Part shown: positions 1 through 64,000 of the stretch, piece by piece
How the letters are laid out: every line of letters begins with the position of its first letter
How positions within the stretch are numbered: the stretch's first letter is position 1
NCBI GenBank assembly: GCA_009703125.1
Contig: WLGS01000001.1
Location: 29,860-93,859 of the forward strand
Reading direction: 5' to 3'
DNA: 64,000 nucleotides
DNA from: Actinomycetota bacterium
GTDB lineage: Bacteria; Actinomycetota; Acidimicrobiia; Acidimicrobiales; Ilumatobacteraceae
Position numbers and translations under genes: made by a program
The notes under the pieces: model-generated
What the model was told of the DNA's origin: nothing
The model's database searches: none
The model's input: only the letters and a program-made list of their open reading frames with translations

Positions 1-1422
1 AAGCAGGGCAACCGTTGGAGCGAGAGATTGCTGCACGAGCTGGAATTGTGGTCTGCAACTGTGGGCTTCCGTCCCGCAACCATTGATGAACTGTGGCAAA
101 GAGTGTTGACGCAGCAGTTCCACGACATCATTCCAGGTTCTTCCATTGCATGGGTTCACCAGGATGCCGAAGCTGAGTTCGCTGCGGTTGCAGAAGAAAT
201 CGAAGTCATTCTTGCGCGATTGATTCCTGTAGAACAAGGCCCAACGCATGTGTTGAACCCAGCGCCTGTTGCAATCCAGCAAGTAATTGATGTGGATGGT
301 GTGCCTGCATGGGTCAATGTGGCGCCCTTTAGTACAGCGGCCACGGAAGACGTTCTTCCTGAATGGTTCGGCGAGATTGTGCACGTGAGGGAAGACAAGA
401 ACGAATGGCACATCAACAATGGCCATCTGTATGTATCCATCTCACACGACGGAACCATCACATCACTGAGCAATGGTGCGCGAAATGTCCTACCCGAAGG
501 ACAATTCCCCACATTCACCTTGCGCAACGATCGCCCCGCCGAATACGACGCATGGGACATCGATATGGCAGATGCCAATGCTCCTGCGACAATGACATTG
601 CACAACGGTGTTGCAGCACTGGTGGAACACTCACCCATGCGAGCGATTGTGGAGTGCTCCTACGCAACAGAAGCATCACAGTTCACTGTGCGCTACACCA
701 TCTCTGCGGGTTCCCCTCGACTAGACATTTCCCTTGATGCCAACTGGCAAGAGAACGAACAACGATTGCAATGGTGTCTCCCGACTGATGTTCATGCTCG
801 AGAGGCAGTGTTTGGCACACAATTCGGTCACGTTCGTCGACCACGACATGCAAACACCAGTTGGGATCTTGCACAGTTTGAAGTGTGCGGACATCGTTAT
901 GCCGCAGTGCATGAACCTCGCTTTGGCGTAGCACTGCTAGCAGATGGCCCACGTGGTTATGACGTGCGTGACAACCAGATACGCCTCACTGTGTTACGCG
1001 CACCACGCTTCCCTGATCCTTTTGCCGATCGTGGACGACAGAAAATTGAATGGTCCGTGTTGTTGACCGACGGTGACCCCATTGTGCACGGTATTGAACT
1101 CGAAGCTTCACGTATTGCACATCCACTACGCATTGTGGATGGCGTACCTCAAGTGACACCGTTCCATGTGGACGTTGACATCGACGGTGTCATGATCAGC
1201 GCACTCAAACCCGCAGATAATGACAACGGCGACATCATTATTCGTCTTTGGGAAACAACTGGTGGTCGCGCGAACGGAGCCTTGACCGTTCCTGGTTTTG
1301 CTGTGGTATCTGACTGCGATGCGTTAGAGGTGCCCTGTGGCGATGCTTGGCGCACAACCGATGGTGCAATTCAACTCACACTCGAAGCATTTCAGATTCG
1401 CACACTTCGACTTTCGAAGTAA
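1..1422 (+). CDS. alpha-mannosidase, glycoside hydrolase family 38, C-terminal part (5' end outside window)
   Basis: Frame 1 is open from base 1, with no stop before the ORF-track start at 28. The translation contains the GH38-type QQFHDIIPGSSI motif followed by a long beta-rich C-terminal region. Confidence 0.75.
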   Translation, partial: KQGNRWSERLLHELELWSATVGFRPATIDELWQRVLTQQFHDIIPGSSIAWVHQDAEAEFAAVAEEIEVILARLIPVEQGPTHVLNPAPVAIQQVIDVDGVPAWVNVAPFSTAATEDVLPEWFGEIVHVREDKNEWHINNGHLYVSISHDGTITSLSNGARNVLPEGQFPTFTLRNDRPAEYDAWDIDMADANAPATMTLHNGVAALVEHSPMRAIVECSYATEASQFTVRYTISAGSPRLDISLDANWQENEQRLQWCLPTDVHAREAVFGTQFGHVRRPRHANTSWDLAQFEVCGHRYAAVHEPRFGVALLADGPRGYDVRDNQIRLTVLRAPRFPDPFADRGRQKIEWSVLLTDGDPIVHGIELEASRIAHPLRIVDGVPQVTPFHVDVDIDGVMISALKPADNDNGDIIIRLWETTGGRANGALTVPGFAVVSDCDALEVPCGDAWRTTDGAIQLTLEAFQIRTLRLSK

Positions 1423-1425
1423 CGA

Positions 1426-2100
1426 CTACTGACTCGCAACGCGTTCACACGCCACTCGGCGAAATGGATCGCTCACCAAAACTGAATAGAACCCAAATCG
1501 GGGTGAACAGTTTCCAGAAAATGGGAGAAGTAGATGCTTAGTCTCCATTTCCCCTGTCACACGGTCCAGTGGCCAACTGCCTGTCATGTCGGCGGGAGTG
1601 AGTCTTCGCGACAACTGACTGGGATTGATGGCGCCGGAATAGATGCCTTCTTCATTGAGTTTTGACGTGCGCAATTCAACCACGCCAAAACGGGTCGACA
1701 CTTCGTTCGCCACGCGTTGCGCTTCGTCTGCATCAGCCGCTGCGCCATCAGCAATGGACTTCACCTTGCCTGCCGCCGAGGCGGCTTCGCGAGCCACACG
1801 TTCGGCATCAGCAACATCTGATTGAAGCGTGGCAATTGTTCCCGTCAGTGTTTCCACTTGATTCGTGAGATCTTCCACGAGTCGACGCAACTCGTCAATC
1901 TCATCACCGGGGATTATTCCTGGCACATCACCATCTTCTCCCTCTTCACCATCGCCAGGCACCGTAACGGTGGCCACTGTGCTGGAGTTGTCGGAAGTTT
2001 GCAGAGCACCCGAGCTTGCCCACACGACCCCGACCACAAATATGGAAACGGCAATAGCCAAGAACGAGGAACTCACAAGACGGGAACTAAATCTACGCAT
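1426..2100 (-). CDS. hypothetical membrane-anchored protein with acidic linker and coiled-coil-like segment
   Basis: The N-terminus MRRFSSRLVSSSFLAIAVSIFVVGVVWA looks like a signal anchor. It is followed by a D/E/G-rich stretch and a heptad-like A/E/V-rich region. I recognise no family motif. Confidence 0.45.
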   Translation of the reverse strand: MRRFSSRLVSSSFLAIAVSIFVVGVVWASSGALQTSDNSSTVATVTVPGDGEEGEDGDVPGIIPGDEIDELRRLVEDLTNQVETLTGTIATLQSDVADAERVAREAASAAGKVKSIADGAAADADEAQRVANEVSTRFGVVELRTSKLNEEGIYSGAINPSQLSRRLTPADMTGSWPLDRVTGEMETKHLLLPFSGNCSPRFGFYSVLVSDPFRRVACERVASQ

Positions 2101-2163
2101 GCCCTCACTCTATGGAGGGGCTGTGTCGCCTCGTGATGGAGGTGCTGTGGCGCACTACTGTAC

Positions 2164-3174
2164 ATGTGTTGTTGTATGCAACGAATACAAGGGGGCTCCG
2201 TGTCGCAACGTTTTTCCAATGGTTATACAGGTCTTGTCGCGGTAGTCACCGGTGGTGGAACTGGGATGGGTCGTGAGTTGGTGCGCCAACTCACACAGCA
2301 AGGTTGCCACGTTGCAACTTGTGACGTGATTGCGGAGAATCTTGAAGAGACCGCACAGATGTGTGTGAATGATGCACACCCTGGCGAAGTGTTGACTTTT
2401 GTGGCCGATGTTTCCAACGAAACACAAGTCCTCGCATTTCGTGATGCGGTCGCCGCATGGAAACCGCATGTACATGTTCTCTTTAACAATGCAGGAATCG
2501 GTGGTGGCGGAAGCCTGATTGACAACTCCCGCGAGGAATGGGAAAAGACATTCAATGTGTGTTGGGGTGGCGTGTATTTGAACACGCGCGCCTTCTTGCC
2601 ATTGCTATTGAAAGCACCATTCGGGCATATTGTGAACACAAGTTCTGTCAACGGTTTCTGGGCTTCTCTTGGGCCCAGCGTGTCACACTCGGCATACAGT
2701 GCAGCAAAGTTTGCCGTGAAGGGTTTCACTGAAGCACTTATCACTGACTTCCGTCTCACTGCACCCACACTCGGTGTATCTGTGGTGATGCCAGGACATA
2801 TCGGAACCAGCATCATGATTAACTCTGGCAAACTGCACGGCAATGATCCCAAAGAGATGAGCGTGGAGCAGATTGCACAAATTCGTGAGCGTTATGAGAA
2901 ATCAGGAATCGATACATCGTCTGCTAGCGATGAAGATATTCGCGTCTTGTTGCAGATGGGAGCCGAAGGATTCCGCGACGCAGCACCTATGACAGCAGCA
3001 GATGCATCGGCGCATATTCTTTCCGAAGTGGCCCAAGGTAAGTGGCGAATTCTTGTTGGCGATGACGCAGTGGTACTCGATGAAGAAGTACGCAAAGATC
3101 CATCTATTGCCTATGAGCCTGAGTTTCTCGAGCGCATTCATACTCGCGGTGCACTCAACCAAATCACCGGCTAA
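2164..3174 (+). CDS. short-chain dehydrogenase/reductase (SDR) family oxidoreductase
   Basis: Rossmann motif VAVVTGGGTGMG, NNAG motif (FNNAGIGG) and catalytic Y-x3-K (YSAAKFAV). The true start may be an internal Met a few codons downstream. Confidence 0.85.
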   Translation: MCCCMQRIQGGSVSQRFSNGYTGLVAVVTGGGTGMGRELVRQLTQQGCHVATCDVIAENLEETAQMCVNDAHPGEVLTFVADVSNETQVLAFRDAVAAWKPHVHVLFNNAGIGGGGSLIDNSREEWEKTFNVCWGGVYLNTRAFLPLLLKAPFGHIVNTSSVNGFWASLGPSVSHSAYSAAKFAVKGFTEALITDFRLTAPTLGVSVVMPGHIGTSIMINSGKLHGNDPKEMSVEQIAQIRERYEKSGIDTSSASDEDIRVLLQMGAEGFRDAAPMTAADASAHILSEVAQGKWRILVGDDAVVLDEEVRKDPSIAYEPEFLERIHTRGALNQITG

Positions 3175-3200
3175 CCCTAAAAACATGTCAAACTGAGCAC

Positions 3201-3977
3201 ATGTTTACTCCACCGGATTATTTGTCGCCTTCGGCAATTCGTACATTTCAGGATTGTCCGCAGAAGTTCAAACTCGGTCGATTCGACAACATCAAAGAGC
3301 CACCTACTTGGCATACACATGTGGGCAACTTTGTGCACGAAGTCCTGGAACACCTGTATCAATTACCCCACGAAGAACGCAATGTAGATGCCGTGCGTAC
3401 CTTGGCGGGAAATCTGTGGACAGCCAATGATTGGGAAAATCGCGTCACCGCACTTGCCGAACCCTTGGGCAGTACAAAAGATTTCAAAGTCACTGCATTT
3501 AAGAACATGACGAATCTGTGGAACTTAGAAGATCCTGCAGAGACAGATCTAGATGACATGGAAATGACCGTGGTGGCCGAAGTTGAAGGTGTCCGCATGA
3601 AGGGCATTATCGATCGTGTTGCCATCAACGACGAACAATTTGCCGTCATCTCTGATTACAAGACGGGGAAAATTCCGAATCCGAAATTTGATTCCGAAGA
3701 CAAGACCTTCTTTCAGTTACTTGCCTATGCACTCATGCTGGAATCATCTGATGGTGTTCCCACATCACAGCTTGAACTTTTGTATTTGGCGCACTCCACA
3801 AAGTTGGAACTTGAAGTCACTCCGGTGAAGCTGTCCATTGCCAAAGGCACCATCGTGGAGACAAAAGAAAATCTGGACAAAGCATGTGAGACAGGTGAGT
3901 TCGTCTGCAATGTGACAAACCTGTGTAACTGGTGCCATTACAAGAAAATTGGCGTCTGCCCCGCTCACCAGAGCTGA
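3201..3977 (+). CDS. PD-(D/E)XK nuclease family protein (RecB/Cas4-like, probable Fe-S cluster)
   Basis: Motifs IIDRV...ISDYKTGK...FQLLAYAL (D / D-x-K / Q-x3-Y). There is one N-terminal Cys (FQDCPQKF) and a C-terminal C-x5-C-x2-C-x7-C cluster. Confidence 0.7.
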   Translation: MFTPPDYLSPSAIRTFQDCPQKFKLGRFDNIKEPPTWHTHVGNFVHEVLEHLYQLPHEERNVDAVRTLAGNLWTANDWENRVTALAEPLGSTKDFKVTAFKNMTNLWNLEDPAETDLDDMEMTVVAEVEGVRMKGIIDRVAINDEQFAVISDYKTGKIPNPKFDSEDKTFFQLLAYALMLESSDGVPTSQLELLYLAHSTKLELEVTPVKLSIAKGTIVETKENLDKACETGEFVCNVTNLCNWCHYKKIGVCPAHQS

Positions 3978-3980
3978 CAG

Positions 3981-5480
3981 TTACTCAAATCGCAGGCAGC
4001 CGTCTTCTAAATCAGCGTTAGGAAGAATGTCTTTTTCTAGCCAGTAGTCCTGGTTATGCATCCATTCATCTTTCTTGCCGGACTTTGGCATGAGATGTTG
4101 TGCACGCATCAGGTAGTTCGGGTTGAAATTGTCAGGGTCCATCCATGGACCAATTTCCATCTCGGCGTCTTCGGGGCGCAATTGTGGGGTCACCTTATGC
4201 GCGCCCTTTTTCTCCATTAATGCAAACATGCGCATGATGAAGTCGGCCATGATGTCCACGCGCAGTGTCCAACTTGCGCGAAAGTATCCAAAGACCCATG
4301 CAAGATTGGGAACACCAGTGAACATCATTCCTCGATACGTCACCGTCTGGCTCCACTCCAAAGGCTTTCCATCTACAACGAAAGGAATGTCACCCAAAAC
4401 GGAAAGATGAAAACCTGTTGCAGTCACAATGATGTCAGCGTCTAATTGCACACCGCCTTTGGTGAGAATGCCGTTTTCATTAAATGTCTCAATCTCATCG
4501 GTTACCACGCTTGCTTTGCCCGACTTGATACCGGCGAAAAGATCACCGTCGGGAACAAATGCAAGACGTTGTTGCCACGGGCGATAGCTCGGAGTGAAAT
4601 GCTTCATGTCGAAGTCTTCGGGAAGCAATGGTTTGATTCCCTCGAGCAACTGTTCTTTCAAAAAGTCAGGCTGCTGGAAACCAAGATCAGCAATGACTTT
4701 CTGATCAAACAACACCTTGCGACGCACAATCTCGTGGATCCACATTTCGTCGATCTCTAATTGACGAAGTGTGTCTGCAAGTTCATTGGCATTACGTCCT
4801 GGTACAAAGTACGTCGGCGAGCGCTGCAGCATTGTGATGTGGGCAACATCTTTTGCCATTGCGGGCACCAAAGTTGCAGATGTCGCTCCAGAGCCGATGA
4901 CCACAACGCGCTTGTCTTTGTAATCAAGATCATCGGGCCATGTTTGCGGATGCACAATCTGTCCTTTGAACGATGACATGTTGGGCCACTCGGGTGTATA
5001 CCCCTCAGAGTGCTTGTAATAGCCCTGACACATCCAAAGAAAGTTTGCACTCATCTGGAACTTCTCATTGGTCGCCAAGTTGGTGACATCAACTGTCCAA
5101 CGATTATCTGCACTGGACCATGACGCACCCGTGATGCGATGGCGGTAACGAATGTGCTGGTCGAGGTTGTTGTCCTCGATCACCTCTCCCATGTACTTCT
5201 TGATTTCCGCCGATGATGCAATCGGTGTGCCTGTCCATGGCTTAAAGCGATAGCCGAATGTGTACAAGTCGGAGTCAGAACGCACACCCGGGTACTTGTG
5301 CATATGCCAGGTGCCGCCGAAGGTTTCATAGGCCTCAAGAACAACGAAACTCTTCTCAGGTGCTTGGTCTTGCATGTGGTAGGCCGTGCCTACCCCAGAG
5401 ATACCTGCCCCCACAATCAAGACATCGAAATGCTCAATCCCCTGGCGGATCCCTGGTGTCGCGGTCTCTGTTAGAGCCAT
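3981..5480 (-). CDS. flavin-dependent Baeyer-Villiger-type monooxygenase
   Basis: FAD-binding VLIVGAGISGVG, FGGTW, BVMO fingerprint FKGQIVHPQTWP (F-x-G-x3-H-x3-W-P) and a second dinucleotide motif VVVIGSGATS. Confidence 0.85.
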   Translation of the reverse strand: MALTETATPGIRQGIEHFDVLIVGAGISGVGTAYHMQDQAPEKSFVVLEAYETFGGTWHMHKYPGVRSDSDLYTFGYRFKPWTGTPIASSAEIKKYMGEVIEDNNLDQHIRYRHRITGASWSSADNRWTVDVTNLATNEKFQMSANFLWMCQGYYKHSEGYTPEWPNMSSFKGQIVHPQTWPDDLDYKDKRVVVIGSGATSATLVPAMAKDVAHITMLQRSPTYFVPGRNANELADTLRQLEIDEMWIHEIVRRKVLFDQKVIADLGFQQPDFLKEQLLEGIKPLLPEDFDMKHFTPSYRPWQQRLAFVPDGDLFAGIKSGKASVVTDEIETFNENGILTKGGVQLDADIIVTATGFHLSVLGDIPFVVDGKPLEWSQTVTYRGMMFTGVPNLAWVFGYFRASWTLRVDIMADFIMRMFALMEKKGAHKVTPQLRPEDAEMEIGPWMDPDNFNPNYLMRAQHLMPKSGKKDEWMHNQDYWLEKDILPNADLEDGCLRFE

Positions 5481-5605
5481 AGTGCCCCCTTGTCTCTCCT
5501 GTTGATACTAGGAAGCAACGCCCATGTACCGAGAGTCGAACCTGACGCGATTCCAAGAGAATTCGCATCGCCCGAGACGACTACCATGCCCACAGGGGGT
5601 AGGTC

Positions 5606-7351
5606 ATGTTTGACATCATCATTCGCAACGGCACCATCATCGACGGCACAGGCGCGCAACGCTGGGTCGGAGACATTGCAATCCAAGACGGTCTTATCGC
5701 ACAGATTGATACCCACATTGATGCGGACGCTCACGAAGAAATCGATGCCAAAGGTTTGCTTGTCACTCCAGGTTTCATCGATATTCATACCCATTACGAC
5801 GGTCAAGTCAGTTGGGATACTTTGCTTGAGCCCTCAAGCGCACATGGAGTAACCACTGTTGTTGTCGGAAACTGCGGCGTAGGTTTCGCACCCGTGCGCC
5901 CCGGCAAAGAGGAATGGCTTGTGCAGTTGATGGAAGGTGTTGAAGACATTCCCGGCACTGCACTGCATGAGGGAATCACGTGGGATTGGGAAACGTTCCC
6001 GGAATACCTGAATGCAATTGATCAACGTCGTTATGCAGTAGACGTTGCAGCGTATGTTCCCCATGGTGCAGTACGTGGCTATGTAATGGGAGAACGTGGC
6101 GCACGCAATGAAGATGCAACGGCCGCGGATATAAATGAAATGGCACGCATTGTGCGTGAAGCACGCGAAGCCGGCGCCATCGGATTTTCTACGAGTCGCA
6201 CAATGGGACACAAAGCAAAAGACGGCGAGCCCGTACCTGGAACTTTTGCCAATAGCGAAGAATTGAATGCACTTGCAGATGCGTTAGTTGCCGGCGGTGG
6301 TGGAATTTTTGAAGTTGCACCCGAAGTACTTCCCGATGGCGGCAACCAGCCCACCATGGGAATGAAAGAAGAAATGGAATGGATGGGCGATCTTGCATTG
6401 CGTACAGATCTCAAAGTGACCTATCTGTTGTTGCAATACATGACGATGCCTGATGCATGGAAGTATGCACTTGACTTTTCCAGTGATGTTCTTGCCAAAG
6501 GTGGCTACCTACGTCCGCAAGTTGCTGCACGACCATTCGGCATGATGATCAATTGGGCCGGCTATCACCCTTTCGCAAAGCGACCCACCTTTATTGAATT
6601 GTCGTCAACGCTTTCTCTCGATGATCTTCGCCGCGAACTTGCACGGCCTGAGATTCGCGCAAAGATTCTTTCCGAAACCGACATTGCGTCGGACCCCAGC
6701 ATTCAATTTGATGGACTAGGTCCCGCATTGGGAATGATTCCGCATCTCTTGTATTCCATGGGTGACACCGTTGATTACGAACCCACCCACGAGATGTCGG
6801 TGAAAGCACTAGCCGAAGCTGCCGGCGTCTCAACTTTTGAAATGGCCTATGACCTTTTGAATCAGCAGGGCGGCACCGCATCACTGATGTTTCCCACACT
6901 GAACTACGTCGGTGAAAACCATGACGTGATTTACGAGATGTTGACTCATCCTGCAGCAATCAACGGCTTAAGTGACGGCGGTGCACATGTGCGGATGATC
7001 TGTGATGCATCCATTCCCACCTATTTATTGACGCATTGGGCCAGAGACCGTCAACGTGGACCGCGCTTGGAACTCGAAGAGGCCGTGCGGCTTCAAACCT
7101 CTGCCACAGCAGAAGTTATGGGCGTGCCCGATCGTGGTGTGCTTGCACCTGGAATGCGGGCCGATATCAACGTGATTGACTTTGAAAATTTGACTCTCGA
7201 GGCCCCACGGGCGGTCAATGACCTACCCGCAGGCGGCCGTCGCCTTCTCCAATCAGCCCATGGCTACGTTGCAACCATCGTCAATGGGTTAGTCACGCGT
7301 CGAAACGGTGCGGACACGGGTGCACGACCTGGACGATTAGTGCGTGCATAA
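5606..7351 (+). CDS. amidohydrolase family protein, N-acyl-D-amino-acid deacylase (D-aminoacylase)-like
   Basis: N-terminus FDIIIRNGTIIDGTG...GFIDIHTHYD (metal-binding H-x-H) and length typical of D-aminoacylases. A good SD (GGGGGTAGG) lies upstream of the ATG at 5606. Confidence 0.8.
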   Translation: MFDIIIRNGTIIDGTGAQRWVGDIAIQDGLIAQIDTHIDADAHEEIDAKGLLVTPGFIDIHTHYDGQVSWDTLLEPSSAHGVTTVVVGNCGVGFAPVRPGKEEWLVQLMEGVEDIPGTALHEGITWDWETFPEYLNAIDQRRYAVDVAAYVPHGAVRGYVMGERGARNEDATAADINEMARIVREAREAGAIGFSTSRTMGHKAKDGEPVPGTFANSEELNALADALVAGGGGIFEVAPEVLPDGGNQPTMGMKEEMEWMGDLALRTDLKVTYLLLQYMTMPDAWKYALDFSSDVLAKGGYLRPQVAARPFGMMINWAGYHPFAKRPTFIELSSTLSLDDLRRELARPEIRAKILSETDIASDPSIQFDGLGPALGMIPHLLYSMGDTVDYEPTHEMSVKALAEAAGVSTFEMAYDLLNQQGGTASLMFPTLNYVGENHDVIYEMLTHPAAINGLSDGGAHVRMICDASIPTYLLTHWARDRQRGPRLELEEAVRLQTSATAEVMGVPDRGVLAPGMRADINVIDFENLTLEAPRAVNDLPAGGRRLLQSAHGYVATIVNGLVTRRNGADTGARPGRLVRA

Positions 7352-7436
7352 ATAAATAGGTGTAGTTTCCTTCACCTCATTCGTGCCGAAATGTTCTCGT
7401 GCCGAACGTCACTTTTGCGGTATAGATTTTGTCCTC

Positions 7437-9005
7437 ATGAGTAGGGAAATCACCACCATCGCAGACATCATCCGCACCCATGGCAAGAACATGGCTGGCA
7501 CCACCTCATTGGTGGAAGGCCAACGCACACGTACGTGGGGTGAATTACTCGAGCGTTCTGTACGCGTTGCGAATGCACTTCGCACAGCAGGTATCAATGC
7601 ACAAGATCGCGTTGCATTCTTAGACAAGAACAGCATCGAACACTTTGAAATTTTCTATGGTTGCTCACTGATCAATGCAGTCTCTGTAGATATCAACTGG
7701 CGACTAGCAGGACCTGAGGTTGAATTCATTGTTAATGATGCTGCAGCAAAAGTGCTCGTCGTTCATGCTGATTTTCTTCCTGTTATTGAACCCATTCGCG
7801 CAAATCTCACAAGCACCAAGTTGATTGTCGTCATCGGTGGTGCTGGCGGAGACATTGATTATGAATCATGGCTTGCAGGTGCTTCTACTGAAGACCCTGG
7901 TGTGATTTCTGAAGATCACGATGTTGCATTCCAGTTGTACTCAAGTGGAACAACTGGTCGCCCTAAGGGTGTCATGCTCACCAACAACAACTTCTTCTGT
8001 TTGTTGCCTGGTGCACGTCAGTTCTGGAAGCTCAGCGATGACATGGTGAACCTTGTTGCCATGCCGCTCTTCCACATTGGTGGTGGCGGTTGGGCAACTG
8101 CGGGACAATACGTCGGCGCAAAATCCATCATCGTGCGCGAACTTGATCCTGCAGGCATCATTAACTTGATTCAGGAACACAGAATCACACACGGTTTCCT
8201 CGTGCCTGTTGCCTTGCAGTTCATGTTGATGATGCCCAATGTCAACGATGCAGACTTCTCCAGCTTGAGCCTCATGGTGTACGGCGCATCGCCAATCTCG
8301 TTAGAGGTTCTCACCAAGAGCGTCGAGACATTCAAGTGCGACTTCATGCAGGTGTACGGTCTCACCGAAACAACTGGTGCAACCACATTGCTTCCTGCAG
8401 AAGATCACGACCCCAATGGTCCGAACCCACATCGTTTGCGTTCATGTGGACTCCCCGCCCCTGGCGTAGAGATTCGCATCATGAACAATGCAAACAACAC
8501 CGAAGTACCTACCGGCGAAGTCGGCGAAATTTGGGTGAAGTCACCACAAGTGATGAAGGGCTACTGGAACAATCAGAAGGCAACCGATGAATCGATCACT
8601 TCAGATGGTTGGTTCAAGACTGGTGACGCTGGATACAAAGATGCAGATGGCTACATCTACATTCACGACCGCGTGAAAGACATGATTGTCTCGGGTGGCG
8701 AGAACGTGTACCCCGCAGAAGTGGAAAGCGCATTGATGAGCCATCCAGGAATTGCAGACGTTGCAGTTATTGGTGTTCCCGATGCCAAGTGGGGCGAGAC
8801 CGTGAAGGCAATTGTTGTGAAAGCAGCAGGCGTTGAGGTCACAGAGAACGACATCATCGAATTCGCAAAGGCAAATCTTGCAAAGTTCAAGTGCCCCACA
8901 TCAGTGGATTGGATCGATGCACTCCCACGCAACCCAAGCGGAAAGATTCTCAAGAAGGACCTTCGGGCGCCTTACTGGGAAGGCCGCGAAAGAATGGTCA
9001 ACTAG
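7437..9005 (+). CDS. AMP-dependent acyl-CoA synthetase / long-chain fatty acid-CoA ligase
   Basis: AMP-binding motif YSSGTTGRPKGV, plus GYWNN...DGWFKTGD and SGKILKKDLR. I chose the ATG at 7437 (MSREITT) over the upstream GTG at 7383 because family N-termini are short. Confidence 0.85.
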   Translation: MSREITTIADIIRTHGKNMAGTTSLVEGQRTRTWGELLERSVRVANALRTAGINAQDRVAFLDKNSIEHFEIFYGCSLINAVSVDINWRLAGPEVEFIVNDAAAKVLVVHADFLPVIEPIRANLTSTKLIVVIGGAGGDIDYESWLAGASTEDPGVISEDHDVAFQLYSSGTTGRPKGVMLTNNNFFCLLPGARQFWKLSDDMVNLVAMPLFHIGGGGWATAGQYVGAKSIIVRELDPAGIINLIQEHRITHGFLVPVALQFMLMMPNVNDADFSSLSLMVYGASPISLEVLTKSVETFKCDFMQVYGLTETTGATTLLPAEDHDPNGPNPHRLRSCGLPAPGVEIRIMNNANNTEVPTGEVGEIWVKSPQVMKGYWNNQKATDESITSDGWFKTGDAGYKDADGYIYIHDRVKDMIVSGGENVYPAEVESALMSHPGIADVAVIGVPDAKWGETVKAIVVKAAGVEVTENDIIEFAKANLAKFKCPTSVDWIDALPRNPSGKILKKDLRAPYWEGRERMVN

Positions 9006-9745
9006 CGACCCTTCCATTCAGGTGCGCGCTTTTGTGCAAACGCTGTTGCGCCCTCTTTGGCATCTTCGCTAGAGAAGACTTTCTTTTGTAACTCACCCAT
9101 GAGGGCTGGGTTACCAGAGCCAATTTCGTCAAGCATCAACTCTTTAGTTGCCTGCACTGCTAATGGACCATTGGCGGTAATGCGACCAGCGAGAGCAAGT
9201 GCTGCGTCGCGTAACTGCGTTACAGGAACAACCTGATTGATAAGGCCCAAAGTTGCTGCACGTGCTGCATCAATGGGGTCACCTGTGAGACCCATCTCTA
9301 ATGCAATCGCCAAAGGAATGCGTGCAGGAAGACGGACACCGCCACCTGCTGCGAACAAACCGCGCTTCACTTCTGGAATACCGAATCGTGCAGTTTCCAC
9401 TGCCACAACAAGATCACACATCATCACGACTTCAAAGCCGCCTGCAAGCGCGTGGCCATTTACTGCAGCAATCAATGGCTTCTTGCATGTGCGCAAGGCG
9501 GTGAAACCCATTCCAATCTTTGCCAGATCTTCGCCTGCAGCAAATGCCTTCAAGTCCATCCCGGCACAAAAGATCTTTTCTCCTGCGCCAGTGATCACGA
9601 TTGCGCGCACTTCGTCGTTTGTTGCGGCATCTGTCAGTGCATTTGACAAACCTTCGCTGAGCGCACCATTGAGAGCATTTCCTGCCTCAGGACGATTCAA
9701 GGTAATAACCAGAATGTTGTTGGTGATTTCTGTCAAGACTTCCAT
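9002..9745 (-). CDS. enoyl-CoA hydratase/isomerase (crotonase) family protein
   Basis: LVITLNRPEAGNAL, ITGAGEKIFCAGMDLK and ALAGGFEVVMMCD. The ATG at 9745 is preceded by AAAGGAG; the ORF-track extension to 9814 is unlikely to be real. Confidence 0.85.
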   Translation of the reverse strand: MEVLTEITNNILVITLNRPEAGNALNGALSEGLSNALTDAATNDEVRAIVITGAGEKIFCAGMDLKAFAAGEDLAKIGMGFTALRTCKKPLIAAVNGHALAGGFEVVMMCDLVVAVETARFGIPEVKRGLFAAGGGVRLPARIPLAIALEMGLTGDPIDAARAATLGLINQVVPVTQLRDAALALAGRITANGPLAVQATKELMLDEIGSGNPALMGELQKKVFSSEDAKEGATAFAQKRAPEWKGR

Positions 9746-9833
9746 GTGCACTCCTTTAAAAAGAACCCTCATACGATGCCACAGAGGTGCACAACGACCC
9801 CAATTGGGGCCCACCGATCAAGAACTACGAGGG

Positions 9834-10301
9834 TTACGAGGCCTCTGCTGCCTTGGCGAGGTTATCCATGGTGACTTCCATGTTGGCCTTGTTGTGTGCA
9901 GCACGATCAGCTACGCCGCTTACCCACTTGCCCAATGTGGAGGCAACCTTGGAACGATGATCAATCCAGCTGTGTGTGACGCGTGAACCCGTTGCAGTGG
10001 GTTCAATGTCATAGACCCAATCGCACCAGTTTTTCCCGCCGACCATCAAGCCGAATGAGAAATGTCGTGGAGCCTCGCAACCATTGACCTTCACAGATGT
10101 GGACCATGACCTTTTGCCATTGTTGTTATGGCCTTTGAATGTGGCGCCAACGCTTGGACCAGATGCATCTTTTGCCCATGTGCCGCCTTGATTCTCTGGA
10201 GACCACTCCCCCATGCGAGGCAAGTCAGTGACCATCTCCCAAATCTTTTGTGGCGAAGCCGCAATGTCGCGGGTGACGGAAACAGGTGGCTGTGAACTCA
10301 T
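9834..10301 (-). CDS. SRPBCC (START/polyketide-cyclase-like) family protein
   Basis: A roughly 155-aa protein with the typical pattern IAASPQKIWEMVTDLPRMGEWSPE...W.......G.RVTHS. Confidence 0.65.
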   Translation of the reverse strand: MSSQPPVSVTRDIAASPQKIWEMVTDLPRMGEWSPENQGGTWAKDASGPSVGATFKGHNNNGKRSWSTSVKVNGCEAPRHFSFGLMVGGKNWCDWVYDIEPTATGSRVTHSWIDHRSKVASTLGKWVSGVADRAAHNKANMEVTMDNLAKAAEAS

Positions 10302-10319
10302 GGGTTCATTGTGGCAGAA

Positions 10320-11492
10320 CTAGCGATGCCCTGGTGTCATGTAGAACCACACGGGAAATTTCGCACCCGAATCTCGAATGGCTGCACGCGCCGCAAGCAC
10401 CAACTGGCCTGCTTCGGTCTTTTCAAAGAACCAATCTTCCATGGCGCGACCACCAGGAGCCGGGCCATCCACCAATTCAAGAGCTGCCTCTTCGTAATAG
10501 GTGCGAATGTCATGGCACAGCGCAGTGGTGTTGGGAACCGGCAACACCTCAGACCATGGCTCGCCATCAATAACACGTTGTAGTGCCTCCAGCGCACTCG
10601 GTACATCGTCTGCTGAAATAGCACGACCCACCGCAGTCACTCCGCGTTTTTCCTTCGCACGGTCGTATGCCTTGCGAATTCCGCGTGCTTCATCAACAGC
10701 AGGCAGTGCGTCTGGATCAAAGCGTGGCGGAAGCGCACATGCAACAGCCTCGCTCTCTGCTTCGATCACAACGGGGTAATCGACCAATACAGGACCTTGT
10801 GTTTCATCAAGCAATACAAATGCCTTCTGCAACACGTCGTGCTGGAATTGTGGGTCGTTAGGAATTCCCAAAGGTCGCCCTAATGGAAATTCGCAATGCA
10901 ATGCTCGCGGTGGTGCAACTTTTTCTGTCATCGCCCTGATGGAGGACAACACGATGGTGGCAATACCGGCAGCTTCAAAAATATGCGCAAGCACACTCAC
11001 GGTGCGCGAACAAAGAGGTCAAACAGGCGTCAAGATGACAACGTCTACGCCATCTTGGCGCAACAGTGCTGCAGCCGCCGGGCCAGAGTCATAGCGAATT
11101 GTTGCTACGTCATCGGGCTGGTTTCCGGCAAAAGAAATGTGTCGCGGCGCCACAGAACCAATCACACCGTTGGCGGCAAGTTCTTCGAGACGATCAATGG
11201 GATAGACCACGTTGATATCCAACTTCACACCTACAGAATCAAAGTTGGGACTCCAATGCCCCATCACTAAGTCACGACGTGTGCGATCGATGACTCGAAA
11301 ACTTGTGTCCGTGGCAGTGAATGGATCATCTCCTGAGACATACAGCGCTGCAGAGGTCACAATTGCGACGCGTGCATTGCGCAATGGACCAGGAGTCACC
11401 CATGCGGGATTGTCAAAGGTAGGGCCTGGCAAAGATGCCGAGTGTGCTCGCATCATCTGGTCACCGTTCATCGCATGTCTCCTTGCACCCAC
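10320..11492 (-). CDS. glycine/sarcosine/betaine/D-proline reductase selenoprotein B (GrdB/PrdB)-family protein, probable selenoprotein (in-frame UGA at 11019-11021)
   Basis: ORFs 11019..11492 and 10320..11000 share one frame. They are separated only by TGA and six sense codons. Read-through gives ...VVILTPV-U-PLCSRTVSVLAHIFEAAGIATIVLSSIR..., a U-x-x-C motif followed by the family-typical IARxxEexGIPTV-like segment. Confidence 0.6.
10986..11008 (-). promoter_or_regulatory. candidate bacterial SECIS hairpin downstream of the in-frame UGA
   Basis: On the mRNA strand: CGC-GCAC-(CGUGAGU)-GUGC-UU-GCG. This is 7 bp with a 2-nt bulge and a G/U-containing 7-nt loop, starting 10 nt after the UGA. Confidence 0.3.
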
Positions 11493-11578
11493 CTACTTTG
11501 TCATGAATTGCAGCCTGAGTTGCAGTAGGACGTGAACAGACCTTATTTATTCTTCATCTACGGAACTACTGTGGTTCC

Positions 11579-12820
11579 ATGCGCCCCAGAAACAGTCGTT
11601 TATTGCAGATATCTGCAGTGTTGGGCAGTGCGGGCAATTCCGCGGTGCATGTAGCTGTTCCCTGGTTGGTCTTGGAGACCACTGGCTCGTCGGCGCAGGC
11701 CGGAATTGTGTTGGGCATCAGTGGGCTCTCCGTAATTTTCACAGCACCCATCATTGGAGGCGTGATTGCCGTTCTCGGATCACGCCGCGTCTCTATGTGG
11801 TCTGATCTCATTTCGGCCACCTCAGTCATTTTGTTTCCGATTGCAAATGGCACTGTGGGTTTGAATTTTCTTTGGCTATTGCTCATTGCAATCTTTGGAG
11901 CAATGTTTGACCCCGCCGGCGCCACCGCCCGCAAGTCAATGATTCAGCGCGTGGCTTCCGAGGAAGAACTATCGCTTGAAAAGTTCAATGGTCAATTTGA
12001 AGCGTCATCCATTACAGGAACAATCGCAGGACCCGCAGGAGCAGCGTTACTTATTGGTCTTGTTGGGCTCAACACAACTTTCATAATCATCACGTTCGCA
12101 TTCGTGCTTGCTTCGGCAACTGTGCGTCTTATACGCGTTGACACAACTTCCGAAAGCCCTACACAAAAAGCCACTGTGTCCAATGTGATGCATGAAACAC
12201 GTACGGGAATGAGTGTGCTCTGGCGCGACAAGCCTCTTTTGTCTCTGGTGGGTTTGTACACCATGCTGACAGCCATCTACATGCCAGTGGAAACTATCGT
12301 TCTCTCTCGACATTTCAAGGATCTTGATCAACCACATGTGCTTGGTTTCATTCTCTCGTCCATGTCAATTGGCATAGTCATAGGTGCATTGCAGTTTCAT
12401 CGTGTCATTGCCCATATGTCTCCTCCGACTTTGGTAATGACCTCTATGAGTGGCATTGGTCTTGTTGTATGCGCCATGGCATTACTACCCAATGCGCTCT
12501 GGTTTGTTGGTCTCGGGCTCGCACTCGGTTTGGTGTTCGGACCTGTCAGTCCGATGAGTAATTTTCTTGTGCAACGTCGTGTTCCCGAAAACCTCCATGG
12601 ACCAGTCTTTGGCACGTTGTTCTCTCTCACACACGTTGTTCAACCGGTGGGAACATTAGCCCTCGGCCTCATCATCGAGTCAGTGTCAGTTCCACTCACC
12701 TTGCTTGTGATTGGCCTTCTGTTTATTTCGGTCACGTTGCTGGTCGGACTATTGGGTCCCATGAAACATCTCACCACCGAGATGGGGTCATCTGGGCCTA
12801 GCGTTTCCAATAATGATTGA
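11579..12820 (+). CDS. MFS transporter
   Basis: About 12 hydrophobic segments, 413 aa, with general MFS-like organisation. Confidence 0.75.
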   Translation: MRPRNSRLLQISAVLGSAGNSAVHVAVPWLVLETTGSSAQAGIVLGISGLSVIFTAPIIGGVIAVLGSRRVSMWSDLISATSVILFPIANGTVGLNFLWLLLIAIFGAMFDPAGATARKSMIQRVASEEELSLEKFNGQFEASSITGTIAGPAGAALLIGLVGLNTTFIIITFAFVLASATVRLIRVDTTSESPTQKATVSNVMHETRTGMSVLWRDKPLLSLVGLYTMLTAIYMPVETIVLSRHFKDLDQPHVLGFILSSMSIGIVIGALQFHRVIAHMSPPTLVMTSMSGIGLVVCAMALLPNALWFVGLGLALGLVFGPVSPMSNFLVQRRVPENLHGPVFGTLFSLTHVVQPVGTLALGLIIESVSVPLTLLVIGLLFISVTLLVGLLGPMKHLTTEMGSSGPSVSNND

Positions 12821-13391
12821 TCCAGAACTCAAACGAGCACTCGGCCAAGCTGCCAAAGCAGTCGAAGTTGTGGCCGCCACACACGACGGGATCACACGGG
12901 CCTACACCTCTCATTGGGTCACCCAAGTGTCCTTCGAAGAGCCCATCATCATGGCGAGCGTTTCCCCCAAGCACGACACCTACCCACTCATGATTGCCAG
13001 TGGCCAATTCACTGTCTCGTTTTTGGCCGGTGACCAGGTGCATGTAGGCCAATACTTTTCATATCCAGGTCGAAGGTTTCACTACATCGCACCCGAATAT
13101 CTCTCCACCGTGAACAATCACCCCGTCGTGGTGGATTGTTTGTCCTGGGTCCACGCAGAGATTTTCGATACAAAGACAATGGCTGATCATGAATTGCTCT
13201 TTGCACGTGTGACTGACTTTGGCTACGGCCGACTCCGCGAGGCTCCACTTGTGTATTCCTCTCGGCATGGCTGGCGAGTTGCGAGCGAAAAGGCCCGAGC
13301 ACCTGGCGAGAGCCCTCGCGACGAATTATTGGCACGCCTTGCTGCGGCTGGTTATGAGACCACGCCCACAGACCCCGCCGACGACGCCTGA
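12813..13391 (+). CDS. flavin reductase family protein
   Basis: Flavin_Reduct-like pattern (VAATHDGITRAYTSHWVTQVSFEEPIIMASVSPKHDTY). The start overlaps the MFS stop by 8 nt (ATGATTGA). Confidence 0.75.
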   Translation: MIDPELKRALGQAAKAVEVVAATHDGITRAYTSHWVTQVSFEEPIIMASVSPKHDTYPLMIASGQFTVSFLAGDQVHVGQYFSYPGRRFHYIAPEYLSTVNNHPVVVDCLSWVHAEIFDTKTMADHELLFARVTDFGYGRLREAPLVYSSRHGWRVASEKARAPGESPRDELLARLAAAGYETTPTDPADDA

Positions 13392-13409
13392 AGCACTAGC
13401 GTTTCATTC

Positions 13410-14594
13410 ATGTTTCGCCCCCTCGTGGCCGTATGTGCCGCAAGTCTTTTTCTGTCGTCATGTTCGGTCCTCAGTATTGCCCAATCAACGACCACAACCA
13501 CGACAACAACGACCACCACAACTACGACGACCACCACAACCACGCTTCCGCCAAAGCTTGCACCTACTCCTCTGCCGTTTCCTGCGATGGAGTACCGACT
13601 GAACCAAGTGAAAAAGATTGGTGGCAAAATCACCCCGAAATCTGTGGTCGCATCCAATACGGGGTTTGTCATTGGACAAAACATGATGTACACCCATGGC
13701 GTCAGTGTCTATGACTCAGAGGGTGAGCCAATAAAGCGCATCTCTGACGAAGTGCCACGATCGATGTTGGGACTCGAAGGCGAGGGCAAAGTAACTGGCT
13801 CTCCAGTTGAGGCGGACTTCAGCGCCGATGGTTCATTTGCCTATGTGTCGAACTATTCCATGTATGGCCGAGGATTCAATAACGAAGGCGACGATGAATG
13901 CCAGGCCGGCAACACTTTTGATGAGTCATATCTCTACAAGATTGATATGTCGACTATGAAAGTCGTAGCAGCTGCGCGAGTGGGTTCTGTACCCAAGTAT
14001 GTGCAAGCCACCGATGACGGAAAATACGTGCTTGTCACGAACTGGTGTGGCTTTTCACTCAGTGTTGTTGATGCAAACACAATGCAAACAGTGAAAACCA
14101 TTAAGTTGGGCAAGCACCCACGTGGCATTGCAATTACAAAAGATTCACTGCGTGCTTATGTGAGTGTGATGGGCCTCGCACAAATTGCAATCATTGATTT
14201 GACCACTTTGGAACTTGTCAGCAAGACCAAAGTCTCTGGCATTGCACCACGACATATTGTTCTGAGCCCAGATGAACAATTCCTCTACGTGACGTTCAAT
14301 TTGTCCAACACCGTGTCCAAACTCAGCGTTCCTGGCTTGAAGTTGTTGAAGAATGTGCGGACTGCCGAACGTCCACGCACTTTGGATATCTCCCCAGATG
14401 GCACAACGTTGTACCTAGTGAATTACACAGCGAACCAGATCAACGTCCTTAAGGCTGAAAATCTTAAGACCTTGCAAACCATCAACACTTGCTGGCGGCC
14501 CATCGGCATTACTTATGAGGCCGTGAAGAATCGAGTGTGGGTTGCCTGTTACAGCGGACAAATTCTTCTGTTCGATCTTGTACGTAGCGAATAA
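13410..14594 (+). CDS. lipoprotein with poly-Thr linker and YVTN/YncE-like beta-propeller
   Basis: Lipobox LFLSSC, 19 consecutive Thr codons (13488-13544) and repeated ...YV(S/T)N... / ...P(R)GIA(I/L)(T/S)(K/P)D... blades. Confidence 0.75.
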   Translation: MFRPLVAVCAASLFLSSCSVLSIAQSTTTTTTTTTTTTTTTTTTTLPPKLAPTPLPFPAMEYRLNQVKKIGGKITPKSVVASNTGFVIGQNMMYTHGVSVYDSEGEPIKRISDEVPRSMLGLEGEGKVTGSPVEADFSADGSFAYVSNYSMYGRGFNNEGDDECQAGNTFDESYLYKIDMSTMKVVAAARVGSVPKYVQATDDGKYVLVTNWCGFSLSVVDANTMQTVKTIKLGKHPRGIAITKDSLRAYVSVMGLAQIAIIDLTTLELVSKTKVSGIAPRHIVLSPDEQFLYVTFNLSNTVSKLSVPGLKLLKNVRTAERPRTLDISPDGTTLYLVNYTANQINVLKAENLKTLQTINTCWRPIGITYEAVKNRVWVACYSGQILLFDLVRSE

Positions 14595-14597
14595 CGC

Positions 14598-16739
14598 GTG
14601 GAGCACCGTTCGGACATAGAAGGCCTACGCGCCATCGCAGTCATTGCGGTGTTGCTGTTTCATTTTGGAGTACCAGGGACCGATGGCGGATACGTCGGCG
14701 TCGATGTCTTTTTTGTCATCTCCGGATTTCTCATTACCGCACTCTTACTACGTGAGAAAGAAGCAACAGGCACAATCTCACTGCGAGATTTCTACGCGCG
14801 ACGTATTCGTCGTCTATTGCCTGTGTCGTTTGCCGTGGTGGCCGTCACTGCAATTGCGGGAATTGTATGGCTAAGCCCAGCCCGGCTTGACAACTTCGCC
14901 GAAGAGATTGTGGCAGCCGCACTTTTTTTCCCAAACATGTTGTTCGCCTCACGCGGTGCGAATTATCTGCAATCACAACTTCAACCATCGCCACTCCAAC
15001 ACTTCTGGTCGCTGGCAGTAGAAGAACAGTTCTACGCAATTTGGCCTGTACTCATGGTGCTGGTCACACGAGGTCGCACATTGGTCAGACAACGCGTGTT
15101 CTTGCTAGTCAGCGCAATTGTCGTTGCATCATTTGTGATGAGCGTGGCATTCACTACATCGCAACCGTCATGGTCATATTTCGGACTACATACACGCGCC
15201 TGGGAATTAGGCATTGGTGCCCTGTTGGCCGTGTTGTGGCCATTCTTCGCAGCTCGAGTAGGACTGTTGAGGCCTTGGATCGGATGGTTAGGCGCTGCAC
15301 TCATCGTGTTCTCCGTACTGACCTTTAACGGTGCCACTGCATTTCCTGGCTACCTTGCGCTACTTCCGGTGATGGGTACCGCACTGATCATTGCCTCAGG
15401 TCGCGCGCACGCCGAGACGACACTGCATCCCCTCTCGGTGCACAGAGTGTTGTCCTTTCGACCTTTGCAATACATAGGTGCGCGTTCCTATTCCCTTTAT
15501 GTATGGCACTGGCCGCCACTCATCATTGTGGAAGCTGCCCGCGGAGATTCGCTCAGTGTGACGGATCGGATCGTGATCCTTATTGCAGTTCTCATTGCTA
15601 CCGAAATCACTCATGTGTTCTTGGAAAACCCCATACGACGTGCACAGTTTCTTGTCGAACGCACACAACTCACTCTCAACATCGGAGCGTTTTTGATTCT
15701 GGCAGGTGTTCTTGCAGGTGCTGCTGCGGCCTATATCCAGCCCAGCCAATCAACTGGTGTTGTAGTGACCACTCCTACTCTTGCAACTTCGACCACATCA
15801 GTTGCGTCCATAGCGACGTCAACCACTATTGCCGCACCGTCTGGACCTCAACCCATCTCGATGGTGAAAGATAGTGCGCCCACACCAGTCATTGAAGGCC
15901 TCTCTATCTCTGTTGCGCCCGACAATCTCGACCCACCCACTAACAAGGCCGAGACAAACACCAACATCACCTATGACAACGACTGTCACCAATTCTTCAA
16001 AGAGACCGTCAAAAAAGATTGCATCTTTGGAGACCCAGCCGGTGCAATCACCGTTGCTCTCTACGGTGATTCACACGCCGCACAATGGTTTTCACCACTC
16101 AATGAGATTGCCATTGCAAACAAATGGCGACTCATTGCCATCACTCAAGGTGGATGTACGCCGATTGAGTTATCGATTTATAACGTGCAAAATGGTGGCG
16201 TCTACAGACACTGCACACCATGGCGCGAAGATGCTCTGCAGTACATGAAAGACGAAGGCGTGGATTTTGTCGTCACTGGACAATATGTGCGTTATCGCGA
16301 TGCCAACACAGGTGGAATTGTCTCGTCACGTCAGTGGCGAGTGGGTTACACCGAGTTAGTGCAGACCTTGCGTGCATCATCTATGGAGCCGATTCTTTTT
16401 GGTGATACTCCAGATATTCCTGGAGTCCCACCCGATTGCATTGCAAGCAATAGGCGCAATGTCTCTCAGTGTGTGGCCACTCTTAATCGATCCACGTTGG
16501 TCGATGTAATGGATGCACTGCGCAAGGTTGCCCGCGATGAGAAAGTCAGCATGATTGATCCCCAGAAGTGGCTCTGTCATAACAATCTGTGCCCGGTGAT
16601 TGTGGGAAACATCAGTGTCTATCGCGACGACAACCACATCAGCGATGTCATGGCTCGATGGCTGCAGCCGTTACTGACAGAAAAACTCGTGCCGTTCATC
16701 AGTCAATTTGCTCCAACTGCCGCCGTGCCGCAGGGATAG
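14598..16739 (+). CDS. membrane acyltransferase (acyltransferase-3 family) with C-terminal SGNH-like domain (OafA/YrhL type)
   Basis: N-terminus IEGLRAIAVIAVLLFHF followed by about 10 TM helices. A Thr/Ser-rich linker leads to a C-terminal domain with GDSHAAQW (SGNH block I). Confidence 0.8.
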   Translation: MEHRSDIEGLRAIAVIAVLLFHFGVPGTDGGYVGVDVFFVISGFLITALLLREKEATGTISLRDFYARRIRRLLPVSFAVVAVTAIAGIVWLSPARLDNFAEEIVAAALFFPNMLFASRGANYLQSQLQPSPLQHFWSLAVEEQFYAIWPVLMVLVTRGRTLVRQRVFLLVSAIVVASFVMSVAFTTSQPSWSYFGLHTRAWELGIGALLAVLWPFFAARVGLLRPWIGWLGAALIVFSVLTFNGATAFPGYLALLPVMGTALIIASGRAHAETTLHPLSVHRVLSFRPLQYIGARSYSLYVWHWPPLIIVEAARGDSLSVTDRIVILIAVLIATEITHVFLENPIRRAQFLVERTQLTLNIGAFLILAGVLAGAAAAYIQPSQSTGVVVTTPTLATSTTSVASIATSTTIAAPSGPQPISMVKDSAPTPVIEGLSISVAPDNLDPPTNKAETNTNITYDNDCHQFFKETVKKDCIFGDPAGAITVALYGDSHAAQWFSPLNEIAIANKWRLIAITQGGCTPIELSIYNVQNGGVYRHCTPWREDALQYMKDEGVDFVVTGQYVRYRDANTGGIVSSRQWRVGYTELVQTLRASSMEPILFGDTPDIPGVPPDCIASNRRNVSQCVATLNRSTLVDVMDALRKVARDEKVSMIDPQKWLCHNNLCPVIVGNISVYRDDNHISDVMARWLQPLLTEKLVPFISQFAPTAAVPQG

Positions 16740-16761
16740 CGAGCAGATTCCTCACTCCACT

Positions 16762-16790
16762 TTGACATGTTCTGCAAAACATGTTATTTT
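16762..16790 (+). promoter_or_regulatory. candidate sigma-70-type promoter of the SbtA-like gene
   Basis: Perfect -35 TTGACA (16762-16767), a 17-nt spacer and -10 TATTTT (16785-16790), about 50 nt upstream of the ATG at 16843. Confidence 0.4.
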
Positions 16791-16812
16791 TGCCATGTTT
16801 TGTATATCATGA
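16764..16812. promoter_or_regulatory. array of four CATG-core sites phased at exactly 14 bp (putative operator array)
   Basis: CATG occurs at 16766, 16780, 16794 and 16808 (GACATGT, AACATGT, GCCATGT, ATCATGA). The array overlaps the predicted promoter. Confidence 0.5.
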
Positions 16813-16842
16813 CACGAACGTGTAGAACCCCCTGGAGACCCC

Positions 16843-17961
16843 ATGAATAGCGATGTCCTTGACAGCCTGACCGACCCGGCAGTTCTGTTTTTCTTTCTTG
16901 GCTTGTTCGTAGGGGTTATCAAGTCCAATCTGGAGATCCCCGCCCCCATTGCCAAATTCCTTTCGCTCTATCTGCTGATGGCCATCGGCTTCAAAGGCGG
17001 TCAAGCCTTGAGCGATACAGGCCTCTCCGGTGATGCTCTCAAGGTCATTGGTGCGGCGCTCTTCCTTGCATTAATCATTCCCGCCATCTGGTTCTTCGTG
17101 CTCAGTCGCCGCATCAACGCATTTGATGCCTCGGCAATTGCCGCAACGTATGGTTCGGTGAGCGCGGTGACCTTCGTGGTCGCATCACAGTTTGTTGCAG
17201 ACCGCGGCGAAGAAGCCGGCGGTTATCTCACAGTGGCCCTGGTGTTAATGGAATCACCTGCCATCGTGATGGCAGTTCTTCTTGCTACCTGGGTTCGCTC
17301 TCAGTCCGGTACCAATATGTCCACTGGATTTGGAAGCAGGCTCATTCTCAACGAGCAACTTCCAAAACGTAAGTCAGGCGCTCAGGGCGAGACGTTGGTA
17401 CCAGAGGCAGATTACCCAGGCGGCCACACACAAGTAGCCACCAGCGAACACGGTGCAACAAATACGCCTCTGTCCATTAAGGAAGTGCTCCATGAAGCGT
17501 TCACCGATGGAGCGCATCTCTTGCTACTCGGTTCAATGTTGATTGGGTTCATCAGTGGCAAGAGTGGTGGCGAGGCAATGGCCCCCTTCATCAACGATGT
17601 CTTTAAGGGCCTACTCGCTTTTTTCCTCTTGGAAATGGGCCTCTTAGTTGCGCGACAATTGCGTGAGGTGCGCGATGTCGGTCCATTCCTCGTGGGCTTT
17701 GGTGTGTGTGTTCCTTTCGTGAACGCAGCAATGGCATTGCTACTCGGAAGCGCACTTGGTCTTTCAGTTGGTGATCTCACACTGTTGGCTGCACTTGCGT
17801 CGAGCGGCAGTTACATCGTGGTGCCTGCAGTGATTCGCTATGCGATTCCAGAAGCTCGCCCCAGTAGATACTTCACGCTTGCATTAGGAATCACCTTCCC
17901 CATCAACGTGGCAATCGGTATTCCTTTGTACTACGCGGCTGCATCAGCACTCGCTGGCTGA
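16843..17961 (+). CDS. sbtA: sodium-dependent bicarbonate transport family permease (SbtA-like)
   Basis: The N-terminus LTDPAVLFFFLGLFVGVIKSNLEIPAPIAKFLSLYLLMAIGFKGG matches the SbtA-family signature as I remember it. The protein has two hydrophobic halves separated by a hydrophilic loop. Confidence 0.65.
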   Translation: MNSDVLDSLTDPAVLFFFLGLFVGVIKSNLEIPAPIAKFLSLYLLMAIGFKGGQALSDTGLSGDALKVIGAALFLALIIPAIWFFVLSRRINAFDASAIAATYGSVSAVTFVVASQFVADRGEEAGGYLTVALVLMESPAIVMAVLLATWVRSQSGTNMSTGFGSRLILNEQLPKRKSGAQGETLVPEADYPGGHTQVATSEHGATNTPLSIKEVLHEAFTDGAHLLLLGSMLIGFISGKSGGEAMAPFINDVFKGLLAFFLLEMGLLVARQLREVRDVGPFLVGFGVCVPFVNAAMALLLGSALGLSVGDLTLLAALASSGSYIVVPAVIRYAIPEARPSRYFTLALGITFPINVAIGIPLYYAAASALAG

Positions 17962-17987
17962 TTTTCACACAGTTAACACTGCTGTCG

Positions 17988-18314
17988 TTACGACTTAGCG
18001 CCTGACTTCATACGAATGAGGGCCTTAAAGATCTCGCCAATAGTGTGCCCGGCCTCGAGTGGATGGCGGAGATGTTGTGTGTAATCCACGGTGTAGGTGT
18101 TACGTCGTCCATCTTTTGTGCGAATGACGTAACCACCATCTACTAGTTCACCCACGATGCGATGCGCGGCTCGTTCGCCTATCCCCACGAGATCGGCAAT
18201 ATCTGAAATACGGATGTCCGGATTCTGGGCGATACACACGAGCACATGCCCGTGGTTCGTGAAAAAAGTCCATGACCCCTCTGGGGGGTTTGTGGGTTTC
18301 TTCTTAGTAGCCAT
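17988..18314 (-). CDS. small winged-helix (ArsR/MarR-like) transcriptional regulator
   Basis: HTH segment ISDIADLVGIGERAAHRIVGELVDGGYVIRTKDGRRNTYTV. I prefer the ATG at 18314 (MATKKKP) over the ORF-track start at 18365. Confidence 0.7.
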   Translation of the reverse strand: MATKKKPTNPPEGSWTFFTNHGHVLVCIAQNPDIRISDIADLVGIGERAAHRIVGELVDGGYVIRTKDGRRNTYTVDYTQHLRHPLEAGHTIGEIFKALIRMKSGAKS

Positions 18315-18346
18315 CGACCAATAATCGCATATCTTTGAGCCCATTT

Positions 18347-18395
18347 GACATGTCTTTAATAACATGTCATTCTTATCGTGTTTTATGAGACATGA
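18347..18395. promoter_or_regulatory. second array of CATG-core sites phased at 14 bp (putative operator array)
   Basis: GACATGTC (CATG at 18349), AACATGTC (18363), ATCGTGT (degenerate, 18377) and GACATGA (18391). The array lies between the divergent regulator gene and the gene starting at 18411. A TTGACA hexamer sits at 18345-18350. Confidence 0.5.
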
Positions 18396-18410
18396 AAGAC
18401 GGTATCGGTC

Positions 18411-19244
18411 TTGACACCTGCGCGTTACACCGGCAAGAAAGCATCACTTGCCACCATGCACGGCAAGCTCGAACTGATTTCCCCTTCCATGAGCACCCTC
18501 GGTTTGGATGTGTTCCCATCTCCTATCGACACCGATGTGTTTGGCACATTCACCGGTGATGTTGCCCGACGCGCAAGCCCATTCGAAACAGCACTGGCAA
18601 AAGCCCGAGAAGGTATGCGGGCAGCATCTACAACTCTTGGCTTGGCCTCAGAGGGGTCTATTGGCGTACAAGGGTTCTTGCCGATTGTGGCAGATGTAGA
18701 AACTGTCATCTTTGTAGATGATGACGAAGGATTTGTTCTGGCCGAAACCGCCGTGAGCCATCACATAGTCACTCACTCGTGGACTCTCTCACAAGGGCTC
18801 CCTCTCGAAGCTGATCTTGAACGAGCAGGCTTCCCCAACCATGGACTAATCGTGCGCTCCGACCGTAAAGCAGTTGATATCACAAAAGGAATACACGACC
18901 ACAAAGAACTCAATCGTGTCATCGAACATTGTTGGGAGATGGGCGCAACCCAGGTGACTGTGGAATCAGATTTACGAGCACACCACTGCCCATCTCGTCG
19001 TCCCACAATTGCAGAAGCCGCACGCAAACTTGCGAATCGTTTACTCAACAGTTGTCCTTCGTGTGACTGTCCCGGATGGGGCTTGGTGGACATTGTTCGA
19101 GGTCGTGAATGCGCCCAATGTGCACTTCCTACCCAAGCAAAACTCGCTGATGTCTTCGGATGCTCTCGGTGCAGTGCCCGGGAAACAGGTGCACTCAATA
19201 CAGAACCTGCAGACCCATCAACATGTGAGAGATGTAACCCCTGA
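18411..19244 (+). CDS. conserved hypothetical protein with C-terminal Cys-rich (four CxxC) zinc-ribbon-like region
   Basis: Motifs MHGKLE...DTDVFGTFTGDV...LASEGSIG recall an uncharacterised DUF family. The C-terminus carries CPSC, CAQC, CSRC and CERC. The start is uncertain: TTG at 18411 or ATG at 18456. Confidence 0.55.
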   Translation: MTPARYTGKKASLATMHGKLELISPSMSTLGLDVFPSPIDTDVFGTFTGDVARRASPFETALAKAREGMRAASTTLGLASEGSIGVQGFLPIVADVETVIFVDDDEGFVLAETAVSHHIVTHSWTLSQGLPLEADLERAGFPNHGLIVRSDRKAVDITKGIHDHKELNRVIEHCWEMGATQVTVESDLRAHHCPSRRPTIAEAARKLANRLLNSCPSCDCPGWGLVDIVRGRECAQCALPTQAKLADVFGCSRCSARETGALNTEPADPSTCERCNP

Positions 19245-19296
19245 TGAATTTCTATAACTACGACATTGTCACGCTATTGAAAGGCCAAGCGCAGTC

Positions 19297-19596
19297 ATGA
19301 TCCCCGTTCTTACCACCACAGGACACGTCCTAATTGCCATCGCACTGTGCCCAGATAGCCGCGTGCGAGATATCGCCACATCTATTGGCGTCACAGAACG
19401 CACCGTGATTATTTCCATCTCACAACTTGTGGACGCAGGCGTCATCAGTGTGGAGAAATCAGGTCGGCGAAATCTCTACAAGGTGAACCATGAACACCAA
19501 GTGCATGTGGGACCAGCATCACTCAAGATCTGTGATCTTGTTCAACTGGTCGCACACAGTTCTACAGGTGGTACGAACGACGACGGCTACGAGTAG
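19297..19596 (+). CDS. small winged-helix transcriptional regulator, paralogue of 17988..18314
   Basis: It aligns with the other regulator: GHVLIAIALCPDSRVRDIATSIGVTERT...LVDAGVISVEKSGRRNLYKV versus GHVLVCIAQNPDIRISDIADLVGIGERA...LVDGGYVIRTKDGRRNTYTV. Confidence 0.65.
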   Translation: MIPVLTTTGHVLIAIALCPDSRVRDIATSIGVTERTVIISISQLVDAGVISVEKSGRRNLYKVNHEHQVHVGPASLKICDLVQLVAHSSTGGTNDDGYE

Positions 19597-22500
19597 CCAT
19601 CATCACGTAGACACCACTCAACAGCACTGCAACAGCCCAGTTGGTGAGATCGGTTGAATAAGTAGATCCCGTAATAGGCAATGTTGCATTCGACTTCACG
19701 AGCTTGAGACCAAGCGATGCCTTCACCGATGGAGAGGCCACCACGAGCGAGTGATTACCTGTTCCGATAGTTGTCGGCAACTTAGCGGTGGTTTTGATGG
19801 TGCCTTTTGCGTCCACGGTGTAATTGCCAAGCAATGTAGGTGTAGACATCACGACAAGTTCCACACGTTCACCGGAGCGGAGACCAAACGCTTGCACTGC
19901 AACGTCACCATTGGGTGCCACTTCAAGTACTGCACCTGGCTTTACTTCGATGATGTTTCCGCGCACATCACGTGCGGCAAACAATGTTGCTGTGTCTGCT
20001 GCGTTCACTACCACCACATCTTCTACAGGAACACGAGTCCCGGAGAAAATGCCTGTCATTACAGCGCCTGTCTCAGTACGGACTACTGAGACACCAGAGT
20101 CTCCACCTGCGATGGTGTCAAGACGTGTCTCAATGACCGTCGCTGCTTGTTGCAGTTCGCGTACTTGTTCTGGTGTGCGCTCTGTGGGATCAGCTTGCGC
20201 TGCAGCAGAGTTTGATGCCGTCACAATTTGTGGCGTTACAGCTACCCCATTAACCAACGCAGCAGCTTTACCTGGTGTCGCAGTCAGTGCAGATTGGTTT
20301 GCCGGTGTGACCAATGAAGTCGTTGAACCCGACACCGAAATACCACTTGTTGCAGGAGCCGGGGTGGAAGTAGTGGTGGTAGGGGCAGTGGCCACAGTGA
20401 TGCTCCCTGGCACATAGGTAATGCTGTAGCCAGATGCAGTTCCACCTGAGCATGTTGTCGGATATGTGCCAGCAGGAGATGATGGCGTGTACGTGGTGGT
20501 ACAGGTCTCACCCGTACGAGAAACACCGTTCACCGACGGGGTACCAGTGATTGTCGGCACCGTGGCACCAGCGGTTAGGGCGTGCGACGAGGCAGTTACC
20601 GTCAACGGAGTAGCTGCCGTGATCACCCCGGCGACATAGTCGACAGAGTACCCGGAAGCAGTTCCACCTGAGCATGTTGTCGGATACGAACCAGCAGGAG
20701 ATGATGGCGTGTACGTGGTGGTACAGGTCTCACCCGTACGAGAAACACCGTTCACCGACGGGGTACCGGTAATTGTCGGCACAGATGCGCCAACAGTGAC
20801 TGTATGCGACGAGGCAGTTACCACCAACGGAGTTCCAGCTCTGCGGCCGGCGCGCATGGTCAAACCCTCGCCAGTTGCTCCGGAAATCGTGCGCGCACGA
20901 ATTTGACATTCAATGAGTCCTTCAGTTGCAACATTGCCCCAACTGGTACTGGTTACCGACACGGTTCGTTGTAGTGCTAACGAAGTCCACCCAGTGTTCG
21001 TTCCGTTCCAAGTACCACCGAACGAACCTCGAGAGCCACAACTTGCTTCGTAAGCCGTAATTGTTCCAAATGAGTGAGATGGCGCATCCCATGAGAACGT
21101 CACCGAGGTTGGAGTTGAAGTGGACACAATGTTCAAAACTTCTGATGGGCTGGTGGCGGCATAATCAACAGCTGCAAGGTTCACACCCATCTCACCCGAT
21201 GCATCACCAATTCTCACGCTTGTGGCTTGTCCAATACCTAACTGGCCGCGACCGTTATCTCCCCAACATTTCACCTGTTCAGTTGATGTATATACGCACG
21301 TGTGTGAACCACCAGCAGCTACTACGGCAACGGTCTCATTTCCGACCAATCCCAAGTCCACTGGCGCAAGTGAAGACATGGGGGCAGTGCTGGACCCCCT
21401 GTTTACAGTGTCGCCTTGACCCAACTGCCCCGAAAAGTTGGCGCCCCAACACTTGACGCTCACGGAATCAACGAGCAACGCACACACATGCGATCCGCCG
21501 GCACCTAGCAGCGAAGCCCCTTGGCCCAGGTTGACTGCAACAAGATTGTTACCCATCTCGTTGGCCCCGTCGCCAATTTTGTCATTCGGCGCCGTGACAC
21601 TATTTCCATCACGACCTAGTTGGTGAGATGCATTTGCACCCCAGCACACAACCGAATCGTTGTCTCGTATGACGCAAACATAAGTATTTCCGGCCACAAT
21701 CATTTTTGCTGTACGGCCTGCTCCGATGTTTACGGCCGGCAATGAATCGCCCATTTCGTTGGCCCCGTCGCCACGCGCATTCGCATCACCCTGACCAAGT
21801 TGGCCATCACCGTTTGCTCCCCAACACTTCACTGATCCGGACGGAACTGAACCACCACCAACGATGGCACATGCAAAGTTAAAGCCGGCAGCAATAGCTG
21901 TGGCTGTGACACCGGTGCCCAGGTCAACGGCGGGAAGTGCATCGCCCATTTCACCTGTTTGGTCACCGCGATGGTTTGTGTCTCCGAGACCCAACTGACC
22001 ATTTGTATTGGTGCCCCAACACTTCACTGAACCGTTATCTAACAGTGCACAGTTGAAAACGCCACCACTTCCAGCGCGAGGACTACTGCCACCAGGAGCA
22101 ACATCAACGACACTTCTGCCTGTGCCTGGGTTGACAATATTGGAGTCATTGAAGGCGAAACTGTACCCAGCACCTGCCGTAGCGAGACCATCACTTCGTC
22201 CTAGCGATCCGTTTAGTGCAGTACCTACACACCGCAGAATCGAGTCGGTGTCAAGAATGCATGTTTGGTCACCACCTGAAAAAACGGCAGTGGCACGACG
22301 ATAGAACGCACCAGTACTTGACGTTGCAACCGTTCGGGGAAGAGCTCCGCCCATCTCAGAAGGGCTGTCTCCACGCTCAGTCTGCCTCCAGCCATTGCCG
22401 AAGGAATTGTTATCGTCAAGCCCCCAACACACAGGGTAAGCATCGGCACGAGTCACACATGTGGAGTGGCTTCCTAATGAAAACTTTTGCAATGCAGCGA

Positions 22501-22636
22501 TTCTTTGGCTATTTCCTGCAGCCGGAAGCCCTAACTCTGCATCAGCAGATTCCGGAATCATTGGAACCATAACTACAGACGCCGCAAGGAAAATTTTCCC
22601 AACCACAACGACACGCAACACACGCTTCAGGCTCAC
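19562..22636 (-). CDS. secreted RCC1-repeat (beta-propeller) protein with two MBG-like domains and LPXTG cell-wall sorting signal
   Basis: Signal peptide, then repeated CWG(A/T)N..GQLG.GD RCC1 blades. Two 74-aa repeats have the MBG-like pattern (TVTASSH.V..GA.VPTITGTPS...SPAG.YPTTCSGGTASGYS..YV.G.IT). The C-terminus is LPITG + hydrophobic segment + RSRRR. Confidence 0.8.
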   Translation of the reverse strand: MSLKRVLRVVVVGKIFLAASVVMVPMIPESADAELGLPAAGNSQRIAALQKFSLGSHSTCVTRADAYPVCWGLDDNNSFGNGWRQTERGDSPSEMGGALPRTVATSSTGAFYRRATAVFSGGDQTCILDTDSILRCVGTALNGSLGRSDGLATAGAGYSFAFNDSNIVNPGTGRSVVDVAPGGSSPRAGSGGVFNCALLDNGSVKCWGTNTNGQLGLGDTNHRGDQTGEMGDALPAVDLGTGVTATAIAAGFNFACAIVGGGSVPSGSVKCWGANGDGQLGQGDANARGDGANEMGDSLPAVNIGAGRTAKMIVAGNTYVCVIRDNDSVVCWGANASHQLGRDGNSVTAPNDKIGDGANEMGNNLVAVNLGQGASLLGAGGSHVCALLVDSVSVKCWGANFSGQLGQGDTVNRGSSTAPMSSLAPVDLGLVGNETVAVVAAGGSHTCVYTSTEQVKCWGDNGRGQLGIGQATSVRIGDASGEMGVNLAAVDYAATSPSEVLNIVSTSTPTSVTFSWDAPSHSFGTITAYEASCGSRGSFGGTWNGTNTGWTSLALQRTVSVTSTSWGNVATEGLIECQIRARTISGATGEGLTMRAGRRAGTPLVVTASSHTVTVGASVPTITGTPSVNGVSRTGETCTTTYTPSSPAGSYPTTCSGGTASGYSVDYVAGVITAATPLTVTASSHALTAGATVPTITGTPSVNGVSRTGETCTTTYTPSSPAGTYPTTCSGGTASGYSITYVPGSITVATAPTTTTSTPAPATSGISVSGSTTSLVTPANQSALTATPGKAAALVNGVAVTPQIVTASNSAAAQADPTERTPEQVRELQQAATVIETRLDTIAGGDSGVSVVRTETGAVMTGIFSGTRVPVEDVVVVNAADTATLFAARDVRGNIIEVKPGAVLEVAPNGDVAVQAFGLRSGERVELVVMSTPTLLGNYTVDAKGTIKTTAKLPTTIGTGNHSLVVASPSVKASLGLKLVKSNATLPITGSTYSTDLTNWAVAVLLSGVYVMMATRSRRRSYHL
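20390..20835 (-). repeat. tandem 222-bp in-frame duplication (two MBG-like domains)
   Basis: Near-identical DNA blocks start at 20436 and 20658 (gcagttccacctgagcatgttgtcggata...caccgacggggtacc), giving a period of 222 bp. Confidence 0.85.
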
Positions 22637-22767
22637 ACAAACTCCTTTTCGATATTGAAGAGAGGCTCAACAATTGCTTCTCGACCCTAACAGGTTTAGT
22701 TAATGCCGTTAACTTAAGGGTCAGCAATACTTCAGAGCAAATTCGTGGCTGACTGGATTAAGGGAAG

Positions 22768-23385
22768 TTAAATTCCCATGCCGTCGAGCAGCATGCTCAA
22801 CCCTCTGGCATAGGCCTCTTCATTGTGTTCCTCAACGGAACGCACGGACCGCGCCAATTCGCGGAATTCTGGATGATCAACTCGCGAATATGAAACTTTA
22901 CGAATCTTGAGATGATCGGGCGCCGCTCCAAAGTCAAAGGCTGTTGCACCAAGGATGTAACTCTCTAGCGCTCGATAGCCCAAGCTCAGATCTCGCCCGC
23001 GGAGTCCTGCTTCCTCCATTATCGCCAGTATCGCCACTGTGGCTCCTGGATACCCGCGCACTTCAGAGTTTGAGACCAAGAATGCGGGGATAAGTCGTGG
23101 ATGCTCCGAAAGTTTTCGGCGAACTGAAACTGCCATCACCATTAACTTCTCCCGAGGAGTTCCCACGGAAAAATCTATCCCCTTCAAAATTTCCGTTGTT
23201 AAATCTCCTACAAGCGCGTCAACCAAATCAGCATGGCTTTCGAAATACGTGTAGGCCGCGGTGTAGGAGACGTTGAGTTCCACACCAAGACGTCGAAAAG
23301 TAAGAGCTTCCAGACCATCAGCATCGACCACTTTTAATGCCGCTTTCGTGAAGTCCTCACGGCTAAGTGTTCTTGGTCGCGCCAT
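22768..23385 (-). CDS. TetR/AcrR family transcriptional regulator
   Basis: N-terminal HTH (ALKVVDADGLEALTFRRLGVELNVSYTAAYTYFES) and typical length. Confidence 0.8.
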   Translation of the reverse strand: MARPRTLSREDFTKAALKVVDADGLEALTFRRLGVELNVSYTAAYTYFESHADLVDALVGDLTTEILKGIDFSVGTPREKLMVMAVSVRRKLSEHPRLIPAFLVSNSEVRGYPGATVAILAIMEEAGLRGRDLSLGYRALESYILGATAFDFGAAPDHLKIRKVSYSRVDHPEFRELARSVRSVEEHNEEAYARGLSMLLDGMGI

Positions 23386-23431
23386 TCATTCACAGTAGCC
23401 AAATGTGCCCATATAAATAGGACTGTAGGCG

Positions 23432-23965
23432 TTATGAAACTTTGATTACCTGTTCGTTTCCAGCACTCAACATCAATGATTCACGCGCACGAGCAACCCT
23501 GCTCTGCACAGTTCCACGGGGGCACCCGAGAATTGCAGCTACTTCGTCATAGGAAAAACCCATGAGTCGAACAAGCACAAATGCATCGCGAAAAACTTCT
23601 GGTAACGAAAAAATCATCTGCTCAAGTGCAACGGTTGTCGTTGCGTCATCTTGATGAGATTGCACATGACGTTCAATGGCTTTCGTAATTCGTCTCAGTT
23701 GTCCGCTTTTGCGAAAGTGATCCACGCACGTGTTTCGAGCAATGGTCAAGATCCACGACCGACAGGTGATGCCATAGGACAATGTGTGCAACCCGCGATA
23801 TGCGCGAAGAAAAGTTTCTTGCACCACATCATCGATGTCATCGCGATGCAGATTTTGCCATGCACAAAACCTTCGAACATCACCTTCAGTTGCTTGCACC
23901 ACTCGAGTAAAGGCCTCGTTGTCCCCGTCTTGGGCCAAGAAAAGGTCGCGGGTGACTGAATCCAT
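23432..23965 (-). CDS. ECF-type RNA polymerase sigma-70 factor
   Basis: Region 2 (DVVQETFLRAYRGL) and region 4 (LVRLMGFSYDEVAAILGCPRGTVQSRVARAR). I prefer the ATG at 23965 (MDSVTRD). Confidence 0.8.
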   Translation of the reverse strand: MDSVTRDLFLAQDGDNEAFTRVVQATEGDVRRFCAWQNLHRDDIDDVVQETFLRAYRGLHTLSYGITCRSWILTIARNTCVDHFRKSGQLRRITKAIERHVQSHQDDATTTVALEQMIFSLPEVFRDAFVLVRLMGFSYDEVAAILGCPRGTVQSRVARARESLMLSAGNEQVIKVS

Positions 23966-24039
23966 TGCCTGTAAGCCTAGATGGCAAGATTTTTGCCGCC
24001 CTTGGGAACACGGTGACAAGTTCCACCGTTTATATAGGT

Positions 24040-25248
24040 ATGCCCCCCAATAACCCAGATGAACCAGTACTTGGAGACCCCCTGTTTCCTGGCTCGTCCC
24101 AAGATGGTCTCACCCCACCTCAGGCGCGCCGACCACTAGCCGCACAGCCAAAAAAGACCGAGTCCCGAAGCAGAACACAACGCCAAGGCGCCATCACACA
24201 AGCCATAGTCACCCCTGGCGTGCGGTTAGCACTCTCGGTATTGGCAGTGTTCATTGGCACTGTGGCTCTTGGGCAAGCCGGTGCCGAACCTAACCCCGCA
24301 GCGCCTACAGATTCCTCTCTTGCGCCCAATGACACCGCGGGTGTGCCCACTGCAAAAAAGATTGTTCTCGTTTCAGATCCTGCGAACACTGCAATCGTGC
24401 GTGAAATTGCAGGTGACCTACTCACGGTAGACAGCATCATCCCCCCTGGCGCGAATGGCCATACATATGAACCCGTGCCAGGTGACGCAATTAAAGCCGC
24501 GACTGCAGATTTGTATATCGAAAATGGAATGGAACTCAACACAGCCGTCACCAAGTTTGTCCGTGCCAACTACAGGCAAGGCACCAAAGAAGTGAACTTG
24601 TCAGAAGTGATTCCACCTGCTGAAGTGATTAGTACAGACTCAGCTGAAGATATTGCTGCACACGGCCACTCTCATGCATTCAACGCTCACTTCTGGACCG
24701 ACCCCATCTATGCCATCGCATATGCCAAACGCATCGCACAATCACTAGAACAACTTGATCCAGATAACGCTGCGACATATCAAGCACGTGCAACTGCATT
24801 CATTGAGCGGCTCACTGTGATGGATACACGATTCAAAGAAGCGATTGCGTCCATTCCAGAACAGAATCGCAAGCTCATTGTGTATCACGACAGTTGGTCC
24901 TACTTCGGTCGTCGCTACGGGATTCCAGTTATTGGTGCGATTCAGCCTGTGTCTTTCTCTGAACCATCAGCAAATGAGATTCGTCGCATGATTGATCAGA
25001 TTCGTGGTCAAAAAGTGCCTGCATTCTTTGGAAGCGAAGTGTTCCCTTCTGAAGTTCTTGATGCAGTGGCAGCTGAAACAGGAGCGAAGTACTACTCCGA
25101 TCTCTCCGATGAAGAACTGCCCGGCGAACCAGGAACCCCCCAACACTCATACGAGGGAATGATGATTGAAAATGTGCGACTGATCACCTCTGCATTGGGC
25201 GGCGATGTATCGATTCTGGCCAATTTGGTACCAGGAGCAGCACAATGA
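24040..25248 (+). CDS. metal (Zn/Mn-type, cluster A-I) ABC transporter substrate-binding protein with long N-terminal extension
   Basis: ZnuA/TroA-like core (GANGHTYEP, AHGHSHAFNAHFWTDP, VYHDSWSYF). It is preceded by a Pro/charged-rich segment and one hydrophobic helix. The start is uncertain (TTG 23965 in the ORF track, ATG 24040 preferred). Confidence 0.75.
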   Translation: MPPNNPDEPVLGDPLFPGSSQDGLTPPQARRPLAAQPKKTESRSRTQRQGAITQAIVTPGVRLALSVLAVFIGTVALGQAGAEPNPAAPTDSSLAPNDTAGVPTAKKIVLVSDPANTAIVREIAGDLLTVDSIIPPGANGHTYEPVPGDAIKAATADLYIENGMELNTAVTKFVRANYRQGTKEVNLSEVIPPAEVISTDSAEDIAAHGHSHAFNAHFWTDPIYAIAYAKRIAQSLEQLDPDNAATYQARATAFIERLTVMDTRFKEAIASIPEQNRKLIVYHDSWSYFGRRYGIPVIGAIQPVSFSEPSANEIRRMIDQIRGQKVPAFFGSEVFPSEVLDAVAAETGAKYYSDLSDEELPGEPGTPQHSYEGMMIENVRLITSALGGDVSILANLVPGAAQ

Positions 25249-25994
25249 TTGAGCTTTCACAAATTGGATTCTCCTATGAGAACACTCGTGCTCTGTACGA
25301 CATTTCCACGTCGTTTTCGCCAGGGGAACTTGTAGGGATCATTGGACCATCTGGTGCTGGCAAGACAACGTTGTTGAGGGTTCTTCTGGGAGAACTCACT
25401 CCGACAGAAGGCAAGATCCGCAACGTCAATGGCGAACCACTCGCCATTGGTTACGTTCCACAAATTGATGCAGGTGAGCGCAGTTTTCCACTAACCATTG
25501 AAGAGATGGTGTTACTGGGTGCGGCGTCCTACAGTGCGCCGCAGCCGTGGTTCTCCGTGCGTGAAAAAAGAGAATGTCGATCCATTCTTGACCGACTTGG
25601 CATCTACGAGTTACGCAATAACAGACTTGACGAACTCTCAGGTGGTCAGTTTCAGAGAGCGCTCATTGCACGTGCTCTCATGTCGCGACCCAATCTCGTT
25701 TTGCTAGATGAACCCACTAGTGGAATTGATCTCAAGACTCTCCGGCAAGTGCTGGACTTGGTCGAAGAACTCCGCACCGAGGGCTACACCGTTGTATTGA
25801 CCACACACGACTTGAACTGGGTGGCCGCACATCTTCCACGTGTGGTGTGCCTTAATCGCACGATTATTGCCGATGGTGCCCCTGCACAAGTACTCACCAG
25901 CGATGTGGTGAAAGAAACGTATGGCGCCGATGTAGACGTTGTGTTCCATGGTGGAAAGCCCGTTGTTGTAGAAGCCATTGGAAAGGGCAACTAA
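25245..25994 (+). CDS. metal ABC transporter ATP-binding protein
   Basis: Walker A GPSGAGKTT, signature LSGGQFQR, Walker B LVLLDEPTSG. 4-nt overlap with the upstream gene. Confidence 0.85.
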   Translation: MIELSQIGFSYENTRALYDISTSFSPGELVGIIGPSGAGKTTLLRVLLGELTPTEGKIRNVNGEPLAIGYVPQIDAGERSFPLTIEEMVLLGAASYSAPQPWFSVREKRECRSILDRLGIYELRNNRLDELSGGQFQRALIARALMSRPNLVLLDEPTSGIDLKTLRQVLDLVEELRTEGYTVVLTTHDLNWVAAHLPRVVCLNRTIIADGAPAQVLTSDVVKETYGADVDVVFHGGKPVVVEAIGKGN

Positions 25995-25997
25995 GCC

Positions 25998-26828
25998 ATG
26001 AACTACCTCACAGAACCATTTCAATACGACTTCTTTGGGCGTGCTCTTATCGTGACAATTCTCATTGGTGCACTGGCGGGTGCAATAGGCCCCTTTGTTC
26101 TTGTACGTCGAATGGCCTACATCGGCCAAGGAATGTCGCAAAGCATTTTGGGTGGTGTAGCACTCGGCGTCACCTATGGCCTCGATCTCTACTTTGGTGC
26201 CGCTGTTGCGGCAGTTGTCTCGGCTGCACTTATTTATTTCGTCAGAAATCAAGGTTTGCCTATTGACACAGCCATTGGCATTGTGGCCTCAACTTTATTT
26301 GCTATGGGTGTTGCCGTGGTGTCCTCGTCACGCGATCGACGCCTCAACAGCACAAACCTTCTTTTTGGAAATGTGTTAGGCGTTGAAACCAGTGACATCA
26401 TTCTTGTTGTCGTTGTCTCAGCAATTGCAGGCGTCATTCTGTTTCGTTTTTACAAACCATTACTTGCTGCAACCCACAACTATTCCGTCGCAAATGCACA
26501 CGGTGTAAAGGCACAATTCATGGAGATTGTGTTTAGTGCTTTACTGGCAATGGTTGTGGTGACAGCCTTGAGAACACTGGGAGTTCTTCTTGTTGCTGCA
26601 ACACTGCTCATTCCTGCAGCTACTGCAACGCTTACGTTTCGCTCTTTTGCACAGATCACCGTTGCCTCAACGGCTCTTGGTGTTGCATTTTCCATCATCG
26701 GCTTGTTCATCTCTTTCCATCGAAACATTGCAAGCGGCCCGGCCATTGTTCTTGTTGGCGCATCGGTGTTTGCACTGAATCTCTTTGCCAGTGGAGCAAC
26801 CCTCAAAAAAGGACTACTGCAGCGATGA
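25998..26828 (+). CDS. metal ABC transporter permease (ZnuB/TroCD-like)
   Basis: About 8 TM helices with the ABC-3 family pattern, located between the ATPase and anti-sigma genes. Confidence 0.8.
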   Translation: MNYLTEPFQYDFFGRALIVTILIGALAGAIGPFVLVRRMAYIGQGMSQSILGGVALGVTYGLDLYFGAAVAAVVSAALIYFVRNQGLPIDTAIGIVASTLFAMGVAVVSSSRDRRLNSTNLLFGNVLGVETSDIILVVVVSAIAGVILFRFYKPLLAATHNYSVANAHGVKAQFMEIVFSALLAMVVVTALRTLGVLLVAATLLIPAATATLTFRSFAQITVASTALGVAFSIIGLFISFHRNIASGPAIVLVGASVFALNLFASGATLKKGLLQR

Positions 26829-27409
26829 AGCAGACGTCGCTATGTGCGTGGAGCGAACGTGTCTCGTCACTACTTGATGGCGAGTTGCCCGATGCTGAAC
26901 AAGAGTTAGTTCGTACTCATGTACGGACATGTCCTACGTGCACACAACTGATCAACGCAAATGACACGATGACCAAGACAGCACCTACGTCATCACCTAC
27001 CGCACGAACGGATTTTCTGCATCTCATTCAACAAAGACCATCTCCACTCTTGCGTGTGCTGTTGCTTCTCGTGGGTGGATTTATCCTGGCAAACTCCGCA
27101 CCGTTATTTGTGCGGGGAAATACCAGCGGTGATGCATTGCACGATCTACGACATCTCGCCATCTGGCAAGCCGCCATTGGCGTGGCAGTGCTTTCATCTG
27201 CAATCACCTTTCGCATTTCACGAATTTTGACCGTGATGCTCGGAACATTTCTCGTCTTAACCGCAATTGCGTCGATCTATGACATCGCAACAGGCCACCG
27301 CGGGCCATGGACCGATTACATGCATGTCCTTGAGGTCTTGGCAGTGCTCCTCGTGCTGAAACTCATCTGGCCTCAGCTACAGCTGCTCTCACGACGCCGC
27401 CAGAACTGA
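26825..27409 (+). CDS. zinc-finger (ZAS-type, zf-HC2) anti-sigma factor, multi-pass membrane
   Basis: The N-terminus carries H-x3-C-x2-C (THVRTCPTC), followed by four hydrophobic helices. Its ATG overlaps the permease stop (ATGA at 26825-26828). Confidence 0.65.
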   Translation: MKQTSLCAWSERVSSLLDGELPDAEQELVRTHVRTCPTCTQLINANDTMTKTAPTSSPTARTDFLHLIQQRPSPLLRVLLLLVGGFILANSAPLFVRGNTSGDALHDLRHLAIWQAAIGVAVLSSAITFRISRILTVMLGTFLVLTAIASIYDIATGHRGPWTDYMHVLEVLAVLLVLKLIWPQLQLLSRRRQN

Positions 27410-27473
27410 TACATATCTACTCACCTCGGACTCACAGGCAAGAGCAGCCAACGAGCACTAACCTAAAGAGTCC

Positions 27474-28448
27474 ATGACGACTCCCCACACAGATACCTCA
27501 GTCCATGCGCGTGGACTCATAAAGACCTATGGCGAAGTAGTTGCACTGAACGGTTTAGACCTCGACGTCGCCGGTGGCACAGTGCTTGGCCTACTTGGCC
27601 CCAATGGTGCAGGAAAAACAACTGCAGTTTCTATTCTCACTACATTGGTGACACCAGATTCTGGTTCGGCCACTGTTGCTGGTGTTGATGTATTGGCAAA
27701 CCCCAAAGAAGTACGACGCCGTATCGGCTTATCTGGCCAATACGCCGCAGTAGATGAAAACCTCACCGCAACAGAGAACCTGGAGATGATTGCACGTCTC
27801 TATGGCATGACATGGCGTGAGGCGCGGGCACGCACGAAGGTAATCCTTGATCAGTTCCGTTTAGCAGACGCTGCACACCGACCTCTAAAGACATTTTCTG
27901 GTGGCATGCGCCGCCGAATTGACCTAGCGGGTGCTCTCATTGCAGACCCACCAGTGTTGTTTCTTGATGAACCCACAACAGGGTTAGACCCACGCAGTCG
28001 CGGTGACTTGTGGGACATCATTCGCGAACGCGTGCAATTAGGTACCACTGTGTTGCTCACTACTCAATATCTAGAAGAAGCAGATCAACTTGCCGATGAG
28101 ATTGTGGTGATTGATCACGGCCAAGCAATTGCCCGCGGAACAGCTGACGAGCTGAAGCGACGCGTAGGTGGCGAGCATTTGGACGTGCGTATTCGCGATA
28201 TCGCCCGAGTGCCCGAGGCAGAGAAGATTTTGGGAACCGTGGCTCATGGTGCATTGCGCGTTCACGCCGAAGAAGGAGAGATTTCTGCTCCCGTGCCGCA
28301 CGGAGTAGAAGCTCTCAGCTCTGTGTTACGCAGTTTGGAATCATCCGGAATCGACATTGTCGATATTGGATTACGTCGCCCCACACTCGACGACGTGTTT
28401 ATGGAACTCACTGGACATGAAGCCACAGTTGAGGAGGAGAAGAAATGA
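27474..28448 (+). CDS. ABC transporter ATP-binding protein, DrrA/daunorubicin-resistance type
   Basis: Walker A GPNGAGKTT, signature FSGGMRRR, Walker B VLFLDEPTTGLD and a C-terminal DrrA-like extension. Confidence 0.85.
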   Translation: MTTPHTDTSVHARGLIKTYGEVVALNGLDLDVAGGTVLGLLGPNGAGKTTAVSILTTLVTPDSGSATVAGVDVLANPKEVRRRIGLSGQYAAVDENLTATENLEMIARLYGMTWREARARTKVILDQFRLADAAHRPLKTFSGGMRRRIDLAGALIADPPVLFLDEPTTGLDPRSRGDLWDIIRERVQLGTTVLLTTQYLEEADQLADEIVVIDHGQAIARGTADELKRRVGGEHLDVRIRDIARVPEAEKILGTVAHGALRVHAEEGEISAPVPHGVEALSSVLRSLESSGIDIVDIGLRRPTLDDVFMELTGHEATVEEEKK

Positions 28449-29236
28449 ACACCGTTCGTGACGCTCTCGTCATTGCACACCGCAACATCATTCGTATTCG
28501 ACGAGTTCCCGACGTGATGGCTTTTGTGCTCATTCAGCCATTGATGTTTGTGCTGCTTTTTGCCTATGTATTCGGTGGATCTATTGACATTCCAGGTGGC
28601 AACTATCGTGAGTTCCTTATTGCCGGCATCTTTGCCCAAACGGTTGTCTTTGGTGCAACTTTTACGGGAGCTGGTCTTGCCGAAGATCTTCAAAAGGGTC
28701 TTATCAATCGCTTTCGATCACTGCCCATGTCGCGTTCAGCGGTAGTGGCGGGGCGCACAGCGAGCGATGTTGTCTACAACGCACTATCGATCTTGGTGAT
28801 GTCTGTTGCAGGGCTCATCGTGGGATGGCGCATCAGAGGCTCTGCACTTGATGCAATTGCTGGGTTTGCGCTCTTGTTGTTCTTTTCTTACGCGTTCTCT
28901 TGGGTGATGGCTTGTGTGGGGCTACTAGTGCCCACACCAGAAGTGGTGAATAACGCATCATTTGTCATCTTGTTTCCATTGACATTTATCGCAAACACAT
29001 TTGTTCCCTCCGACAACTTGCCAGGCGTGCTGCGCACAATTGCAGAATGGAATCCCATTTCCACACTCACACACGCAGTACGTGTGAAATTCGGAAACAT
29101 CCCTGCGGGAACTCCTGATCCCAGCGCGTGGCCGCTGCAAAATAGTGTGCTGTACTCGCTCATTTGGGCAATCGCCCTCATCGTGATATTTGCACCGATA
29201 GCAACTCGCCTGTATCAACGAGCCGGAGCGCGTTAA
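28445..29236 (+). CDS. ABC-2 type transporter permease (DrrB-like)
   Basis: Six TM helices with an ABC-2 family pattern. 4-nt overlap with the ATPase gene. Confidence 0.8.
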   Translation: MNTVRDALVIAHRNIIRIRRVPDVMAFVLIQPLMFVLLFAYVFGGSIDIPGGNYREFLIAGIFAQTVVFGATFTGAGLAEDLQKGLINRFRSLPMSRSAVVAGRTASDVVYNALSILVMSVAGLIVGWRIRGSALDAIAGFALLLFFSYAFSWVMACVGLLVPTPEVVNNASFVILFPLTFIANTFVPSDNLPGVLRTIAEWNPISTLTHAVRVKFGNIPAGTPDPSAWPLQNSVLYSLIWAIALIVIFAPIATRLYQRAGAR

Positions 29237-29238
29237 AC

Positions 29239-29268
29239 ATCACCTAGCACATACTTTGGTGCGGTGAT
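29239..29268. terminator. candidate bidirectional hairpin between convergent genes
   Basis: ATCACC-TA-GCAC (atactttg) GTGC-G-GTGAT followed by TTT. It lies between the DrrB-like stop and the TetR stop. Confidence 0.4.
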
Positions 29269-29281
29269 TTCAACAAACTCT

Positions 29282-29926
29282 TTAGGTATCGCTGTTCCCC
29301 AAGTTCGGAACAAGTAGGCCTTTCATCGACTCAATAACTGCCTCTTGCCACACCTGCTGTGCGTGTGGATCATCTGTAATGTCCACGAGCAAGCGGCCAA
29401 AGATGATGGACACAAACCAGTGAGCTATACCTTCTAGTGGCGCGCGCGGATTCATGAGTCCCTTATCCACTGCGATCTGAAGCGTCTCTGTGAGATAGCT
29501 GATTAATTCACGTTGTGCATCGCGAATCATTTCTGCCATTGCAGGATTTGATTGTGCGTCCACAATTGTCGAGGCGCGACGCACACGAGACCTAAATCCT
29601 GTGGCACCACCTGCTTCTGTGGTGAGCAAATGCAGCATGGCAAGTGTGAGCTGTGGATCTTCCGCCGATTCAACAAATGAACGCATGAGAGTATTGGACT
29701 GTCGTACCTCGGCCAACAGATGCTGGGCTTCTACTGCCGCTATCAGCCCGTCGCGACTTCCGAAATGGTGATATGCCGAACTCTTAGAGATTCCCGTTTT
29801 GAGCAATACCCGAGCAAGGTTGAACTTTGCCGAACCCGATTCAGACAATTCTTCTTCCGCAGCAATCATCAAGAGTCTTACCGTCTCTCGACCGTCTGCT
29901 CTTTTTGCTTGGGGTTGGGCAACCAT
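29282..29926 (-). CDS. TetR/AcrR family transcriptional regulator
   Basis: HTH region (FNLARVLLKTGISKSSAYHHFGSRDGL). The ATG at 29926 is preceded by AGGTG. Confidence 0.8.
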   Translation of the reverse strand: MVAQPQAKRADGRETVRLLMIAAEEELSESGSAKFNLARVLLKTGISKSSAYHHFGSRDGLIAAVEAQHLLAEVRQSNTLMRSFVESAEDPQLTLAMLHLLTTEAGGATGFRSRVRRASTIVDAQSNPAMAEMIRDAQRELISYLTETLQIAVDKGLMNPRAPLEGIAHWFVSIIFGRLLVDITDDPHAQQVWQEAVIESMKGLLVPNLGNSDT

Positions 29927-30015
29927 AGGTACACCTATCTTTACATACCGTGAAAACACACACGTAAGTGCAATACCCGTCGAGTCTGAGTATGGCGAAA
30001 CTCACGTCTACAGCA

Positions 30016-33000
30016 CTAGATAATGTCTTGCACCATCAAGAATAAAACGATGAGAAGAACTAGCCCAGCAATTCGGGTAAGCCATGTTTGTTTCCACTGA
30101 TGAGTACTTGACCTACCAAACCAACCACAGATAGTTGCAATCAAACTGGGCACACCCATGAATACAAAACCAATGCGTACCATTTGATCAGCGTTGGAAA
30201 TATTTGACGTGAGAAGTCCACCCCACCACTTGGCGATAAGCAATAACACCACAATCTTCAAGAGTCCACGCGGCATAAATATGTGAAGCGAAGGCACATT
30301 GGGAAGAGAATCTTGCATGAGAGGTACCAATTTGGGAACGAGATACAAAATTGCACCCACCCACAATGCCCAGTTATTGCCTATGAATACCTCAGCAACG
30401 AACACGAATATTGCTGTACGCACGAACGACGAAAACACCACCTGACGCACTGTTGGTTCACACAAGTCCGTCACTGTCATTGCACGAAGTTGCGACGGAA
30501 CAAACACTGTTGCGCCATTTTCAAGTACAAAACGTGCTGCCAATGCAAGTGCAGCTGCAATTTGAATATGGGAGATTTGATCTGCATAGTCCGGACGGAA
30601 TCCGATGAGTCCAGGAAGTGCCGAGAACATTGAGCCGCCAGCCCATGCACCAAACAATGTGATAAGCACAAAGTCGGCTGCGCGATCCCATACACCAGTG
30701 AATCCCTGAGTGGCGAGACGACGGAAAGGTCGAGATGCCGTTGCTATCAGCGGTACCGCAAAACTAAACACAAACATTCCAAGAAGACCACGGATTGAGT
30801 CAGCTGAATGAACACCACCACCCAACAGAACAGCAAGTCCAAAAGTCACCACGGCAACAAAACCAAATAGTGCATCAAACACACTCACGACAACAATCAG
30901 TGTGAGGAGGAACAACGCTGGCATCACAACTTCAAATTGGGTATTCACCGCAGCAACAACACCAGTGACCACACCCAACAACGGGACTAATGCCCACAGA
31001 CTTCCAAGCCACGCGCGCAGATAGGCAGCATCGGCAAAGATCGAGCCCAGAAGTGGTGATTGCCGTGAGATTGTGCGTGGGAAATTCGCCATGAGATGAT
31101 CCATGAATCTCAATCGCGGAATACGGAAAATGTCGCGGTTCTTTTCCGAGTTTTCACCAGTTTCTCCTGCCGATACTTCTGCAACGTCCCCAGAGCCACG
31201 GTCACCAGACCCGTCATTGTCTTCGTCATCGTCATTACGACGACCACCGCCAGATGATGAACCGGCCAGACCTGCAAGCGCAAGAAGTGCAACCATTTCT
31301 CCAAGTAAAGCGACAGTTGACTTGGGCTCCGAGCGGGCATCAAAAGGCTCTTGATCTGTGTTAACAGCATCAGTCGAATTATCGGATGGATTCTCAGATT
31401 CTGTTATCGAGGAAATATCAACAACTACGAGACCAATTGAAACAATTGCTGCGCTGCCACTTTGAGCAGTGCCGCTCAACGTGAGGACGTGATCTCCCAC
31501 TTCAATTCCTGCGGGCAGTTCAAAGGCTTGGGAGAAGGTTCCCTGTGTATCGGTGGTAACTGTTCCAAGCAAGACAGGAGTTGAGTTCACCCAGACTTCT
31601 ACACCACTTTGTGCAGCAAAACCTTCGGCGGAAATCTGAATGGTTCGACCCTTGAATGCAATTATCTGAGATTCTCTACCTGTTATTGCGGGGTCGCTTT
31701 CAAGCTTCTGAGGGGTCAGGCGAACGGTAAACAGACCTGGAATCTGAGCGGTTGCAATATTTCCCTGTGCAATTGTTATCTGCATCTCTTGCAGGGCGCC
31801 GTTTATCAATACAACACCACGATTTGGAGCCACTCGCACTCCCCCACTCATGTCCAAGATTTCCATCGGTGGAATCGTGGTTGTGGTCGGCGGCGTAGAA
31901 GTGGACGTAGCAACAGTGGTAGGCGTTACGGAAACACCTGTGTTCGGAGTATCCACTGGGCGCACCGCAGGAACGGAATTTGGTACATCAACTGTTGGCG
32001 GGTTTACCGGTGCTGGGGAGGGCGCCACGGGAGCGAATCGCTGGGTGATGTCGACGGCAAGCTGTGCAGTGACATTGTGTAAATCGGCTGGAGACAAATC
32101 GAGAACGTCCATCTCAGCATTCATTGCTTCGATTTCTGCGTCAGTGTCGATATCGACATATCCCATTGCCCGATACTCAGCCCCCGTGAGAGCACAGTTC
32201 TGATTAGCAATCCCATCTGCACATACCAAGATCTTTAAGACTGCATCTACTAGTGCTTGCACTTCAATCTGAGAGTCAGTTTGTGCCATGGTCATAGTTG
32301 CGAGGTACTGGTTCACAAGCCCAATGTTTCGGTAATCGACGCCAGTGATTCCAAGAGCTTCAAATGTCGATAATGACGGAATGGTGTTTGTCCCGTCATA
32401 AGACTTGATCACCACCAGCGCATTCGCTTGATTCGTGCGCACGGTATCCACAATGTTCTGAAGCTTTGTCAATGAATTGAGGCCGCCAGTGTTGCCGTTC
32501 AAGTTGCCGATTGCCGCAAGAATCAAGGAAATATTCTCAGGTGTTACCCCGGTGAGCCCCAGCAAACTCAATCTTTCAATTGAAATCTCGCTAAGGGGTT
32601 CATTTCCCGTAGCCAGCAGGAATAAGTCGCTCACAATTTCAGATAGAACAACAATTTCCAGATACTCATCGACTGATGTTCGAATCTTTCGATCAAGAAC
32701 AGAATTCAGTAGCGCCGCCTTATCTGTCGTATCGATAGCTCTGATACCAAAACCCTGATACTCGGCAACTGTCAATGACACGTTGGAGTTCGCTGTGCCG
32801 TCAGCACCAGCGAGCACCGCAACAAATCCATTCACTACAGCAGATATCTCACTCGTGGAATCACTGGCCAAACTGCCAATCACAGCAAAGGCTGTTCTCA
32901 CCGCAACTATGTTGCTTATTGTCACTCCACTGACTTCTGCATTTGCAAAATCCGCCAAGGAAGGTGCTACGGAGTTGGATGACCCATCAAACTGGCTGAT

Positions 33001-36000
33001 TACGAGAATTGCGGCGTCACGTGCTTGTTCCACCGCTGAGGCCACAAGAGTTCGCAACGAACTCAGATCGGTGATAGGTGTGTTGTTCGAATTACTGCTA
33101 CGAATTGCCGACAGAATCGCTTCAATATTGTGACTAGTCACACCTGAGATTTCTAACGCAAGGAAATCCTGTGGTGTCAATTCAGGCGATGCAACAGTTC
33201 CCGAGGTTTCGCCAATAATTCTCGCGACAATTGAAGCAAGCGCTGCTACTTCTGTATACGTGTCGACTGCTTGGGTGACCTTGTTGTCCAAAACATCGTT
33301 GAGGAGCCCAATCTCTGAAGACAAATTGATATATGTAAGCCCAAGTGCTGCATAGTCAGTGGCGTTCAGTGATGCTCCGCCATCTGCAAAACCATTTGCG
33401 GCAGCGGCAACTTTGCTCAATGCATCAACAGTTGTTTGTACCTCAGATTGGGAATCGCTTTCTGACGCGGCAATGACTGCCAAGAACGAGTTCACTCCAG
33501 CAAGATTTGCGTTAGTCACACCAGTAACACCAACATTTGCAAAATCACCAAGTGTGGGAACACCTGTCGAACCTTCATAACTTGCAATTACTGCACGCGA
33601 GTCAGCTACAGCATTTGCGATTCCTGTATTCACCACGTTTTGCAACAGCATGAGAGAAGAAACACCGCTTCCATTGTCCGCTGTAGCAGCAATGGCATTC
33701 AGGACTTCAGCCAAGTTGTTGCTCGTGACGCCAGTAATTCCAAGACGAGCGAGATCATCCGCCGTTAGCGCGGGAGATGGTGTTCCACCAGCAGCAAGAA
33801 CACTGATCCGATTGACGATGGTTGCCAAGTAGTCCAGTTCTGCCCATGTATCAATGGCCGACACTAATGAGACATCTACTACCGAATTAAACAACTGTCT
33901 CTCTGATGCAGTGTTAATCACGCCGAGACCAAGAGTTTGGAACTGTGCGAGAGTGATGGCTTCGACGCCATTTGCAACACCATCAGCCGTATTCAGCAAG
34001 GCCACATATGCATTCACTGCATCTTGTACTTCAGTAGATGTGTCAGTAGCGGAAGATGACAGTTCAGCAATAAGTGAGTTCACAGCACCAATGTTCGCTA
34101 CTGAAACACCACTGATTGCAGCATCTGCATAGGTAGACAACGTGGGCGCCACATTGCTTCCAGTGAAGCCCGAAATAACATTAAGCGCGGCCGTTGCATC
34201 GGTTACGGCGTCATCGATCAGTTGACGCAGTTCGGAAAATGAGTCAACACCAGAACCATCGTCTGGCGTAGCGGCAATGGCAGCCAGTACTGCGGCCAAG
34301 TTTTCGCTGGTGACTCCGGTAATTCCAAGAAGAGCAAGAGACGCTGCAGTCAGTGGTGGCGAGACTGCTGTTCCTGAAGCCGTAGCAAAAATAGAATTCA
34401 CAACTTCTGCCACCGAGACCAGTTCAGATTGTGTATCGACGGCATTACTGGAGAGTTCATCAAGTACATCGTTCATCAGACCAGCTTTTGCCGGAGTGTT
34501 GATTGCTGTTACACCATCGGCTACGTACTGCGAGGCCGTCAGTGCGACATTGTTGTTGTTGTTTGAATCTGCGCCCAGGATTGCAGCGGTCTGCGTAGCA
34601 GTAATGATGCGTGCTGGAGAACTAGCGCTGCTCCCGTTCATTGCCGCATCTGTTTGCACTGCAGTGAAAGAATGTGCGCCTTGGGTCAAGGCAGCGGTCG
34701 TGAATGTCCAGGTTCCACCTGCACCCACGACAGCGGTACCAATAACGGTGGTTCCATCAAATATGGACACGGTGGCCCCTACTTCTCCGGTGCCATTTAG
34801 CGTTATTGGTGACGAAACCACGTTGAACGCAGTGATGGTAGGCGCAGCAGGAGCTGTGGTGTCGATAGTGAGAGAAGCATTGGACATACCAGAACTCACG
34901 TTGCCCGCAACGTCTGTGGCAACCGCATCTAGAGCAAATACGGATTGCGCGAGTGGACTTGCAATTTCGGCTGTCCACGCACCACTCACCGCGGTGCGCG
35001 TCGTCGCTAACGAGAGAGCACCAGATCGCACTGTTACAAAAGCATCAGCCTCTGCCACACCAGTCAATACTGGCGTTGCGGAGTTCTTAATCATGTTGCT
35101 GTTTGTGAATACAGGATTAGACGGCTGTACCGAGTCAATAACGACGACTACCGAAGAACTCAACGAGCTTTCATTACCAGCAACGTCCACGGTTTTCGAG
35201 CGGATCTGGTGAGAACCATTTGCAAAGTCAGCAAGCACTGTGAAGTTCCATACACCAGATGCCACAGTCGCACTTCCCTGGAAGTTTGACCCGTTATAGA
35301 TGTCAATTCTTTGGTCGTTTACACCCACTCCGGAAAAAGTTGGTCTAAGTAGCGATGTGACGCGATCCGTCGAAGAGAATCCGGTGTCTGATGATGCTGT
35401 TAAAACTGGTGTCGATGCAGAAGGTGCCGCAGTATCGATCATCACAGTCAGCCCAGCCGAGATCTGACCGATGTTTCCTGCTCGGTCAGTAATTCGTGCA
35501 GAAACAGCGTGAGTGCCATCGGCAAATGTTCCACTGATTGGTACTTCCACGAAACCTGCCAACACATCTTGTTGAGTAATGACCACTTCGCCAATCACTG
35601 TGTTGGAACCATCAAGAAGCGAGAGTGAGTCATTAGCCACAGCACCAAATGATGCAAGTGAGAATACGAACGTGGGCTGAACAATGTTGGTGACATTGTC
35701 CGAATTCGATAGTCCTGTATCGCTTGCATCCGAAAGATTTGGGGTTGAAGGTGCACCATAGGAAGTTCTATCCACTACAACAGTGATGCTTTGAGAGGGT
35801 GTGCCTCTTGTGCCGGAAGCGGATTCAGCTTGTGCACTGATGACATGGGAACCCTGAGAGAAAATTGAATCAGCTTGAACGCGAATTGATTGTGCAGAGA
35901 TTTCAGAGCTCGTCAGTGTCGAGGTGTGAACGACATTAGATCCACTGAGCAGTTTGATCTTGTCGCCAGCAATAAGTGCATTTCCTGAAATCTGTACACC

Positions 36001-39000
36001 ATCGATTGCAATTGTGAACCATCCGTCGTTCTTGTTGGTGATGTTGTCGCTAGATGAGATACCTGAATCGCTGCTTGCTTCAAGGTCTGGAGCACCGGGG
36101 GTTCCGGGAATTCGGTTATCAATCACAAGCATCAAATCACTCGTAGAAACAGCACTGTTTCCTTCACCTGACACCTTGGCTCGGTAACCATAAGTTCCGT
36201 CATCGAGAGATGACACGGTGAATTCGTATGCACCTGCAGAAATATCTGCGCTGGTCAACACACGCGATGCCACTACCCCACCGGAAAGATCGACTAATTG
36301 GAGTAACTGTCCTGGCTTATGAACGAGACTTCCACTGTTAGTGAGCGCAGTAGTGATACGCACTGTCCGTTGATTCGTGCGACTATCTCCAGGGGTTCCA
36401 GAGTCATCTGCAAGTAACAATTGCGGAACACCTGGTGCCACAACTGATGACAGGTTCATCGCAACTGACCGCGACCTTTCGGTGACATTGGTTGCCGTAT
36501 CTGTTGCGGTGGCTATAAACACCACAAGTGCTGTAGTCCCAATCTGGGTCCAATCACTGGAAGTGAGGGTGTAGGACCAAGAACCAGACACTGGTGTGAT
36601 CGATTTTGTGAGCCCTGCAAATGTAAGCGTCATGGTGGCATTGTTTTCCACTGTGCCCGAAACTGTGACACCCGCATTCTTCTCTGCAATTGTGACGTCA
36701 TCATTTCCTGCAACTGCCGACATCGTCACAACAGGTGGAACGCTGTCGATTCTCCATGTGACACCTTGAGAAGCTATCGAGGCATTGCCCGCAATATCTG
36801 TCGCCACTGCCGTGATGGAGTGGTCGCCATCAAGCAAAGCCACGTCTGTGAAGGACCAAGTTCCATCAGTTGCAACCAAAGTCTTTAACTCGGTGGCAGG
36901 CGAAGAAGAATTGTCATACACAACCACAGTGGACCCTGCTTCGGCCGTTCCAGAAATTGTGGGCGAGACATCGTTCGTAGTTATTGGAGAAGTCCCCGAA
37001 ATCACGGGGGCATTCGGAGCCAAGGTGTCGATTGCAAATGACAAAGAGGCGCTTGGCGCATTTCCATTTCCTGCAGTATCGGTGAAGACACCAGCCAGTA
37101 CTGCAACCGATCCGGTGACTTGGTTACGCCCAACTGCAGGTGTGAATGTGAACCGGTAGACCGTTGATGACACCGCAACAAAGTTTGAAACAGAGCCCTC
37201 AGTTGTCGCAATGTCCGTGATGACAAAGTTAGAAGAGGGTTCACTGAGCGTTGCCGTAATCACAGCTGTTTGGCCAACTCTAAGAGTTGTAGTGACAGAA
37301 GTCAGTGTGATTGTGGGAACGACGTAATCCACCACCAACATCACAGAGGAACTCAAGGCAGACACGTTTCCTGCAGCATCGATGAGTTGCACAGTGACAG
37401 CGCCACCTGCTGCGATTGCGCTCTGTAACGCTGCCGAACTTGAGAGCCCCAGCGAGAATGCGAGAGTTGTATCCGAGGAGCCAATCGAATTATCTGTGGC
37501 AAGGACTGTCTCGCCAAGCAAAAGGTTGGCAGTTCCATTAGTTGCTTGACCCGCGATGATGTTTGCAGATGCAGTCAAGTTCGTTGTGGAAGCCAGAAGA
37601 GTGTTGGCAACGACAGTCCCACCAACAGGTGCAAGGGCCAAGTTCGTCGGAGACGTTGGAGCCAAAGTATCAATCACGATTGCCTTATTGCCCGCAAGCG
37701 ACGAGGCACCCCCGACTGTGGGCAAACTTACCGATGCATCGTTACCAGACAGGTCACGAATTGTCCCTGCATTAAGCGAAAGTGCATTCACTGTCGCATA
37801 ATCAAGATCGCCGCTGGTGTGACCTGCCAATACTGTGTATCGGAATGTGAGCGTGCTTGTTCCTGAACCTGCAACAAATGTTGCACTTGCTCCAGCGGCT
37901 GCATTTAACGCAAGAACGGGTGTGCCACCGCCAGTTTGAACAATGACGGCGTCTGTGAATACCACCGAGATATCTACAACAGATCCGGCCCGATAGGCGC
38001 CGTTCGCTGTGGTTGAAGACACGGAAGAAACCACTGGAATTGCTGTATCAACTGTTGAAGTAACGGTATTGCTGACTTCGTTTGGATTGCCTGCGGCATC
38101 TGTAAATGCTCCAGTTGTTACCGAGGCAACCATTGCAACTGTGGAATTCGATGTTGGAGTAAGAACAAATGAGTAGCTAGTACCAGAACCGCTGAAGGTT
38201 CCCGCAGATCCACCCACAACTGTGATGTCTCCGAGATTGAAGTTGATAGAAGGTTCACTCAAGGTGGCAGTCACGGTCGCGGTTTGCCCTGCGATTACTG
38301 AAGTTCTATTGCTGCTTAACGTGATCGTTGGCACCACGTAGTCAACTGAAAGTGACACTCCGGAACTTGCGAGCGAGAGGTTTCCTGCAAGGTCGGCAAG
38401 TTTCACAGTGACAACGCCACTTCCTGTGACTAGTGCTTGCAGCTGTGCAGTGGTAGTGGCGCCGAGAGTAAATGTTGCAGTTGAGTCTGTGGATGAAATT
38501 GTGGAATCAGTAGCTATCAGTGCACCATCGAGATACAACGTTGCCGCACCACCTGTTGCTTCCCCAGGAATAATTGTTGCAGTTGCCGTGAGGTTGGTGT
38601 TTGTTGCGGACAATTTATTACTCGTCACTGTGCCACCTACAGGCGTCAACACAAGCCCGGTGGGCGCGGTGGGCGCAACGGTGTCGATAATCAGTGCCGC
38701 GTTCGCAGCCAATGATCCGGCCGATCCAGGGCTCATCAGTGTTCTGTTCGCTATGTTGCCCACAACGTCTCGAATAGCTCCACCATTTAATGCCAGTGCA
38801 TCTACCGATTGAATATCAAGATCTGTCGAGAGATCGCCTACTTGCACTGTGTAGCGGAACGTAGCAACTGCTCCTGATGCACTTACAAAGTTTGCAGAAC
38901 GATCAGTCGCCCCTGTCTCCAAGATCAGCGATGGCACACCACCACCAGTGTTAACCGTGATGGCCTCGTTGAATGTCACCGTCACATCAATGATTGATCC

Positions 39001-42000
39001 AGTTCTGTACATTCCATTACTGGTTGATGACTGAATACTTATCACTCGAGGTGCTGCGGTATCCACAGCAATACTCAATGAACTCGATGTGTTAAACACT
39101 CCACTTGCGTTGCTAAAGGCTCCGGCATCAACGGAGATTTGTGCTGTCCCTGAAAAACCCAAACTTGGAGAGAACGAAGCGGTGTACGACATCCCAGATC
39201 CAGTAAAGCCACTAATTGTTCCTCCGCTAGTAGCCACATCGTCAACGCCGAAGTCTGTACTTGCTTGATCGAGAGTAAAAGTGATCACCGCCGTGCCGGT
39301 GCCGCCTAATGTCGCAGCACTAGATGTGATGGAGACAACAGGGTTGCGGTTGTCAAGTGTGTATGTCTGCGCGACGCCTGTGGGAACAATTCCAGTTAGA
39401 GAGTTTCCTGCAATATCGGTAACAGTGGGATTTGCAACAAAGCCCAATCCCACAACACCGTTAAGTGACGCAAGGTCCCCTCCACTCACCGTCGCGTCAT
39501 ATGAGCCAAGAGTTCCGCTCACCATCGCTATGCGCGACACCGTTGCAGTTGAACCAGTAACTACAAAGTCACTGCTATCTAACCCACTGACGGGTTCTGA
39601 GAATGTCAGGCGGAAGGTAAGTGCATCAAGTCCAGTTGTCTGCGAGGACGGTGCCTGTCGAAGAACGCTGGTAAAGGTTGGCGCTGTTGTATCGATGTTG
39701 ATGGTTAGCTCAGAAGAAACACCTGACGATCCAGTTTTCACTCCAGACACAGTGGCTCGTGCCCTAAAGGTACGAAGACCCGGCGTCAGATTCGATGATG
39801 GCGAAAATGAATACGCACCAAAGCTGTCCGCGACAGTCGATCCAAGTGGAGTGCTGCTGCCATCCATGAAAATGAGAACTGTTGCACCAGCATCTGCAGC
39901 ACCTGTAATCAATGGCGTGAGATCACTCGTAGGGGTGACACCAGTTATCGAAGGTGTCACCACCATGATGGGAATGGGAAGAATCCATGACACCACGTCA
40001 GATGCAGGGCTCTCGTTTCCACGTAGGTCAATAGCAGTGACGTAGTAGTAGTACGTGAGTCCACGACCTACGGCAATGTGTTCAAAAGCGCTCACACTGT
40101 CGTCCACACTGCTCAGAACACTGAAGGACGACTCACTAGCGCAACTTGATGCGACAAGGCCAGAACACGAATAAATCCTGTACTTGAATAAATCTGTTTC
40201 AACATTGTCTGCCCAATCAAGTGCGATGCCATCAATACCTGATGCCGAAAGAACAGTCGGCTTCAAAGGAACAGCGCCGTCAATAGAGAGCAACTTGCTG
40301 CCCGCGAGAGAATCACTACTTCCAGGAACAGGAAGCGTGACATCAGCGTTGTTTCCGACACGGTCTCGGATAGTTCCACCATTAAGTGCAAGCGATGTCG
40401 TGTCTTTCACATCAAGAGCCGAGATGAGATCACCGGTTGCCACCACGTATCTAAATGACAACGTGGATGATCCACTTCCAGATAGGTAATTGACTGCTAC
40501 ATCGCGAGTTCCCGCATTCAATGTGAGAGTTGGTGTACCGGTCACAATGACCGCTTCTGAAAATGCAACGTTGACGATTACTTCTCTTTCCGCAAGATAA
40601 TTACCTGCAGGGTTTGGAGAAGAAATACCCGAGACCACAGGAACGGTGTTATCCACCGAATAGCTAATGGTCAAAGAACCGGCACCGCTTTGATGTCCCC
40701 GAGTATGGACTGGCACCGCAACTTCTGGCGCTGTGTAGCTAGAGCCACCGCCGCCACCGGAGTAGCCGCCTGTTGCAATTCGAGCAAGTTGCGGTGATCG
40801 ACCTGCAGCCCAACCTCCCCAGTAGCCGCCGCCTCCGCCACCAGATGCAGGTGTTGAAGCAACGCCGCCGGTACCAAGAGCATTTCCGTAAGTTTGTGAT
40901 CCTCCGAAACCAGAACAGTTGCCATCAATTCCATTTCCGCAACTGTTGCTGACTCCTTCACCTGCGATGAGTCCACCACCGACTCCGCCAGTTCCAGTGG
41001 AGTGGCCACCGCCGCCACCGCCGCCAGCAACAATTATTCGTGTTGCCAATGACCCAGCCGTGCTCCACAAACTTGGACCGTTCACAGTTCCCGTAGTCGC
41101 TGAACTTGCAAGCGAGGCAACTCCTACCGCATAAGAAAATGTTGTTGTTGTCGGAACTGCAGTGACTGTGAATGTTCCGTCATATGGCGTTCCGACTCCT
41201 GCCACAATGACCGTGTGCCCCACACTGAAACCGTGTGGGCTTGTTGTTGTCAACGTTGCCCTACTTGACTGCACAATTCTGTTCGTCACGTTGAACATGT
41301 TGCGACGGATATCAGTAGCACCGCCGCCGCCGCCACCAGATGTTGCACCGGATCCATTACCGCCACCATTCCAGCCGCCAACGTTGCTATTACCTGCACC
41401 ACCGACGTATCGATACAAGGTTTCGCCGGGTGTCACCGGAATCGCTCCTTGAGTGCGACCGCCCCTACCACCTACGGCGGGATTTCCTGCTCCACCTTGT
41501 CCGCCCATGGCGTCAACTTGAAGCCACGACACTCCCGTAGGTACAACAAAAGGAACCACAGATCCTGAGAAAGAAGTAGTGACCGTAGTTAATGCTGTGG
41601 GAGTAGCTGTGACATCGCCCGATAGTGGCGCCTCACTGGTCACACCGTTAATTGTGACGATGGGCGCGATGCGATAAAAGTACGGTGTCTCATTTGTAAG
41701 GCCGGTGTGTGAATAGCCAAGTGTTCCTGTTGGCACCGTTGCTAACAGTGTGGTGGGGTTCGCGGCAGTTCCCCCGTATACGCGATAGCCCGTTAACGAA
41801 GTGAGGAATGATTCGTTCCAGCTCACGGATACTGCTCTATCCAGAGGAGTTGCTTGCACGCCTGTCACGATGGGTGAAGAAGACCACGCAATCTCCATGA
41901 GTCCATCTCCAGAAATGATTCCTTGCGCATGAAACACAGAAGTCACTTCGGGTGCGGTGTAGCTGGAACCTCCGCCACCACCTGAGTAGCCGCCTGTTGC

Positions 42001-45000
42001 AACTCGATCTAGTTGCGGGGATCGACCTGCTGCCCAACCACCCCAGTATCCACCGCCGCCGCCACCAGATGCCGGTGTTGAGGCAGCGCCTCCGGTACCT
42101 AGAGCATTTCCGTATGTTTGTGATCCGCCATAACCAGAACAGTTGCCGTCAATGCCATTTCCACAACTGTTGCTTACACCTTCACCTGCGATGAGTCCAC
42201 CGCCAACTCCGCCAATTCCAGTGGAGTGGCCACCGCCACCGCCACCACCAGCCACAACCAAACGTGTTGCCAATGATGCAGGTGTGCTCCACAAACTTGG
42301 TCCACTCACAGTGCCCGTCGTCGCTGTTCCAGCAATCGATCCGACGCCGACCGCATAAGAAAAAGTTGACGTTGTGGGAACTGCAGTGACTGTGAATGTT
42401 CCGTCATATGGCGTTCCCACCCCTGTCACAATGACCGTCTGGCCCACACTGAATCCGTGTGGGTTTTGCGTTGTCAATGTTGCTGCGCTTGACTGCACAA
42501 TCTTGTTGGTCACGTTGAATACGTTGCGACGAATATCAGTAGCGCCGCCTCCGCCACCACCTGCTGATGCTCCAGTTCCATTTCCACCACCATTCCAACC
42601 ACCTAAGTGTTTGGAAGATGCCAGCAAGTCGCCGCCTTCACCGCCTACATACACATACAGTTTTTCCCCGGGGGTAACTGAAATTGCACCCTGGGTACGA
42701 CCACCTCGGCCACCGGCGGCGGGGTTGCCAGTACTTCCCATTGCACCATCTGCGGTCACAAAAATTTTGTTGACGTTTGCAGGAACAGTAAATATCTGCA
42801 CGGCATCAATGGCATTGAAAGTTTCACTGCTACTCAGCGACGGTGTGGCTGTCACTTCGGTGGATCTTTGAGATTCGATTGATCCAGAGACAATTGATAC
42901 GCGGTAGAAATACTGCGTTCCCATAGAAAGCCTGTTTTGTAGTTGTACAACACCTGTACTCACAGATCGTGAAGCAATGTTTGCTGATGTCACTGCGAAT
43001 GAAATCGTGGTTGCAGTCACTGCAGTGATAGTGCGAATTCCATTCAGCACCGAATGAACTCCACTAACCACCACGCGATTACCAACGGCCATTCCATGAG
43101 CCGTCGATGTCGTCACAACAGCGACATTGCTCGTCAGGGAGATGTTAGTTGCCACAAAACTTGGCCCGTGATGTTCAAAAGCATTCACCCCGTATGGCAA
43201 AGTCGCCAGCAACGTTGAAGGATTCTGTGTTGTTCCTCCATACACCTTGTACATCGACGCGCCAGAGATGTCCGATTCATCCCAACTGATTGCGTTGTAT
43301 CCACTCCACCCTTGTGCTTCAACGCCAGTTGGATATGCACGCGTGGGAACCGACAAAATCAAAGAACCATTCCCCGTGTTGTATCCACGAGTGTGCATTA
43401 CTCCTGCGATTGTCCGGGTATCTGTATTCGAAAGCGCCGTCGCGGTTGAGAAGCTTGAGCCGCCACCGCCACCTGAGTAACCGCCAGTTCCAACACGAGC
43501 CAACTGTGGAGATCTACCCGCAGGCCAACCACCCCAATAGCCACCACCGCCGCCACCAGATGATGTAGTTGCTGCGTTGCCGCCGGCTCCGAGAGCATTT
43601 CCATACGTCTGTGATCCACCAAGACCCGAACAGTTGCCGTCGATTCCATTTGCACAACTGTTGCTGACGCCTTCACCTGCAACGAGCCCGCCACCGATGC
43701 CACCGATACCAGTGGAGTGGCCACCGCCACCGCCACCGCCCGCTACTACGACACGAGTAGCAAGAGATGCCTCAGTGGCCCAGGCACTTGGACCAGAGAC
43801 GGTTCCTGATGATGCACGTCCAGTAAGCGTTCCGGTGGACACTGGATATGAGATTGTTTTTGACGCGGCATTGATAGCTGTGAGCACAAAAGTTCCGTCA
43901 AATTCACTGCCCACGCCCGCCACGATGACTCTGTTGCCAACACTGAGCCCGTGAGTTTCTGCAGTTGTCAAAGTGGCAATGCTGTTCTGAATGATCTTGT
44001 TCGTGACAACTAATTTGTTACGACGAATATCAGTAGCTCCGCCGCCGCCACCACCCGCGTTCACGCCAGAGCCAGAGCCACCACCATTCCAACCACCCAC
44101 GTGTTGTGTATTGATACGGTCTCCACCACCTCTGCCACCGACATAGATGTACAACTCTTCCCCAGGAGTTACAGGAATGGCTCCTTCAATTCGGCCACCA
44201 TTGCCACCGACGGCTGGTGCACCCGCACCACCTTTTGCACCTTGTGCATCAAATTGCAGCCAAGACACACCAGGAGGAACTGCGTATGTCTGCACCGTGT
44301 CTGTCGCACCAAAGGACACATCTTTAGTGAAAATTGGTGTTGCGTATCTCTGCGTAGATGACGCAGATTCACACGCCGTGTTACATGGACGCGTGGCATC
44401 GGTAAAGATTGCAGAAATCTCGTAGTAATACGTGGTGTTGATGTCGAGGCTCTTGGTGAGCGACACAACACCAGTGGGAGTCACCGCGGCAGAGGCAATG
44501 TTGGCATGCACCACCGAATATCGCAGCGTGGTGCCAGTGGTTCCTGTAGTTGCAATGTAGGTGCCGTCGAAAGGTGCACCCACCCCTTGCACAAGAATTT
44601 CAGATCCCACAGAGATGCCGTGGGCAGTTGCTGTTGTCAACGATGCAACATTCGATGTGATTGCTCTTGCAGTGACTGCAAAGGTATTGCCGTGGTGATT
44701 GAAGCTTTGTGTCAATCGTCCTGGAATATCAATTGTCCGGTTCAACACTCCTTGGGAGGTTCCCCATGAGATTCTGTAGCCGGTTACTGCAGCTTGTGGC
44801 GATGGAGTCCAGTTGAGCATGACTTGAGCCTGAAAACCGTATGCATCAAATTCATTCGGCGCACTGAGCGATCCGCCCTCTGGAGCAAAGATGCTGATCA
44901 AGCCGTTACCTGCGCGTGCACCTTGTGTATGACTGACAAACCCAGCGCCAGGCACCGTCCAACTGGACCCGCCGCCACCGCCGGAATAGCCACCGGTGCC

Positions 45001-48000
45001 CACACGATTTTGTTGCGGCGATTGACCCGATGCATATCCTCCGTAATACCCACCGCCACCGGCACCGCCATTAGTAGATGGCGCCGAAGCGCCCACGCCT
45101 AATGCGTTACCAAAGAATTGCGATGCACCAAGACCAGAGCAGTTCCCGTCAATTCCGTTTGCACAACTATTGCTCACGCCTTGACCAGCTACAAGACCAC
45201 CACCTGCACCACCAGCATGGACTGTATGCCCAACACCACCACCGCCACCGGCGACAATGAGACGAGTAGAAAGATTCGCAGTTGTTAGGTTGCGAATGAC
45301 TGCACCGGTCTTTGCTGCAAAGGCGATATCAAGTTCTGTTTTTGCGTAGGTGAAAGTGGTTGTTGTTGGCACCGCAACAACTGAATATGTGCCGTCATAC
45401 GGAGCACCCACACCTGCAACAACCACAGAGTTGCCCGCAACAAATCCGTGTGGCGAGGCAGTAGTGAGAGTCACCACGCGTGAAAGCAACGAGGCTCCCG
45501 TCACTGTTATTCCTCGTCGAATATCAGAGGCTCCACCGCCACCGCCACCTGCTCCCGTACCAAGGCCAGTTCCGCCGCCATTCCAGCCAGCGACAGTGGA
45601 CACTTGAAAGCGTGCCGGATGATTGTCGCCGCCACCGCCACCAACAAAAACAAACAATGTTTCACCCGGAACTACCGGAACTGTTGCAGAAACATGACCA
45701 CCCAAACCGCCTTGCGCAGTCATGCTTCCGCCTTGTGCACCGAATGCACTGACATTTATCCTTGAGACTCCAGCGGGAACGGTGTAGGACTGAATTGATT
45801 CAGTGAATTCAAAGTTTGTTGTTGCAGTAAAACGCGGGAAGTCTGACACTTCGGATGAAAACTCCGATAAACATTCAGTTCCACAATCCTGGTTCACATC
45901 TGTATAGACAGTTGCAATGGAATAGAAGTACGGCGTACCCATTGTGCGACTTGCATGCGTGTACTCAGATGTATTTGCACCGGAAACATTTATGACCTCT
46001 GTGAGAGCGCCTGATGACGTACCCCATCTAATGCGATAGCCAGTTGCTTCTTTGTTTGTTGACGGTGTCCATGCGACATGAACGCGATAGTTCCAACCAG
46101 TTGCAACAAGGTTTGTGGGCGCCGGGATTGTTGCGTCTTGTGCTGTTGTGATGGTGAGTGCGCCGTTACCCGCATTTTCTCCCCGCGTGTGGGCAACAAA
46201 TTGAATACTGGATGCGGTCCAACTAGATCCGCCGCCGCCACCCGCGTAGCCAACGCTTCCATCGCCACCCCAGTAGCCGCCACCACCGCCGCCGCCACTA
46301 GTGGCACCACTTCCGCCGAGGCCAATGCCTCGAGAGCCTGCTGTTTGTGTGCCGCCGTCACCGCCTAGATGGCTGCTGAAATTGGCTCCTGCCGCACCTT
46401 GCAGACCACCGCCAGCACCACCTTCTGCATGAGATCCGCCGCCACCGCCGCCGCCGGCAACAAGAACGCGACGTGAAAGTCCAAATGCAGGGTTCGAGAA
46501 CAACACCGCACCATCTACTGATGCAGAAGCGATGTTTGCACTGGTTCTTGCATAGGTAAAAGTTGTAGTTGTAGGGGCAGAAGCAACGGCGTACGTCCCG
46601 TTGTAGACATCACCAAGTCCAGTAATCACCACTTGGTTGTTCACAGCAAAACCATGAGGCTCAGAAGTGGTCAGTGTGACGACATTGCCAGTTAGGGCAG
46701 CGTTTGTCACGGTGAAGCCTCGTCGAATATCTGTCGCACCGCCGCCACCACCGCCGGTACCAGTACTTACTCCACCACCGTTGTAACCAGCAACAATGCT
46801 GGATCTAAAGGTGAACGGGTAATTGTTTCCGCCACCACCGCCGACGTAAATGAACAATGTTTCACCAGGCGTCACGGGAACTGTTGCAACTACTCGCCCA
46901 CCTCGACCGCTAGCCATAGTTGCATTATTCGCACCAGCTGCACCTCGCGCATCAACGCGAATTTGGGTGACGCCCATAGGCACTTTGTAGGTCTCTGGTG
47001 CTTCAACGAACTCAAAATTTTGTGATGTCTCAAAGCGACCGTCGACGGTAATCGCAGATGAATAGGCAGATAGACAAAAACTGCCACAAGGTTGTGAGAT
47101 ATCTGTGTAGATCGAGGCAATGCGGTAGTAATACGTTTGTCCAACTGGCAAATGAGAGGTTCGCTGCACGAGGCCAGTGGGCCTCACTACGCTCTCCACA
47201 ACTGAAGTTCCTGCCAACGCATAAGTAAAGGTGCGCGCTGTGGGCACAGTTGCCACACGAACAATCCCATTAAACAGAGAATCAACTCCACTGATTGAAA
47301 TTTCTTGACCCACTACTAGGCGGTGATCAACAGCGGTGGTCAAAGTTGCCACAGTGGCAGTCTTAGCTTTAGACACAATTGAAATGGGTGTGGCTGAGTG
47401 TGTAAAGAAATTTGTGTCTCCTCCACTCACATCAAATTGATTCACGATTTGGGTGGGATCGGTTCCCCATCTGATGCGATACCCCGTTACATCATCGAGT
47501 GGTGGAACAACCCACGTGAGTTCGCTCGAACGTGACCAGCCCTTTCCTGCGAATTGTGTGGGAGGAACCATCGTTGTTGTTTGAGGAATGCGCACGCGTA
47601 TTGAAGCACCACCAGTGGCAACAGCAGGTGTGTGAGTGATCCCATACACACCTGTGCCAGTGAACGATGAACCACCGCCGCCACCTGCGTATGCGGCACC
47701 ACCAGCTCCGCCCCAAAATCCGCCGCCGCCGCCGCCTGCAGCGGTAGTGCCACCACTACCCGCTCCGACGGCACTTCCCGTTGACTGCGTTCCCGCGGCA
47801 CCACCGAGGTTGCCTCCATGTGGTGCACCTGCCGATGCGATGAGTCCGCCACCTGATCCACCACCTGCGTGCGATCCTGCACCGCCGCCACCACCTGCAA
47901 CCAGAACTCGCCGTGACCAGCTCGAAGATGGCACTGCTTGAATGACTGCGCCCGTCACAGTTGCTGATGCAACGTTCGCATGTGTTCGCGAATAGGTAAA

Positions 48001-50808
48001 GGATGTGGTGTTGGGTACTGAAGAAATCGAATAGGTGCCGTCGTAGGCACTACCCAAACCCGCAACAACAATGGAATTTCCTACTGCGAGTCCGTGCGCA
48101 GTGGACGAGGTGATTCTCGCGACATTTGATGTCAGCGACGCTTCAGTGATTGCGATACCGCGACGAACATCGCTCGCACCGCCTCCACCTTGACCAGGCG
48201 CACTTCCTGCACCGCCACCGTTCCAACCGCCAGCGGCCCCATTGTTGGAACCTCCGACGAAAAAGAACAACACTTCACCTGGGGTTACAGGCAAGATGGC
48301 ATCCACCTGGCCGGCACGGCCGGCAGCAAAAGTTGTGGCGCCACCAGAAGCTCCAATTGCGGTGACATTTAAACCTGTGATTCCTTGAGGCACGACATAG
48401 GGCTGCGGCGCACCGGTGTGTACAAACACTGTGCTCCTCGCAAACTGAGTCTGGGCAGAAACAGCTGTCGAATAATCCGTGAGACATGCCGTTGTACACG
48501 CTTGCGTATTGTCGGTGTAAACATACGCAACTTGGTAGTGGTACGTCTGGCCCGTACTCAAAGAGTTTGCACGTTGAGCATTGCCCGCAATTGCAAGTGC
48601 AGTAGAAGTGACATTGGCTGCAGTTCGGTTATAGGTAAAAGTTGTCGATGTCACCGACCTCACTACATGTGTTCCATTGAATGTTGGATCTATTTCGGAC
48701 ACAACAACAGAATCTCCAACACTTAAACCGTGCGGAGTAGCGGTTGTCAAAGTGGCGATGTTTGTTCCCAGCGCAACTCTGATGACACGTGTGGGTGAAC
48801 CCATATGAATGAATGAGTCAGTGAGGCGACCGCCAATTCCAAATTCATTCGTCAGAGCATTCGGGTCTGTCCCCCATTTAATTCGAACGCCTGTCACTGC
48901 TGTGTTTAACGATGTTGGCCATTTCAATGCAACTGAATTCACTCCCGCAGTTGCAGTTAATTGACCAGGAGTCAATGGATTGGAGGCGATCTGCACAATG
49001 TCGACATCACACGTTTCTTGCTCTTCAACATCACATGCGTTCTCCACGGGCGGCTGCGACGATGACGTATTTGTCAGCAACGCTTGCAACTCCGCCGGGC
49101 TTGCCGATGGATTGTGAGCAGCGAGTCGGGCAAGAGCAGCGGACACATGAGCCGCCGCCATTGAAGTGCCTTGTCGATATGCATAACTATCGGCGCCTGG
49201 ACCTTGCTCTCCTGCATTAGAAAGCGAATAAATCCCCAGGTCGCCACTTGCATTGAGATCTCCGCCAGGAGCTGCGATATGAATTCCGCTACCAAAGTTT
49301 GAATAATGCGCACGCTGGCCTGAAGCATCAGTTGCGCCGACAGCAATAACTCCATCACAGTTCGCAGGTGAATACTCGCTGACATTGCTGTTTGCATTAC
49401 CTGCCGCTACTGCAACAACACTTCCATTTGCGATTGCGATATCAATTGCAGTTTGGAAAGTTGAACTACATGCGCCCCTTGTGGCAAAAGACAAATTGAT
49501 GACATCGGCTGGATTCTCGTTGTCCGCTACTCCTTCGACGCGACCACCTGAGGCCCAAATGATCGATGCTGCGATATCGGAAGACAAACCTCCTCGCCAA
49601 CTAATCGCACGAATAGGCAAGATGTTTGCCAGTGGTACAAGCCCAGCAATGCCGAGAGAGTTATTGATCTGCGCACCGATAATTCCGGCCACGTGGGTTC
49701 CATGCCATGAACTGTTGCGAACTGGGTCAAGTCCGCGCCAGTCACCTGGGTCATTTGGATTGCTGTCCCATCCAAGTTGGCCATAGGTCTCGGTGTCTAC
49801 ATAGTCACCATCGAATCCCACTTCATATTCCCCAGGTGTGCGAACAGCCGATAACTCAGGATGATTGGAGACAAAGTCGAATCCACTCAAGATTCGATCT
49901 CCAAAGTCGCCATGGCGAGTGATTCCGGTATCAATCACTGCAACAGTGGATCCCTCGCCTAGGTCTTGAGGTGTGCGCCCAAACGCAGGTGGGAAAAGGT
50001 GCTGTCCTGCCACTCCAGATGAGGACCAAAGATTCCATTGCTTCGATGAATATTCCGGGTCTGCGGTGTCGTTTTGGGTAGTCGTCACGACTTCTTCGGC
50101 CTCTACCCACTTCACTCGTGGGTCGGCCTCTAAAGACTCGATAATGAGTTGAGATGTTTCTTGCGTGACCGGCGCGGCCAAACGAACAGTGTGTAGTCCA
50201 TCGCCAAGGTCTGACTCGGGGACCAGCTCGACGCCTTCAACAACACCAGACCCGGTGGCAACCCCAGGCGATTGATCCGCCTCGACACCAGCTTCATACT
50301 GCACAATCAAACGGCTTACGACGCCATCAAAACCATTTGTCGGAATCACAGTGAGTGGACCAGCCAGCTCGCTCACGCCTACTTCGTTTCGAGCAGCCAC
50401 ATGAATTGTGTACGACGCACCGTTGACGAGTCCGTTGATCTGTGAAGTTGTCTGTGTCGGATCTATAACAACTTCGATGCCTCCAGGCTCAACTGCAACG
50501 ACATACGAAAGTGGTGGTGTGGAGTTCTCAGTGAGTGCATCCCACGACACAACAACTCCGTTATCGATGGCACGTGCCACAACATTTTGTGGAGCTTGTG
50601 CACATTGCGCAGGCATCACCACATCAACCTCAGTGAGCACCGCAAAGGTTTCAGAACATGGGAAAGTGTGGCCGACAATAACCTCGGCGCTTGCTGCAGT
50701 GGTAGGGACAAATGCGACTACAAGACATGCCACAAGCGAGACCGGCAGGGCGTTCGTGACAAAGCGGAGCCGTCCTCTCTTTTTAGAAAATAGACTCCAC
50801 TTAAGCAC
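30016..50808 (-). CDS. giant (6,930 aa) modular cell-surface protein: signal peptide, FN3, S8 subtilase, 6 x (FN3 + glycine-rich domain), Ig-like stalk, helical repeats, C-terminal polytopic membrane domain
   Basis: One frame is open for 20,793 nt from GTG 50808 to TAG 30016. Recognisable domain motifs occur along the whole length. All opposite-strand ORFs are short and low-complexity. Confidence 0.9.
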   Translation of the reverse strand: MLKWSLFSKKRGRLRFVTNALPVSLVACLVVAFVPTTAASAEVIVGHTFPCSETFAVLTEVDVVMPAQCAQAPQNVVARAIDNGVVVSWDALTENSTPPLSYVVAVEPGGIEVVIDPTQTTSQINGLVNGASYTIHVAARNEVGVSELAGPLTVIPTNGFDGVVSRLIVQYEAGVEADQSPGVATGSGVVEGVELVPESDLGDGLHTVRLAAPVTQETSQLIIESLEADPRVKWVEAEEVVTTTQNDTADPEYSSKQWNLWSSSGVAGQHLFPPAFGRTPQDLGEGSTVAVIDTGITRHGDFGDRILSGFDFVSNHPELSAVRTPGEYEVGFDGDYVDTETYGQLGWDSNPNDPGDWRGLDPVRNSSWHGTHVAGIIGAQINNSLGIAGLVPLANILPIRAISWRGGLSSDIAASIIWASGGRVEGVADNENPADVINLSFATRGACSSTFQTAIDIAIANGSVVAVAAGNANSNVSEYSPANCDGVIAVGATDASGQRAHYSNFGSGIHIAAPGGDLNASGDLGIYSLSNAGEQGPGADSYAYRQGTSMAAAHVSAALARLAAHNPSASPAELQALLTNTSSSQPPVENACDVEEQETCDVDIVQIASNPLTPGQLTATAGVNSVALKWPTSLNTAVTGVRIKWGTDPNALTNEFGIGGRLTDSFIHMGSPTRVIRVALGTNIATLTTATPHGLSVGDSVVVSEIDPTFNGTHVVRSVTSTTFTYNRTAANVTSTALAIAGNAQRANSLSTGQTYHYQVAYVYTDNTQACTTACLTDYSTAVSAQTQFARSTVFVHTGAPQPYVVPQGITGLNVTAIGASGGATTFAAGRAGQVDAILPVTPGEVLFFFVGGSNNGAAGGWNGGGAGSAPGQGGGGASDVRRGIAITEASLTSNVARITSSTAHGLAVGNSIVVAGLGSAYDGTYSISSVPNTTSFTYSRTHANVASATVTGAVIQAVPSSSWSRRVLVAGGGGGAGSHAGGGSGGGLIASAGAPHGGNLGGAAGTQSTGSAVGAGSGGTTAAGGGGGGFWGGAGGAAYAGGGGGSSFTGTGVYGITHTPAVATGGASIRVRIPQTTTMVPPTQFAGKGWSRSSELTWVVPPLDDVTGYRIRWGTDPTQIVNQFDVSGGDTNFFTHSATPISIVSKAKTATVATLTTAVDHRLVVGQEISISGVDSLFNGIVRVATVPTARTFTYALAGTSVVESVVRPTGLVQRTSHLPVGQTYYYRIASIYTDISQPCGSFCLSAYSSAITVDGRFETSQNFEFVEAPETYKVPMGVTQIRVDARGAAGANNATMASGRGGRVVATVPVTPGETLFIYVGGGGGNNYPFTFRSSIVAGYNGGGVSTGTGGGGGGATDIRRGFTVTNAALTGNVVTLTTSEPHGFAVNNQVVITGLGDVYNGTYAVASAPTTTTFTYARTSANIASASVDGAVLFSNPAFGLSRRVLVAGGGGGGGSHAEGGAGGGLQGAAGANFSSHLGGDGGTQTAGSRGIGLGGSGATSGGGGGGGYWGGDGSVGYAGGGGGSSWTASSIQFVAHTRGENAGNGALTITTAQDATIPAPTNLVATGWNYRVHVAWTPSTNKEATGYRIRWGTSSGALTEVINVSGANTSEYTHASRTMGTPYFYSIATVYTDVNQDCGTECLSEFSSEVSDFPRFTATTNFEFTESIQSYTVPAGVSRINVSAFGAQGGSMTAQGGLGGHVSATVPVVPGETLFVFVGGGGGDNHPARFQVSTVAGWNGGGTGLGTGAGGGGGGASDIRRGITVTGASLLSRVVTLTTASPHGFVAGNSVVVAGVGAPYDGTYSVVAVPTTTTFTYAKTELDIAFAAKTGAVIRNLTTANLSTRLIVAGGGGGVGHTVHAGGAGGGLVAGQGVSNSCANGIDGNCSGLGASQFFGNALGVGASAPSTNGGAGGGGYYGGYASGQSPQQNRVGTGGYSGGGGGSSWTVPGAGFVSHTQGARAGNGLISIFAPEGGSLSAPNEFDAYGFQAQVMLNWTPSPQAAVTGYRISWGTSQGVLNRTIDIPGRLTQSFNHHGNTFAVTARAITSNVASLTTATAHGISVGSEILVQGVGAPFDGTYIATTGTTGTTLRYSVVHANIASAAVTPTGVVSLTKSLDINTTYYYEISAIFTDATRPCNTACESASSTQRYATPIFTKDVSFGATDTVQTYAVPPGVSWLQFDAQGAKGGAGAPAVGGNGGRIEGAIPVTPGEELYIYVGGRGGGDRINTQHVGGWNGGGSGSGVNAGGGGGGATDIRRNKLVVTNKIIQNSIATLTTAETHGLSVGNRVIVAGVGSEFDGTFVLTAINAASKTISYPVSTGTLTGRASSGTVSGPSAWATEASLATRVVVAGGGGGGGHSTGIGGIGGGLVAGEGVSNSCANGIDGNCSGLGGSQTYGNALGAGGNAATTSSGGGGGGYWGGWPAGRSPQLARVGTGGYSGGGGGSSFSTATALSNTDTRTIAGVMHTRGYNTGNGSLILSVPTRAYPTGVEAQGWSGYNAISWDESDISGASMYKVYGGTTQNPSTLLATLPYGVNAFEHHGPSFVATNISLTSNVAVVTTSTAHGMAVGNRVVVSGVHSVLNGIRTITAVTATTISFAVTSANIASRSVSTGVVQLQNRLSMGTQYFYRVSIVSGSIESQRSTEVTATPSLSSSETFNAIDAVQIFTVPANVNKIFVTADGAMGSTGNPAAGGRGGRTQGAISVTPGEKLYVYVGGEGGDLLASSKHLGGWNGGGNGTGASAGGGGGGATDIRRNVFNVTNKIVQSSAATLTTQNPHGFSVGQTVIVTGVGTPYDGTFTVTAVPTTSTFSYAVGVGSIAGTATTGTVSGPSLWSTPASLATRLVVAGGGGGGGHSTGIGGVGGGLIAGEGVSNSCGNGIDGNCSGYGGSQTYGNALGTGGAASTPASGGGGGGYWGGWAAGRSPQLDRVATGGYSGGGGGSSYTAPEVTSVFHAQGIISGDGLMEIAWSSSPIVTGVQATPLDRAVSVSWNESFLTSLTGYRVYGGTAANPTTLLATVPTGTLGYSHTGLTNETPYFYRIAPIVTINGVTSEAPLSGDVTATPTALTTVTTSFSGSVVPFVVPTGVSWLQVDAMGGQGGAGNPAVGGRGGRTQGAIPVTPGETLYRYVGGAGNSNVGGWNGGGNGSGATSGGGGGGATDIRRNMFNVTNRIVQSSRATLTTTSPHGFSVGHTVIVAGVGTPYDGTFTVTAVPTTTTFSYAVGVASLASSATTGTVNGPSLWSTAGSLATRIIVAGGGGGGGHSTGTGGVGGGLIAGEGVSNSCGNGIDGNCSGFGGSQTYGNALGTGGVASTPASGGGGGGYWGGWAAGRSPQLARIATGGYSGGGGGSSYTAPEVAVPVHTRGHQSGAGSLTISYSVDNTVPVVSGISSPNPAGNYLAEREVIVNVAFSEAVIVTGTPTLTLNAGTRDVAVNYLSGSGSSTLSFRYVVATGDLISALDVKDTTSLALNGGTIRDRVGNNADVTLPVPGSSDSLAGSKLLSIDGAVPLKPTVLSASGIDGIALDWADNVETDLFKYRIYSCSGLVASSCASESSFSVLSSVDDSVSAFEHIAVGRGLTYYYYVTAIDLRGNESPASDVVSWILPIPIMVVTPSITGVTPTSDLTPLITGAADAGATVLIFMDGSSTPLGSTVADSFGAYSFSPSSNLTPGLRTFRARATVSGVKTGSSGVSSELTINIDTTAPTFTSVLRQAPSSQTTGLDALTFRLTFSEPVSGLDSSDFVVTGSTATVSRIAMVSGTLGSYDATVSGGDLASLNGVVGLGFVANPTVTDIAGNSLTGIVPTGVAQTYTLDNRNPVVSITSSAATLGGTGTAVITFTLDQASTDFGVDDVATSGGTISGFTGSGMSYTASFSPSLGFSGTAQISVDAGAFSNASGVFNTSSSLSIAVDTAAPRVISIQSSTSNGMYRTGSIIDVTVTFNEAITVNTGGGVPSLILETGATDRSANFVSASGAVATFRYTVQVGDLSTDLDIQSVDALALNGGAIRDVVGNIANRTLMSPGSAGSLAANAALIIDTVAPTAPTGLVLTPVGGTVTSNKLSATNTNLTATATIIPGEATGGAATLYLDGALIATDSTISSTDSTATFTLGATTTAQLQALVTGSGVVTVKLADLAGNLSLASSGVSLSVDYVVPTITLSSNRTSVIAGQTATVTATLSEPSINFNLGDITVVGGSAGTFSGSGTSYSFVLTPTSNSTVAMVASVTTGAFTDAAGNPNEVSNTVTSTVDTAIPVVSSVSSTTANGAYRAGSVVDISVVFTDAVIVQTGGGTPVLALNAAAGASATFVAGSGTSTLTFRYTVLAGHTSGDLDYATVNALSLNAGTIRDLSGNDASVSLPTVGGASSLAGNKAIVIDTLAPTSPTNLALAPVGGTVVANTLLASTTNLTASANIIAGQATNGTANLLLGETVLATDNSIGSSDTTLAFSLGLSSSAALQSAIAAGGAVTVQLIDAAGNVSALSSSVMLVVDYVVPTITLTSVTTTLRVGQTAVITATLSEPSSNFVITDIATTEGSVSNFVAVSSTVYRFTFTPAVGRNQVTGSVAVLAGVFTDTAGNGNAPSASLSFAIDTLAPNAPVISGTSPITTNDVSPTISGTAEAGSTVVVYDNSSSPATELKTLVATDGTWSFTDVALLDGDHSITAVATDIAGNASIASQGVTWRIDSVPPVVTMSAVAGNDDVTIAEKNAGVTVSGTVENNATMTLTFAGLTKSITPVSGSWSYTLTSSDWTQIGTTALVVFIATATDTATNVTERSRSVAMNLSSVVAPGVPQLLLADDSGTPGDSRTNQRTVRITTALTNSGSLVHKPGQLLQLVDLSGGVVASRVLTSADISAGAYEFTVSSLDDGTYGYRAKVSGEGNSAVSTSDLMLVIDNRIPGTPGAPDLEASSDSGISSSDNITNKNDGWFTIAIDGVQISGNALIAGDKIKLLSGSNVVHTSTLTSSEISAQSIRVQADSIFSQGSHVISAQAESASGTRGTPSQSITVVVDRTSYGAPSTPNLSDASDTGLSNSDNVTNIVQPTFVFSLASFGAVANDSLSLLDGSNTVIGEVVITQQDVLAGFVEVPISGTFADGTHAVSARITDRAGNIGQISAGLTVMIDTAAPSASTPVLTASSDTGFSSTDRVTSLLRPTFSGVGVNDQRIDIYNGSNFQGSATVASGVWNFTVLADFANGSHQIRSKTVDVAGNESSLSSSVVVVIDSVQPSNPVFTNSNMIKNSATPVLTGVAEADAFVTVRSGALSLATTRTAVSGAWTAEIASPLAQSVFALDAVATDVAGNVSSGMSNASLTIDTTAPAAPTITAFNVVSSPITLNGTGEVGATVSIFDGTTVIGTAVVGAGGTWTFTTAALTQGAHSFTAVQTDAAMNGSSASSPARIITATQTAAILGADSNNNNNVALTASQYVADGVTAINTPAKAGLMNDVLDELSSNAVDTQSELVSVAEVVNSIFATASGTAVSPPLTAASLALLGITGVTSENLAAVLAAIAATPDDGSGVDSFSELRQLIDDAVTDATAALNVISGFTGSNVAPTLSTYADAAISGVSVANIGAVNSLIAELSSSATDTSTEVQDAVNAYVALLNTADGVANGVEAITLAQFQTLGLGVINTASERQLFNSVVDVSLVSAIDTWAELDYLATIVNRISVLAAGGTPSPALTADDLARLGITGVTSNNLAEVLNAIAATADNGSGVSSLMLLQNVVNTGIANAVADSRAVIASYEGSTGVPTLGDFANVGVTGVTNANLAGVNSFLAVIAASESDSQSEVQTTVDALSKVAAAANGFADGGASLNATDYAALGLTYINLSSEIGLLNDVLDNKVTQAVDTYTEVAALASIVARIIGETSGTVASPELTPQDFLALEISGVTSHNIEAILSAIRSSNSNNTPITDLSSLRTLVASAVEQARDAAILVISQFDGSSNSVAPSLADFANAEVSGVTISNIVAVRTAFAVIGSLASDSTSEISAVVNGFVAVLAGADGTANSNVSLTVAEYQGFGIRAIDTTDKAALLNSVLDRKIRTSVDEYLEIVVLSEIVSDLFLLATGNEPLSEISIERLSLLGLTGVTPENISLILAAIGNLNGNTGGLNSLTKLQNIVDTVRTNQANALVVIKSYDGTNTIPSLSTFEALGITGVDYRNIGLVNQYLATMTMAQTDSQIEVQALVDAVLKILVCADGIANQNCALTGAEYRAMGYVDIDTDAEIEAMNAEMDVLDLSPADLHNVTAQLAVDITQRFAPVAPSPAPVNPPTVDVPNSVPAVRPVDTPNTGVSVTPTTVATSTSTPPTTTTIPPMEILDMSGGVRVAPNRGVVLINGALQEMQITIAQGNIATAQIPGLFTVRLTPQKLESDPAITGRESQIIAFKGRTIQISAEGFAAQSGVEVWVNSTPVLLGTVTTDTQGTFSQAFELPAGIEVGDHVLTLSGTAQSGSAAIVSIGLVVVDISSITESENPSDNSTDAVNTDQEPFDARSEPKSTVALLGEMVALLALAGLAGSSSGGGRRNDDDEDNDGSGDRGSGDVAEVSAGETGENSEKNRDIFRIPRLRFMDHLMANFPRTISRQSPLLGSIFADAAYLRAWLGSLWALVPLLGVVTGVVAAVNTQFEVVMPALFLLTLIVVVSVFDALFGFVAVVTFGLAVLLGGGVHSADSIRGLLGMFVFSFAVPLIATASRPFRRLATQGFTGVWDRAADFVLITLFGAWAGGSMFSALPGLIGFRPDYADQISHIQIAAALALAARFVLENGATVFVPSQLRAMTVTDLCEPTVRQVVFSSFVRTAIFVFVAEVFIGNNWALWVGAILYLVPKLVPLMQDSLPNVPSLHIFMPRGLLKIVVLLLIAKWWGGLLTSNISNADQMVRIGFVFMGVPSLIATICGWFGRSSTHQWKQTWLTRIAGLVLLIVLFLMVQDII
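30019..31311 (-). other. C-terminal polytopic membrane domain (~430 aa, about 11-12 hydrophobic helices) of the giant protein
   Basis: First helix ALLGEMVALLALAGLAG, then a charged loop (GGGRRNDDDEDNDGSGDRGSGD...). This is followed by helices such as LGSLWALVPLLGVVTGVVAAV, ALFLLTLIVVVSVFDALFGFVAVVTFGLAVLL, LLGMFVFSFAVPLIA, FVLITLFGAWAGGSMFSALPGLI and IAGLVLLIVLFLMV. Confidence 0.7.
32040..34580 (-). repeat. about 13 predicted alpha-helical ~65-70-aa repeats organised as four ~200-aa super-repeats plus a partial fifth
   Basis: Recurring triplet of sub-repeats: L(T)xxxYxxxG(V/L)xxI(N/D)Txxxxxx(L)N(D/S)V(L)D ; LTxxxLxxLGITGVTSxNLxxVLxAIAAT ; (T/S)LxxFAxxG(V)(T/S)GVxxxN(I/L)xxVN. Confidence 0.7.
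34580..40660 (-). other. Ig-like / FN3 stalk region of the giant protein
   Basis: Many ~100-aa beta-rich units with ID(T)xAP boundaries. One FN3 is present (LDWADN...YYYYVTAIDLRGNES), along with DxGxSxxDxxTN-type Ig repeats (SDSGISSSDNITN, SDTGLSNSDNVTN, SDTGFSSTDRVTS). Confidence 0.6.
37045..39067 (-). repeat. two diverged 1,011-bp (337-aa) super-repeats, each of three Ig-like domains
   Basis: VDTAAPRVISIQSS... (from ~39067) and VDTAIPVVSSVSS... (from ~38056) align along their whole length, ending at AIDTLAPNAP (~37045). Confidence 0.75.
40663..48990 (-). repeat. six tandem 400-500-aa modules, each FN3 + glycine-rich (ALK/LTK-like) domain
   Basis: The GGGGG(A/S)(T/S)D(I/V)RR motif recurs near 48168, 46728, 45522, 44030, 42535 and 41310. 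Module starts lie near 48990, 47575, 46135, 44870, 43350 and 41880. Confidence 0.85.
49068..49971 (-). other. subtilisin-like peptidase S8 catalytic domain inside the giant ORF
   Basis: Triad motifs in canonical order: VAVIDTGI (Asp codon 49930-49932), HGTHVAGIIGA (His codon 49702-49704), GTSMAAAHVSA (Ser codon 49162-49164). It is preceded by an I9-propeptide-like segment. Confidence 0.85.
50344..50595 (-). other. N-terminal fibronectin type III-like domain of the giant protein
   Basis: aa ~72-155: APQNVVARAIDNGVVVSWDAL...GASYTIHVAARNEVGVSE. Confidence 0.6.
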
Positions 50809-51109
50809 CTATAAATAATAGAACCCGCTTACCGAAACTCATATTTGAGATACGGCACGGAAGGCTATGAAAGCCCAAAAACTATGACCCTCAAGTAGTG
50901 GTTGAGAGTCACAACTCCAAGCATTCTGCAACAAATGCAGTGTCACAATTCCATTTTGCAGACCTGCAGTTGTGTGTTCCAAGGAACTCTCCTCTCGAGT
51001 GACACCTGCAACAAGATCGCATGGACTCACCGCACCCGTGTCTCGCCGGAAGTAACCGGCATCACGTCAGTACAAGACGTTGTTTCTAGGGGAACTATGA
51101 CGAAGAGGT

Positions 51110-51724
51110 TTACTCAAAGAGAACCGCAAAAAGCATTTCTTGAAACGTCGTGACAAGCTCCTGTCGAGACAAGAATTCTGGACCCAGTTCCCACAACGAA
51201 ATTCCGTGAGCAAATGACAAATACAGTCCTGCTATGTGTAAGCAGTTAACGGATTCCTTTATCAGGCCTCGTTGCTGCACCGACTCAAAGACTTCAGCCA
51301 AGTTGCGACACAATGCATTTCTTTCATCTGCGATTTGTTCCGCAAATTCGGAATGATCTTTCGCATTGCCAATGTCGCTATTTCTTTCCAGTCGCACTCG
51401 ACTTCGTTCTGGCACAAACACCACAGACAGCGTTTGTTCTATTGCTAAACGAAATTCCATTGAGGAATTACAACGTGATGCCAAGTGAGCAAACTCATCA
51501 AGCTTGAACCCATACCGTTGACCAAAGCGAGCAGCCATGGCAGAGGCGACAAGCGTGTCTCGATCGCCAAAGTAATAACGAATCATTCCCTGAGACACTC
51601 CCGCATTGCGAGCAACATCAACTATCCGAAGTGCACCCTCGCCGTGGCTATCAATTGCATCAATTGCTGATTGAAGGATTTTCTCGCGTGTCAATCCATC
51701 GTCTTTAGATACAGCCACAGTCAC
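51110..51724 (-). CDS. TetR/AcrR family transcriptional regulator
   Basis: HTH region (LRIVDVARNAGVSQGMIRYYFGDRDTL). GTG start at 51724. Confidence 0.8.
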   Translation of the reverse strand: MTVAVSKDDGLTREKILQSAIDAIDSHGEGALRIVDVARNAGVSQGMIRYYFGDRDTLVASAMAARFGQRYGFKLDEFAHLASRCNSSMEFRLAIEQTLSVVFVPERSRVRLERNSDIGNAKDHSEFAEQIADERNALCRNLAEVFESVQQRGLIKESVNCLHIAGLYLSFAHGISLWELGPEFLSRQELVTTFQEMLFAVLFE

Positions 51725-51784
51725 CAGTTTTCACCTTTCTTCACGCCAGTTGTTGCTCTTGTGCACCTACAAGTCATGGATAAA

Positions 51785-51799
51785 TCATAAAATTTATGA
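51785..51799. promoter_or_regulatory. 15-bp palindrome TCATAAA-A-TTTATGA (candidate TetR operator)
   Basis: Perfect 7-bp inverted arms around one central base. It lies in the 88-bp divergent region between the TetR gene (51724) and the propeller-OmpA gene (51813). Confidence 0.35.
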
Positions 51800-51812
51800 A
51801 TATACTTTCGGT

Positions 51813-53447
51813 ATGAAAACGTCAAAAATTTTTGGAAACTTGGGGCTCGTCCTGACTTTGGTGTCCTCTGTTGCGCTCATGTCTCAGCAAGTTCGGGCCG
51901 ACGGAACCACCTGGACTGCACGTACTGCAACTGAGGCAAACACTTGGAATTCCGTGACGTTCGGAAACGGCACCTTCGTCGCCGTGAGTAGCAATGGAAC
52001 AAACCGTGTAATGACAAGTACAGATGGCATCACCTGGACCGCCCGCAGTGCACCGGCAAGCGTCTGGACTTCGGTGACCTATGGAAATGGTCTCTTCGTC
52101 GCGGTGGCAGCTATCGGGACTGACCGAATTATGACCAGTCCCGATGGTGTCACTTGGACTCCGCGAGGATCAACCACCGACGCCTGGGGAAGCATTGCCT
52201 ACGGAAACAATACGTTTGTCGCGGTGGGAACGGGCCCCACAAACACAGTGATGACGAGTACCGACGGAGTGACGTGGAGTTACCATCCCGCCATCTCAGG
52301 TAATTGGTCGTCTGTCGCTTGGGGAAATAACAAGTTTGTCGCCATCTCCAATACCGGGGGAGCTAGCAACAGAGTGATGACCAGTGCCGACGGAGTGACC
52401 TGGGCTTACGCACAATCGACTCATAACGGAAACTGGAGCGGTATCACGTACGGTAACAATGCGTTTGTAGCTATCGCTTCGAGTCTTGGAAGTGGTTCCG
52501 ACTATGTGATGACAAGTAGCGATGGCGTTACATGGACCCCACGCACCGCTGCAGCCACTAGCGGTTGGACGTCAGTGACATATGGAGGCGGCAAATTTGT
52601 CGCTGTTGCCAACAACGGCACGACTCGCGTGATGACCAGCACAGATGGAATCACATGGGCAGGCCATGCAGCTGCAGAGGCAAGTGCGTGGAAATCAGTG
52701 GCCCACGGCAATGGTCTCTATGTGGCTGTTGCTTCCTTTGGGACGGGTGCACGTGTGATGACCTCGGTATCACTTGTGGCACCCACAACCGCAGCTCCAA
52801 CTACCGCAACAGTGGCACCGGTGCAGGCTGAAGCTATTCCTGGTGTCACTGTCACAGACACCAAGATCTATTCACGCCCACCAGCACGCGTTGCATCATC
52901 CTCTGCAATTACTGTGCTTTCTCGGACACAAAACCGAACATCGGACATCGTTACTCGGACCCCTGCGGTTTGTATTCCCAATGATGATGAACTTGTCTTT
53001 GTTGACACAGGGCGTTGCATCGCAGATGTAGTGAATACAAGGACCCGTCAAGTACTCAGGTCACTGCGCACCACTGTGATTCCATCCGATGTGAGCGAAT
53101 TGAACGTTGGCAATGAAATTGTGACACTGGCTCCGATCTACTTCGCAAATGGATCTTCCACTGTCACAGCAAAAGGACGTGCGACTCTACGGAACTTGAA
53201 AGAGAGAATCTCTGCTGCTGGTTCAGTGTTGGTGGTTGGCCATTCAGGCACACTCAACGGAAACACTCCGGAGAACATTGCATTGTCCCGGAAGCGCGCA
53301 ATTGCAACGGTTGATACTCTTCGAGCCATAAAAGCTGAAGGCCCATTCGCAATTGCAGGAGTGGGTGCAGGTGACCCAGTAGGCAGCGGACGAACAGAAG
53401 CTTCTCAGGCACAGAATCGCCGAGTAGTTGTAGTACTGATTCCTTAG
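51813..53447 (+). CDS. secreted seven-repeat beta-propeller-like protein with C-terminal OmpA/MotB-like peptidoglycan-binding domain
   Basis: Signal peptide MKTSKIFGNLGLVLTLVSSVALMSQQVRA. Seven repeats of ..DG(I/V/T)TW......W.S(V/I).(Y/F/W/H)GN..FVA(V/I)....(V/I)MTS. The C-terminus is APIYFANGSSTV...SRKRA...NRRVVVVL. Confidence 0.75.
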   Translation: MKTSKIFGNLGLVLTLVSSVALMSQQVRADGTTWTARTATEANTWNSVTFGNGTFVAVSSNGTNRVMTSTDGITWTARSAPASVWTSVTYGNGLFVAVAAIGTDRIMTSPDGVTWTPRGSTTDAWGSIAYGNNTFVAVGTGPTNTVMTSTDGVTWSYHPAISGNWSSVAWGNNKFVAISNTGGASNRVMTSADGVTWAYAQSTHNGNWSGITYGNNAFVAIASSLGSGSDYVMTSSDGVTWTPRTAAATSGWTSVTYGGGKFVAVANNGTTRVMTSTDGITWAGHAAAEASAWKSVAHGNGLYVAVASFGTGARVMTSVSLVAPTTAAPTTATVAPVQAEAIPGVTVTDTKIYSRPPARVASSSAITVLSRTQNRTSDIVTRTPAVCIPNDDELVFVDTGRCIADVVNTRTRQVLRSLRTTVIPSDVSELNVGNEIVTLAPIYFANGSSTVTAKGRATLRNLKERISAAGSVLVVGHSGTLNGNTPENIALSRKRAIATVDTLRAIKAEGPFAIAGVGAGDPVGSGRTEASQAQNRRVVVVLIP

Positions 53448-53470
53448 GCAAACATCAAGAACACATAATG

Positions 53471-53500
53471 AAATGGCCGCGGATACATCCGCGGCCATTT
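53471..53500. terminator. strong bidirectional intrinsic terminator hairpin
   Basis: AAATGGCCGCGGAT / ATCCGCGGCCATTT form perfect 14-nt inverted arms with a 2-nt centre. A T-rich tract (CTCGTTTCGT) follows on the + strand. The hairpin lies between convergent genes. Confidence 0.7.
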
Positions 53501-53539
53501 CTCGTTTCGTCAATTAATTTGATGTTTCAGGCTAGTTGA

Positions 53540-54754
53540 TTACTCGATGCGTAGGCCAGAAATTGCACGGGCAATCACCAGCTGCTGAATCTCTGAAGTT
53601 CCTTCGAAGATGGTGTGAATCTTTGCATCGCGGTGCATGCGCTCTACGTGGTACTCACGTGTGTACCCATAGCCACCAAGAATCTGAATGGCCTCTTCGG
53701 TGACACGCACTGCAGTTTCCGATGCGTAGTACTTCGACATTGAACCCTCGGCATTGGTGAAGCCACCGTTGCGACCCAACCAAGATGCACGCCAGATCAA
53801 CAAACGTGCTGCATCAATTTGAGTAATCATGTTGGCCAACTTGAACGCAATCGCTTGGTTCATGATGATGGGCTTACCGAATGCGGTGCGCTCTTTGGCA
53901 TAATCCAATGCAATTTCATACGCTGCGCGTGCAACACCAAGTGCTTGTGCACCTACTGCGGGACGAGTGGATTCGAATGTCTTCATTGCAGGCTGTGCTT
54001 CGCCGGTCTTGCCCATATCGCGAGCGCGCGCAAGTTTTGCATCAAGCTTTTCCTTGCCGCCCAGCAAACAATGACCTGGGATACGTACGTCATCCAACAC
54101 CACTTCTGAGGTGTGCGATGCACGAATGCCGTGCTTCAGATACTTCTGGCCCTGGCTGCAACCCTTTGTGTTAGGCGGAATGATGAAGGAAGCCTGACCA
54201 CGACCTTTGAGTGCAGGATCAACTGCTGCCACCACAACGTGCACGTTTGCGATGCCACCGTTGGTGATCCATGCCTTTGTTCCGTTCAATACCCATTCAT
54301 CTTTTACTTCGTCGTAAACGGCACGTGTGCGCAACGACGACACGTCAGAGCCAGCATCGGGTTCTGACACACAGAATGCACCAAGCTTCACGTCATTTGC
54401 ATCGCCGTAACACTGTGGCACCCATTCCATGACTTGCTCAGGTGTGCCGTTTCCTGCAATGCCAGCTGCTGCCAAACCAGAACCCATAATCGCCATACCA
54501 ATTCCGGCATCGCCCCAGAACAACTCTTCAATGGTGACAGGCATTGTCAAACCAGTGGGGTCTGACATGTTGTTCATCAAGAACTCCCAGCCGTACATGC
54601 CAATCTTTGCGGCCTCTTGCACGATGGGCCAAGGGAACTCTTCGCGCTCGTCCCATTCAATTGCGTTGGGTCGAATCACATCTTTTGCAAACTGGTGCAC
54701 CCAGTCTTTGATTTGCAATTGGTCATCATTGAGGTGGAGGGAAAATTCAGCCAT
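53540..54754 (-). CDS. acyl-CoA dehydrogenase
   Basis: Typical ACAD pattern (FCVSEPDAGSDVSSLRT, AWITNGG, YTREYHVERMHRDAKIHTIFEGTSEIQ). Confidence 0.9.
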   Translation of the reverse strand: MAEFSLHLNDDQLQIKDWVHQFAKDVIRPNAIEWDEREEFPWPIVQEAAKIGMYGWEFLMNNMSDPTGLTMPVTIEELFWGDAGIGMAIMGSGLAAAGIAGNGTPEQVMEWVPQCYGDANDVKLGAFCVSEPDAGSDVSSLRTRAVYDEVKDEWVLNGTKAWITNGGIANVHVVVAAVDPALKGRGQASFIIPPNTKGCSQGQKYLKHGIRASHTSEVVLDDVRIPGHCLLGGKEKLDAKLARARDMGKTGEAQPAMKTFESTRPAVGAQALGVARAAYEIALDYAKERTAFGKPIIMNQAIAFKLANMITQIDAARLLIWRASWLGRNGGFTNAEGSMSKYYASETAVRVTEEAIQILGGYGYTREYHVERMHRDAKIHTIFEGTSEIQQLVIARAISGLRIE

Positions 54755-54815
54755 GCCCCAAACTTACTTGGGGGTAACCCGAGTTACACAACCTCGGGAG
54801 AGTGACCTGTGTTCG

Positions 54816-55994
54816 CTATGACTGTGGCGCAATGCGGGCTGAAGACGTCACTGGCCACACAGCAATAAGGGCCACGAAGAACAGCACCCCACCGATTACA
54901 TAGGGTGTTCCTGCATTCACTCCGTCGAAAAGGAGACCTGCGGTAATTGGGCCGGCAATACGGGCAAATGCGCCCACACTTTGCTGGTATCCCAAAGCTT
55001 CACCACGGCGATCTGGTGGTGCAGCTTCCGTGACGAGTGCGGTGGTGGAAGGGGTGGCGATGCCTTGGCCAAATGCCAGCAAGAACAGAGCCAAGAACAA
55101 CATCGGCCACACAGTGCTAGCTGCCAGCACGAATAAACCAAGCCCCACAATCACGAGTCCCGCGCGCAACATTTTGCGTGAACCCCATGTAGATGTCATG
55201 CGACCAATCAACAAACCTTGCACTGCCACCAAGATGACACCCACAAACAAGAACACCAATGCAGTGGAACCTTCGGTGAGATCAAAACGTTCGCGACCAA
55301 ACAGCGAGAATGTTGCTTCGAAACCAGAGAATGCAAGTGTTGCAAGAAATGACACTGCAGCGAAACGCACGAGAACTGGTGAACGCGGGCCTGCAGGCAA
55401 CGAAGAAGTCTCGCTGGGGGCAGGAGTTGTCTTTGTTTCTGGCAAGCGGATGTAGGCCGCAACTGCATTGATGGCGGCCAATGTTCCCGCAAGATAGAAC
55501 GGCACATGAGGTCCACCTAGCGAGGCAAGTCCACCAATGGCGGGTCCCAGAACAAACCCGAGACCAAAGGCTGCACCCAACATGCCCATAAGTCGTGCAC
55601 GTTGTTCAGGCGGTGCGATATCTGCAACTGCACCTTGGGCTACCGCAATGCTTGCGCCCGATGCACCATCAAGAAAGCGTCCGAGGAACAACACCCACAA
55701 TGCACCAGCGGCGCCAGTGATGAAACTGCCTACCGATGAACCCACCAACGCAATGATGATCACTGGTTTTCGTCCGATGCGATCGGAGAGCTTTCCGAGA
55801 ACCGGCGAAAACATCATCTGTGCAACGGAAAACGATGCGAAGAGCAACCCGACTTCGAGGCCACCTGCACCAAAGCGCTCTGCATAGCGACCCAGAATCG
55901 GCACGATCATGCCGAAGCCAATGAGGTCTAGGGCAACAGTTGTCCAGATGACCCAATACCCAGCCGGAGTAGGCGGGCGCTCTTTCTTAGCCAC
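54816..55994 (-). CDS. MFS transporter (TCR/tetracycline-efflux-like subfamily)
   Basis: 12 TM helices with MFS motif A-like GKLSDRIGRKPV. The start overlaps the cysS stop by 8 nt. Confidence 0.8.
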   Translation of the reverse strand: MAKKERPPTPAGYWVIWTTVALDLIGFGMIVPILGRYAERFGAGGLEVGLLFASFSVAQMMFSPVLGKLSDRIGRKPVIIIALVGSSVGSFITGAAGALWVLFLGRFLDGASGASIAVAQGAVADIAPPEQRARLMGMLGAAFGLGFVLGPAIGGLASLGGPHVPFYLAGTLAAINAVAAYIRLPETKTTPAPSETSSLPAGPRSPVLVRFAAVSFLATLAFSGFEATFSLFGRERFDLTEGSTALVFLFVGVILVAVQGLLIGRMTSTWGSRKMLRAGLVIVGLGLFVLAASTVWPMLFLALFLLAFGQGIATPSTTALVTEAAPPDRRGEALGYQQSVGAFARIAGPITAGLLFDGVNAGTPYVIGGVLFFVALIAVWPVTSSARIAPQS

Positions 55995-57348
55995 GTCGGA
56001 TGCGCGTCCCCTCTTTGGAGGTTTCCACTACATAACCCAACGATTGCAACTCATCACGAATTGCGTCAGCTGTTGCGAAATCTTTTGCAGCACGCGCAGC
56101 ATCAAGTGCAACGCCCTTGGCAGCAATATCTGCATCAATATCTTGACCGCCAGATAATTCAATTCCTACGGCCACGGTCATCTCTAACACTGCTGCACGA
56201 AGTGCCGATGCAGTTGCTACATCGCCCGCATCAACAGCACTATTTGCACGACGCACCGCATCAAAAATCAATGCCATTGCAGCAGGCGTATCGAGGTCGT
56301 TATCCATTGCTGCACAAAAACGTTCCACTGTCTCTACATCTGCAGCCGATGAGTCAATGCGTGATGTACGTGCAATGAATCCATCTAGGCCGCCAAGAGC
56401 ACTAACAGCTGCGTCGATGTTGTCTTGTCCGACGCGAATAGGTGAACGGTAATGAGTCTGCAACAACAACATGCGATATGCACGAGGGTCATATTGATCC
56501 AAAAGATCAAGCAGGTTCAATACGTTGCCCAAACTCTTTGACATTTTTTCGCCTTCGGTATCCACTACAAATCCGTTGTGCATCCAATGATTGGCAAATG
56601 TTTTTCCTAACGCCACAGCTTGCGCGCGTTCGTTTTCATGATGCGGGAAGCGAAGATCAGCGCCGCCACAGTGAAGATCGAAACCTTCACCCAATAACTC
56701 AAGACTCATCACTACACATTCACTGTGCCAACCGGGACGTCCCGCACCCCACGGAGAATCCCAGGATGGTTCATCGGGTTTGCTGAATTTCCACAATGCA
56801 AAATCTGCAGGGTGCTTTTTGTTCTCCGCGCCCAACACCTCACGGTCTCCCCCGCCCGACATCATCTCGTCCAAGCTTTGGTGTGCGAGTAATCCGTAAT
56901 CAGGAACTGCGGGCACGTGTAGATACACGCCATCGTCGGTGACATAGGCGGCATCACGGTCAATCAATGTGGCAATCATTGTCACCATCGCATCCACATA
57001 TTCAGTGGCATGGGGAACATCAGTCGGACGCAGAACTCCCAAGCGAGACATGGCATCGAACCAGACGTTCTCGCATTTGTGCGTGATTTCCGTCCAAGGT
57101 CGACCCTCGCGATTGGCGCGGTCGATGATCTTGTCGTCGATGTCGGTGATGTTGGAGGCCAAGCGCACATCTAGCCCTCTATAGGAGAGGTAACGACGCA
57201 AAATGTCGTAGACCACCGTGGCTCGCCCATGGCCCAAATGCGGTGGGCCATACACCGTGGGGCCACACAGGTAGATGCTGACGCGCCCAGGCTCCCGTAA
57301 AGCCAGGGGTTTGACGCTGCGAGTGGCGGTGTCATAGAGGTTCAGCAC
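55987..57348 (-). CDS. cysS: cysteine--tRNA ligase
   Basis: N-terminus LYDTATRSVKPL...YLCGPTVYGPPHLGHGR (HIGH), NITDIDDKII, KMSKSLGN and the C-terminal ADAIRDELQSLGY motif. The length and CGPTVY motif favour CysS over MshC. Confidence 0.9.
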   Translation of the reverse strand: MLNLYDTATRSVKPLALREPGRVSIYLCGPTVYGPPHLGHGRATVVYDILRRYLSYRGLDVRLASNITDIDDKIIDRANREGRPWTEITHKCENVWFDAMSRLGVLRPTDVPHATEYVDAMVTMIATLIDRDAAYVTDDGVYLHVPAVPDYGLLAHQSLDEMMSGGGDREVLGAENKKHPADFALWKFSKPDEPSWDSPWGAGRPGWHSECVVMSLELLGEGFDLHCGGADLRFPHHENERAQAVALGKTFANHWMHNGFVVDTEGEKMSKSLGNVLNLLDLLDQYDPRAYRMLLLQTHYRSPIRVGQDNIDAAVSALGGLDGFIARTSRIDSSAADVETVERFCAAMDNDLDTPAAMALIFDAVRRANSAVDAGDVATASALRAAVLEMTVAVGIELSGGQDIDADIAAKGVALDAARAAKDFATADAIRDELQSLGYVVETSKEGTRIRRG

Positions 57349-57374
57349 TCTGTCAAGCCTACGATTTAACTTCT

Positions 57375-59948
57375 ATGTCCACTGTCCCCGAAAAGCCCTC
57401 CCTGATCGACATTGAGCCCAAATGGATGGCCATGTGGGACCAGTGGGGCACAAATACCTTCGATCGCACAATTTCTCGGGCAGAAGTCTTTGCCATCGAC
57501 ACACCACCGCCCACAGTGAGCGGTTCCCTGCACATGGGCCATGTGTTCTCCTACACCCATACCGACACCATCGCTCGCTACTGGCGCATGCGCGGCAAGA
57601 GCGTTTTCTATCCCATGGGCTGGGACGACAATGGCTTGCCTACCGAGCGACGCGTGCAGAACTATTTCGGAGTTTCCTGTGACCCCTCCGTTCCGTACCA
57701 AAAAGATTTAGTGCCACCATTTCGTGGGGACCCACCTAAGGACCACAAACCCATTCCCGTTTCTCGTCCTAACTTCATCGAGCTGTGTGAAGAACTCACT
57801 GCAGAAGACGAGAAAGTTTTTGAAGATCTTTTCCGTCGTTTAGGACTCTCGGTTGACTGGACACTTTTGTACGCAACCATTGATGAGCGTTCACGCCGTG
57901 CAAGCCAACGTGCATTTCTTCGCAACTTGTCACGCAACGAGGCCTACACACAAGAAGCTCCCACGTTGTGGGATGTTGATTTCAAAACCGCTGTCGCACA
58001 AGCCGAACTAGAAGATCGCGAGCGCCCTGGTGCGTATCACACACTTGCTTTTCATCGCACAGACGGCAATGGCGACATCTTGATTGACACGACGCGCCCC
58101 GAACTACTTGGTGCATGTGTAGCCCTCATTGCACACCCAGAAGATGAGCGATACATCCCGCTGTTTGGTTCCACTGTGCGCACACCATTGTTCAATGTGG
58201 AAGTACCGGTTCTTGCACATGCACTTGCACAACCCGACAAGGGCACAGGTATTGCAATGTGTTGCACCTTTGGCGATCTCACCGACGTGATTTGGTGGCG
58301 CGAATTGCAACTACCTACGCGTGCGATTATTGGTCGCGATGGTCGCATCATTGCCGATGCACCTGCAGAGATCACAGACGAGGCTGGTCGTGCCCATTAC
58401 GCCTCGCTCGTGGGCAAATCTGCCAAGCAAGCACAAACTGCAATCGCTGAATTACTGAGTCAATCCGGGGAAATGATCGGTGAGCCACGGCCCATCTCGC
58501 ATCCCGTGAAGTTCTATGAAAAAGGTGATCGACCTTTAGAAATTGTGACAAGCCGACAGTGGTACATCCGCAACGGTGGACGCGATCACGCACTGCGTGA
58601 CGAGTTATTGCAGCGTGGTGATGGACTCACATGGCATCCCGATCACATGCGTCATCGCTATTCAAATTGGGTTGAGGGACTCAACGGTGACTGGCTGGTC
58701 AGCCGCCAGCGTTACTTCGGCGTACCGGTGCCGGTGTGGTACCCACTCACCACAACTGGCGATGTTGACTACGACAATCCACTTGTTCCCGAAGAGTCAC
58801 AGTTACCCATCGACCCAAGCACTGATGTTCCTGCGGGCTACACCGCAGCACAACGTGATATCCCCGGCGGATTTACAGGCGACCCCGACGTGATGGACAC
58901 ATGGGCAACGTCATCTCTCACGCCGCAGATTTCTGCGCAATGGGAAGACAACCCGGACATGTTCGGCCGCGTATTCCCTTTTGATCTGCGACCACAAGGG
59001 CACGACATTATTCGCACATGGCTGTTCTCCACCATGGTGCGTAGCCACTTTGAACACGGTTGTGCGCCATGGTCGAACGCAGCGTTGTCGGGTTGGATTC
59101 TTGACCCAGATCGCAAGAAAATGTCGAAGTCAAAAGGCAACGTTGTGACCCCGATTGATTTGTTTGAGTCCTACGGAAGTGATGCGGTGCGCTATTGGGC
59201 AGCGGGTGCACGCCCCGGAATTGACACTGCATTTAGCGAAGACCAAATGAAAGTGGGTCGCAAGCTTGCGACCAAGTTGTTGAACGCAAGCAAGTTCGTG
59301 TTGGGCTTTGGCGATGCAGACATCACTATTGCCCCCACACATGCAGTGGATCAGGCAATGCTGCAACGTCTTGCCGATGTCGTCGATGAAGCAACAAAAG
59401 CATTTGAGTCCTACGACTATGCGCGTGCCTTAGAGCGCACAGAATCATTTTTCTGGTGGTTCTGTGATGACTATGTAGAACTGGTCAAGACGCGTGCATA
59501 CGCCACCCACGGAGAAGAAGGTGCGCTGTCTGCTCGCGTTGCCCTGCGACGTGCACTGTCCGCGCTGCATTGCCTCTTTGCTCCGATCTTGCCGTTTGTG
59601 ACCGAAGAAGTATGGAGCTGGTGGCAAGAAGGTTCGGTGCATCGCGCTCCGTGGCCACAACGCAACGAACTACATGACACGGGATTCGCTGTGCACCCCG
59701 ACAGTTTCTTGGATCCTGTGTGCGTCACCTTGGGCGAGATACGTCGTGCAAAGACAGAAGCCAAGGTGAGCCAACGTGCCGTGGTGAGCAATGTTGTGGT
59801 CACAGGTTCCGAGGGCGCAATTAGCTCCATTACAGATGCATGGGCAGATATTGCCGATGCGGGATCTGTGCAGACTTGGTCGTCCCAGATTGACGAGAGC
59901 CGCACGGAACCTGCGGTGCAGGTCACACTGGCGCCTGCGGAACAATAA
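57375..59948 (+). CDS. valS: valine--tRNA ligase (actinobacterial/archaeal-type)
   Basis: PPPTVSGSLHMGHVFSYTHTDTIARYWRMRG (HIGH-type), GWDDNGLPTE and KMSKSKGN; 857 aa. Confidence 0.9.
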   Translation: MSTVPEKPSLIDIEPKWMAMWDQWGTNTFDRTISRAEVFAIDTPPPTVSGSLHMGHVFSYTHTDTIARYWRMRGKSVFYPMGWDDNGLPTERRVQNYFGVSCDPSVPYQKDLVPPFRGDPPKDHKPIPVSRPNFIELCEELTAEDEKVFEDLFRRLGLSVDWTLLYATIDERSRRASQRAFLRNLSRNEAYTQEAPTLWDVDFKTAVAQAELEDRERPGAYHTLAFHRTDGNGDILIDTTRPELLGACVALIAHPEDERYIPLFGSTVRTPLFNVEVPVLAHALAQPDKGTGIAMCCTFGDLTDVIWWRELQLPTRAIIGRDGRIIADAPAEITDEAGRAHYASLVGKSAKQAQTAIAELLSQSGEMIGEPRPISHPVKFYEKGDRPLEIVTSRQWYIRNGGRDHALRDELLQRGDGLTWHPDHMRHRYSNWVEGLNGDWLVSRQRYFGVPVPVWYPLTTTGDVDYDNPLVPEESQLPIDPSTDVPAGYTAAQRDIPGGFTGDPDVMDTWATSSLTPQISAQWEDNPDMFGRVFPFDLRPQGHDIIRTWLFSTMVRSHFEHGCAPWSNAALSGWILDPDRKKMSKSKGNVVTPIDLFESYGSDAVRYWAAGARPGIDTAFSEDQMKVGRKLATKLLNASKFVLGFGDADITIAPTHAVDQAMLQRLADVVDEATKAFESYDYARALERTESFFWWFCDDYVELVKTRAYATHGEEGALSARVALRRALSALHCLFAPILPFVTEEVWSWWQEGSVHRAPWPQRNELHDTGFAVHPDSFLDPVCVTLGEIRRAKTEAKVSQRAVVSNVVVTGSEGAISSITDAWADIADAGSVQTWSSQIDESRTEPAVQVTLAPAEQ

Positions 59949-60003
59949 TCAGCCCCCAGTGCGACCATTTCTACCCCGCGTCCGCAACTACGGTAGAACA
60001 CGC

Positions 60004-61257
60004 ATGTCCAGCACATCTTCTCGTCCTCGCCACTCGGGCAGATTGCGCATCTTTATCTATTTCAACATTGCACTCTCGGTCATCACGATGGTGGCTGGCG
60101 TGGGATTGGTGTATGCCAACTGGACATTAGGCAATCGGCAAGTGGTCTCCATTGACCCAGTGGGCCAAACCGGTGGCGACCTCAATCTTCCTGTCGGAGA
60201 CTTGCGCGCGAAAAACTTTCTTGTGACTGGTTCCGACAACGCAGATTGTGTGGACCCCAACTCGCGTTATGCAGGTGGCTTCGGAGACCGATCTAACTAC
60301 GGAGAGCGCAGTGACTCCATCATGGTCGTGCGAGTAAACCCCACCGACAATCAAGCTGCCATCTTGTCGTTTCCTCGCGACATGTGGGTAAAACAAGCCG
60401 GCACTGGTCGCAGCAATCGCATCAACACCAACTTTGACAAGCGCAGTCCAAACCAACTCATTCGCACCATCAAAGACAACTTTGGTATCTCTATTGACCA
60501 CTACGTGAACGTGGATTTTTGTGCTTTCTCCGACATTGTCGACGCAGTAGGCGGAGTACGTGTGCCATTTCCTTTCCGTGCCCGCGACACGCGCACCGGA
60601 TTTCGTGTGTTGAAGGAAAATTCGTGTTACTCCTTTGAAGGCGACCATGCGTTGGCTTACTTACGTTCACGTCGATATTCCTGGTACGACCCATCCGTTG
60701 GTAATTGGCAACAAGATGGCACCTCTGACTGGGGCCGCATCAACCGCCAACAAGATTTCCTGAAGAGAATGATTCGCAAATCACTCGACAAGTCTCGAAC
60801 AGATCCACGTGTAGCAGCGGGGATTCTCACCGCGACGCTAAAAAACGTGATTACCGATGACCGTCTCACACCATTGACCGTGTTGCAGTTAGGCCAAGCA
60901 ATGCGAGATTTCAATACAGAAACAATGGGCAACTACACCATGCCTGGTCTTGGTCAACTCATCGATAATGAATCAGTTATTGTCCCTGATTTTGATAGCA
61001 GCACATCTAAAAAGATTCTTGCCGTATTTCAAGGCAAAGCAAGCTTGTCGACAACACTGCCCGACGCAAAACCCGCATCGCTCTCGACCACGAGTGTTCC
61101 AGTGTTACAAGTTGTTGCAGCAGCAATGAGCAACACTGCACAGCCACCGCGTTCCACCACAACAACGTCAACCACAACCACCACTATTCCAAGTGTGGAA
61201 ATTGATCAGTTTCCAAGAGGTGTTGTTCCCCCCGACGACCCCACCTGCCCTTACTAG
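60004..61257 (+). CDS. LCP (LytR-CpsA-Psr) family cell-wall glycopolymer transferase
   Basis: N-terminal TM anchor, then SDSIMVVRVNP...ILSFPRDMWV...DHYVNVDFCAFSDIVDAVGGVRV. Thr-rich C-terminal tail. I prefer the ATG at 60004 because the ORF-track start overlaps valS. Confidence 0.8.
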   Translation: MSSTSSRPRHSGRLRIFIYFNIALSVITMVAGVGLVYANWTLGNRQVVSIDPVGQTGGDLNLPVGDLRAKNFLVTGSDNADCVDPNSRYAGGFGDRSNYGERSDSIMVVRVNPTDNQAAILSFPRDMWVKQAGTGRSNRINTNFDKRSPNQLIRTIKDNFGISIDHYVNVDFCAFSDIVDAVGGVRVPFPFRARDTRTGFRVLKENSCYSFEGDHALAYLRSRRYSWYDPSVGNWQQDGTSDWGRINRQQDFLKRMIRKSLDKSRTDPRVAAGILTATLKNVITDDRLTPLTVLQLGQAMRDFNTETMGNYTMPGLGQLIDNESVIVPDFDSSTSKKILAVFQGKASLSTTLPDAKPASLSTTSVPVLQVVAAAMSNTAQPPRSTTTTSTTTTTIPSVEIDQFPRGVVPPDDPTCPY

Positions 61258-61264
61258 CCTCGCA

Positions 61265-62119
61265 CTACACCGCTTCTAAGGCTTGGGCCAATGCCGACGG
61301 AATGTCGCTTGGTCCACTCACTAACGCCAATCGTGCGCCGACACGCGAGGCGAATGCTTGCGCCTCATCGTGATCATCGTGAGGAGCGATCACAATGAGT
61401 TCATCGAAAGCACGCGCAATGGACTCTGCATCGCCGTCCACGGTTGCGCGACAATCAGAGAGCAATACGGCAATTTGTCGCCCTGCGCGCGAGCGACCAA
61501 GTTGTTGTTTGCCTACGTGCAGTGCACCCGCAAGATCAGTTGTGCCATAGCCACGCAACGTCAAGATGTCGTTGATGACGCGCTCGCTTGATTTAGGGAC
61601 GTCTTGACTCTTCGTCACCACAACATCTTTTCCAAATGCAATCACGCTGTAATCATCTGGGTTGCGACTGGCAACAGCAGCGGCAGCGACCGCGTTAGTG
61701 GCCAATGGTTGACCACCCATTGACCCACTGCGATCTACCAATAAACACAAAGCGGTACCAGGCTTGCGCCAACCTCGCACTCTTAATCTCTCTGGATCAA
61801 TTGCAGAACCCCGACGTGATTCAGCAATGGCATCGAGGCTTGCGTCAATGTCAATGTCACCCGCATCGGGCCTGTAAGGCTGCTCCACCATCTTGCCAAT
61901 ACCACGCGGACGCGTGCGTCCTCGGTTGCCTAGTTCCAGCATCAAGCGTCCAGCCAATCGTTTCGCAAGCTCGCGAAGTTTTGGATCGGTTGCACCTGTT
62001 AAATCTGCAAGCAATCCCAACATTTCATCAGGGCTATTCTGCATGGCTTCGTCAAAAGCAGCTTCATCTAGTTCACCAACTTCTGGCGAGATGTTTTCGA
62101 AGTTTTCATTACGGGACAA
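61265..62119 (-). CDS. VWA domain-containing protein (CoxE-like partner of MoxR ATPase)
   Basis: MIDAS motif LLVDRSGSMGG (D-x-S-x-S), with an N-terminal helical region typical of CoxE-type VWA proteins. Confidence 0.7.
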   Translation of the reverse strand: MSRNENFENISPEVGELDEAAFDEAMQNSPDEMLGLLADLTGATDPKLRELAKRLAGRLMLELGNRGRTRPRGIGKMVEQPYRPDAGDIDIDASLDAIAESRRGSAIDPERLRVRGWRKPGTALCLLVDRSGSMGGQPLATNAVAAAAVASRNPDDYSVIAFGKDVVVTKSQDVPKSSERVINDILTLRGYGTTDLAGALHVGKQQLGRSRAGRQIAVLLSDCRATVDGDAESIARAFDELIVIAPHDDHDEAQAFASRVGARLALVSGPSDIPSALAQALEAV

Positions 62120-62187
62120 ATCACGTCGTGATGTTGTGCGGCGACCCGCCTCGGCGACTGCTTGTTCTGCAGCCTCCCCCTCTTTTG

Positions 62188-63117
62188 TTACTGGGAGTTC
62201 GTGCCCCGGCTCATCGGGGCTCCAGCTTTTCCCTCAGTGCCATCTCCGTCAACCCGACCAAAAATGTCGCGCCACATCTCTTCAATCACATCTTCAGCAG
62301 TCCGCGATGAACCTTCTCGCATGCGCACTCGACCCGACAAAGCAACCATCGCTGCATCAAGACCCACTGTCGTATCGTGAACAGTGAGTCCACGTAATTC
62401 TGCAAGCGACACTGCAACCTTTGCAAAGTCCACTGCTCCGCGCACCGACGATCCCACTCGAAGGTCAGGATGTACGCGAGTGCGACGTACAAGTTCAACT
62501 GCGCGAGAAATCCATTGCGCATCAAGCGGTGATCCTTGAATATGGCGCACCACAATCGCTTGTTCGTCCTCGGCCGACTGATACGACATTGCAACTCGAC
62601 ATACACGGTCATAGACCGCCCCGGAGATACGCGCTGTACCCACTGCATCAAAGGGGTTCATCGCCGCCACAAGTCTGAAGCCTTGGGATGCGGCAACATG
62701 TCCGAGGCGTGGAACATGTAATTCGCCTTCACTCATCACAGTGATAAGCACATTGAGTGTCTCTTCTGGGATGCGGTTGATTTCTTCTACATACAGAAGT
62801 GCACCTTCGCGCATTGCCGTCACGAGCGGACCGTCAACGAAGACTTCAGGGTCGTATCCCTCATTAAGAACACGAGCGGGATCGAAATGTCCCACAAGTC
62901 GCGCAGGAGTTAACTCTGCGTTGCCTTCAACAAATTCAAAACCGATACCCAAACCTTGTGCCACAGCGCGCAACAAAGTTGATTTTCCAGTTCCAGGTGG
63001 ACCTTCCAACAACACGTGACGGTCAGCGGCCAATGCTGCAAGCACAAGTTCTACTTCACGTTGTCGACCCACCACTTGGGTGGACAACACATGTCGCAGC
63101 GCAGATGAATCAGTCAT
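62188..63117 (-). CDS. MoxR-like AAA+ ATPase
   Basis: Walker A LLEGPPGTGKS, Walker B LLYVEEINR and sensor region typical of MoxR. The ATG at 63117 overlaps the upstream ADH stop (ATGACTGA). Confidence 0.85.
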   Translation of the reverse strand: MTDSSALRHVLSTQVVGRQREVELVLAALAADRHVLLEGPPGTGKSTLLRAVAQGLGIGFEFVEGNAELTPARLVGHFDPARVLNEGYDPEVFVDGPLVTAMREGALLYVEEINRIPEETLNVLITVMSEGELHVPRLGHVAASQGFRLVAAMNPFDAVGTARISGAVYDRVCRVAMSYQSAEDEQAIVVRHIQGSPLDAQWISRAVELVRRTRVHPDLRVGSSVRGAVDFAKVAVSLAELRGLTVHDTTVGLDAAMVALSGRVRMREGSSRTAEDVIEEMWRDIFGRVDGDGTEGKAGAPMSRGTNSQ

Positions 63118-64000
63118 AGACGATGACGCCGCGAATGTTTTCGCCGTCACGCATGGCCTGGTAACCCTCATTGATTTGATCAAGTGAATAACGCTTGGTG
63201 ATTAACTCATCGAGTTTCAGATCACCCACACGATAGAGATCGAGAAGTTTGGGAATATCTGCCCGTGGATTCAAACTGCCAAAGATTGTTCCTTTGACTT
63301 CTTTGTTCCACATAGCCAACTGAAACAAGTTGATGTCTGCAGTGGTTTCTTGCATGGGTGAGATTGCAGTCACCACACAGGTGCCGCCTTTGCCCACCAT
63401 GGACATGGCCTCGCCCATCATGTCCCCATGCAACACGCCGGGGGTCATGATGACGCGATCGGCCATCTCGCCCCAGGTCAACTCTGCGATGTGGGGCAAT
63501 GCTTCAGCCATAGATGCAAATGTGTGTGTTGCCCCCAGTTCCATTGCCTTCTCGCGCTTGAACTCCACTGGGTCAACAGCAATGATGCGCTTAGCGCCCG
63601 CCATGCGCGCACCTTGCACAGCATTGATGCCAATGCCACCAATGCCCACCACAACAACGGTGTCGCCAGGTTGAGTATCTGCACGATTTGTTGCCGAACC
63701 CCATCCGGTAGCTACACCACAAGACACCAAAGCAACGGCATCCAAAGGCAAGTCCTTCTCCACTTTGATAAGAGATGCTTCGGCGACTGTTGCGTACTCC
63801 GAAAAGGTTCCCAACTTTGCCATCAACTTCACAGGCCGGCCATCTTTCACGTGATGACGATGGGTGCCATCGGTAATCATTCCACCGGTCAACGTTCCCG
63901 CACCAAGGTTGCACAAGTTTTGGCGTCCTGTTGAGCAATAGCGACAACGCCCACACGAAGGCACAAAACTTGCCGACACATGGTCACCAGGAACCAACGA
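63110..64000 (-). CDS. zinc-dependent alcohol dehydrogenase family protein, C-terminal part (5' end outside window)
   Basis: Structural-zinc motif C-x2-C-x2-C-x7-C (CGRCRYCSTGRQNLC) and NAD-binding VVVVGIGGIGINAV. The frame stays open to base 64000. Confidence 0.8.
   Translation of the reverse strand, partial: SLVPGDHVSASFVPSCGRCRYCSTGRQNLCNLGAGTLTGGMITDGTHRHHVKDGRPVKLMAKLGTFSEYATVAEASLIKVEKDLPLDAVALVSCGVATGWGSATNRADTQPGDTVVVVGIGGIGINAVQGARMAGAKRIIAVDPVEFKREKAMELGATHTFASMAEALPHIAELTWGEMADRVIMTPGVLHGDMMGEAMSMVGKGGTCVVTAISPMQETTADINLFQLAMWNKEVKGTIFGSLNPRADIPKLLDLYRVGDLKLDELITKRYSLDQINEGYQAMRDGENIRGVIVYD

What the first reader, a model, noticed from the sequence alone, without database searches (positions are those of the whole stretch)
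30016..50808. One uninterrupted 20.8-kb ORF (6,930 codons) encoding a protease-headed, membrane-rooted surface megaprotein
Seen in the sequence: the minus-strand frame is open from GTG 50808 to TAG 30016, one third of the window. From N- to C-terminus the parts are as follows.
- A signal peptide (KKRGRLR, a hydrophobic core, ASA).
- An FN3 domain.
- An I9-like propeptide plus an S8 subtilase with an intact D/H/S triad.
- Six FN3 + glycine-rich modules.
- About 2,000 aa of Ig-like/FN3 units, including DxGxSxxDxxTN-type Ig repeats of the kind known from giant Bap/RTX-type adhesins.
- About 850 aa of helical repeats.
- A Pro/Thr linker and a last Ig-like domain.
- About 430 aa with 11-12 hydrophobic helices.

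Inference: this is a fibre rooted in the cytoplasmic membrane by its own multi-pass C-terminal domain. It does not use LPXTG sorting, which the neighbouring RCC1 protein does use. It would project ligand-binding modules and a protease outward. I cannot assign this combination of parts to a described adhesin family. TetR genes flank the gene on both sides (29282..29926 and 51110..51724).
Basis: partly seen in the sequence, partly recalled or inferred. Interest (0 to 1): 0.85.

Follow-up and report, generated by a model that had tools for sequence, protein, structure and literature searches.

The report
Giant membrane-rooted protease fibre of lake Actinobacteria
A real, conserved 20.8-kb gene of abundant freshwater Actinobacteria (acIV, Ilumatobacteraceae) encodes a ~695-kDa surface fibre with a protease at its tip. 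The fibre is held in the cell membrane by a previously undescribed 12-helix C-terminal module that many other surface proteins of this lineage also carry.

Summary
The ORF is exactly as described: 30016..50808 on the minus strand, 6,930 codons, no internal stop. It is not an assembly artefact. An independent metagenome contig carries a collinear orthologue (80% identity over aa 54-6930, 41 gaps). About 15 more orthologues at 52-89% identity are collinear as far as their contigs reach. pN/pS is about 0.1-0.2 in every region.

The domain order is confirmed:
- signal peptide and FN3;
- an S8 subtilase (D293/H369/S549);
- six FN3 + ALK/LTK-type glycine-rich modules, each with an inserted small domain;
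- about 2,000 aa of Big_12/Big_13/Big_6 Ig repeats;
- 4.3 copies of a 196-aa all-helical repeat;
- a Pro/Thr linker and an Ig-like domain;
- one TM helix, an acidic cytoplasmic loop and 11 more TM helices.

Only the I9 propeptide is unsupported.

The C-terminal module has no Pfam, NCBIfam or PDB match by sequence or fold. It nevertheless defines at least 544 clusters (50% identity), always C-terminal and behind very different extracellular passengers. A related passenger type, and the same anchor-proximal Ig domain, also occur with LPXTG. It therefore acts as a lineage-specific surface anchor. Its strong conservation hints at more than passive anchoring.

The flanking TetR genes are not conserved partners. 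Verdict: a new variant of a known kind, the giant Gram-positive surface proteinase or adhesin.

The parts
30016..50808 (-). Whole ORF: 6,930 codons plus TAG, predicted ~695 kDa
   Evidence: Full-length collinear orthologue L057, 80% identity over aa 54-6930. pN/pS about 0.1-0.2 in all regions.
50686..50808 (-). Sec-type signal peptide (aa 1-41; KKRGRLR, hydrophobic core, ASA|E)
   Evidence: Sequence and hydropathy. A similar N-terminus in orthologue L066.
50347..50595 (-). N-terminal FN3 domain (aa 72-154)
   Evidence: Pfam fn3, E 2.4e-9.
50023..50328 (-). Putative subtilase prodomain (aa 161-262). The assignment rests on position only.
   Evidence: No Pfam hit, including Inhibitor_I9, at E<=10. 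Conserved in N-terminal orthologues such as P0123.
49060..49959 (-). Peptidase S8 catalytic domain (aa 284-583): D293, H369, N471, S549
   Evidence: Pfam PF00082, 169 bits. PDB 5yl7 at 3.5e-69 and AprV2/BprV at about 1e-59. Motif positions.
40654..49008 (-). Six modules of FN3-like domain + ALK/LTK-type glycine-rich (TNF-like + polyglycine) domain (aa 601-3385). Each GRD, and four of the six FN3-like domains (modules 1, 2, 4 and 5), carry a small inserted domain of ~60-80 aa (motif LTTxxPHGxxVG...DGT...TTFTY).
   Evidence: Pfam PF12810, 274 bits over 10 stretches. Motif counts. Alignment A6 shows the insert is absent from paralogue GRDs. The only PDB hit of the GRD profile is LTK 7nx0. fn3 above threshold in module 3.
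34609..40653 (-). About 2,000 aa of tandem bacterial Ig-like domains (aa 3386-5400)
   Evidence: Pfam Big_13 x6, Big_12 x4, Big_6 x3. NCBIfam Ca_tandemer x5.
32074..34608 (-). All-helical repeat rod (aa 5401-6245 plus a partial unit to about aa 6270): 4.3 copies of ~196 aa, each made of three ~65-aa sub-repeats
   Evidence: Self-BLAST, 37-43% identity between copies. Alignment A4. AF2 pLDDT 88, all alpha. No Pfam, PHROG or PDB match.
31861..32073 (-). Pro/Thr-rich linker (aa 6246-6316), presumed to span the cell wall
   Evidence: Composition T 21%, P 21%. Equivalent P/T tracts in paralogues.
31399..31860 (-). Anchor-proximal Ig-like domain (aa 6317-6470; VEVWVNSTPxLLG...GxHxLTLSG)
   Evidence: Conserved across the anchor family. 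Homologous to the pre-LPXTG domain of the neighbouring RCC1 protein, 39% identity over 56 aa, E 1e-9.
31261..31317 (-). TM0, the stop-transfer helix (aa 6498-6516)
   Evidence: Hydropathy. AF2 helix. Followed by RR and an acidic loop.
31039..31260 (-). Acidic cytoplasmic loop (aa 6517-6590) with a conserved ERxSxDVADVSV-type motif
   Evidence: Consensus of alignment A1. pLDDT below 50, so probably disordered.
30019..31038 (-). Polytopic membrane domain of 11 TM helices (aa 6591-6930), with invariant motifs RPFRR, WDR..D and FIGNNWALW and an R..E pair in TM6
   Evidence: At least 544 clusters at E<=1e-30. No Pfam, NCBIfam or PDB sequence hit and no PDB fold hit. Lowest dN/dS in the protein, 0.067.
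51110..51724 (-). Upstream TetR-family gene on the same strand (context only; conservation not shown)
   Evidence: Pfam TetR_N.
29282..29959 (-). Downstream TetR-family gene on the same strand (context only; absent from the closest relative)
   Evidence: Pfam TetR_N and TetR_C_11. L001 goes from the orthologue's stop straight into the ABC-2 transporter genes.

Best explanation
The gene encodes a Sec-exported cell-surface fibre of a freshwater acIV (Ilumatobacteraceae) actinobacterium. The fibre is about 695 kDa and, by my rough estimate, about 0.2 µm long. It stays attached to the cell through its own C-terminal membrane module.

Proposed sequence of events:
1. The N-terminal signal peptide sends the chain through Sec (inferred).
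2. TM0 (aa 6498-6516) stops transfer. The acidic loop stays in the cytoplasm and 11 further helices insert into the membrane. This topology is supported by the positive-inside rule.
3. The anchor-proximal Ig-like domain and the Pro/Thr linker cross the wall zone (inferred).
4. The helical rod, about 20 Ig domains and six FN3/glycine-rich modules form the stalk and binding surface.
5. An active-looking S8 subtilase sits at the distal tip.

Functionally it works like a greatly elongated cell-envelope proteinase or adhesin. It would be a tethered protease plus binding modules that captures and degrades proteinaceous material near the cell, so that the products are not lost by diffusion. This role is inferred.

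The C-terminal module is the lineage's general, sortase-independent way of fixing large passengers to the cell. Its invariant charged and aromatic residues on both membrane faces suggest it also binds a partner or has an activity of its own. That part is unknown.
For: The gene is real and under selection:
- The ORF is intact.
- There is a full-length collinear orthologue, L057/L058, and about 15 partial ones at 52-89% identity.
- pN/pS is about 0.1-0.2 everywhere.
- Internal DNA repeats reach at most 88% identity over 300 nt.

The passenger is extracellular:
- It has a signal peptide and only extracellular-type domains.
- In the proposed topology, K+R is 15.5 in the inside loops and 2.4 in the outside loops across 32 homologues.

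The C-terminal module acts as an anchor:
- It is always C-terminal.
- It is found in 56 genome loci, by record title all freshwater Acidimicrobiia/acIV MAGs apart from a few odd bin labels.
- The ORFs that carry it range from about 1,040 aa to more than 3,700 aa.
- At least 544 clusters at 50% identity match at E<=1e-30.
- The passengers differ: GRD, Big_13, fn3, SWM_repeat, RCC1, MBG, FG-GAP and C-type lectin.
- Complete smaller paralogues run signal peptide, GRD, Ig, helical, P/T, Ig, anchor.
- The same pre-anchor Ig domain, and a related RCC1 passenger, occur with LPXTG in the neighbouring protein.

The protease is probably active:
- The triad and oxyanion Asn are intact and the closest solved relatives are secreted subtilases.
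- The S8 region is 78% identical to the orthologue's.
Against: There is no experimental evidence of expression, surface location, proteolytic activity or ligand binding.

A single TM helix would be enough for passive anchoring. An 11-TM bundle with more than 25 invariant residues and the lowest dN/dS in the protein implies a function that the anchor model does not explain.

The nutritional role of the protease is an analogy to lactocepin-type CEPs. The S8 domain is closer to AprV2/Pseudoalteromonas-type secreted subtilases and lacks CEP hallmarks.

The TM-domain model is only moderately confident (pLDDT 69), so the absence of fold matches is not conclusive.

The cell-envelope structure of aquatic Acidimicrobiia is unknown (PMC7771536). 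'Wall-spanning' is therefore an assumption.
Confidence: 0.6

Rival explanations
1. The C-terminal module is an active receptor-like or energy-coupled membrane machine. In this reading the giant ectodomain is an antenna or lever. Binding or mechanical load would be transmitted through TM0 and the conserved acidic loop to the 11-TM bundle, which would act as a channel, a transducer or a PMF-coupled mover. By architecture this resembles polycystin-1 or adhesion GPCRs (a comparison from my own knowledge).
For: The TM domain is the most conserved part of the family: invariant D/R/E/N/W residues, an R..E pair in TM6, the cytoplasmic RPFRR and WDR motifs, and a conserved loop motif. Its dN/dS is the lowest in the protein, 0.067. 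SWM_repeat passengers, a Pfam family described as 'putative flagellar system-associated repeat', occur on the same module.
Against: No similarity to any channel, transporter or receptor was found by sequence or fold. No internal repeat typical of transporters was found. No conserved neighbouring partner gene was seen: orthologue flanks are not syntenic. By my own knowledge, acIV bacteria are regarded as non-motile.
Confidence: 0.2
2. The protein is a protective or structural surface coat. This fibre and its paralogues would form a fuzzy outer layer that keeps phages or grazers at a distance or acts as a decoy. The subtilase would serve only for self-maturation or remodelling of the coat.
For: There are several paralogues with different tips per genome: two in the 2.0-Mb contig DAIODP010000001.1 (L008, L019) and two in ZE-03apr19-LR-44. 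GRD-module number varies between orthologues, as in L066. The gene lies next to a flexible island that is absent from the closest relative.
Against: The gene itself is collinear and under strong purifying selection across species. It shows none of the hypervariability usual for phage-interaction surfaces. Nothing indicates lattice formation.
Confidence: 0.12
3. The ORF is an assembly artefact: a collapsed-repeat chimera, or several genes fused by error.
For: The gene is repetitive and very long. One related long contig (L073) shows the gene split into five calls.
Against: Independent assemblies give the same uninterrupted architecture: L057/L058 are 6,912 aa open and collinear with only 41 gaps, and L001 is 86% identical over 3,773 aa with 6 gaps. 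pN/pS is about 0.1-0.2 in every segment. Internal DNA repeats reach at most 88% identity.
Confidence: 0.02

Closest known systems
Lactocepin-type cell-envelope proteinases of Gram-positive bacteria (PrtP, ScpA/C5a peptidase); comparison from my own knowledge
   Same: Both have a signal peptide, a prodomain and an S8 catalytic domain at the distal end. Both follow it with FN3/Ig-like domains, a helical spacer, a Pro/Thr-rich wall-spanning tract and a C-terminal anchor. The logic is the same: a protease tethered to the cell.
   Different: This protein is about 3-4 times longer. It has no PA-domain insert: the Pfam S8 match is a single stretch covering profile positions 1-276 of 288. It adds six ALK/LTK-type glycine-rich modules. 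It has no LPXTG and is anchored by a 12-TM module. Its S8 domain is closest to AprV2/BprV and a Pseudoalteromonas subtilase.
Ebh-type giant staphylococcal surface proteins (~1 MDa, helical FIVAR-GA repeats, C-terminal membrane anchor); comparison from my own knowledge
   Same: Both are giant Gram-positive fibres with a rod of helical repeats. Both are retained through a C-terminal membrane segment instead of sortase.
   Different: Ebh has a single TM helix; this protein has TM0 plus 11. The helical repeats here have no Pfam match, so they are not FIVAR or GA. This protein also has a protease head and GRD modules.
RTX/Bap-type giant adhesins of Gram-negative bacteria (LapA, SiiE, MpIBP, BapA)
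   Same: They share tandem Big_13 / 'Ca_tandemer' Ig repeats with DxGxSxxDxxT motifs. They are of similar size and have a presumed adhesive stalk.
   Different: Those proteins are exported C-terminus first by T1SS, with RTX repeats and a C-terminal secretion signal. This one has an N-terminal Sec signal, no HemolysinCabind hit, only 2 stray GGxGxD motifs and a polytopic C-terminus.
ALK/LTK receptor glycine-rich domain (Pfam PF12810; PDB 7nx0)
   Same: All six modules match PF12810. The profile of these modules hits only LTK in the PDB, aligning the GGGGGAT..R and (V)AGGGGG segments.
   Different: This is a bacterial surface fibre, not a receptor kinase. Each GRD carries an ~80-aa inserted domain between those two segments. 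Any ligand is unknown.
Polycystin-1 / adhesion-GPCR architecture (analogy only; from my own knowledge)
   Same: Both combine a very large ectodomain of Ig-like and lectin-like repeats with a C-terminal multi-pass (7-11 TM) domain.
   Different: No sequence or fold similarity was detected. There is no GPS/GAIN site. The organism is bacterial.

Membership tests
Peptidase S8 (subtilase) | Match to the family profile above the curated threshold | tested here: met
   PF00082, 169.2 bits against a cutoff of 21.8, aa 284-583.
Peptidase S8 (subtilase) | Catalytic Asp-His-Ser in that order, plus the oxyanion Asn | tested here: met
   D293 (VAVIDTG), H369 (HGTHVAG), N471 (AAGNAN) and S549 (GTSMAA). These align to 5yl7.
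Peptidase S8 (subtilase) | Inhibitor_I9-type N-terminal propeptide (common in the family but not obligatory) | tested here: inconclusive
   No Pfam hit in aa 155-270 at E<=10. A ~100-aa segment does sit in the usual position.
Lactocepin-type cell-envelope proteinase | PA-domain insertion in the S8 domain and a C-terminal LPXTG sortase signal | tested here: not met
   No PA hit, and the S8 match is a single uninterrupted stretch. No LPXTG anywhere in the protein.
Mycosin (T7SS-associated S8, TIGR03921) | Score at or above the equivalog cutoff | tested here: not met
   108.8 bits against a cutoff of 278.75.
Sortase-anchored LPXTG surface proteins | C-terminal LPXTG + hydrophobic segment + basic tail | tested here: not met
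   The regular expression LP.TG finds nothing. The neighbouring RCC1 protein does have LPITG...RSRRRS.
RTX / T1SS giant adhesins | Tandem Ca-binding Ig-like repeats | tested here: met
   Big_13 at 226 bits and Ca_tandemer at 106.8 bits.
RTX / T1SS giant adhesins | RTX nonapeptide block and a C-terminal T1SS signal, with no N-terminal Sec signal | tested here: not met
   No HemolysinCabind hit. Only 2 isolated GGxGxD motifs. An N-terminal signal peptide is present, and the C-terminus is a 12-TM module.
ALK/LTK glycine-rich domain (PF12810) | Profile match above the gathering score | tested here: met
   274.2 bits against a cutoff of 24.5, over 10 stretches. LTK 7nx0 is the sole PDB hit of the module profile, E 0.0024.
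ALK/LTK glycine-rich domain (PF12810) | TNF-like sandwich with a polyglycine-II helix lattice | not tested
Ebh-like helical-repeat giants (FIVAR/GA) | FIVAR or GA module profile matches in the helical region | tested here: not met
   No significant Pfam hit in aa 5400-6260. No PDB fold match.
acIV C-terminal polytopic anchor module (undescribed; defined here) | Extreme C-terminal Ig-like domain + TM0 + acidic loop + 11 TM with the RPFRR, WDR and FIGNNWALW motifs, behind a signal-peptide-bearing extracellular passenger | tested here: met
   Alignments A1 and A3. 56 genome loci. At least 544 representative clusters. Passenger survey.

The most novel reading that the evidence does not exclude
The conserved C-terminal unit (TM0 + acidic loop + 11-TM bundle) is not a passive anchor. 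It would be a new class of bacterial membrane machine, either a mechano- or ligand-gated transducer or channel, or an ion-coupled mover. It would be fused directly to giant ectodomains, giving planktonic Actinobacteria polycystin-like 'antenna receptors'.
Probability: 0.2. Interest if true: 0.85.

Novelty: new variant of a known kind. Interest (0 to 1): 0.62.

Why it matters
acIV Ilumatobacteraceae are among the dominant bacterioplankton of lakes and have small genomes. The related MAG contig DAIODP010000001.1 is 2.02 Mb. This lineage nevertheless spends about 1% of such a genome on one conserved gene.

The work defines a large, unannotated C-terminal membrane-anchor family of at least 544 clusters at 50% identity. 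The family appears to be this lineage's alternative to sortase/LPXTG for displaying large surface proteins. This bears on a stated unknown: the envelope of aquatic Acidimicrobiia is uncharacterised (PMC7771536).

The gene also gives a concrete candidate for cell-tethered proteolysis in oligotrophic plankton. It provides a bacterial context for the ALK/LTK glycine-rich fold. acIV cultures now exist (PMC12381374), so the predictions can be tested.

Tried and rejected
- Pfam at E<=10, NCBIfam and PHROGs on the TM module and the helical repeat: no hit for the TM module; only insignificant Pfam hits (best E 0.0099, all far below their cutoffs) for the helical repeat.
- PDB sequence search with the anchor profile: only noise at E>=0.4.
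- Foldseek against PDB with the AF2 models of the TM module (pLDDT 69) and the helical repeat (pLDDT 88): no hit at E<=0.001 and TM-scores of at most about 0.2.
- hhalign of the N-terminal half of the TM domain against the C-terminal half, to look for a transporter-like internal repeat: probability 0.1, so none.
- An apparent stand-alone TM protein (P0057, 370 aa): it is a fragment of a frameshifted giant gene in L073.
- Conserved operon partner or TetR linkage: rejected. L001 lacks the downstream TetR, and the flanks of more distant orthologues share nothing with the window.
- I9 propeptide: not detected.
- E1_FCCH-like identity of the inserted small domain: E 0.16 only, not significant.
- Promoter, terminator and operator scans of the flanks: nothing above shuffled expectation.
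- Literature searches for a description of this family or of acIV giant proteins: none found.
- Single-sequence phmmer of one GRD module against PDB: only a spurious scFv linker hit.
Full report
**1. Observation**

The minus-strand ORF 30016..50808 exists exactly as reported: 6,930 codons, a GTG start and a single terminal TAG. By my own arithmetic, a stop-free run of this length in ~52% GC DNA has a chance probability of about e^-333. The predicted product is about 695 kDa and acidic, with 479 D+E against 278 K+R.

**2. Is it a real gene?**

Yes.

- A scan of metagenome contigs with a mid-gene probe returned L057 and L058, from contigs Ga0208463_1000009 (57 kb) and Ga0208083_1000078. Their ORF is open for 6,912 aa within the fetched stretch. 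It is collinear with the window protein from aa 54 to 6930 at 80% identity with only 41 gap positions.
- Genome locus L001, a Lake Mendota Ilumatobacteraceae MAG, is 86% identical over the last 3,773 aa with 6 gaps.
- Some 15 further loci at 52-65% identity are collinear for as far as their contigs reach.
- L066 contains the N-terminus with its own signal-like peptide. It is about one glycine-rich module shorter.
- Nei-Gojobori estimates against L057 give pN/pS of about 0.1-0.2 in every region. Where dS could be computed, dN/dS runs from 0.067 to 0.14, and synonymous sites are near saturation.
- Internal DNA repeats reach at most 88% identity over 300 nt, so repeat collapse is unlikely.

The artefact hypothesis is effectively excluded.

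**3. Organism**

All close relatives come from freshwater MAGs labelled Ilumatobacteraceae, Acidimicrobiia or acIV (lineage). A few records labelled 'Bifidobacterium breve' or 'Limnohabitans' from the same lake studies are probably mislabelled or mis-binned.

**4. Anatomy, from N- to C-terminus**

- **aa 1-41:** Sec-type signal peptide.
- **aa 72-154:** FN3.
- **aa 161-262:** sits where a subtilase prodomain would be, but has no Pfam match. The 'I9-like' call is therefore unsupported.
- **aa 284-583:** Peptidase_S8 at 169 bits, with D293, H369, N471 and S549. The closest solved relatives are a Pseudoalteromonas subtilase (5yl7, 3.5e-69) and Dichelobacter AprV2/BprV. The mycosin model scores far below its cutoff.
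- **aa 601-3385:** six modules, each an FN3-like domain followed by an ALK/LTK-type glycine-rich domain.
  - Pfam PF12810 scores 274 bits over 10 stretches, and GATDIRR and GGGGGSS each occur six times.
  - A profile of the six modules hits only the LTK ectodomain (7nx0) in the PDB.
  - Alignment with the GRDs of smaller paralogues shows that every GRD here carries an inserted domain of about 80 aa, placed exactly between the GGGGGAT.RR and VAGGGGG segments.
  - A related insert interrupts four of the six FN3-like domains (modules 1, 2, 4 and 5). This explains why only module 3 reaches the fn3 threshold.
- **aa 3386-5400:** tandem Big_12, Big_13 and Big_6 Ig domains, also matched by NCBIfam 'Ca_tandemer'.
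- **aa 5401 to about 6270:** 4.3 copies of a 196-aa unit at 37-43% identity. Each unit is built of three ~65-aa sub-repeats.
  - AlphaFold models two units as an all-helical array at pLDDT 88.
  - The repeat has no significant Pfam or PHROG match and no PDB fold match.
  - It has only 7 sequence homologues in the word-indexed search.
- **aa 6246-6316:** Pro/Thr linker.
- **aa 6317-6470:** an Ig-like domain.
- **aa 6498-6516:** TM0.
- **aa 6517-6590:** an acidic, probably disordered loop with a conserved ERxSxDVADVSV-like motif.
- **aa 6591-6930:** 11 further TM helices.

**5. The C-terminal module is the new element**

It has no hit in Pfam at E<=10, NCBIfam, PHROGs, PDB sequences or PDB folds. 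The AF2 model is of moderate quality (pLDDT 69, pTM 0.69), so the missing fold match is suggestive rather than conclusive.

The family is nevertheless large:

- More than 130 homologues appear in the first search.
- There are 56 loci in species-representative genomes.
- With a profile read against 1.84 billion representatives, 544 clusters match at E<=1e-30 and 4,626 at E<=1e-3. The weaker matches may include hits to the Ig-like part only.
- Every source that names any of these proteins calls them 'hypothetical' or names them after the passenger.

In every case the module is at the extreme C-terminus. In the genome loci, the ORF carrying it usually runs off the 10-kb upstream flank, so it is longer than 3,700 aa. 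The complete examples range from about 1,040 to about 2,470 aa.

Complete paralogues (L019, L038, L039, L045, L048) run: signal peptide, glycine-rich domain, Ig/FN3/CshA repeats, P/T tract, Ig-like domain, module. The shorter complete members P0066, P0076, P0094 and P0117 carry a helical segment ahead of the Ig-like domain.

Across 33 longer members the passengers include Big_13, fn3, ALK_LTK_GRD, Gly_rich_2, SWM_repeat, RCC1, MBG, FG-GAP, CshA and C-type lectin.

A topology with the passenger outside, the acidic loop inside and the C-terminus outside is supported by the positive-inside rule. Across 32 homologues, mean K+R sums to 15.5 in the proposed cytoplasmic loops and 2.4 in the external ones.

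**6. Anchor function**

The neighbouring RCC1/MBG protein (19562..22636, minus strand) ends in LPITG, a hydrophobic segment and RSRRRS.

- Its pre-anchor domain is homologous to the megaprotein's anchor-proximal Ig-like domain: 39% identity over 56 aa, E 1e-9.
- An RCC1 passenger related to it occurs with the polytopic module in P0249: 28% identity over 692 aa.

A homologous base domain, and a related passenger type, thus occur with either LPXTG or the polytopic module. This is the strongest in-silico argument that the module is a surface-retention device.

The only apparent stand-alone copy (P0057) is a fragment of a frameshifted giant gene.

**7. More than an anchor?**

The TM domain has the lowest dN/dS in the protein, 0.067. 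It has more than 25 invariant positions across paralogues that share only 35-57% identity. These include RPFRR and WDR..D on the cytoplasmic side, FIGNNWALW at an external turn, and an R..E pair within TM6. Passive anchoring does not require this, so the 'active membrane machine' reading stays open at about 20%.

No internal duplication was found. No conserved neighbouring gene was found either.

**8. Mechanism proposed**

The following steps are inferred unless stated otherwise.

- Export is through Sec, starting at the N-terminus.
- TM0 stops transfer and the 11-TM bundle inserts.
- The Ig-like base and the P/T linker traverse the wall.
- The helical rod, Ig stalk and GRD modules project the S8 domain outward. 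My rough estimate of the reach is about 0.2 µm, from domain counts.
- After prodomain cleavage, the protease would remain tethered as the new N-terminus.

The layout parallels the cell-envelope proteinases of Gram-positive bacteria: protease head, FN3-like domains, helical spacer, P/T wall-spanner, anchor (from my own knowledge). For an oligotrophic planktonic cell, a tethered protease with binding modules would retain hydrolysis products near its transporters.

**9. Context**

Both flanking ORFs are TetR-family genes on the same strand as the megagene.

- The closest relative, L001, lacks the downstream TetR. It also lacks a ~10.7-kb segment of the window (16710-27458) that carries the RCC1 protein, a third TetR gene and a ZnuABC-type transporter.
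- More distant orthologues share no flanking similarity with the window.

TetR control is therefore not a conserved feature. The remaining neighbours are housekeeping genes: a cysteinyl-tRNA ligase and a second class I tRNA ligase of the Ile/Leu/Met/Val group, an LCP-family protein, an MFS transporter and an acyl-CoA dehydrogenase.

**10. Comparison and novelty**

The protein fails the defining tests for several known families:

- lactocepin-type CEPs: no PA insert and no LPXTG;
- mycosins: below the cutoff;
- sortase substrates: no LPXTG;
- RTX/T1SS adhesins: no RTX block or T1SS signal, and an N-terminal Sec signal instead;
- FIVAR/GA helical giants such as Ebh: no profile match.

It is a bona fide S8 subtilase and carries bona fide PF12810 and Big_13 domains. 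No paper describing the family was found. PMC7771536 states that the cell-wall structure of aquatic Acidimicrobiia is unknown.

I rate it a new variant of a known kind: a giant Gram-positive surface proteinase or adhesin with a new and widespread anchoring module and a new helical repeat. Interest is 0.62.

Noticed in passing
window 19562-22636 (-): A 1,024-aa RCC1/MBG surface protein ends in LPITG, a hydrophobic segment and RSRRRS. Its last Ig-like domain is homologous to the megaprotein's anchor-proximal domain. A related RCC1 passenger occurs elsewhere (P0249) with the polytopic anchor, so the two anchor types look interchangeable in this lineage.
   Followed up: yes
window 16710-27458 and 29282-29959, compared with L001: The closest relative (Lake Mendota MAG, 86-88% aa identity) lacks a ~10.7-kb segment. 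The segment carries the RCC1 protein, a TetR gene, a ZnuABC-type transporter and a zf-HC2 anti-sigma-like gene. The relative also lacks the TetR gene immediately downstream of the megagene. This looks like a flexible island next to a conserved giant gene.
   Followed up: partly
whole window, e.g. 50926-50934 and 51006-51014 in the megagene's upstream intergenic region: The 9-mer TTGTTGCAG/CTGCAACAA occurs 14 times in 64 kb against 1.24 expected (maximum 5 in 100 shuffles). It is the only non-Gly-codon word among the top 9-mers. It appears on both strands, in genes and between them, with no shared flanking context. In related loci it is less frequent, roughly 1 per 16 kb. Two copies lie upstream of the megagene, next to GTGACAC motifs. 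This is unexplained.
   Followed up: partly
window 40654-49008 (GRD modules), compared with L057: Synonymous divergence is clearly lower in the six glycine-rich modules (pS 0.52) than elsewhere (0.64-0.81). Possible causes are codon or sequence constraint in the poly-Gly tracts, or gene conversion between modules. GRD-module number also differs between orthologues: L066 is about one module shorter.
   Followed up: no
L073 (JGI 3300071516, Ga0620986_18090): A related giant gene is called as five consecutive same-strand pieces of 500, 264, 2,649, 285 and 370 aa. It is either a pseudogene or an assembly with indel errors. It is followed by a collagen-repeat gene and a TetR gene on the opposite strand.
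   Followed up: no
L002, L041, L043, L045 and L036 (record titles): Contigs that carry this acIV-specific anchor family are deposited as 'Bifidobacterium breve', 'uncultured Bifidobacterium sp.' or 'Limnohabitans sp.' MAGs from lake samples. These are probably taxonomic mislabels or mis-binned contigs.
   Followed up: no
window 51750-53447 (+): Further upstream, beyond the TetR gene and divergent from it, lies a 565-aa ORF with weak beta-propeller-like hits (EPTP, DUF6242) and a C-terminal OmpA-family peptidoglycan-binding domain. It is another envelope-associated protein next to the locus.
   Followed up: no
P0247 (645 aa, 44-kb JGI contig) and P0347 (5,995 aa, Logan contig): The ~65-aa helical sub-repeat (LTxxDLxxLGITGVTxxNLxAVxxAI...) recurs in a distant protein, P0247, at 33% identity. 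The same order of Ig repeats, helical repeats and polytopic anchor recurs at 29-38% identity in another ~6,000-aa giant, P0347. The stalk design is therefore older than this orthologue group.
   Followed up: partly

Follow-up and report, generated by a model that had tools for sequence, protein, structure and literature searches.

The fold through which ALK and LTK bind their ligands is usually treated as a feature of animal receptors with a few look-alikes in phages. In the TNF-like/glycine-rich ('TG') supradomain of these ectodomains (PF12810; PDB 7N00, 7LRZ, 7MZY, 7NX1, 7NWZ), the glycine helices of ALK reportedly serve as a rigid scaffold and as separators, and the main ligand site is said to lie on the TNF-like part. 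In cyanophage Pam3, the TG end of the fiber is the proposed host recognizer, and the authors of that study saw a likeness to C. elegans ALK (PMC9608196). Bundles of glycine-rich, polyproline-II-type helices also provide a stable platform for recognition in the phage S16 gp38 adhesin and in snow-flea antifreeze protein.

The family PF12810 is widespread in bacteria and phages, the basic homology is captured by Pfam, and kinship to ALK/LTK as such would come as no surprise to a domain specialist. In the literature consulted, neither the ALK reviews nor an ALK evolution paper mentions bacterial homologues, the reviews of polyproline-II bundles give no cellular bacterial example, and a full-text search on PF12810 returned no pertinent paper. 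A glycine-rich disordered region described in a preprint on oral Actinobacteria is unrelated to the modules discussed here, and a genomics paper on the Nanopelagicales does not mention giant proteins of the present kind. Here we describe a locus that constitutes a well-supported, high-confidence bacterial case of the ALK-type fold and that has two unusual architectural features: a single chain holds six copies of the domain, and each copy has another domain inserted at one defined hairpin.

A giant protein with six tandem modules

The window analyzed here is a stretch of 64,000 nucleotides of actinobacterial DNA, and in it a single open reading frame holds the entire array; the features of this frame are collected in the table. 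A sequence-only reading of the DNA had placed six tandem FN3 plus glycine-rich modules at 40663-48990. The array in fact spans 40651-48981 on the minus strand (aa 610-3386 of the 6,930-aa frame), so that its outer limits agree with that reading to within 12 nt.

Table. Features of the giant coding sequence, in window coordinates
Feature	Coordinates	Strand	Residues	Remarks
Giant CDS	30016..50808	(-)	6,930 aa	GTG start; single ORF holding all six modules
N-terminal signal peptide / hydrophobic segment	50683..50808	(-)	1-42	hydrophobic core aa 16-34; from hydropathy scan and sequence
N-terminal FN3 domain	50350..50595	(-)	72-153	best Pfam fn3 stretch; whole-protein E 8.1e-19
Subtilisin-type protease domain (Peptidase_S8)	49060..49959	(-)	284-583	Pfam E 1.6e-49
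M1	47572..48981	(-)	610-1079	barrel-bearing FN3, then glycine-rich domain (47572-48441) with nested barrel; PF12810 31.8 bits
M2	46132..47571	(-)	1080-1559	barrel-bearing FN3, then glycine-rich domain (46132-47031) with nested barrel; PF12810 64.6 bits
M3	44872..46131	(-)	1560-1979	plain FN3, then glycine-rich domain (44872-45828) with nested barrel and Cys-pair loop; PF12810 69.2 bits
M4	43336..44871	(-)	1980-2491	barrel-bearing FN3, then glycine-rich domain (43336-44328) with nested barrel and Cys-pair loop; PF12810 70.4 bits
M5	41875..43335	(-)	2492-2978	barrel-bearing FN3, then glycine-rich domain (41875-42834) with nested barrel and Cys-pair loop; PF12810 50.7 bits
M6	40651..41874	(-)	2979-3386	plain FN3, then glycine-rich domain (40651-41592) with nested barrel and Cys-pair loop; PF12810 48.9 bits
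Nested barrel, M1 FN3	48559..48795	(-)		
Nested barrel, M1 glycine-rich domain	47923..48159	(-)		
Nested barrel, M2 FN3	47152..47388	(-)		
Nested barrel, M2 glycine-rich domain	46483..46719	(-)		
Nested barrel, M3 glycine-rich domain	45277..45513	(-)		
Nested barrel, M4 FN3	44449..44685	(-)		
Nested barrel, M4 glycine-rich domain	43780..44016	(-)		
Nested barrel, M5 FN3	42925..43161	(-)		E-F loop in model
Nested barrel, M5 glycine-rich domain	42286..42522	(-)		
Nested barrel, M6 glycine-rich domain	41062..41298	(-)		hairpin matching ALK residues 825-840
Ig-like stalk (Big_12, Big_13, Big_6)	34549..40650	(-)	~3387-5420	Pfam E 6.7e-68, 1.1e-43, 1.7e-14
Alpha-helix-type repeat region	31909..34548	(-)	~5421-6300	period ~196 aa; limits approximate
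Predicted C-terminal polytopic membrane anchor	30019..31317	(-)	6498-6930	~9 hydrophobic helices; from a crude hydropathy scan only

The six modules align over their full length, with 37-45% identity to M1 and 89 invariant columns, and the motif strings quoted from M5 in the earlier reading all occur, in the order given. A local HMM run over the whole protein recovers exactly six glycine-rich domains and none outside the modules; about 25% of the residues in each domain are glycine. The cysteine pair noted earlier is likewise present in M3-M6 and only there, as the motif NG(I)DGNCSG at aa 1884, 2387, 2884, and 3292. Among the relatives it is kept as SNSCDAGGTGNCSG in one from the Ilumatobacteraceae and, by direct inspection, is absent from one from the Nanopelagicales. 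An assembly artefact was considered as the source of the array and rejected, because even the closest pair of modules, M5 and M6, is only 81% identical in DNA and because the same protein occurs on other contigs.

The FN3 part of the modules was borne out less evenly by Pfam. Scanned singly against fn3 (PF00041), M3 just reaches the cut-off (25.1 bits versus 25), M4 gives a partial match of 15.2 bits, and the other four modules give none. The N-terminal halves of all six modules align with M3, and a model of M5 has the expected FN3 strand order with an insert between strands E and F; a Foldseek search with this model also returns the FN3 arrays of fibronectin and contactin. Outside M3 and M4, the module alignment and the M5 model thus suggest an FN3 identity.

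On either side of the array, the protein has features consistent with a surface location. The subtilisin domain carries all three catalytic-triad motifs (DTG at aa 293, HGTH at aa 369, and GTSMA at aa 547), and its NCBIfam matches are all under cut-off. Downstream of the Ig-like stalk, the motif L(G/E)(I/L)(T/S)GVT recurs at aa 5494, 5689, 5885, and 6083 in a helical-repeat region (aa ~5421-6300) that no Pfam or NCBIfam model covers, and the C-terminal anchor also has no match in either collection. The N-terminal hydrophobic signal, the roughly nine predicted C-terminal transmembrane helices, and the Ig-like arrays between them suggest that the protein is displayed on the cell surface. The coding sequence is flanked by genes for TetR regulators, an ABC-2 transporter, an OmpA-family protein, Val- and Cys-tRNA ligases, and an acyl-CoA dehydrogenase; these neighbors give no clue to function.

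An identical 6,930-aa protein is present in public collections (CAB4640828.1 / UniProt A0A6J6JWK4), where UniProt has automatically named it 'receptor protein-tyrosine kinase'. Pfam scans across all 6,930 residues find neither a kinase nor an EGF domain, and the C-terminus is polytopic by hydropathy, whereas an ALK-family receptor kinase would be single-pass. Because the protein has no kinase domain, the name is an automatic misnomer.

Relationship of the glycine-rich domains to ALK and LTK

The sequence-only reading had proposed that the modules correspond to the TG supradomain of ALK/LTK and had suggested profile searches and structure prediction as checks. Both support the proposal. Against the whole protein, PF12810 (ALK_LTK_GRD) scores 274.6 bits (E 1.3e-81), and each module alone passes the gathering score (31.8-70.4 bits versus 24.5), the match in each falling into two stretches because of the inserted barrel. 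When a profile built from 81 bacterial homologues is run against PDB sequences, ALK/LTK ectodomains are the only matches at E <1e-4; their alignments cover almost the entire domain, with E-values of 1.8e-9 to 1.9e-8. The ALK strings quoted in the earlier reading agree with the ALK PDB sequence.

Structure prediction gives a consistent picture. The AlphaFold2 model of the M6 glycine-rich domain has a pLDDT of 92.5, a pTM of 0.89, and no disordered segment, with a mean pLDDT of at least 77 in every 10-residue block; that of the full M5 module has a pLDDT of 90.8, and neither model contains a stretch below 50. In a Foldseek search of the PDB with the M6 domain, the 21 best matches are all ALK or LTK (E 2.2e-6 to 6.7e-4, probability 0.99-1.00, TM 0.25-0.45), and the full M5 module has the same outcome, with ALK/LTK on top. 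TM-scores to ALK/LTK are 0.25-0.46 and the RMSD is 8-18 Å over the whole alignment, in part because the insert makes up a quarter of the query. As judged from these models, the likeness to the ALK/LTK fold is clear, though not close.

The correspondence extends to the individual glycine segments. Human ALK has 14 polyglycine-II segments (as listed in PMC13243192), and in an hmmalign alignment of ALK 722-983 with M1-M6, glycine-rich stretches of the modules line up, in unchanged order, with about 12-13 of them. DSSP assigns neither helix nor strand to the glycine segments of the M6 model, although their pLDDT is high; the glycine-rich helices of the modules probably form a lattice of the polyglycine-II type. 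The modules share with ALK/LTK the same succession of glycine-run and beta-strand motifs, and ALK/LTK are both their sole significant PDB sequence relatives and their best structural matches. Together, the profile and model comparisons support homology of the modules to the TG supradomain. The models are confident and the profile and fold matches significant; therefore, neither a lack of similarity to ALK/LTK nor disorder, the two outcomes that would have spoken against the proposal, was found.

One element of the earlier reading needs to be softened. It held that the glycine runs of ALK/LTK form a ligand-binding surface, and this is too strong because the main ALK ligand site reportedly lies on the TNF-like part. 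The two other systems it drew on, S16 gp38 and snow-flea antifreeze protein, differ in topology from the modules, were homologous to them by no test run, and are absent among the listed Foldseek and profile matches.

The nested beta-barrel and the wider family

The earlier reading named the FN3 and glycine-rich parts of the module but overlooked a third, a beta-barrel of about 75 aa. This barrel occurs in ten copies: six split the glycine-rich domains, one in each, and the other four sit in the FN3 domains of M1, M2, M4, and M5. In each glycine-rich domain it lies between 'ATDIRR' and 'R(L/V)VVAGGGG', a place that maps to the TNF-like hairpin between ALK polyglycine-II segments 4 and 5. The presence of the barrel in every copy shows that a scaffold built on a glycine lattice can accommodate a large insertion, which could be exploited when proteins are designed on polyglycine-II frameworks.

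By fold, the nested barrel resembles the barrel insertion domain of phage endosialidases (K1F/NF and phi92; Foldseek probability 0.99-1.00) and the FCCH domain of ubiquitin E1 (PF16190; probability 0.75-0.99). Both of these are likewise insertions into a host domain, and the endosialidase barrel has a carbohydrate-binding role. The likeness is one of structure: the best barrel copy in the window scores 13.4 bits against PF16190 (E 0.085, cut-off 29.5), although some barrel relatives reach the whole-protein score of that family (P0193, 50.2 bits). A profile of the ten copies matches nothing among PDB sequences even at E 10, a word-indexed protein search with the same profile returns short fragments only, and NCBIfam has no model for either the barrel or the glycine-rich domain. 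Compared on its own with phage baseplate proteins, the barrel superimposes with an RMSD of ~1 Å and 38-42% identity. Its family comprises 6,213 clusters and co-occurs with Dit, Mtd_N, and collagen-like fiber domains. The nested layout is found in four of the best 150 representatives of this family, and all four look like fragments of the giant-protein family.

Collinear relatives of the giant protein occur in metagenome-assembled genomes (MAGs) of the Acidimicrobiales, Ilumatobacteraceae, and Nanopelagicales, with 68-69% identity for the modules that occupy the positions of M5 and M6. The most conserved parts of the module are the glycine lattice and the central strands (mean pairwise identity 0.55-0.82); the FN3 domains, barrels, and outer strands are more variable (0.34-0.45), a modest contrast. 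The domain family itself reaches further: one search gave 295 matches at E<=1e-5, and of the matches listed, most carry PF12810; another gave 76 genome loci. Among viruses, the TG fold is plentiful in the structural and fiber proteins of phages and giant viruses, which in BFVD match with E-values down to 1.7e-11, the best mostly at query-normalised TM-scores of 0.51-0.57.

Possible function and comparison with known systems

By analogy with the TG fold in phage and giant-virus fibers and with the barrel in phage baseplates, we infer a binding role for the modules. We propose, as the reading that probably holds although with real room for doubt, that the protein is a membrane-anchored giant surface adhesin of a freshwater actinobacterium, probably of the class Acidimicrobiia, in which the array of FN3, TG, and barrel domains is a multivalent binding device behind a tip protease. 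From the N-terminus, the signal peptide, the subtilisin protease, and the six modules would form the distal part of the surface protein. Each module consists of an FN3 spacer followed by a TG domain, in which a TNF-like beta-sandwich and a lattice of glycine-rich helices are intertwined. One TNF-like hairpin of every TG domain holds a nested barrel, as does the E-F loop in four FN3 domains. The six TG domains and ten barrels could then bind multivalently. The glycine lattice would provide a rigid scaffold. Ligand contacts would be made by the parts that vary more, namely the TNF-like surfaces, the loops, and the barrels, and the likeliest ligand, polymeric or particulate, would be a glycan or the surface of a foreign cell or particle. 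The Ig-like and helical stalk would keep the array away from the cell, and the array would position the tip protease on the bound target.

The same modules might instead be purely architectural, with rigid lattice and TNF-like blocks and FN3 domains that lengthen and stiffen the stalk of the protease without any ligand. We consider this unlikely, though it is the alternative to which we give most weight: conservation within the module is highest in the glycine lattice, as expected of a scaffold, Ig-like domains of the spacer type run in a long array through the rest of the protein, and the ALK glycine helices are themselves said to be rigid separators. However, the fold serves recognition in every characterized context (ALK/LTK and phage fibers), the lectin-like barrel in each module belongs to a family that is found as a decoration on the proteins with which phages recognize hosts, and for spacers the protein already has cheaper Ig and FN3 domains in other places. 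A more doubtful idea is that a dense coat of modules of the phage receptor-binding type acts as a shield or decoy, hindering phage adsorption or protist grazing rather than capturing a substrate. It would fit the module types, both of which are characteristic of host-recognition proteins in phages, as well as the distribution of the family, which among the matches found is confined to freshwater Actinomycetota that are abundant in the plankton and face strong pressure from phages and grazers; work cited in the Nanopelagicales genomics paper links surface structures to grazing resistance in freshwater actinobacteria. A coat or decoy leaves the subtilisin domain, with its intact triad motifs, unexplained, and no defense-system genes adjoin the coding sequence.

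Two further explanations have very little in their favor. With glycine at a quarter of each domain, the glycine stretches could be disordered low-complexity linkers, or their flat polyglycine-II faces could bind ice, as arthropod antifreeze bundles of this type do. Confident models throughout, position-specific conserved motifs, and the match to a curated profile argue against disorder; the fold is a multilayer ALK-type lattice within a TNF-like sandwich, not a two-layer antifreeze bundle, and no antifreeze protein is among the Foldseek matches listed, so that both ideas are very improbable. Least credible of all is a misassigned phage tail-fiber or prophage gene. The TG fold and the barrel are indeed common in phage proteins, but hydropathy predicts a signal peptide and a polytopic C-terminal anchor here, and the chromosomal setting includes housekeeping neighbors (Val-/Cys-tRNA ligases, acyl-CoA dehydrogenase, ABC transporter) and no phage genes nearby. 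Collinear orthologues exist in several actinobacterial MAGs, and the closest viral glycine-rich domains are just 32-52% identical over ~100 aa.

The adhesin reading can be extended into a bolder one, which as a whole we regard as a long shot. The giant proteins might be cellular counterparts of phage receptor-binding proteins: with its array of phage-type recognition modules, the TG domains and the FCCH-like barrels, a planktonic actinobacterium would capture particular cells, particles, or polymers, and the tip protease would digest them. By folding back, the six TNF-like units might perhaps form two intramolecular pseudo-trimers, and the same lineage of bacterial and phage modules may also have been the source of the metazoan ALK/LTK cytokine-binding region.

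These results have several implications. The locus delineates a family of giant surface proteins with a protease at the tip, conserved in bacteria that are among the most abundant in freshwater, and the ligand of this family could bear on particle attachment, nutrient capture, and interactions with phages or grazers. Its modules are small and soluble units on offer for biophysical work. In addition, the locus flags a systematic mis-annotation, in which UniProt calls such proteins 'receptor protein-tyrosine kinase'.

Relative to ALK and LTK, the giant protein has six serial TG domains rather than one and is without the EGF-like, MAM, and LDLa domains, the single-pass transmembrane helix, and the kinase. 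The modules lack the ALK polyglycine-II segment 899-906 and the long helical insertion (~783-811), carry the ~75-aa barrel in the hairpin equivalent to ALK 825-840, and are 11-20% identical to ALK/LTK in structural alignments. After ALK/LTK, the Foldseek matches are phage receptor-binding proteins, namely the fiber protein gp24 of cyanophage Pam3 (7YPX/7YFW) and the tail tip of mycobacteriophage Bxb1 (9D93), in which a TNF-like sandwich runs into a glycine-rich lattice as in the modules. These matches are far weaker than those to ALK/LTK (E 1e-3 to 2e-2, TM 0.21-0.31), and the phage proteins are homotrimeric fibers that have just one such domain, at the C-terminus, and a chaperone of their own, whereas no trimerization helix or chaperone is evident for the giant protein. 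Members of PF12810 from Bacteroidota, Eremiobacterota, Actinomycetota, cyanophages, Caulobacter phages, and giant viruses belong to the same domain family as the modules. The typical bacterial or viral member is a protein of 270-550 aa with one unbroken domain; here, in contrast, six such domains stand in series, each split by a barrel, in a protein of 6,930 aa with a predicted membrane anchor.

The tandem modules and their relation to ALK and LTK

The sequence-only reading had described six tandem modules, each an FN3 domain with a glycine-rich domain, and likened the latter to the TNF-like/glycine-rich (TG) supradomain of ALK and LTK. Six such modules (M1-M6) can indeed be delimited in one giant ORF; jointly they span nt 40651-48981, at most 12 nt from the limits that the reading had set. 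They align end to end, with 37-45% identity to M1 and 89 invariant columns, and a local HMM counts six glycine-rich domains, no more and no fewer, in the 6,930-aa protein. The motifs quoted from M5 are all found in the order described, and the Cys-pair loop is restricted to M3-M6, as had been claimed. M5 and M6 are the closest pair, yet they share only 81% DNA identity, and an identical protein is on record from other contigs, which makes an assembly artefact unlikely. Near the end of the FN3 domain, M1-M4 and not M5-M6 carry a second Cys pair, (Q/R)xCxxxC, which also occurs in two modules of a Nanopelagicales relative.

Profile matches, the order of motifs and the modelled fold all place the glycine-rich domains in PF12810 (ALK_LTK_GRD). 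The Pfam model matches the whole protein at E 1.3e-81 and the single modules at 31.8-70.4 bits, all six above the gathering score of 24.5 bits, with each match split into two stretches. When a bacterial profile of M1-M6 and 75 database homologues was searched against all PDB chain sequences, only the ALK and LTK ectodomains matched at E <1e-4 (E 1.8e-9 to 1.9e-8; profile positions 56-293 correspond to ALK chain residues 50-311). An AlphaFold2 model of the M6 glycine-rich domain (mean pLDDT 92.5, pTM 0.89, no segment below 50) was compared with the PDB by Foldseek; ALK or LTK accounts for each of the best 21 matches (E 2.2e-6 to 6.7e-4, probability 0.99-1.00), followed by the tail tip of mycobacteriophage Bxb1 and the fibre of cyanophage Pam3, and TM-scores of the models to ALK/LTK are low (0.25-0.46). 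With a model of the full M5 module (pLDDT 90.8) the ALK/LTK matches recur and FN3 arrays are added. Human ALK has 14 listed polyglycine-II segments (PMC13243192), and alignment of ALK 722-983 to the six modules via the family HMM gives about 12-13 of them glycine-rich counterparts in the same order. Significant profile and fold similarity to ALK/LTK is thus present, the proposed homology is supported and we consider the TG fold of the modules highly probable. The opposing idea, that the segments are disordered low-complexity linkers, is contradicted by the confident models and by position-specific conservation, so that neither of the two grounds on which the sequence-only reading would have been refuted applies.

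A beta-barrel nested within the modules

The sequence-only reading overlooked a domain of ~75 aa that lies between 'ATDIRR' and 'R(L/V)VVAGGGG' in every module (consensus roughly ..TLTT..PHG..VG..V.V.GV...YDGT..V..V.TTTFTY). The insertion site is the hairpin that corresponds to ALK 825-840 and separates polyglycine-II segments 4 and 5. Four FN3 domains (those of M1, M2, M4 and M5) harbour a further copy each, which in the model of M5 lies between strands E and F; the resulting ten copies (26-84% mutual identity) are the only ones in the protein. AlphaFold2 models the insert as a small beta-barrel. Foldseek places it close to the FCCH domain of ubiquitin E1 and to the beta-barrel that is inserted in endosialidases of phages (K1F/NF, phi92); this endosialidase relative is a sialic acid-binding barrel. 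Among predicted viral structures, baseplate J-like and wedge proteins of uncultured freshwater Caudovirales match it with an RMSD of ~1 A and 38-42% identity.

When a profile built from all ten was searched against a representative library of 1.84 billion proteins, it gave a family of 6,213 clusters (50% identity), in which a single protein may contain as many as 23 copies. Sampled members also carry SPP1_Dit, Mtd_N or collagen repeats and partially match Pfam E1_FCCH, the sole model through which Pfam marginally covers the family; the window's copies fall below its threshold. Phage Dit, baseplate and fibre proteins often contain the domain, as do other giant proteins (4,000-7,600 aa). Typical bacterial PF12810 proteins lack the insert, and the nested layout occurs in only four of the 150 best family representatives; these four seem to be fragments from the giant-protein family itself.

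Protein layout, relatives and gene neighbourhood

Features of the giant protein and of its neighbourhood (all protein features read from the minus strand)
Feature	Residues (aa)	Window (nt)	Strand	Remark
Giant ORF	6,930 in total	30016-50808	minus	single ORF containing all modules
Hydrophobic signal	16-34
N-terminal FN3	72-153
Peptidase_S8 (subtilisin)	284-583	49060-49959	minus	Pfam E 1.6e-49
M1	610-1079		minus
M2	1080-1559		minus
M3	1560-1979		minus
M4	1980-2491		minus
M5	2492-2978		minus
M6	2979-3386		minus
Second Cys pair: QACTTAC, QPCGSFC, QDCGTEC, RPCNTAC	~765-775, 1235-1245, 1640-1650, 2130-2140 (examples)	47572-46132 region		C-terminal parts of M1-M4 FN3
Ten insert segments		41062-48795	minus
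Ig-like stalk (Big_12 + Big_13 + Big_6)	~2,000 aa			after the six modules
Repeat region	~5421-6300	~31909-34548	minus	period ~196 aa
C-terminal region	6498-6930	30019-31317	minus	~9 hydrophobic (transmembrane) helices
TetR-family regulator		29282-29959	minus	one side of the giant gene
TetR-family regulator		51110-51724	minus	other side of the giant gene
ABC-2 transporter pair		27474-29236		adjacent
OmpA-family protein		51750-53447		adjacent; EPTP-like repeats

The sequence predicts a Sec-type signal at the N-terminus and a polytopic anchor at the C-terminus. The ~6,400 aa between them are made of extracellular-type domains, of which the protease and all six modules lie at the end far from the anchor. 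The Peptidase_S8 domain, membrane-distal and ahead of the modules, follows a propeptide-like stretch and retains all Asp/His/Ser triad motifs (DTG, HGTH, GTSMA); its best likeness in NCBIfam is the T7SS mycosin model, far under that model's cut-off. At least four repeats of ~196 aa, with the motif L(G/E)(I/L)(T/S)GVT at aa 5494, 5689, 5885 and 6083, form a region that looks helical by eye. Neither this region nor the C-terminal helical domain, which an acidic linker precedes, matched any family in Pfam or NCBIfam. Such a polytopic anchor, replacing a sortase signal or single helix, is unusual for a giant surface protein.

Collinear relatives occur in three metagenome-assembled genomes (MAGs): an Acidimicrobiales MAG with the S8 domain and an M1 orthologue (54-58% identity), an Ilumatobacteraceae MAG with M5 and M6 orthologues (68-69%, Cys pair kept), and a Candidatus Nanopelagicales MAG with six glycine-rich domains, nine inserts, and S8 and Big domains. 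In a Lac Pavin Actinomycetota MAG (L027, 2357-21373, plus strand), an open frame that spans 6,339 aa or more has five PF12810-type domains and no nested barrel, which suggests that the tandem array is older than, or independent of, barrel insertion. Mean pairwise identity, as a measure of conservation, peaks in the glycine lattice and the central strands (0.55-0.82) and is lower in FN3, barrels and outer TNF-like strands (0.34-0.45).

The neighbouring genes, besides those tabulated, encode an acyl-CoA dehydrogenase, an MFS transporter and Cys- and Val-tRNA ligases; no phage genes are among them. Identical sequences assign the window to an Actinomycetota genome from a freshwater metagenome. A 1,024-aa ORF (19562-22636, minus strand), labelled 'unannotated protein' in the source, was found solely within a small cluster of sequences from freshwater Actinomycetota.

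Proposed function and comparison with known systems

We propose that the six TG domains and ten barrels may form a multivalent binding array, in which the glycine lattice would be a rigid scaffold bearing more variable contact surfaces; this fits the conservation contrast. The subtilisin at the tip suggests that bound material would then be proteolysed. Three analogies support such an array. Each characterised use of the TG fold appears to be recognition, as ALK and LTK bind cytokines and the Pam3 tail fibre is proposed to recognise the host with its end that is TNF-like plus glycine-rich (PMC9608196); among structural proteins of phages and giant viruses the fold is abundant; and the barrel family decorates phage Dit, baseplate and fibre proteins. 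On these analogies, we place an adhesin or binding-array function slightly above an even chance.

The main alternative, that the modules are purely an architectural spacer, seems to us rather unlikely, and a coat that would protect against phages or grazers or act as a decoy for them, which is unsupported, more improbable still. The phage-like components might point to a prophage or tail-fibre origin, but the gene lies in a chromosomal context, its product has a signal peptide and an anchor, and several MAGs hold orthologues, all of which contradicts such an origin. Apart from the helix type in common, ice binding has no support.

In the literature we found no description of a sixfold tandem arrangement of TG domains, of a barrel nested systematically in both TG and FN3 domains, or of a conserved protease-tipped, membrane-anchored giant-protein family in freshwater Actinomycetota. 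The protein is in UniProt as A0A6J6JWK4, auto-named 'receptor protein-tyrosine kinase', a name that many phage glycine-rich-domain proteins also bear in BFVD. Because no kinase domain is present, the name looks like a mis-annotation that a rule based on PF12810 produces systematically. Unlike an ALK-family receptor, the protein also lacks an EGF-like domain and a single-pass helix, which rules out that identity. The homology itself is not new, since PF12810 is already widely catalogued in bacteria, in many phage proteins and in this exact protein: a database search gives 295 hits at E<=1e-5 in Bacteroidota, Eremiobacterota, Actinomycetota and others, and for several of these hits NCBI uses the name 'glycine rich domain-containing protein'.
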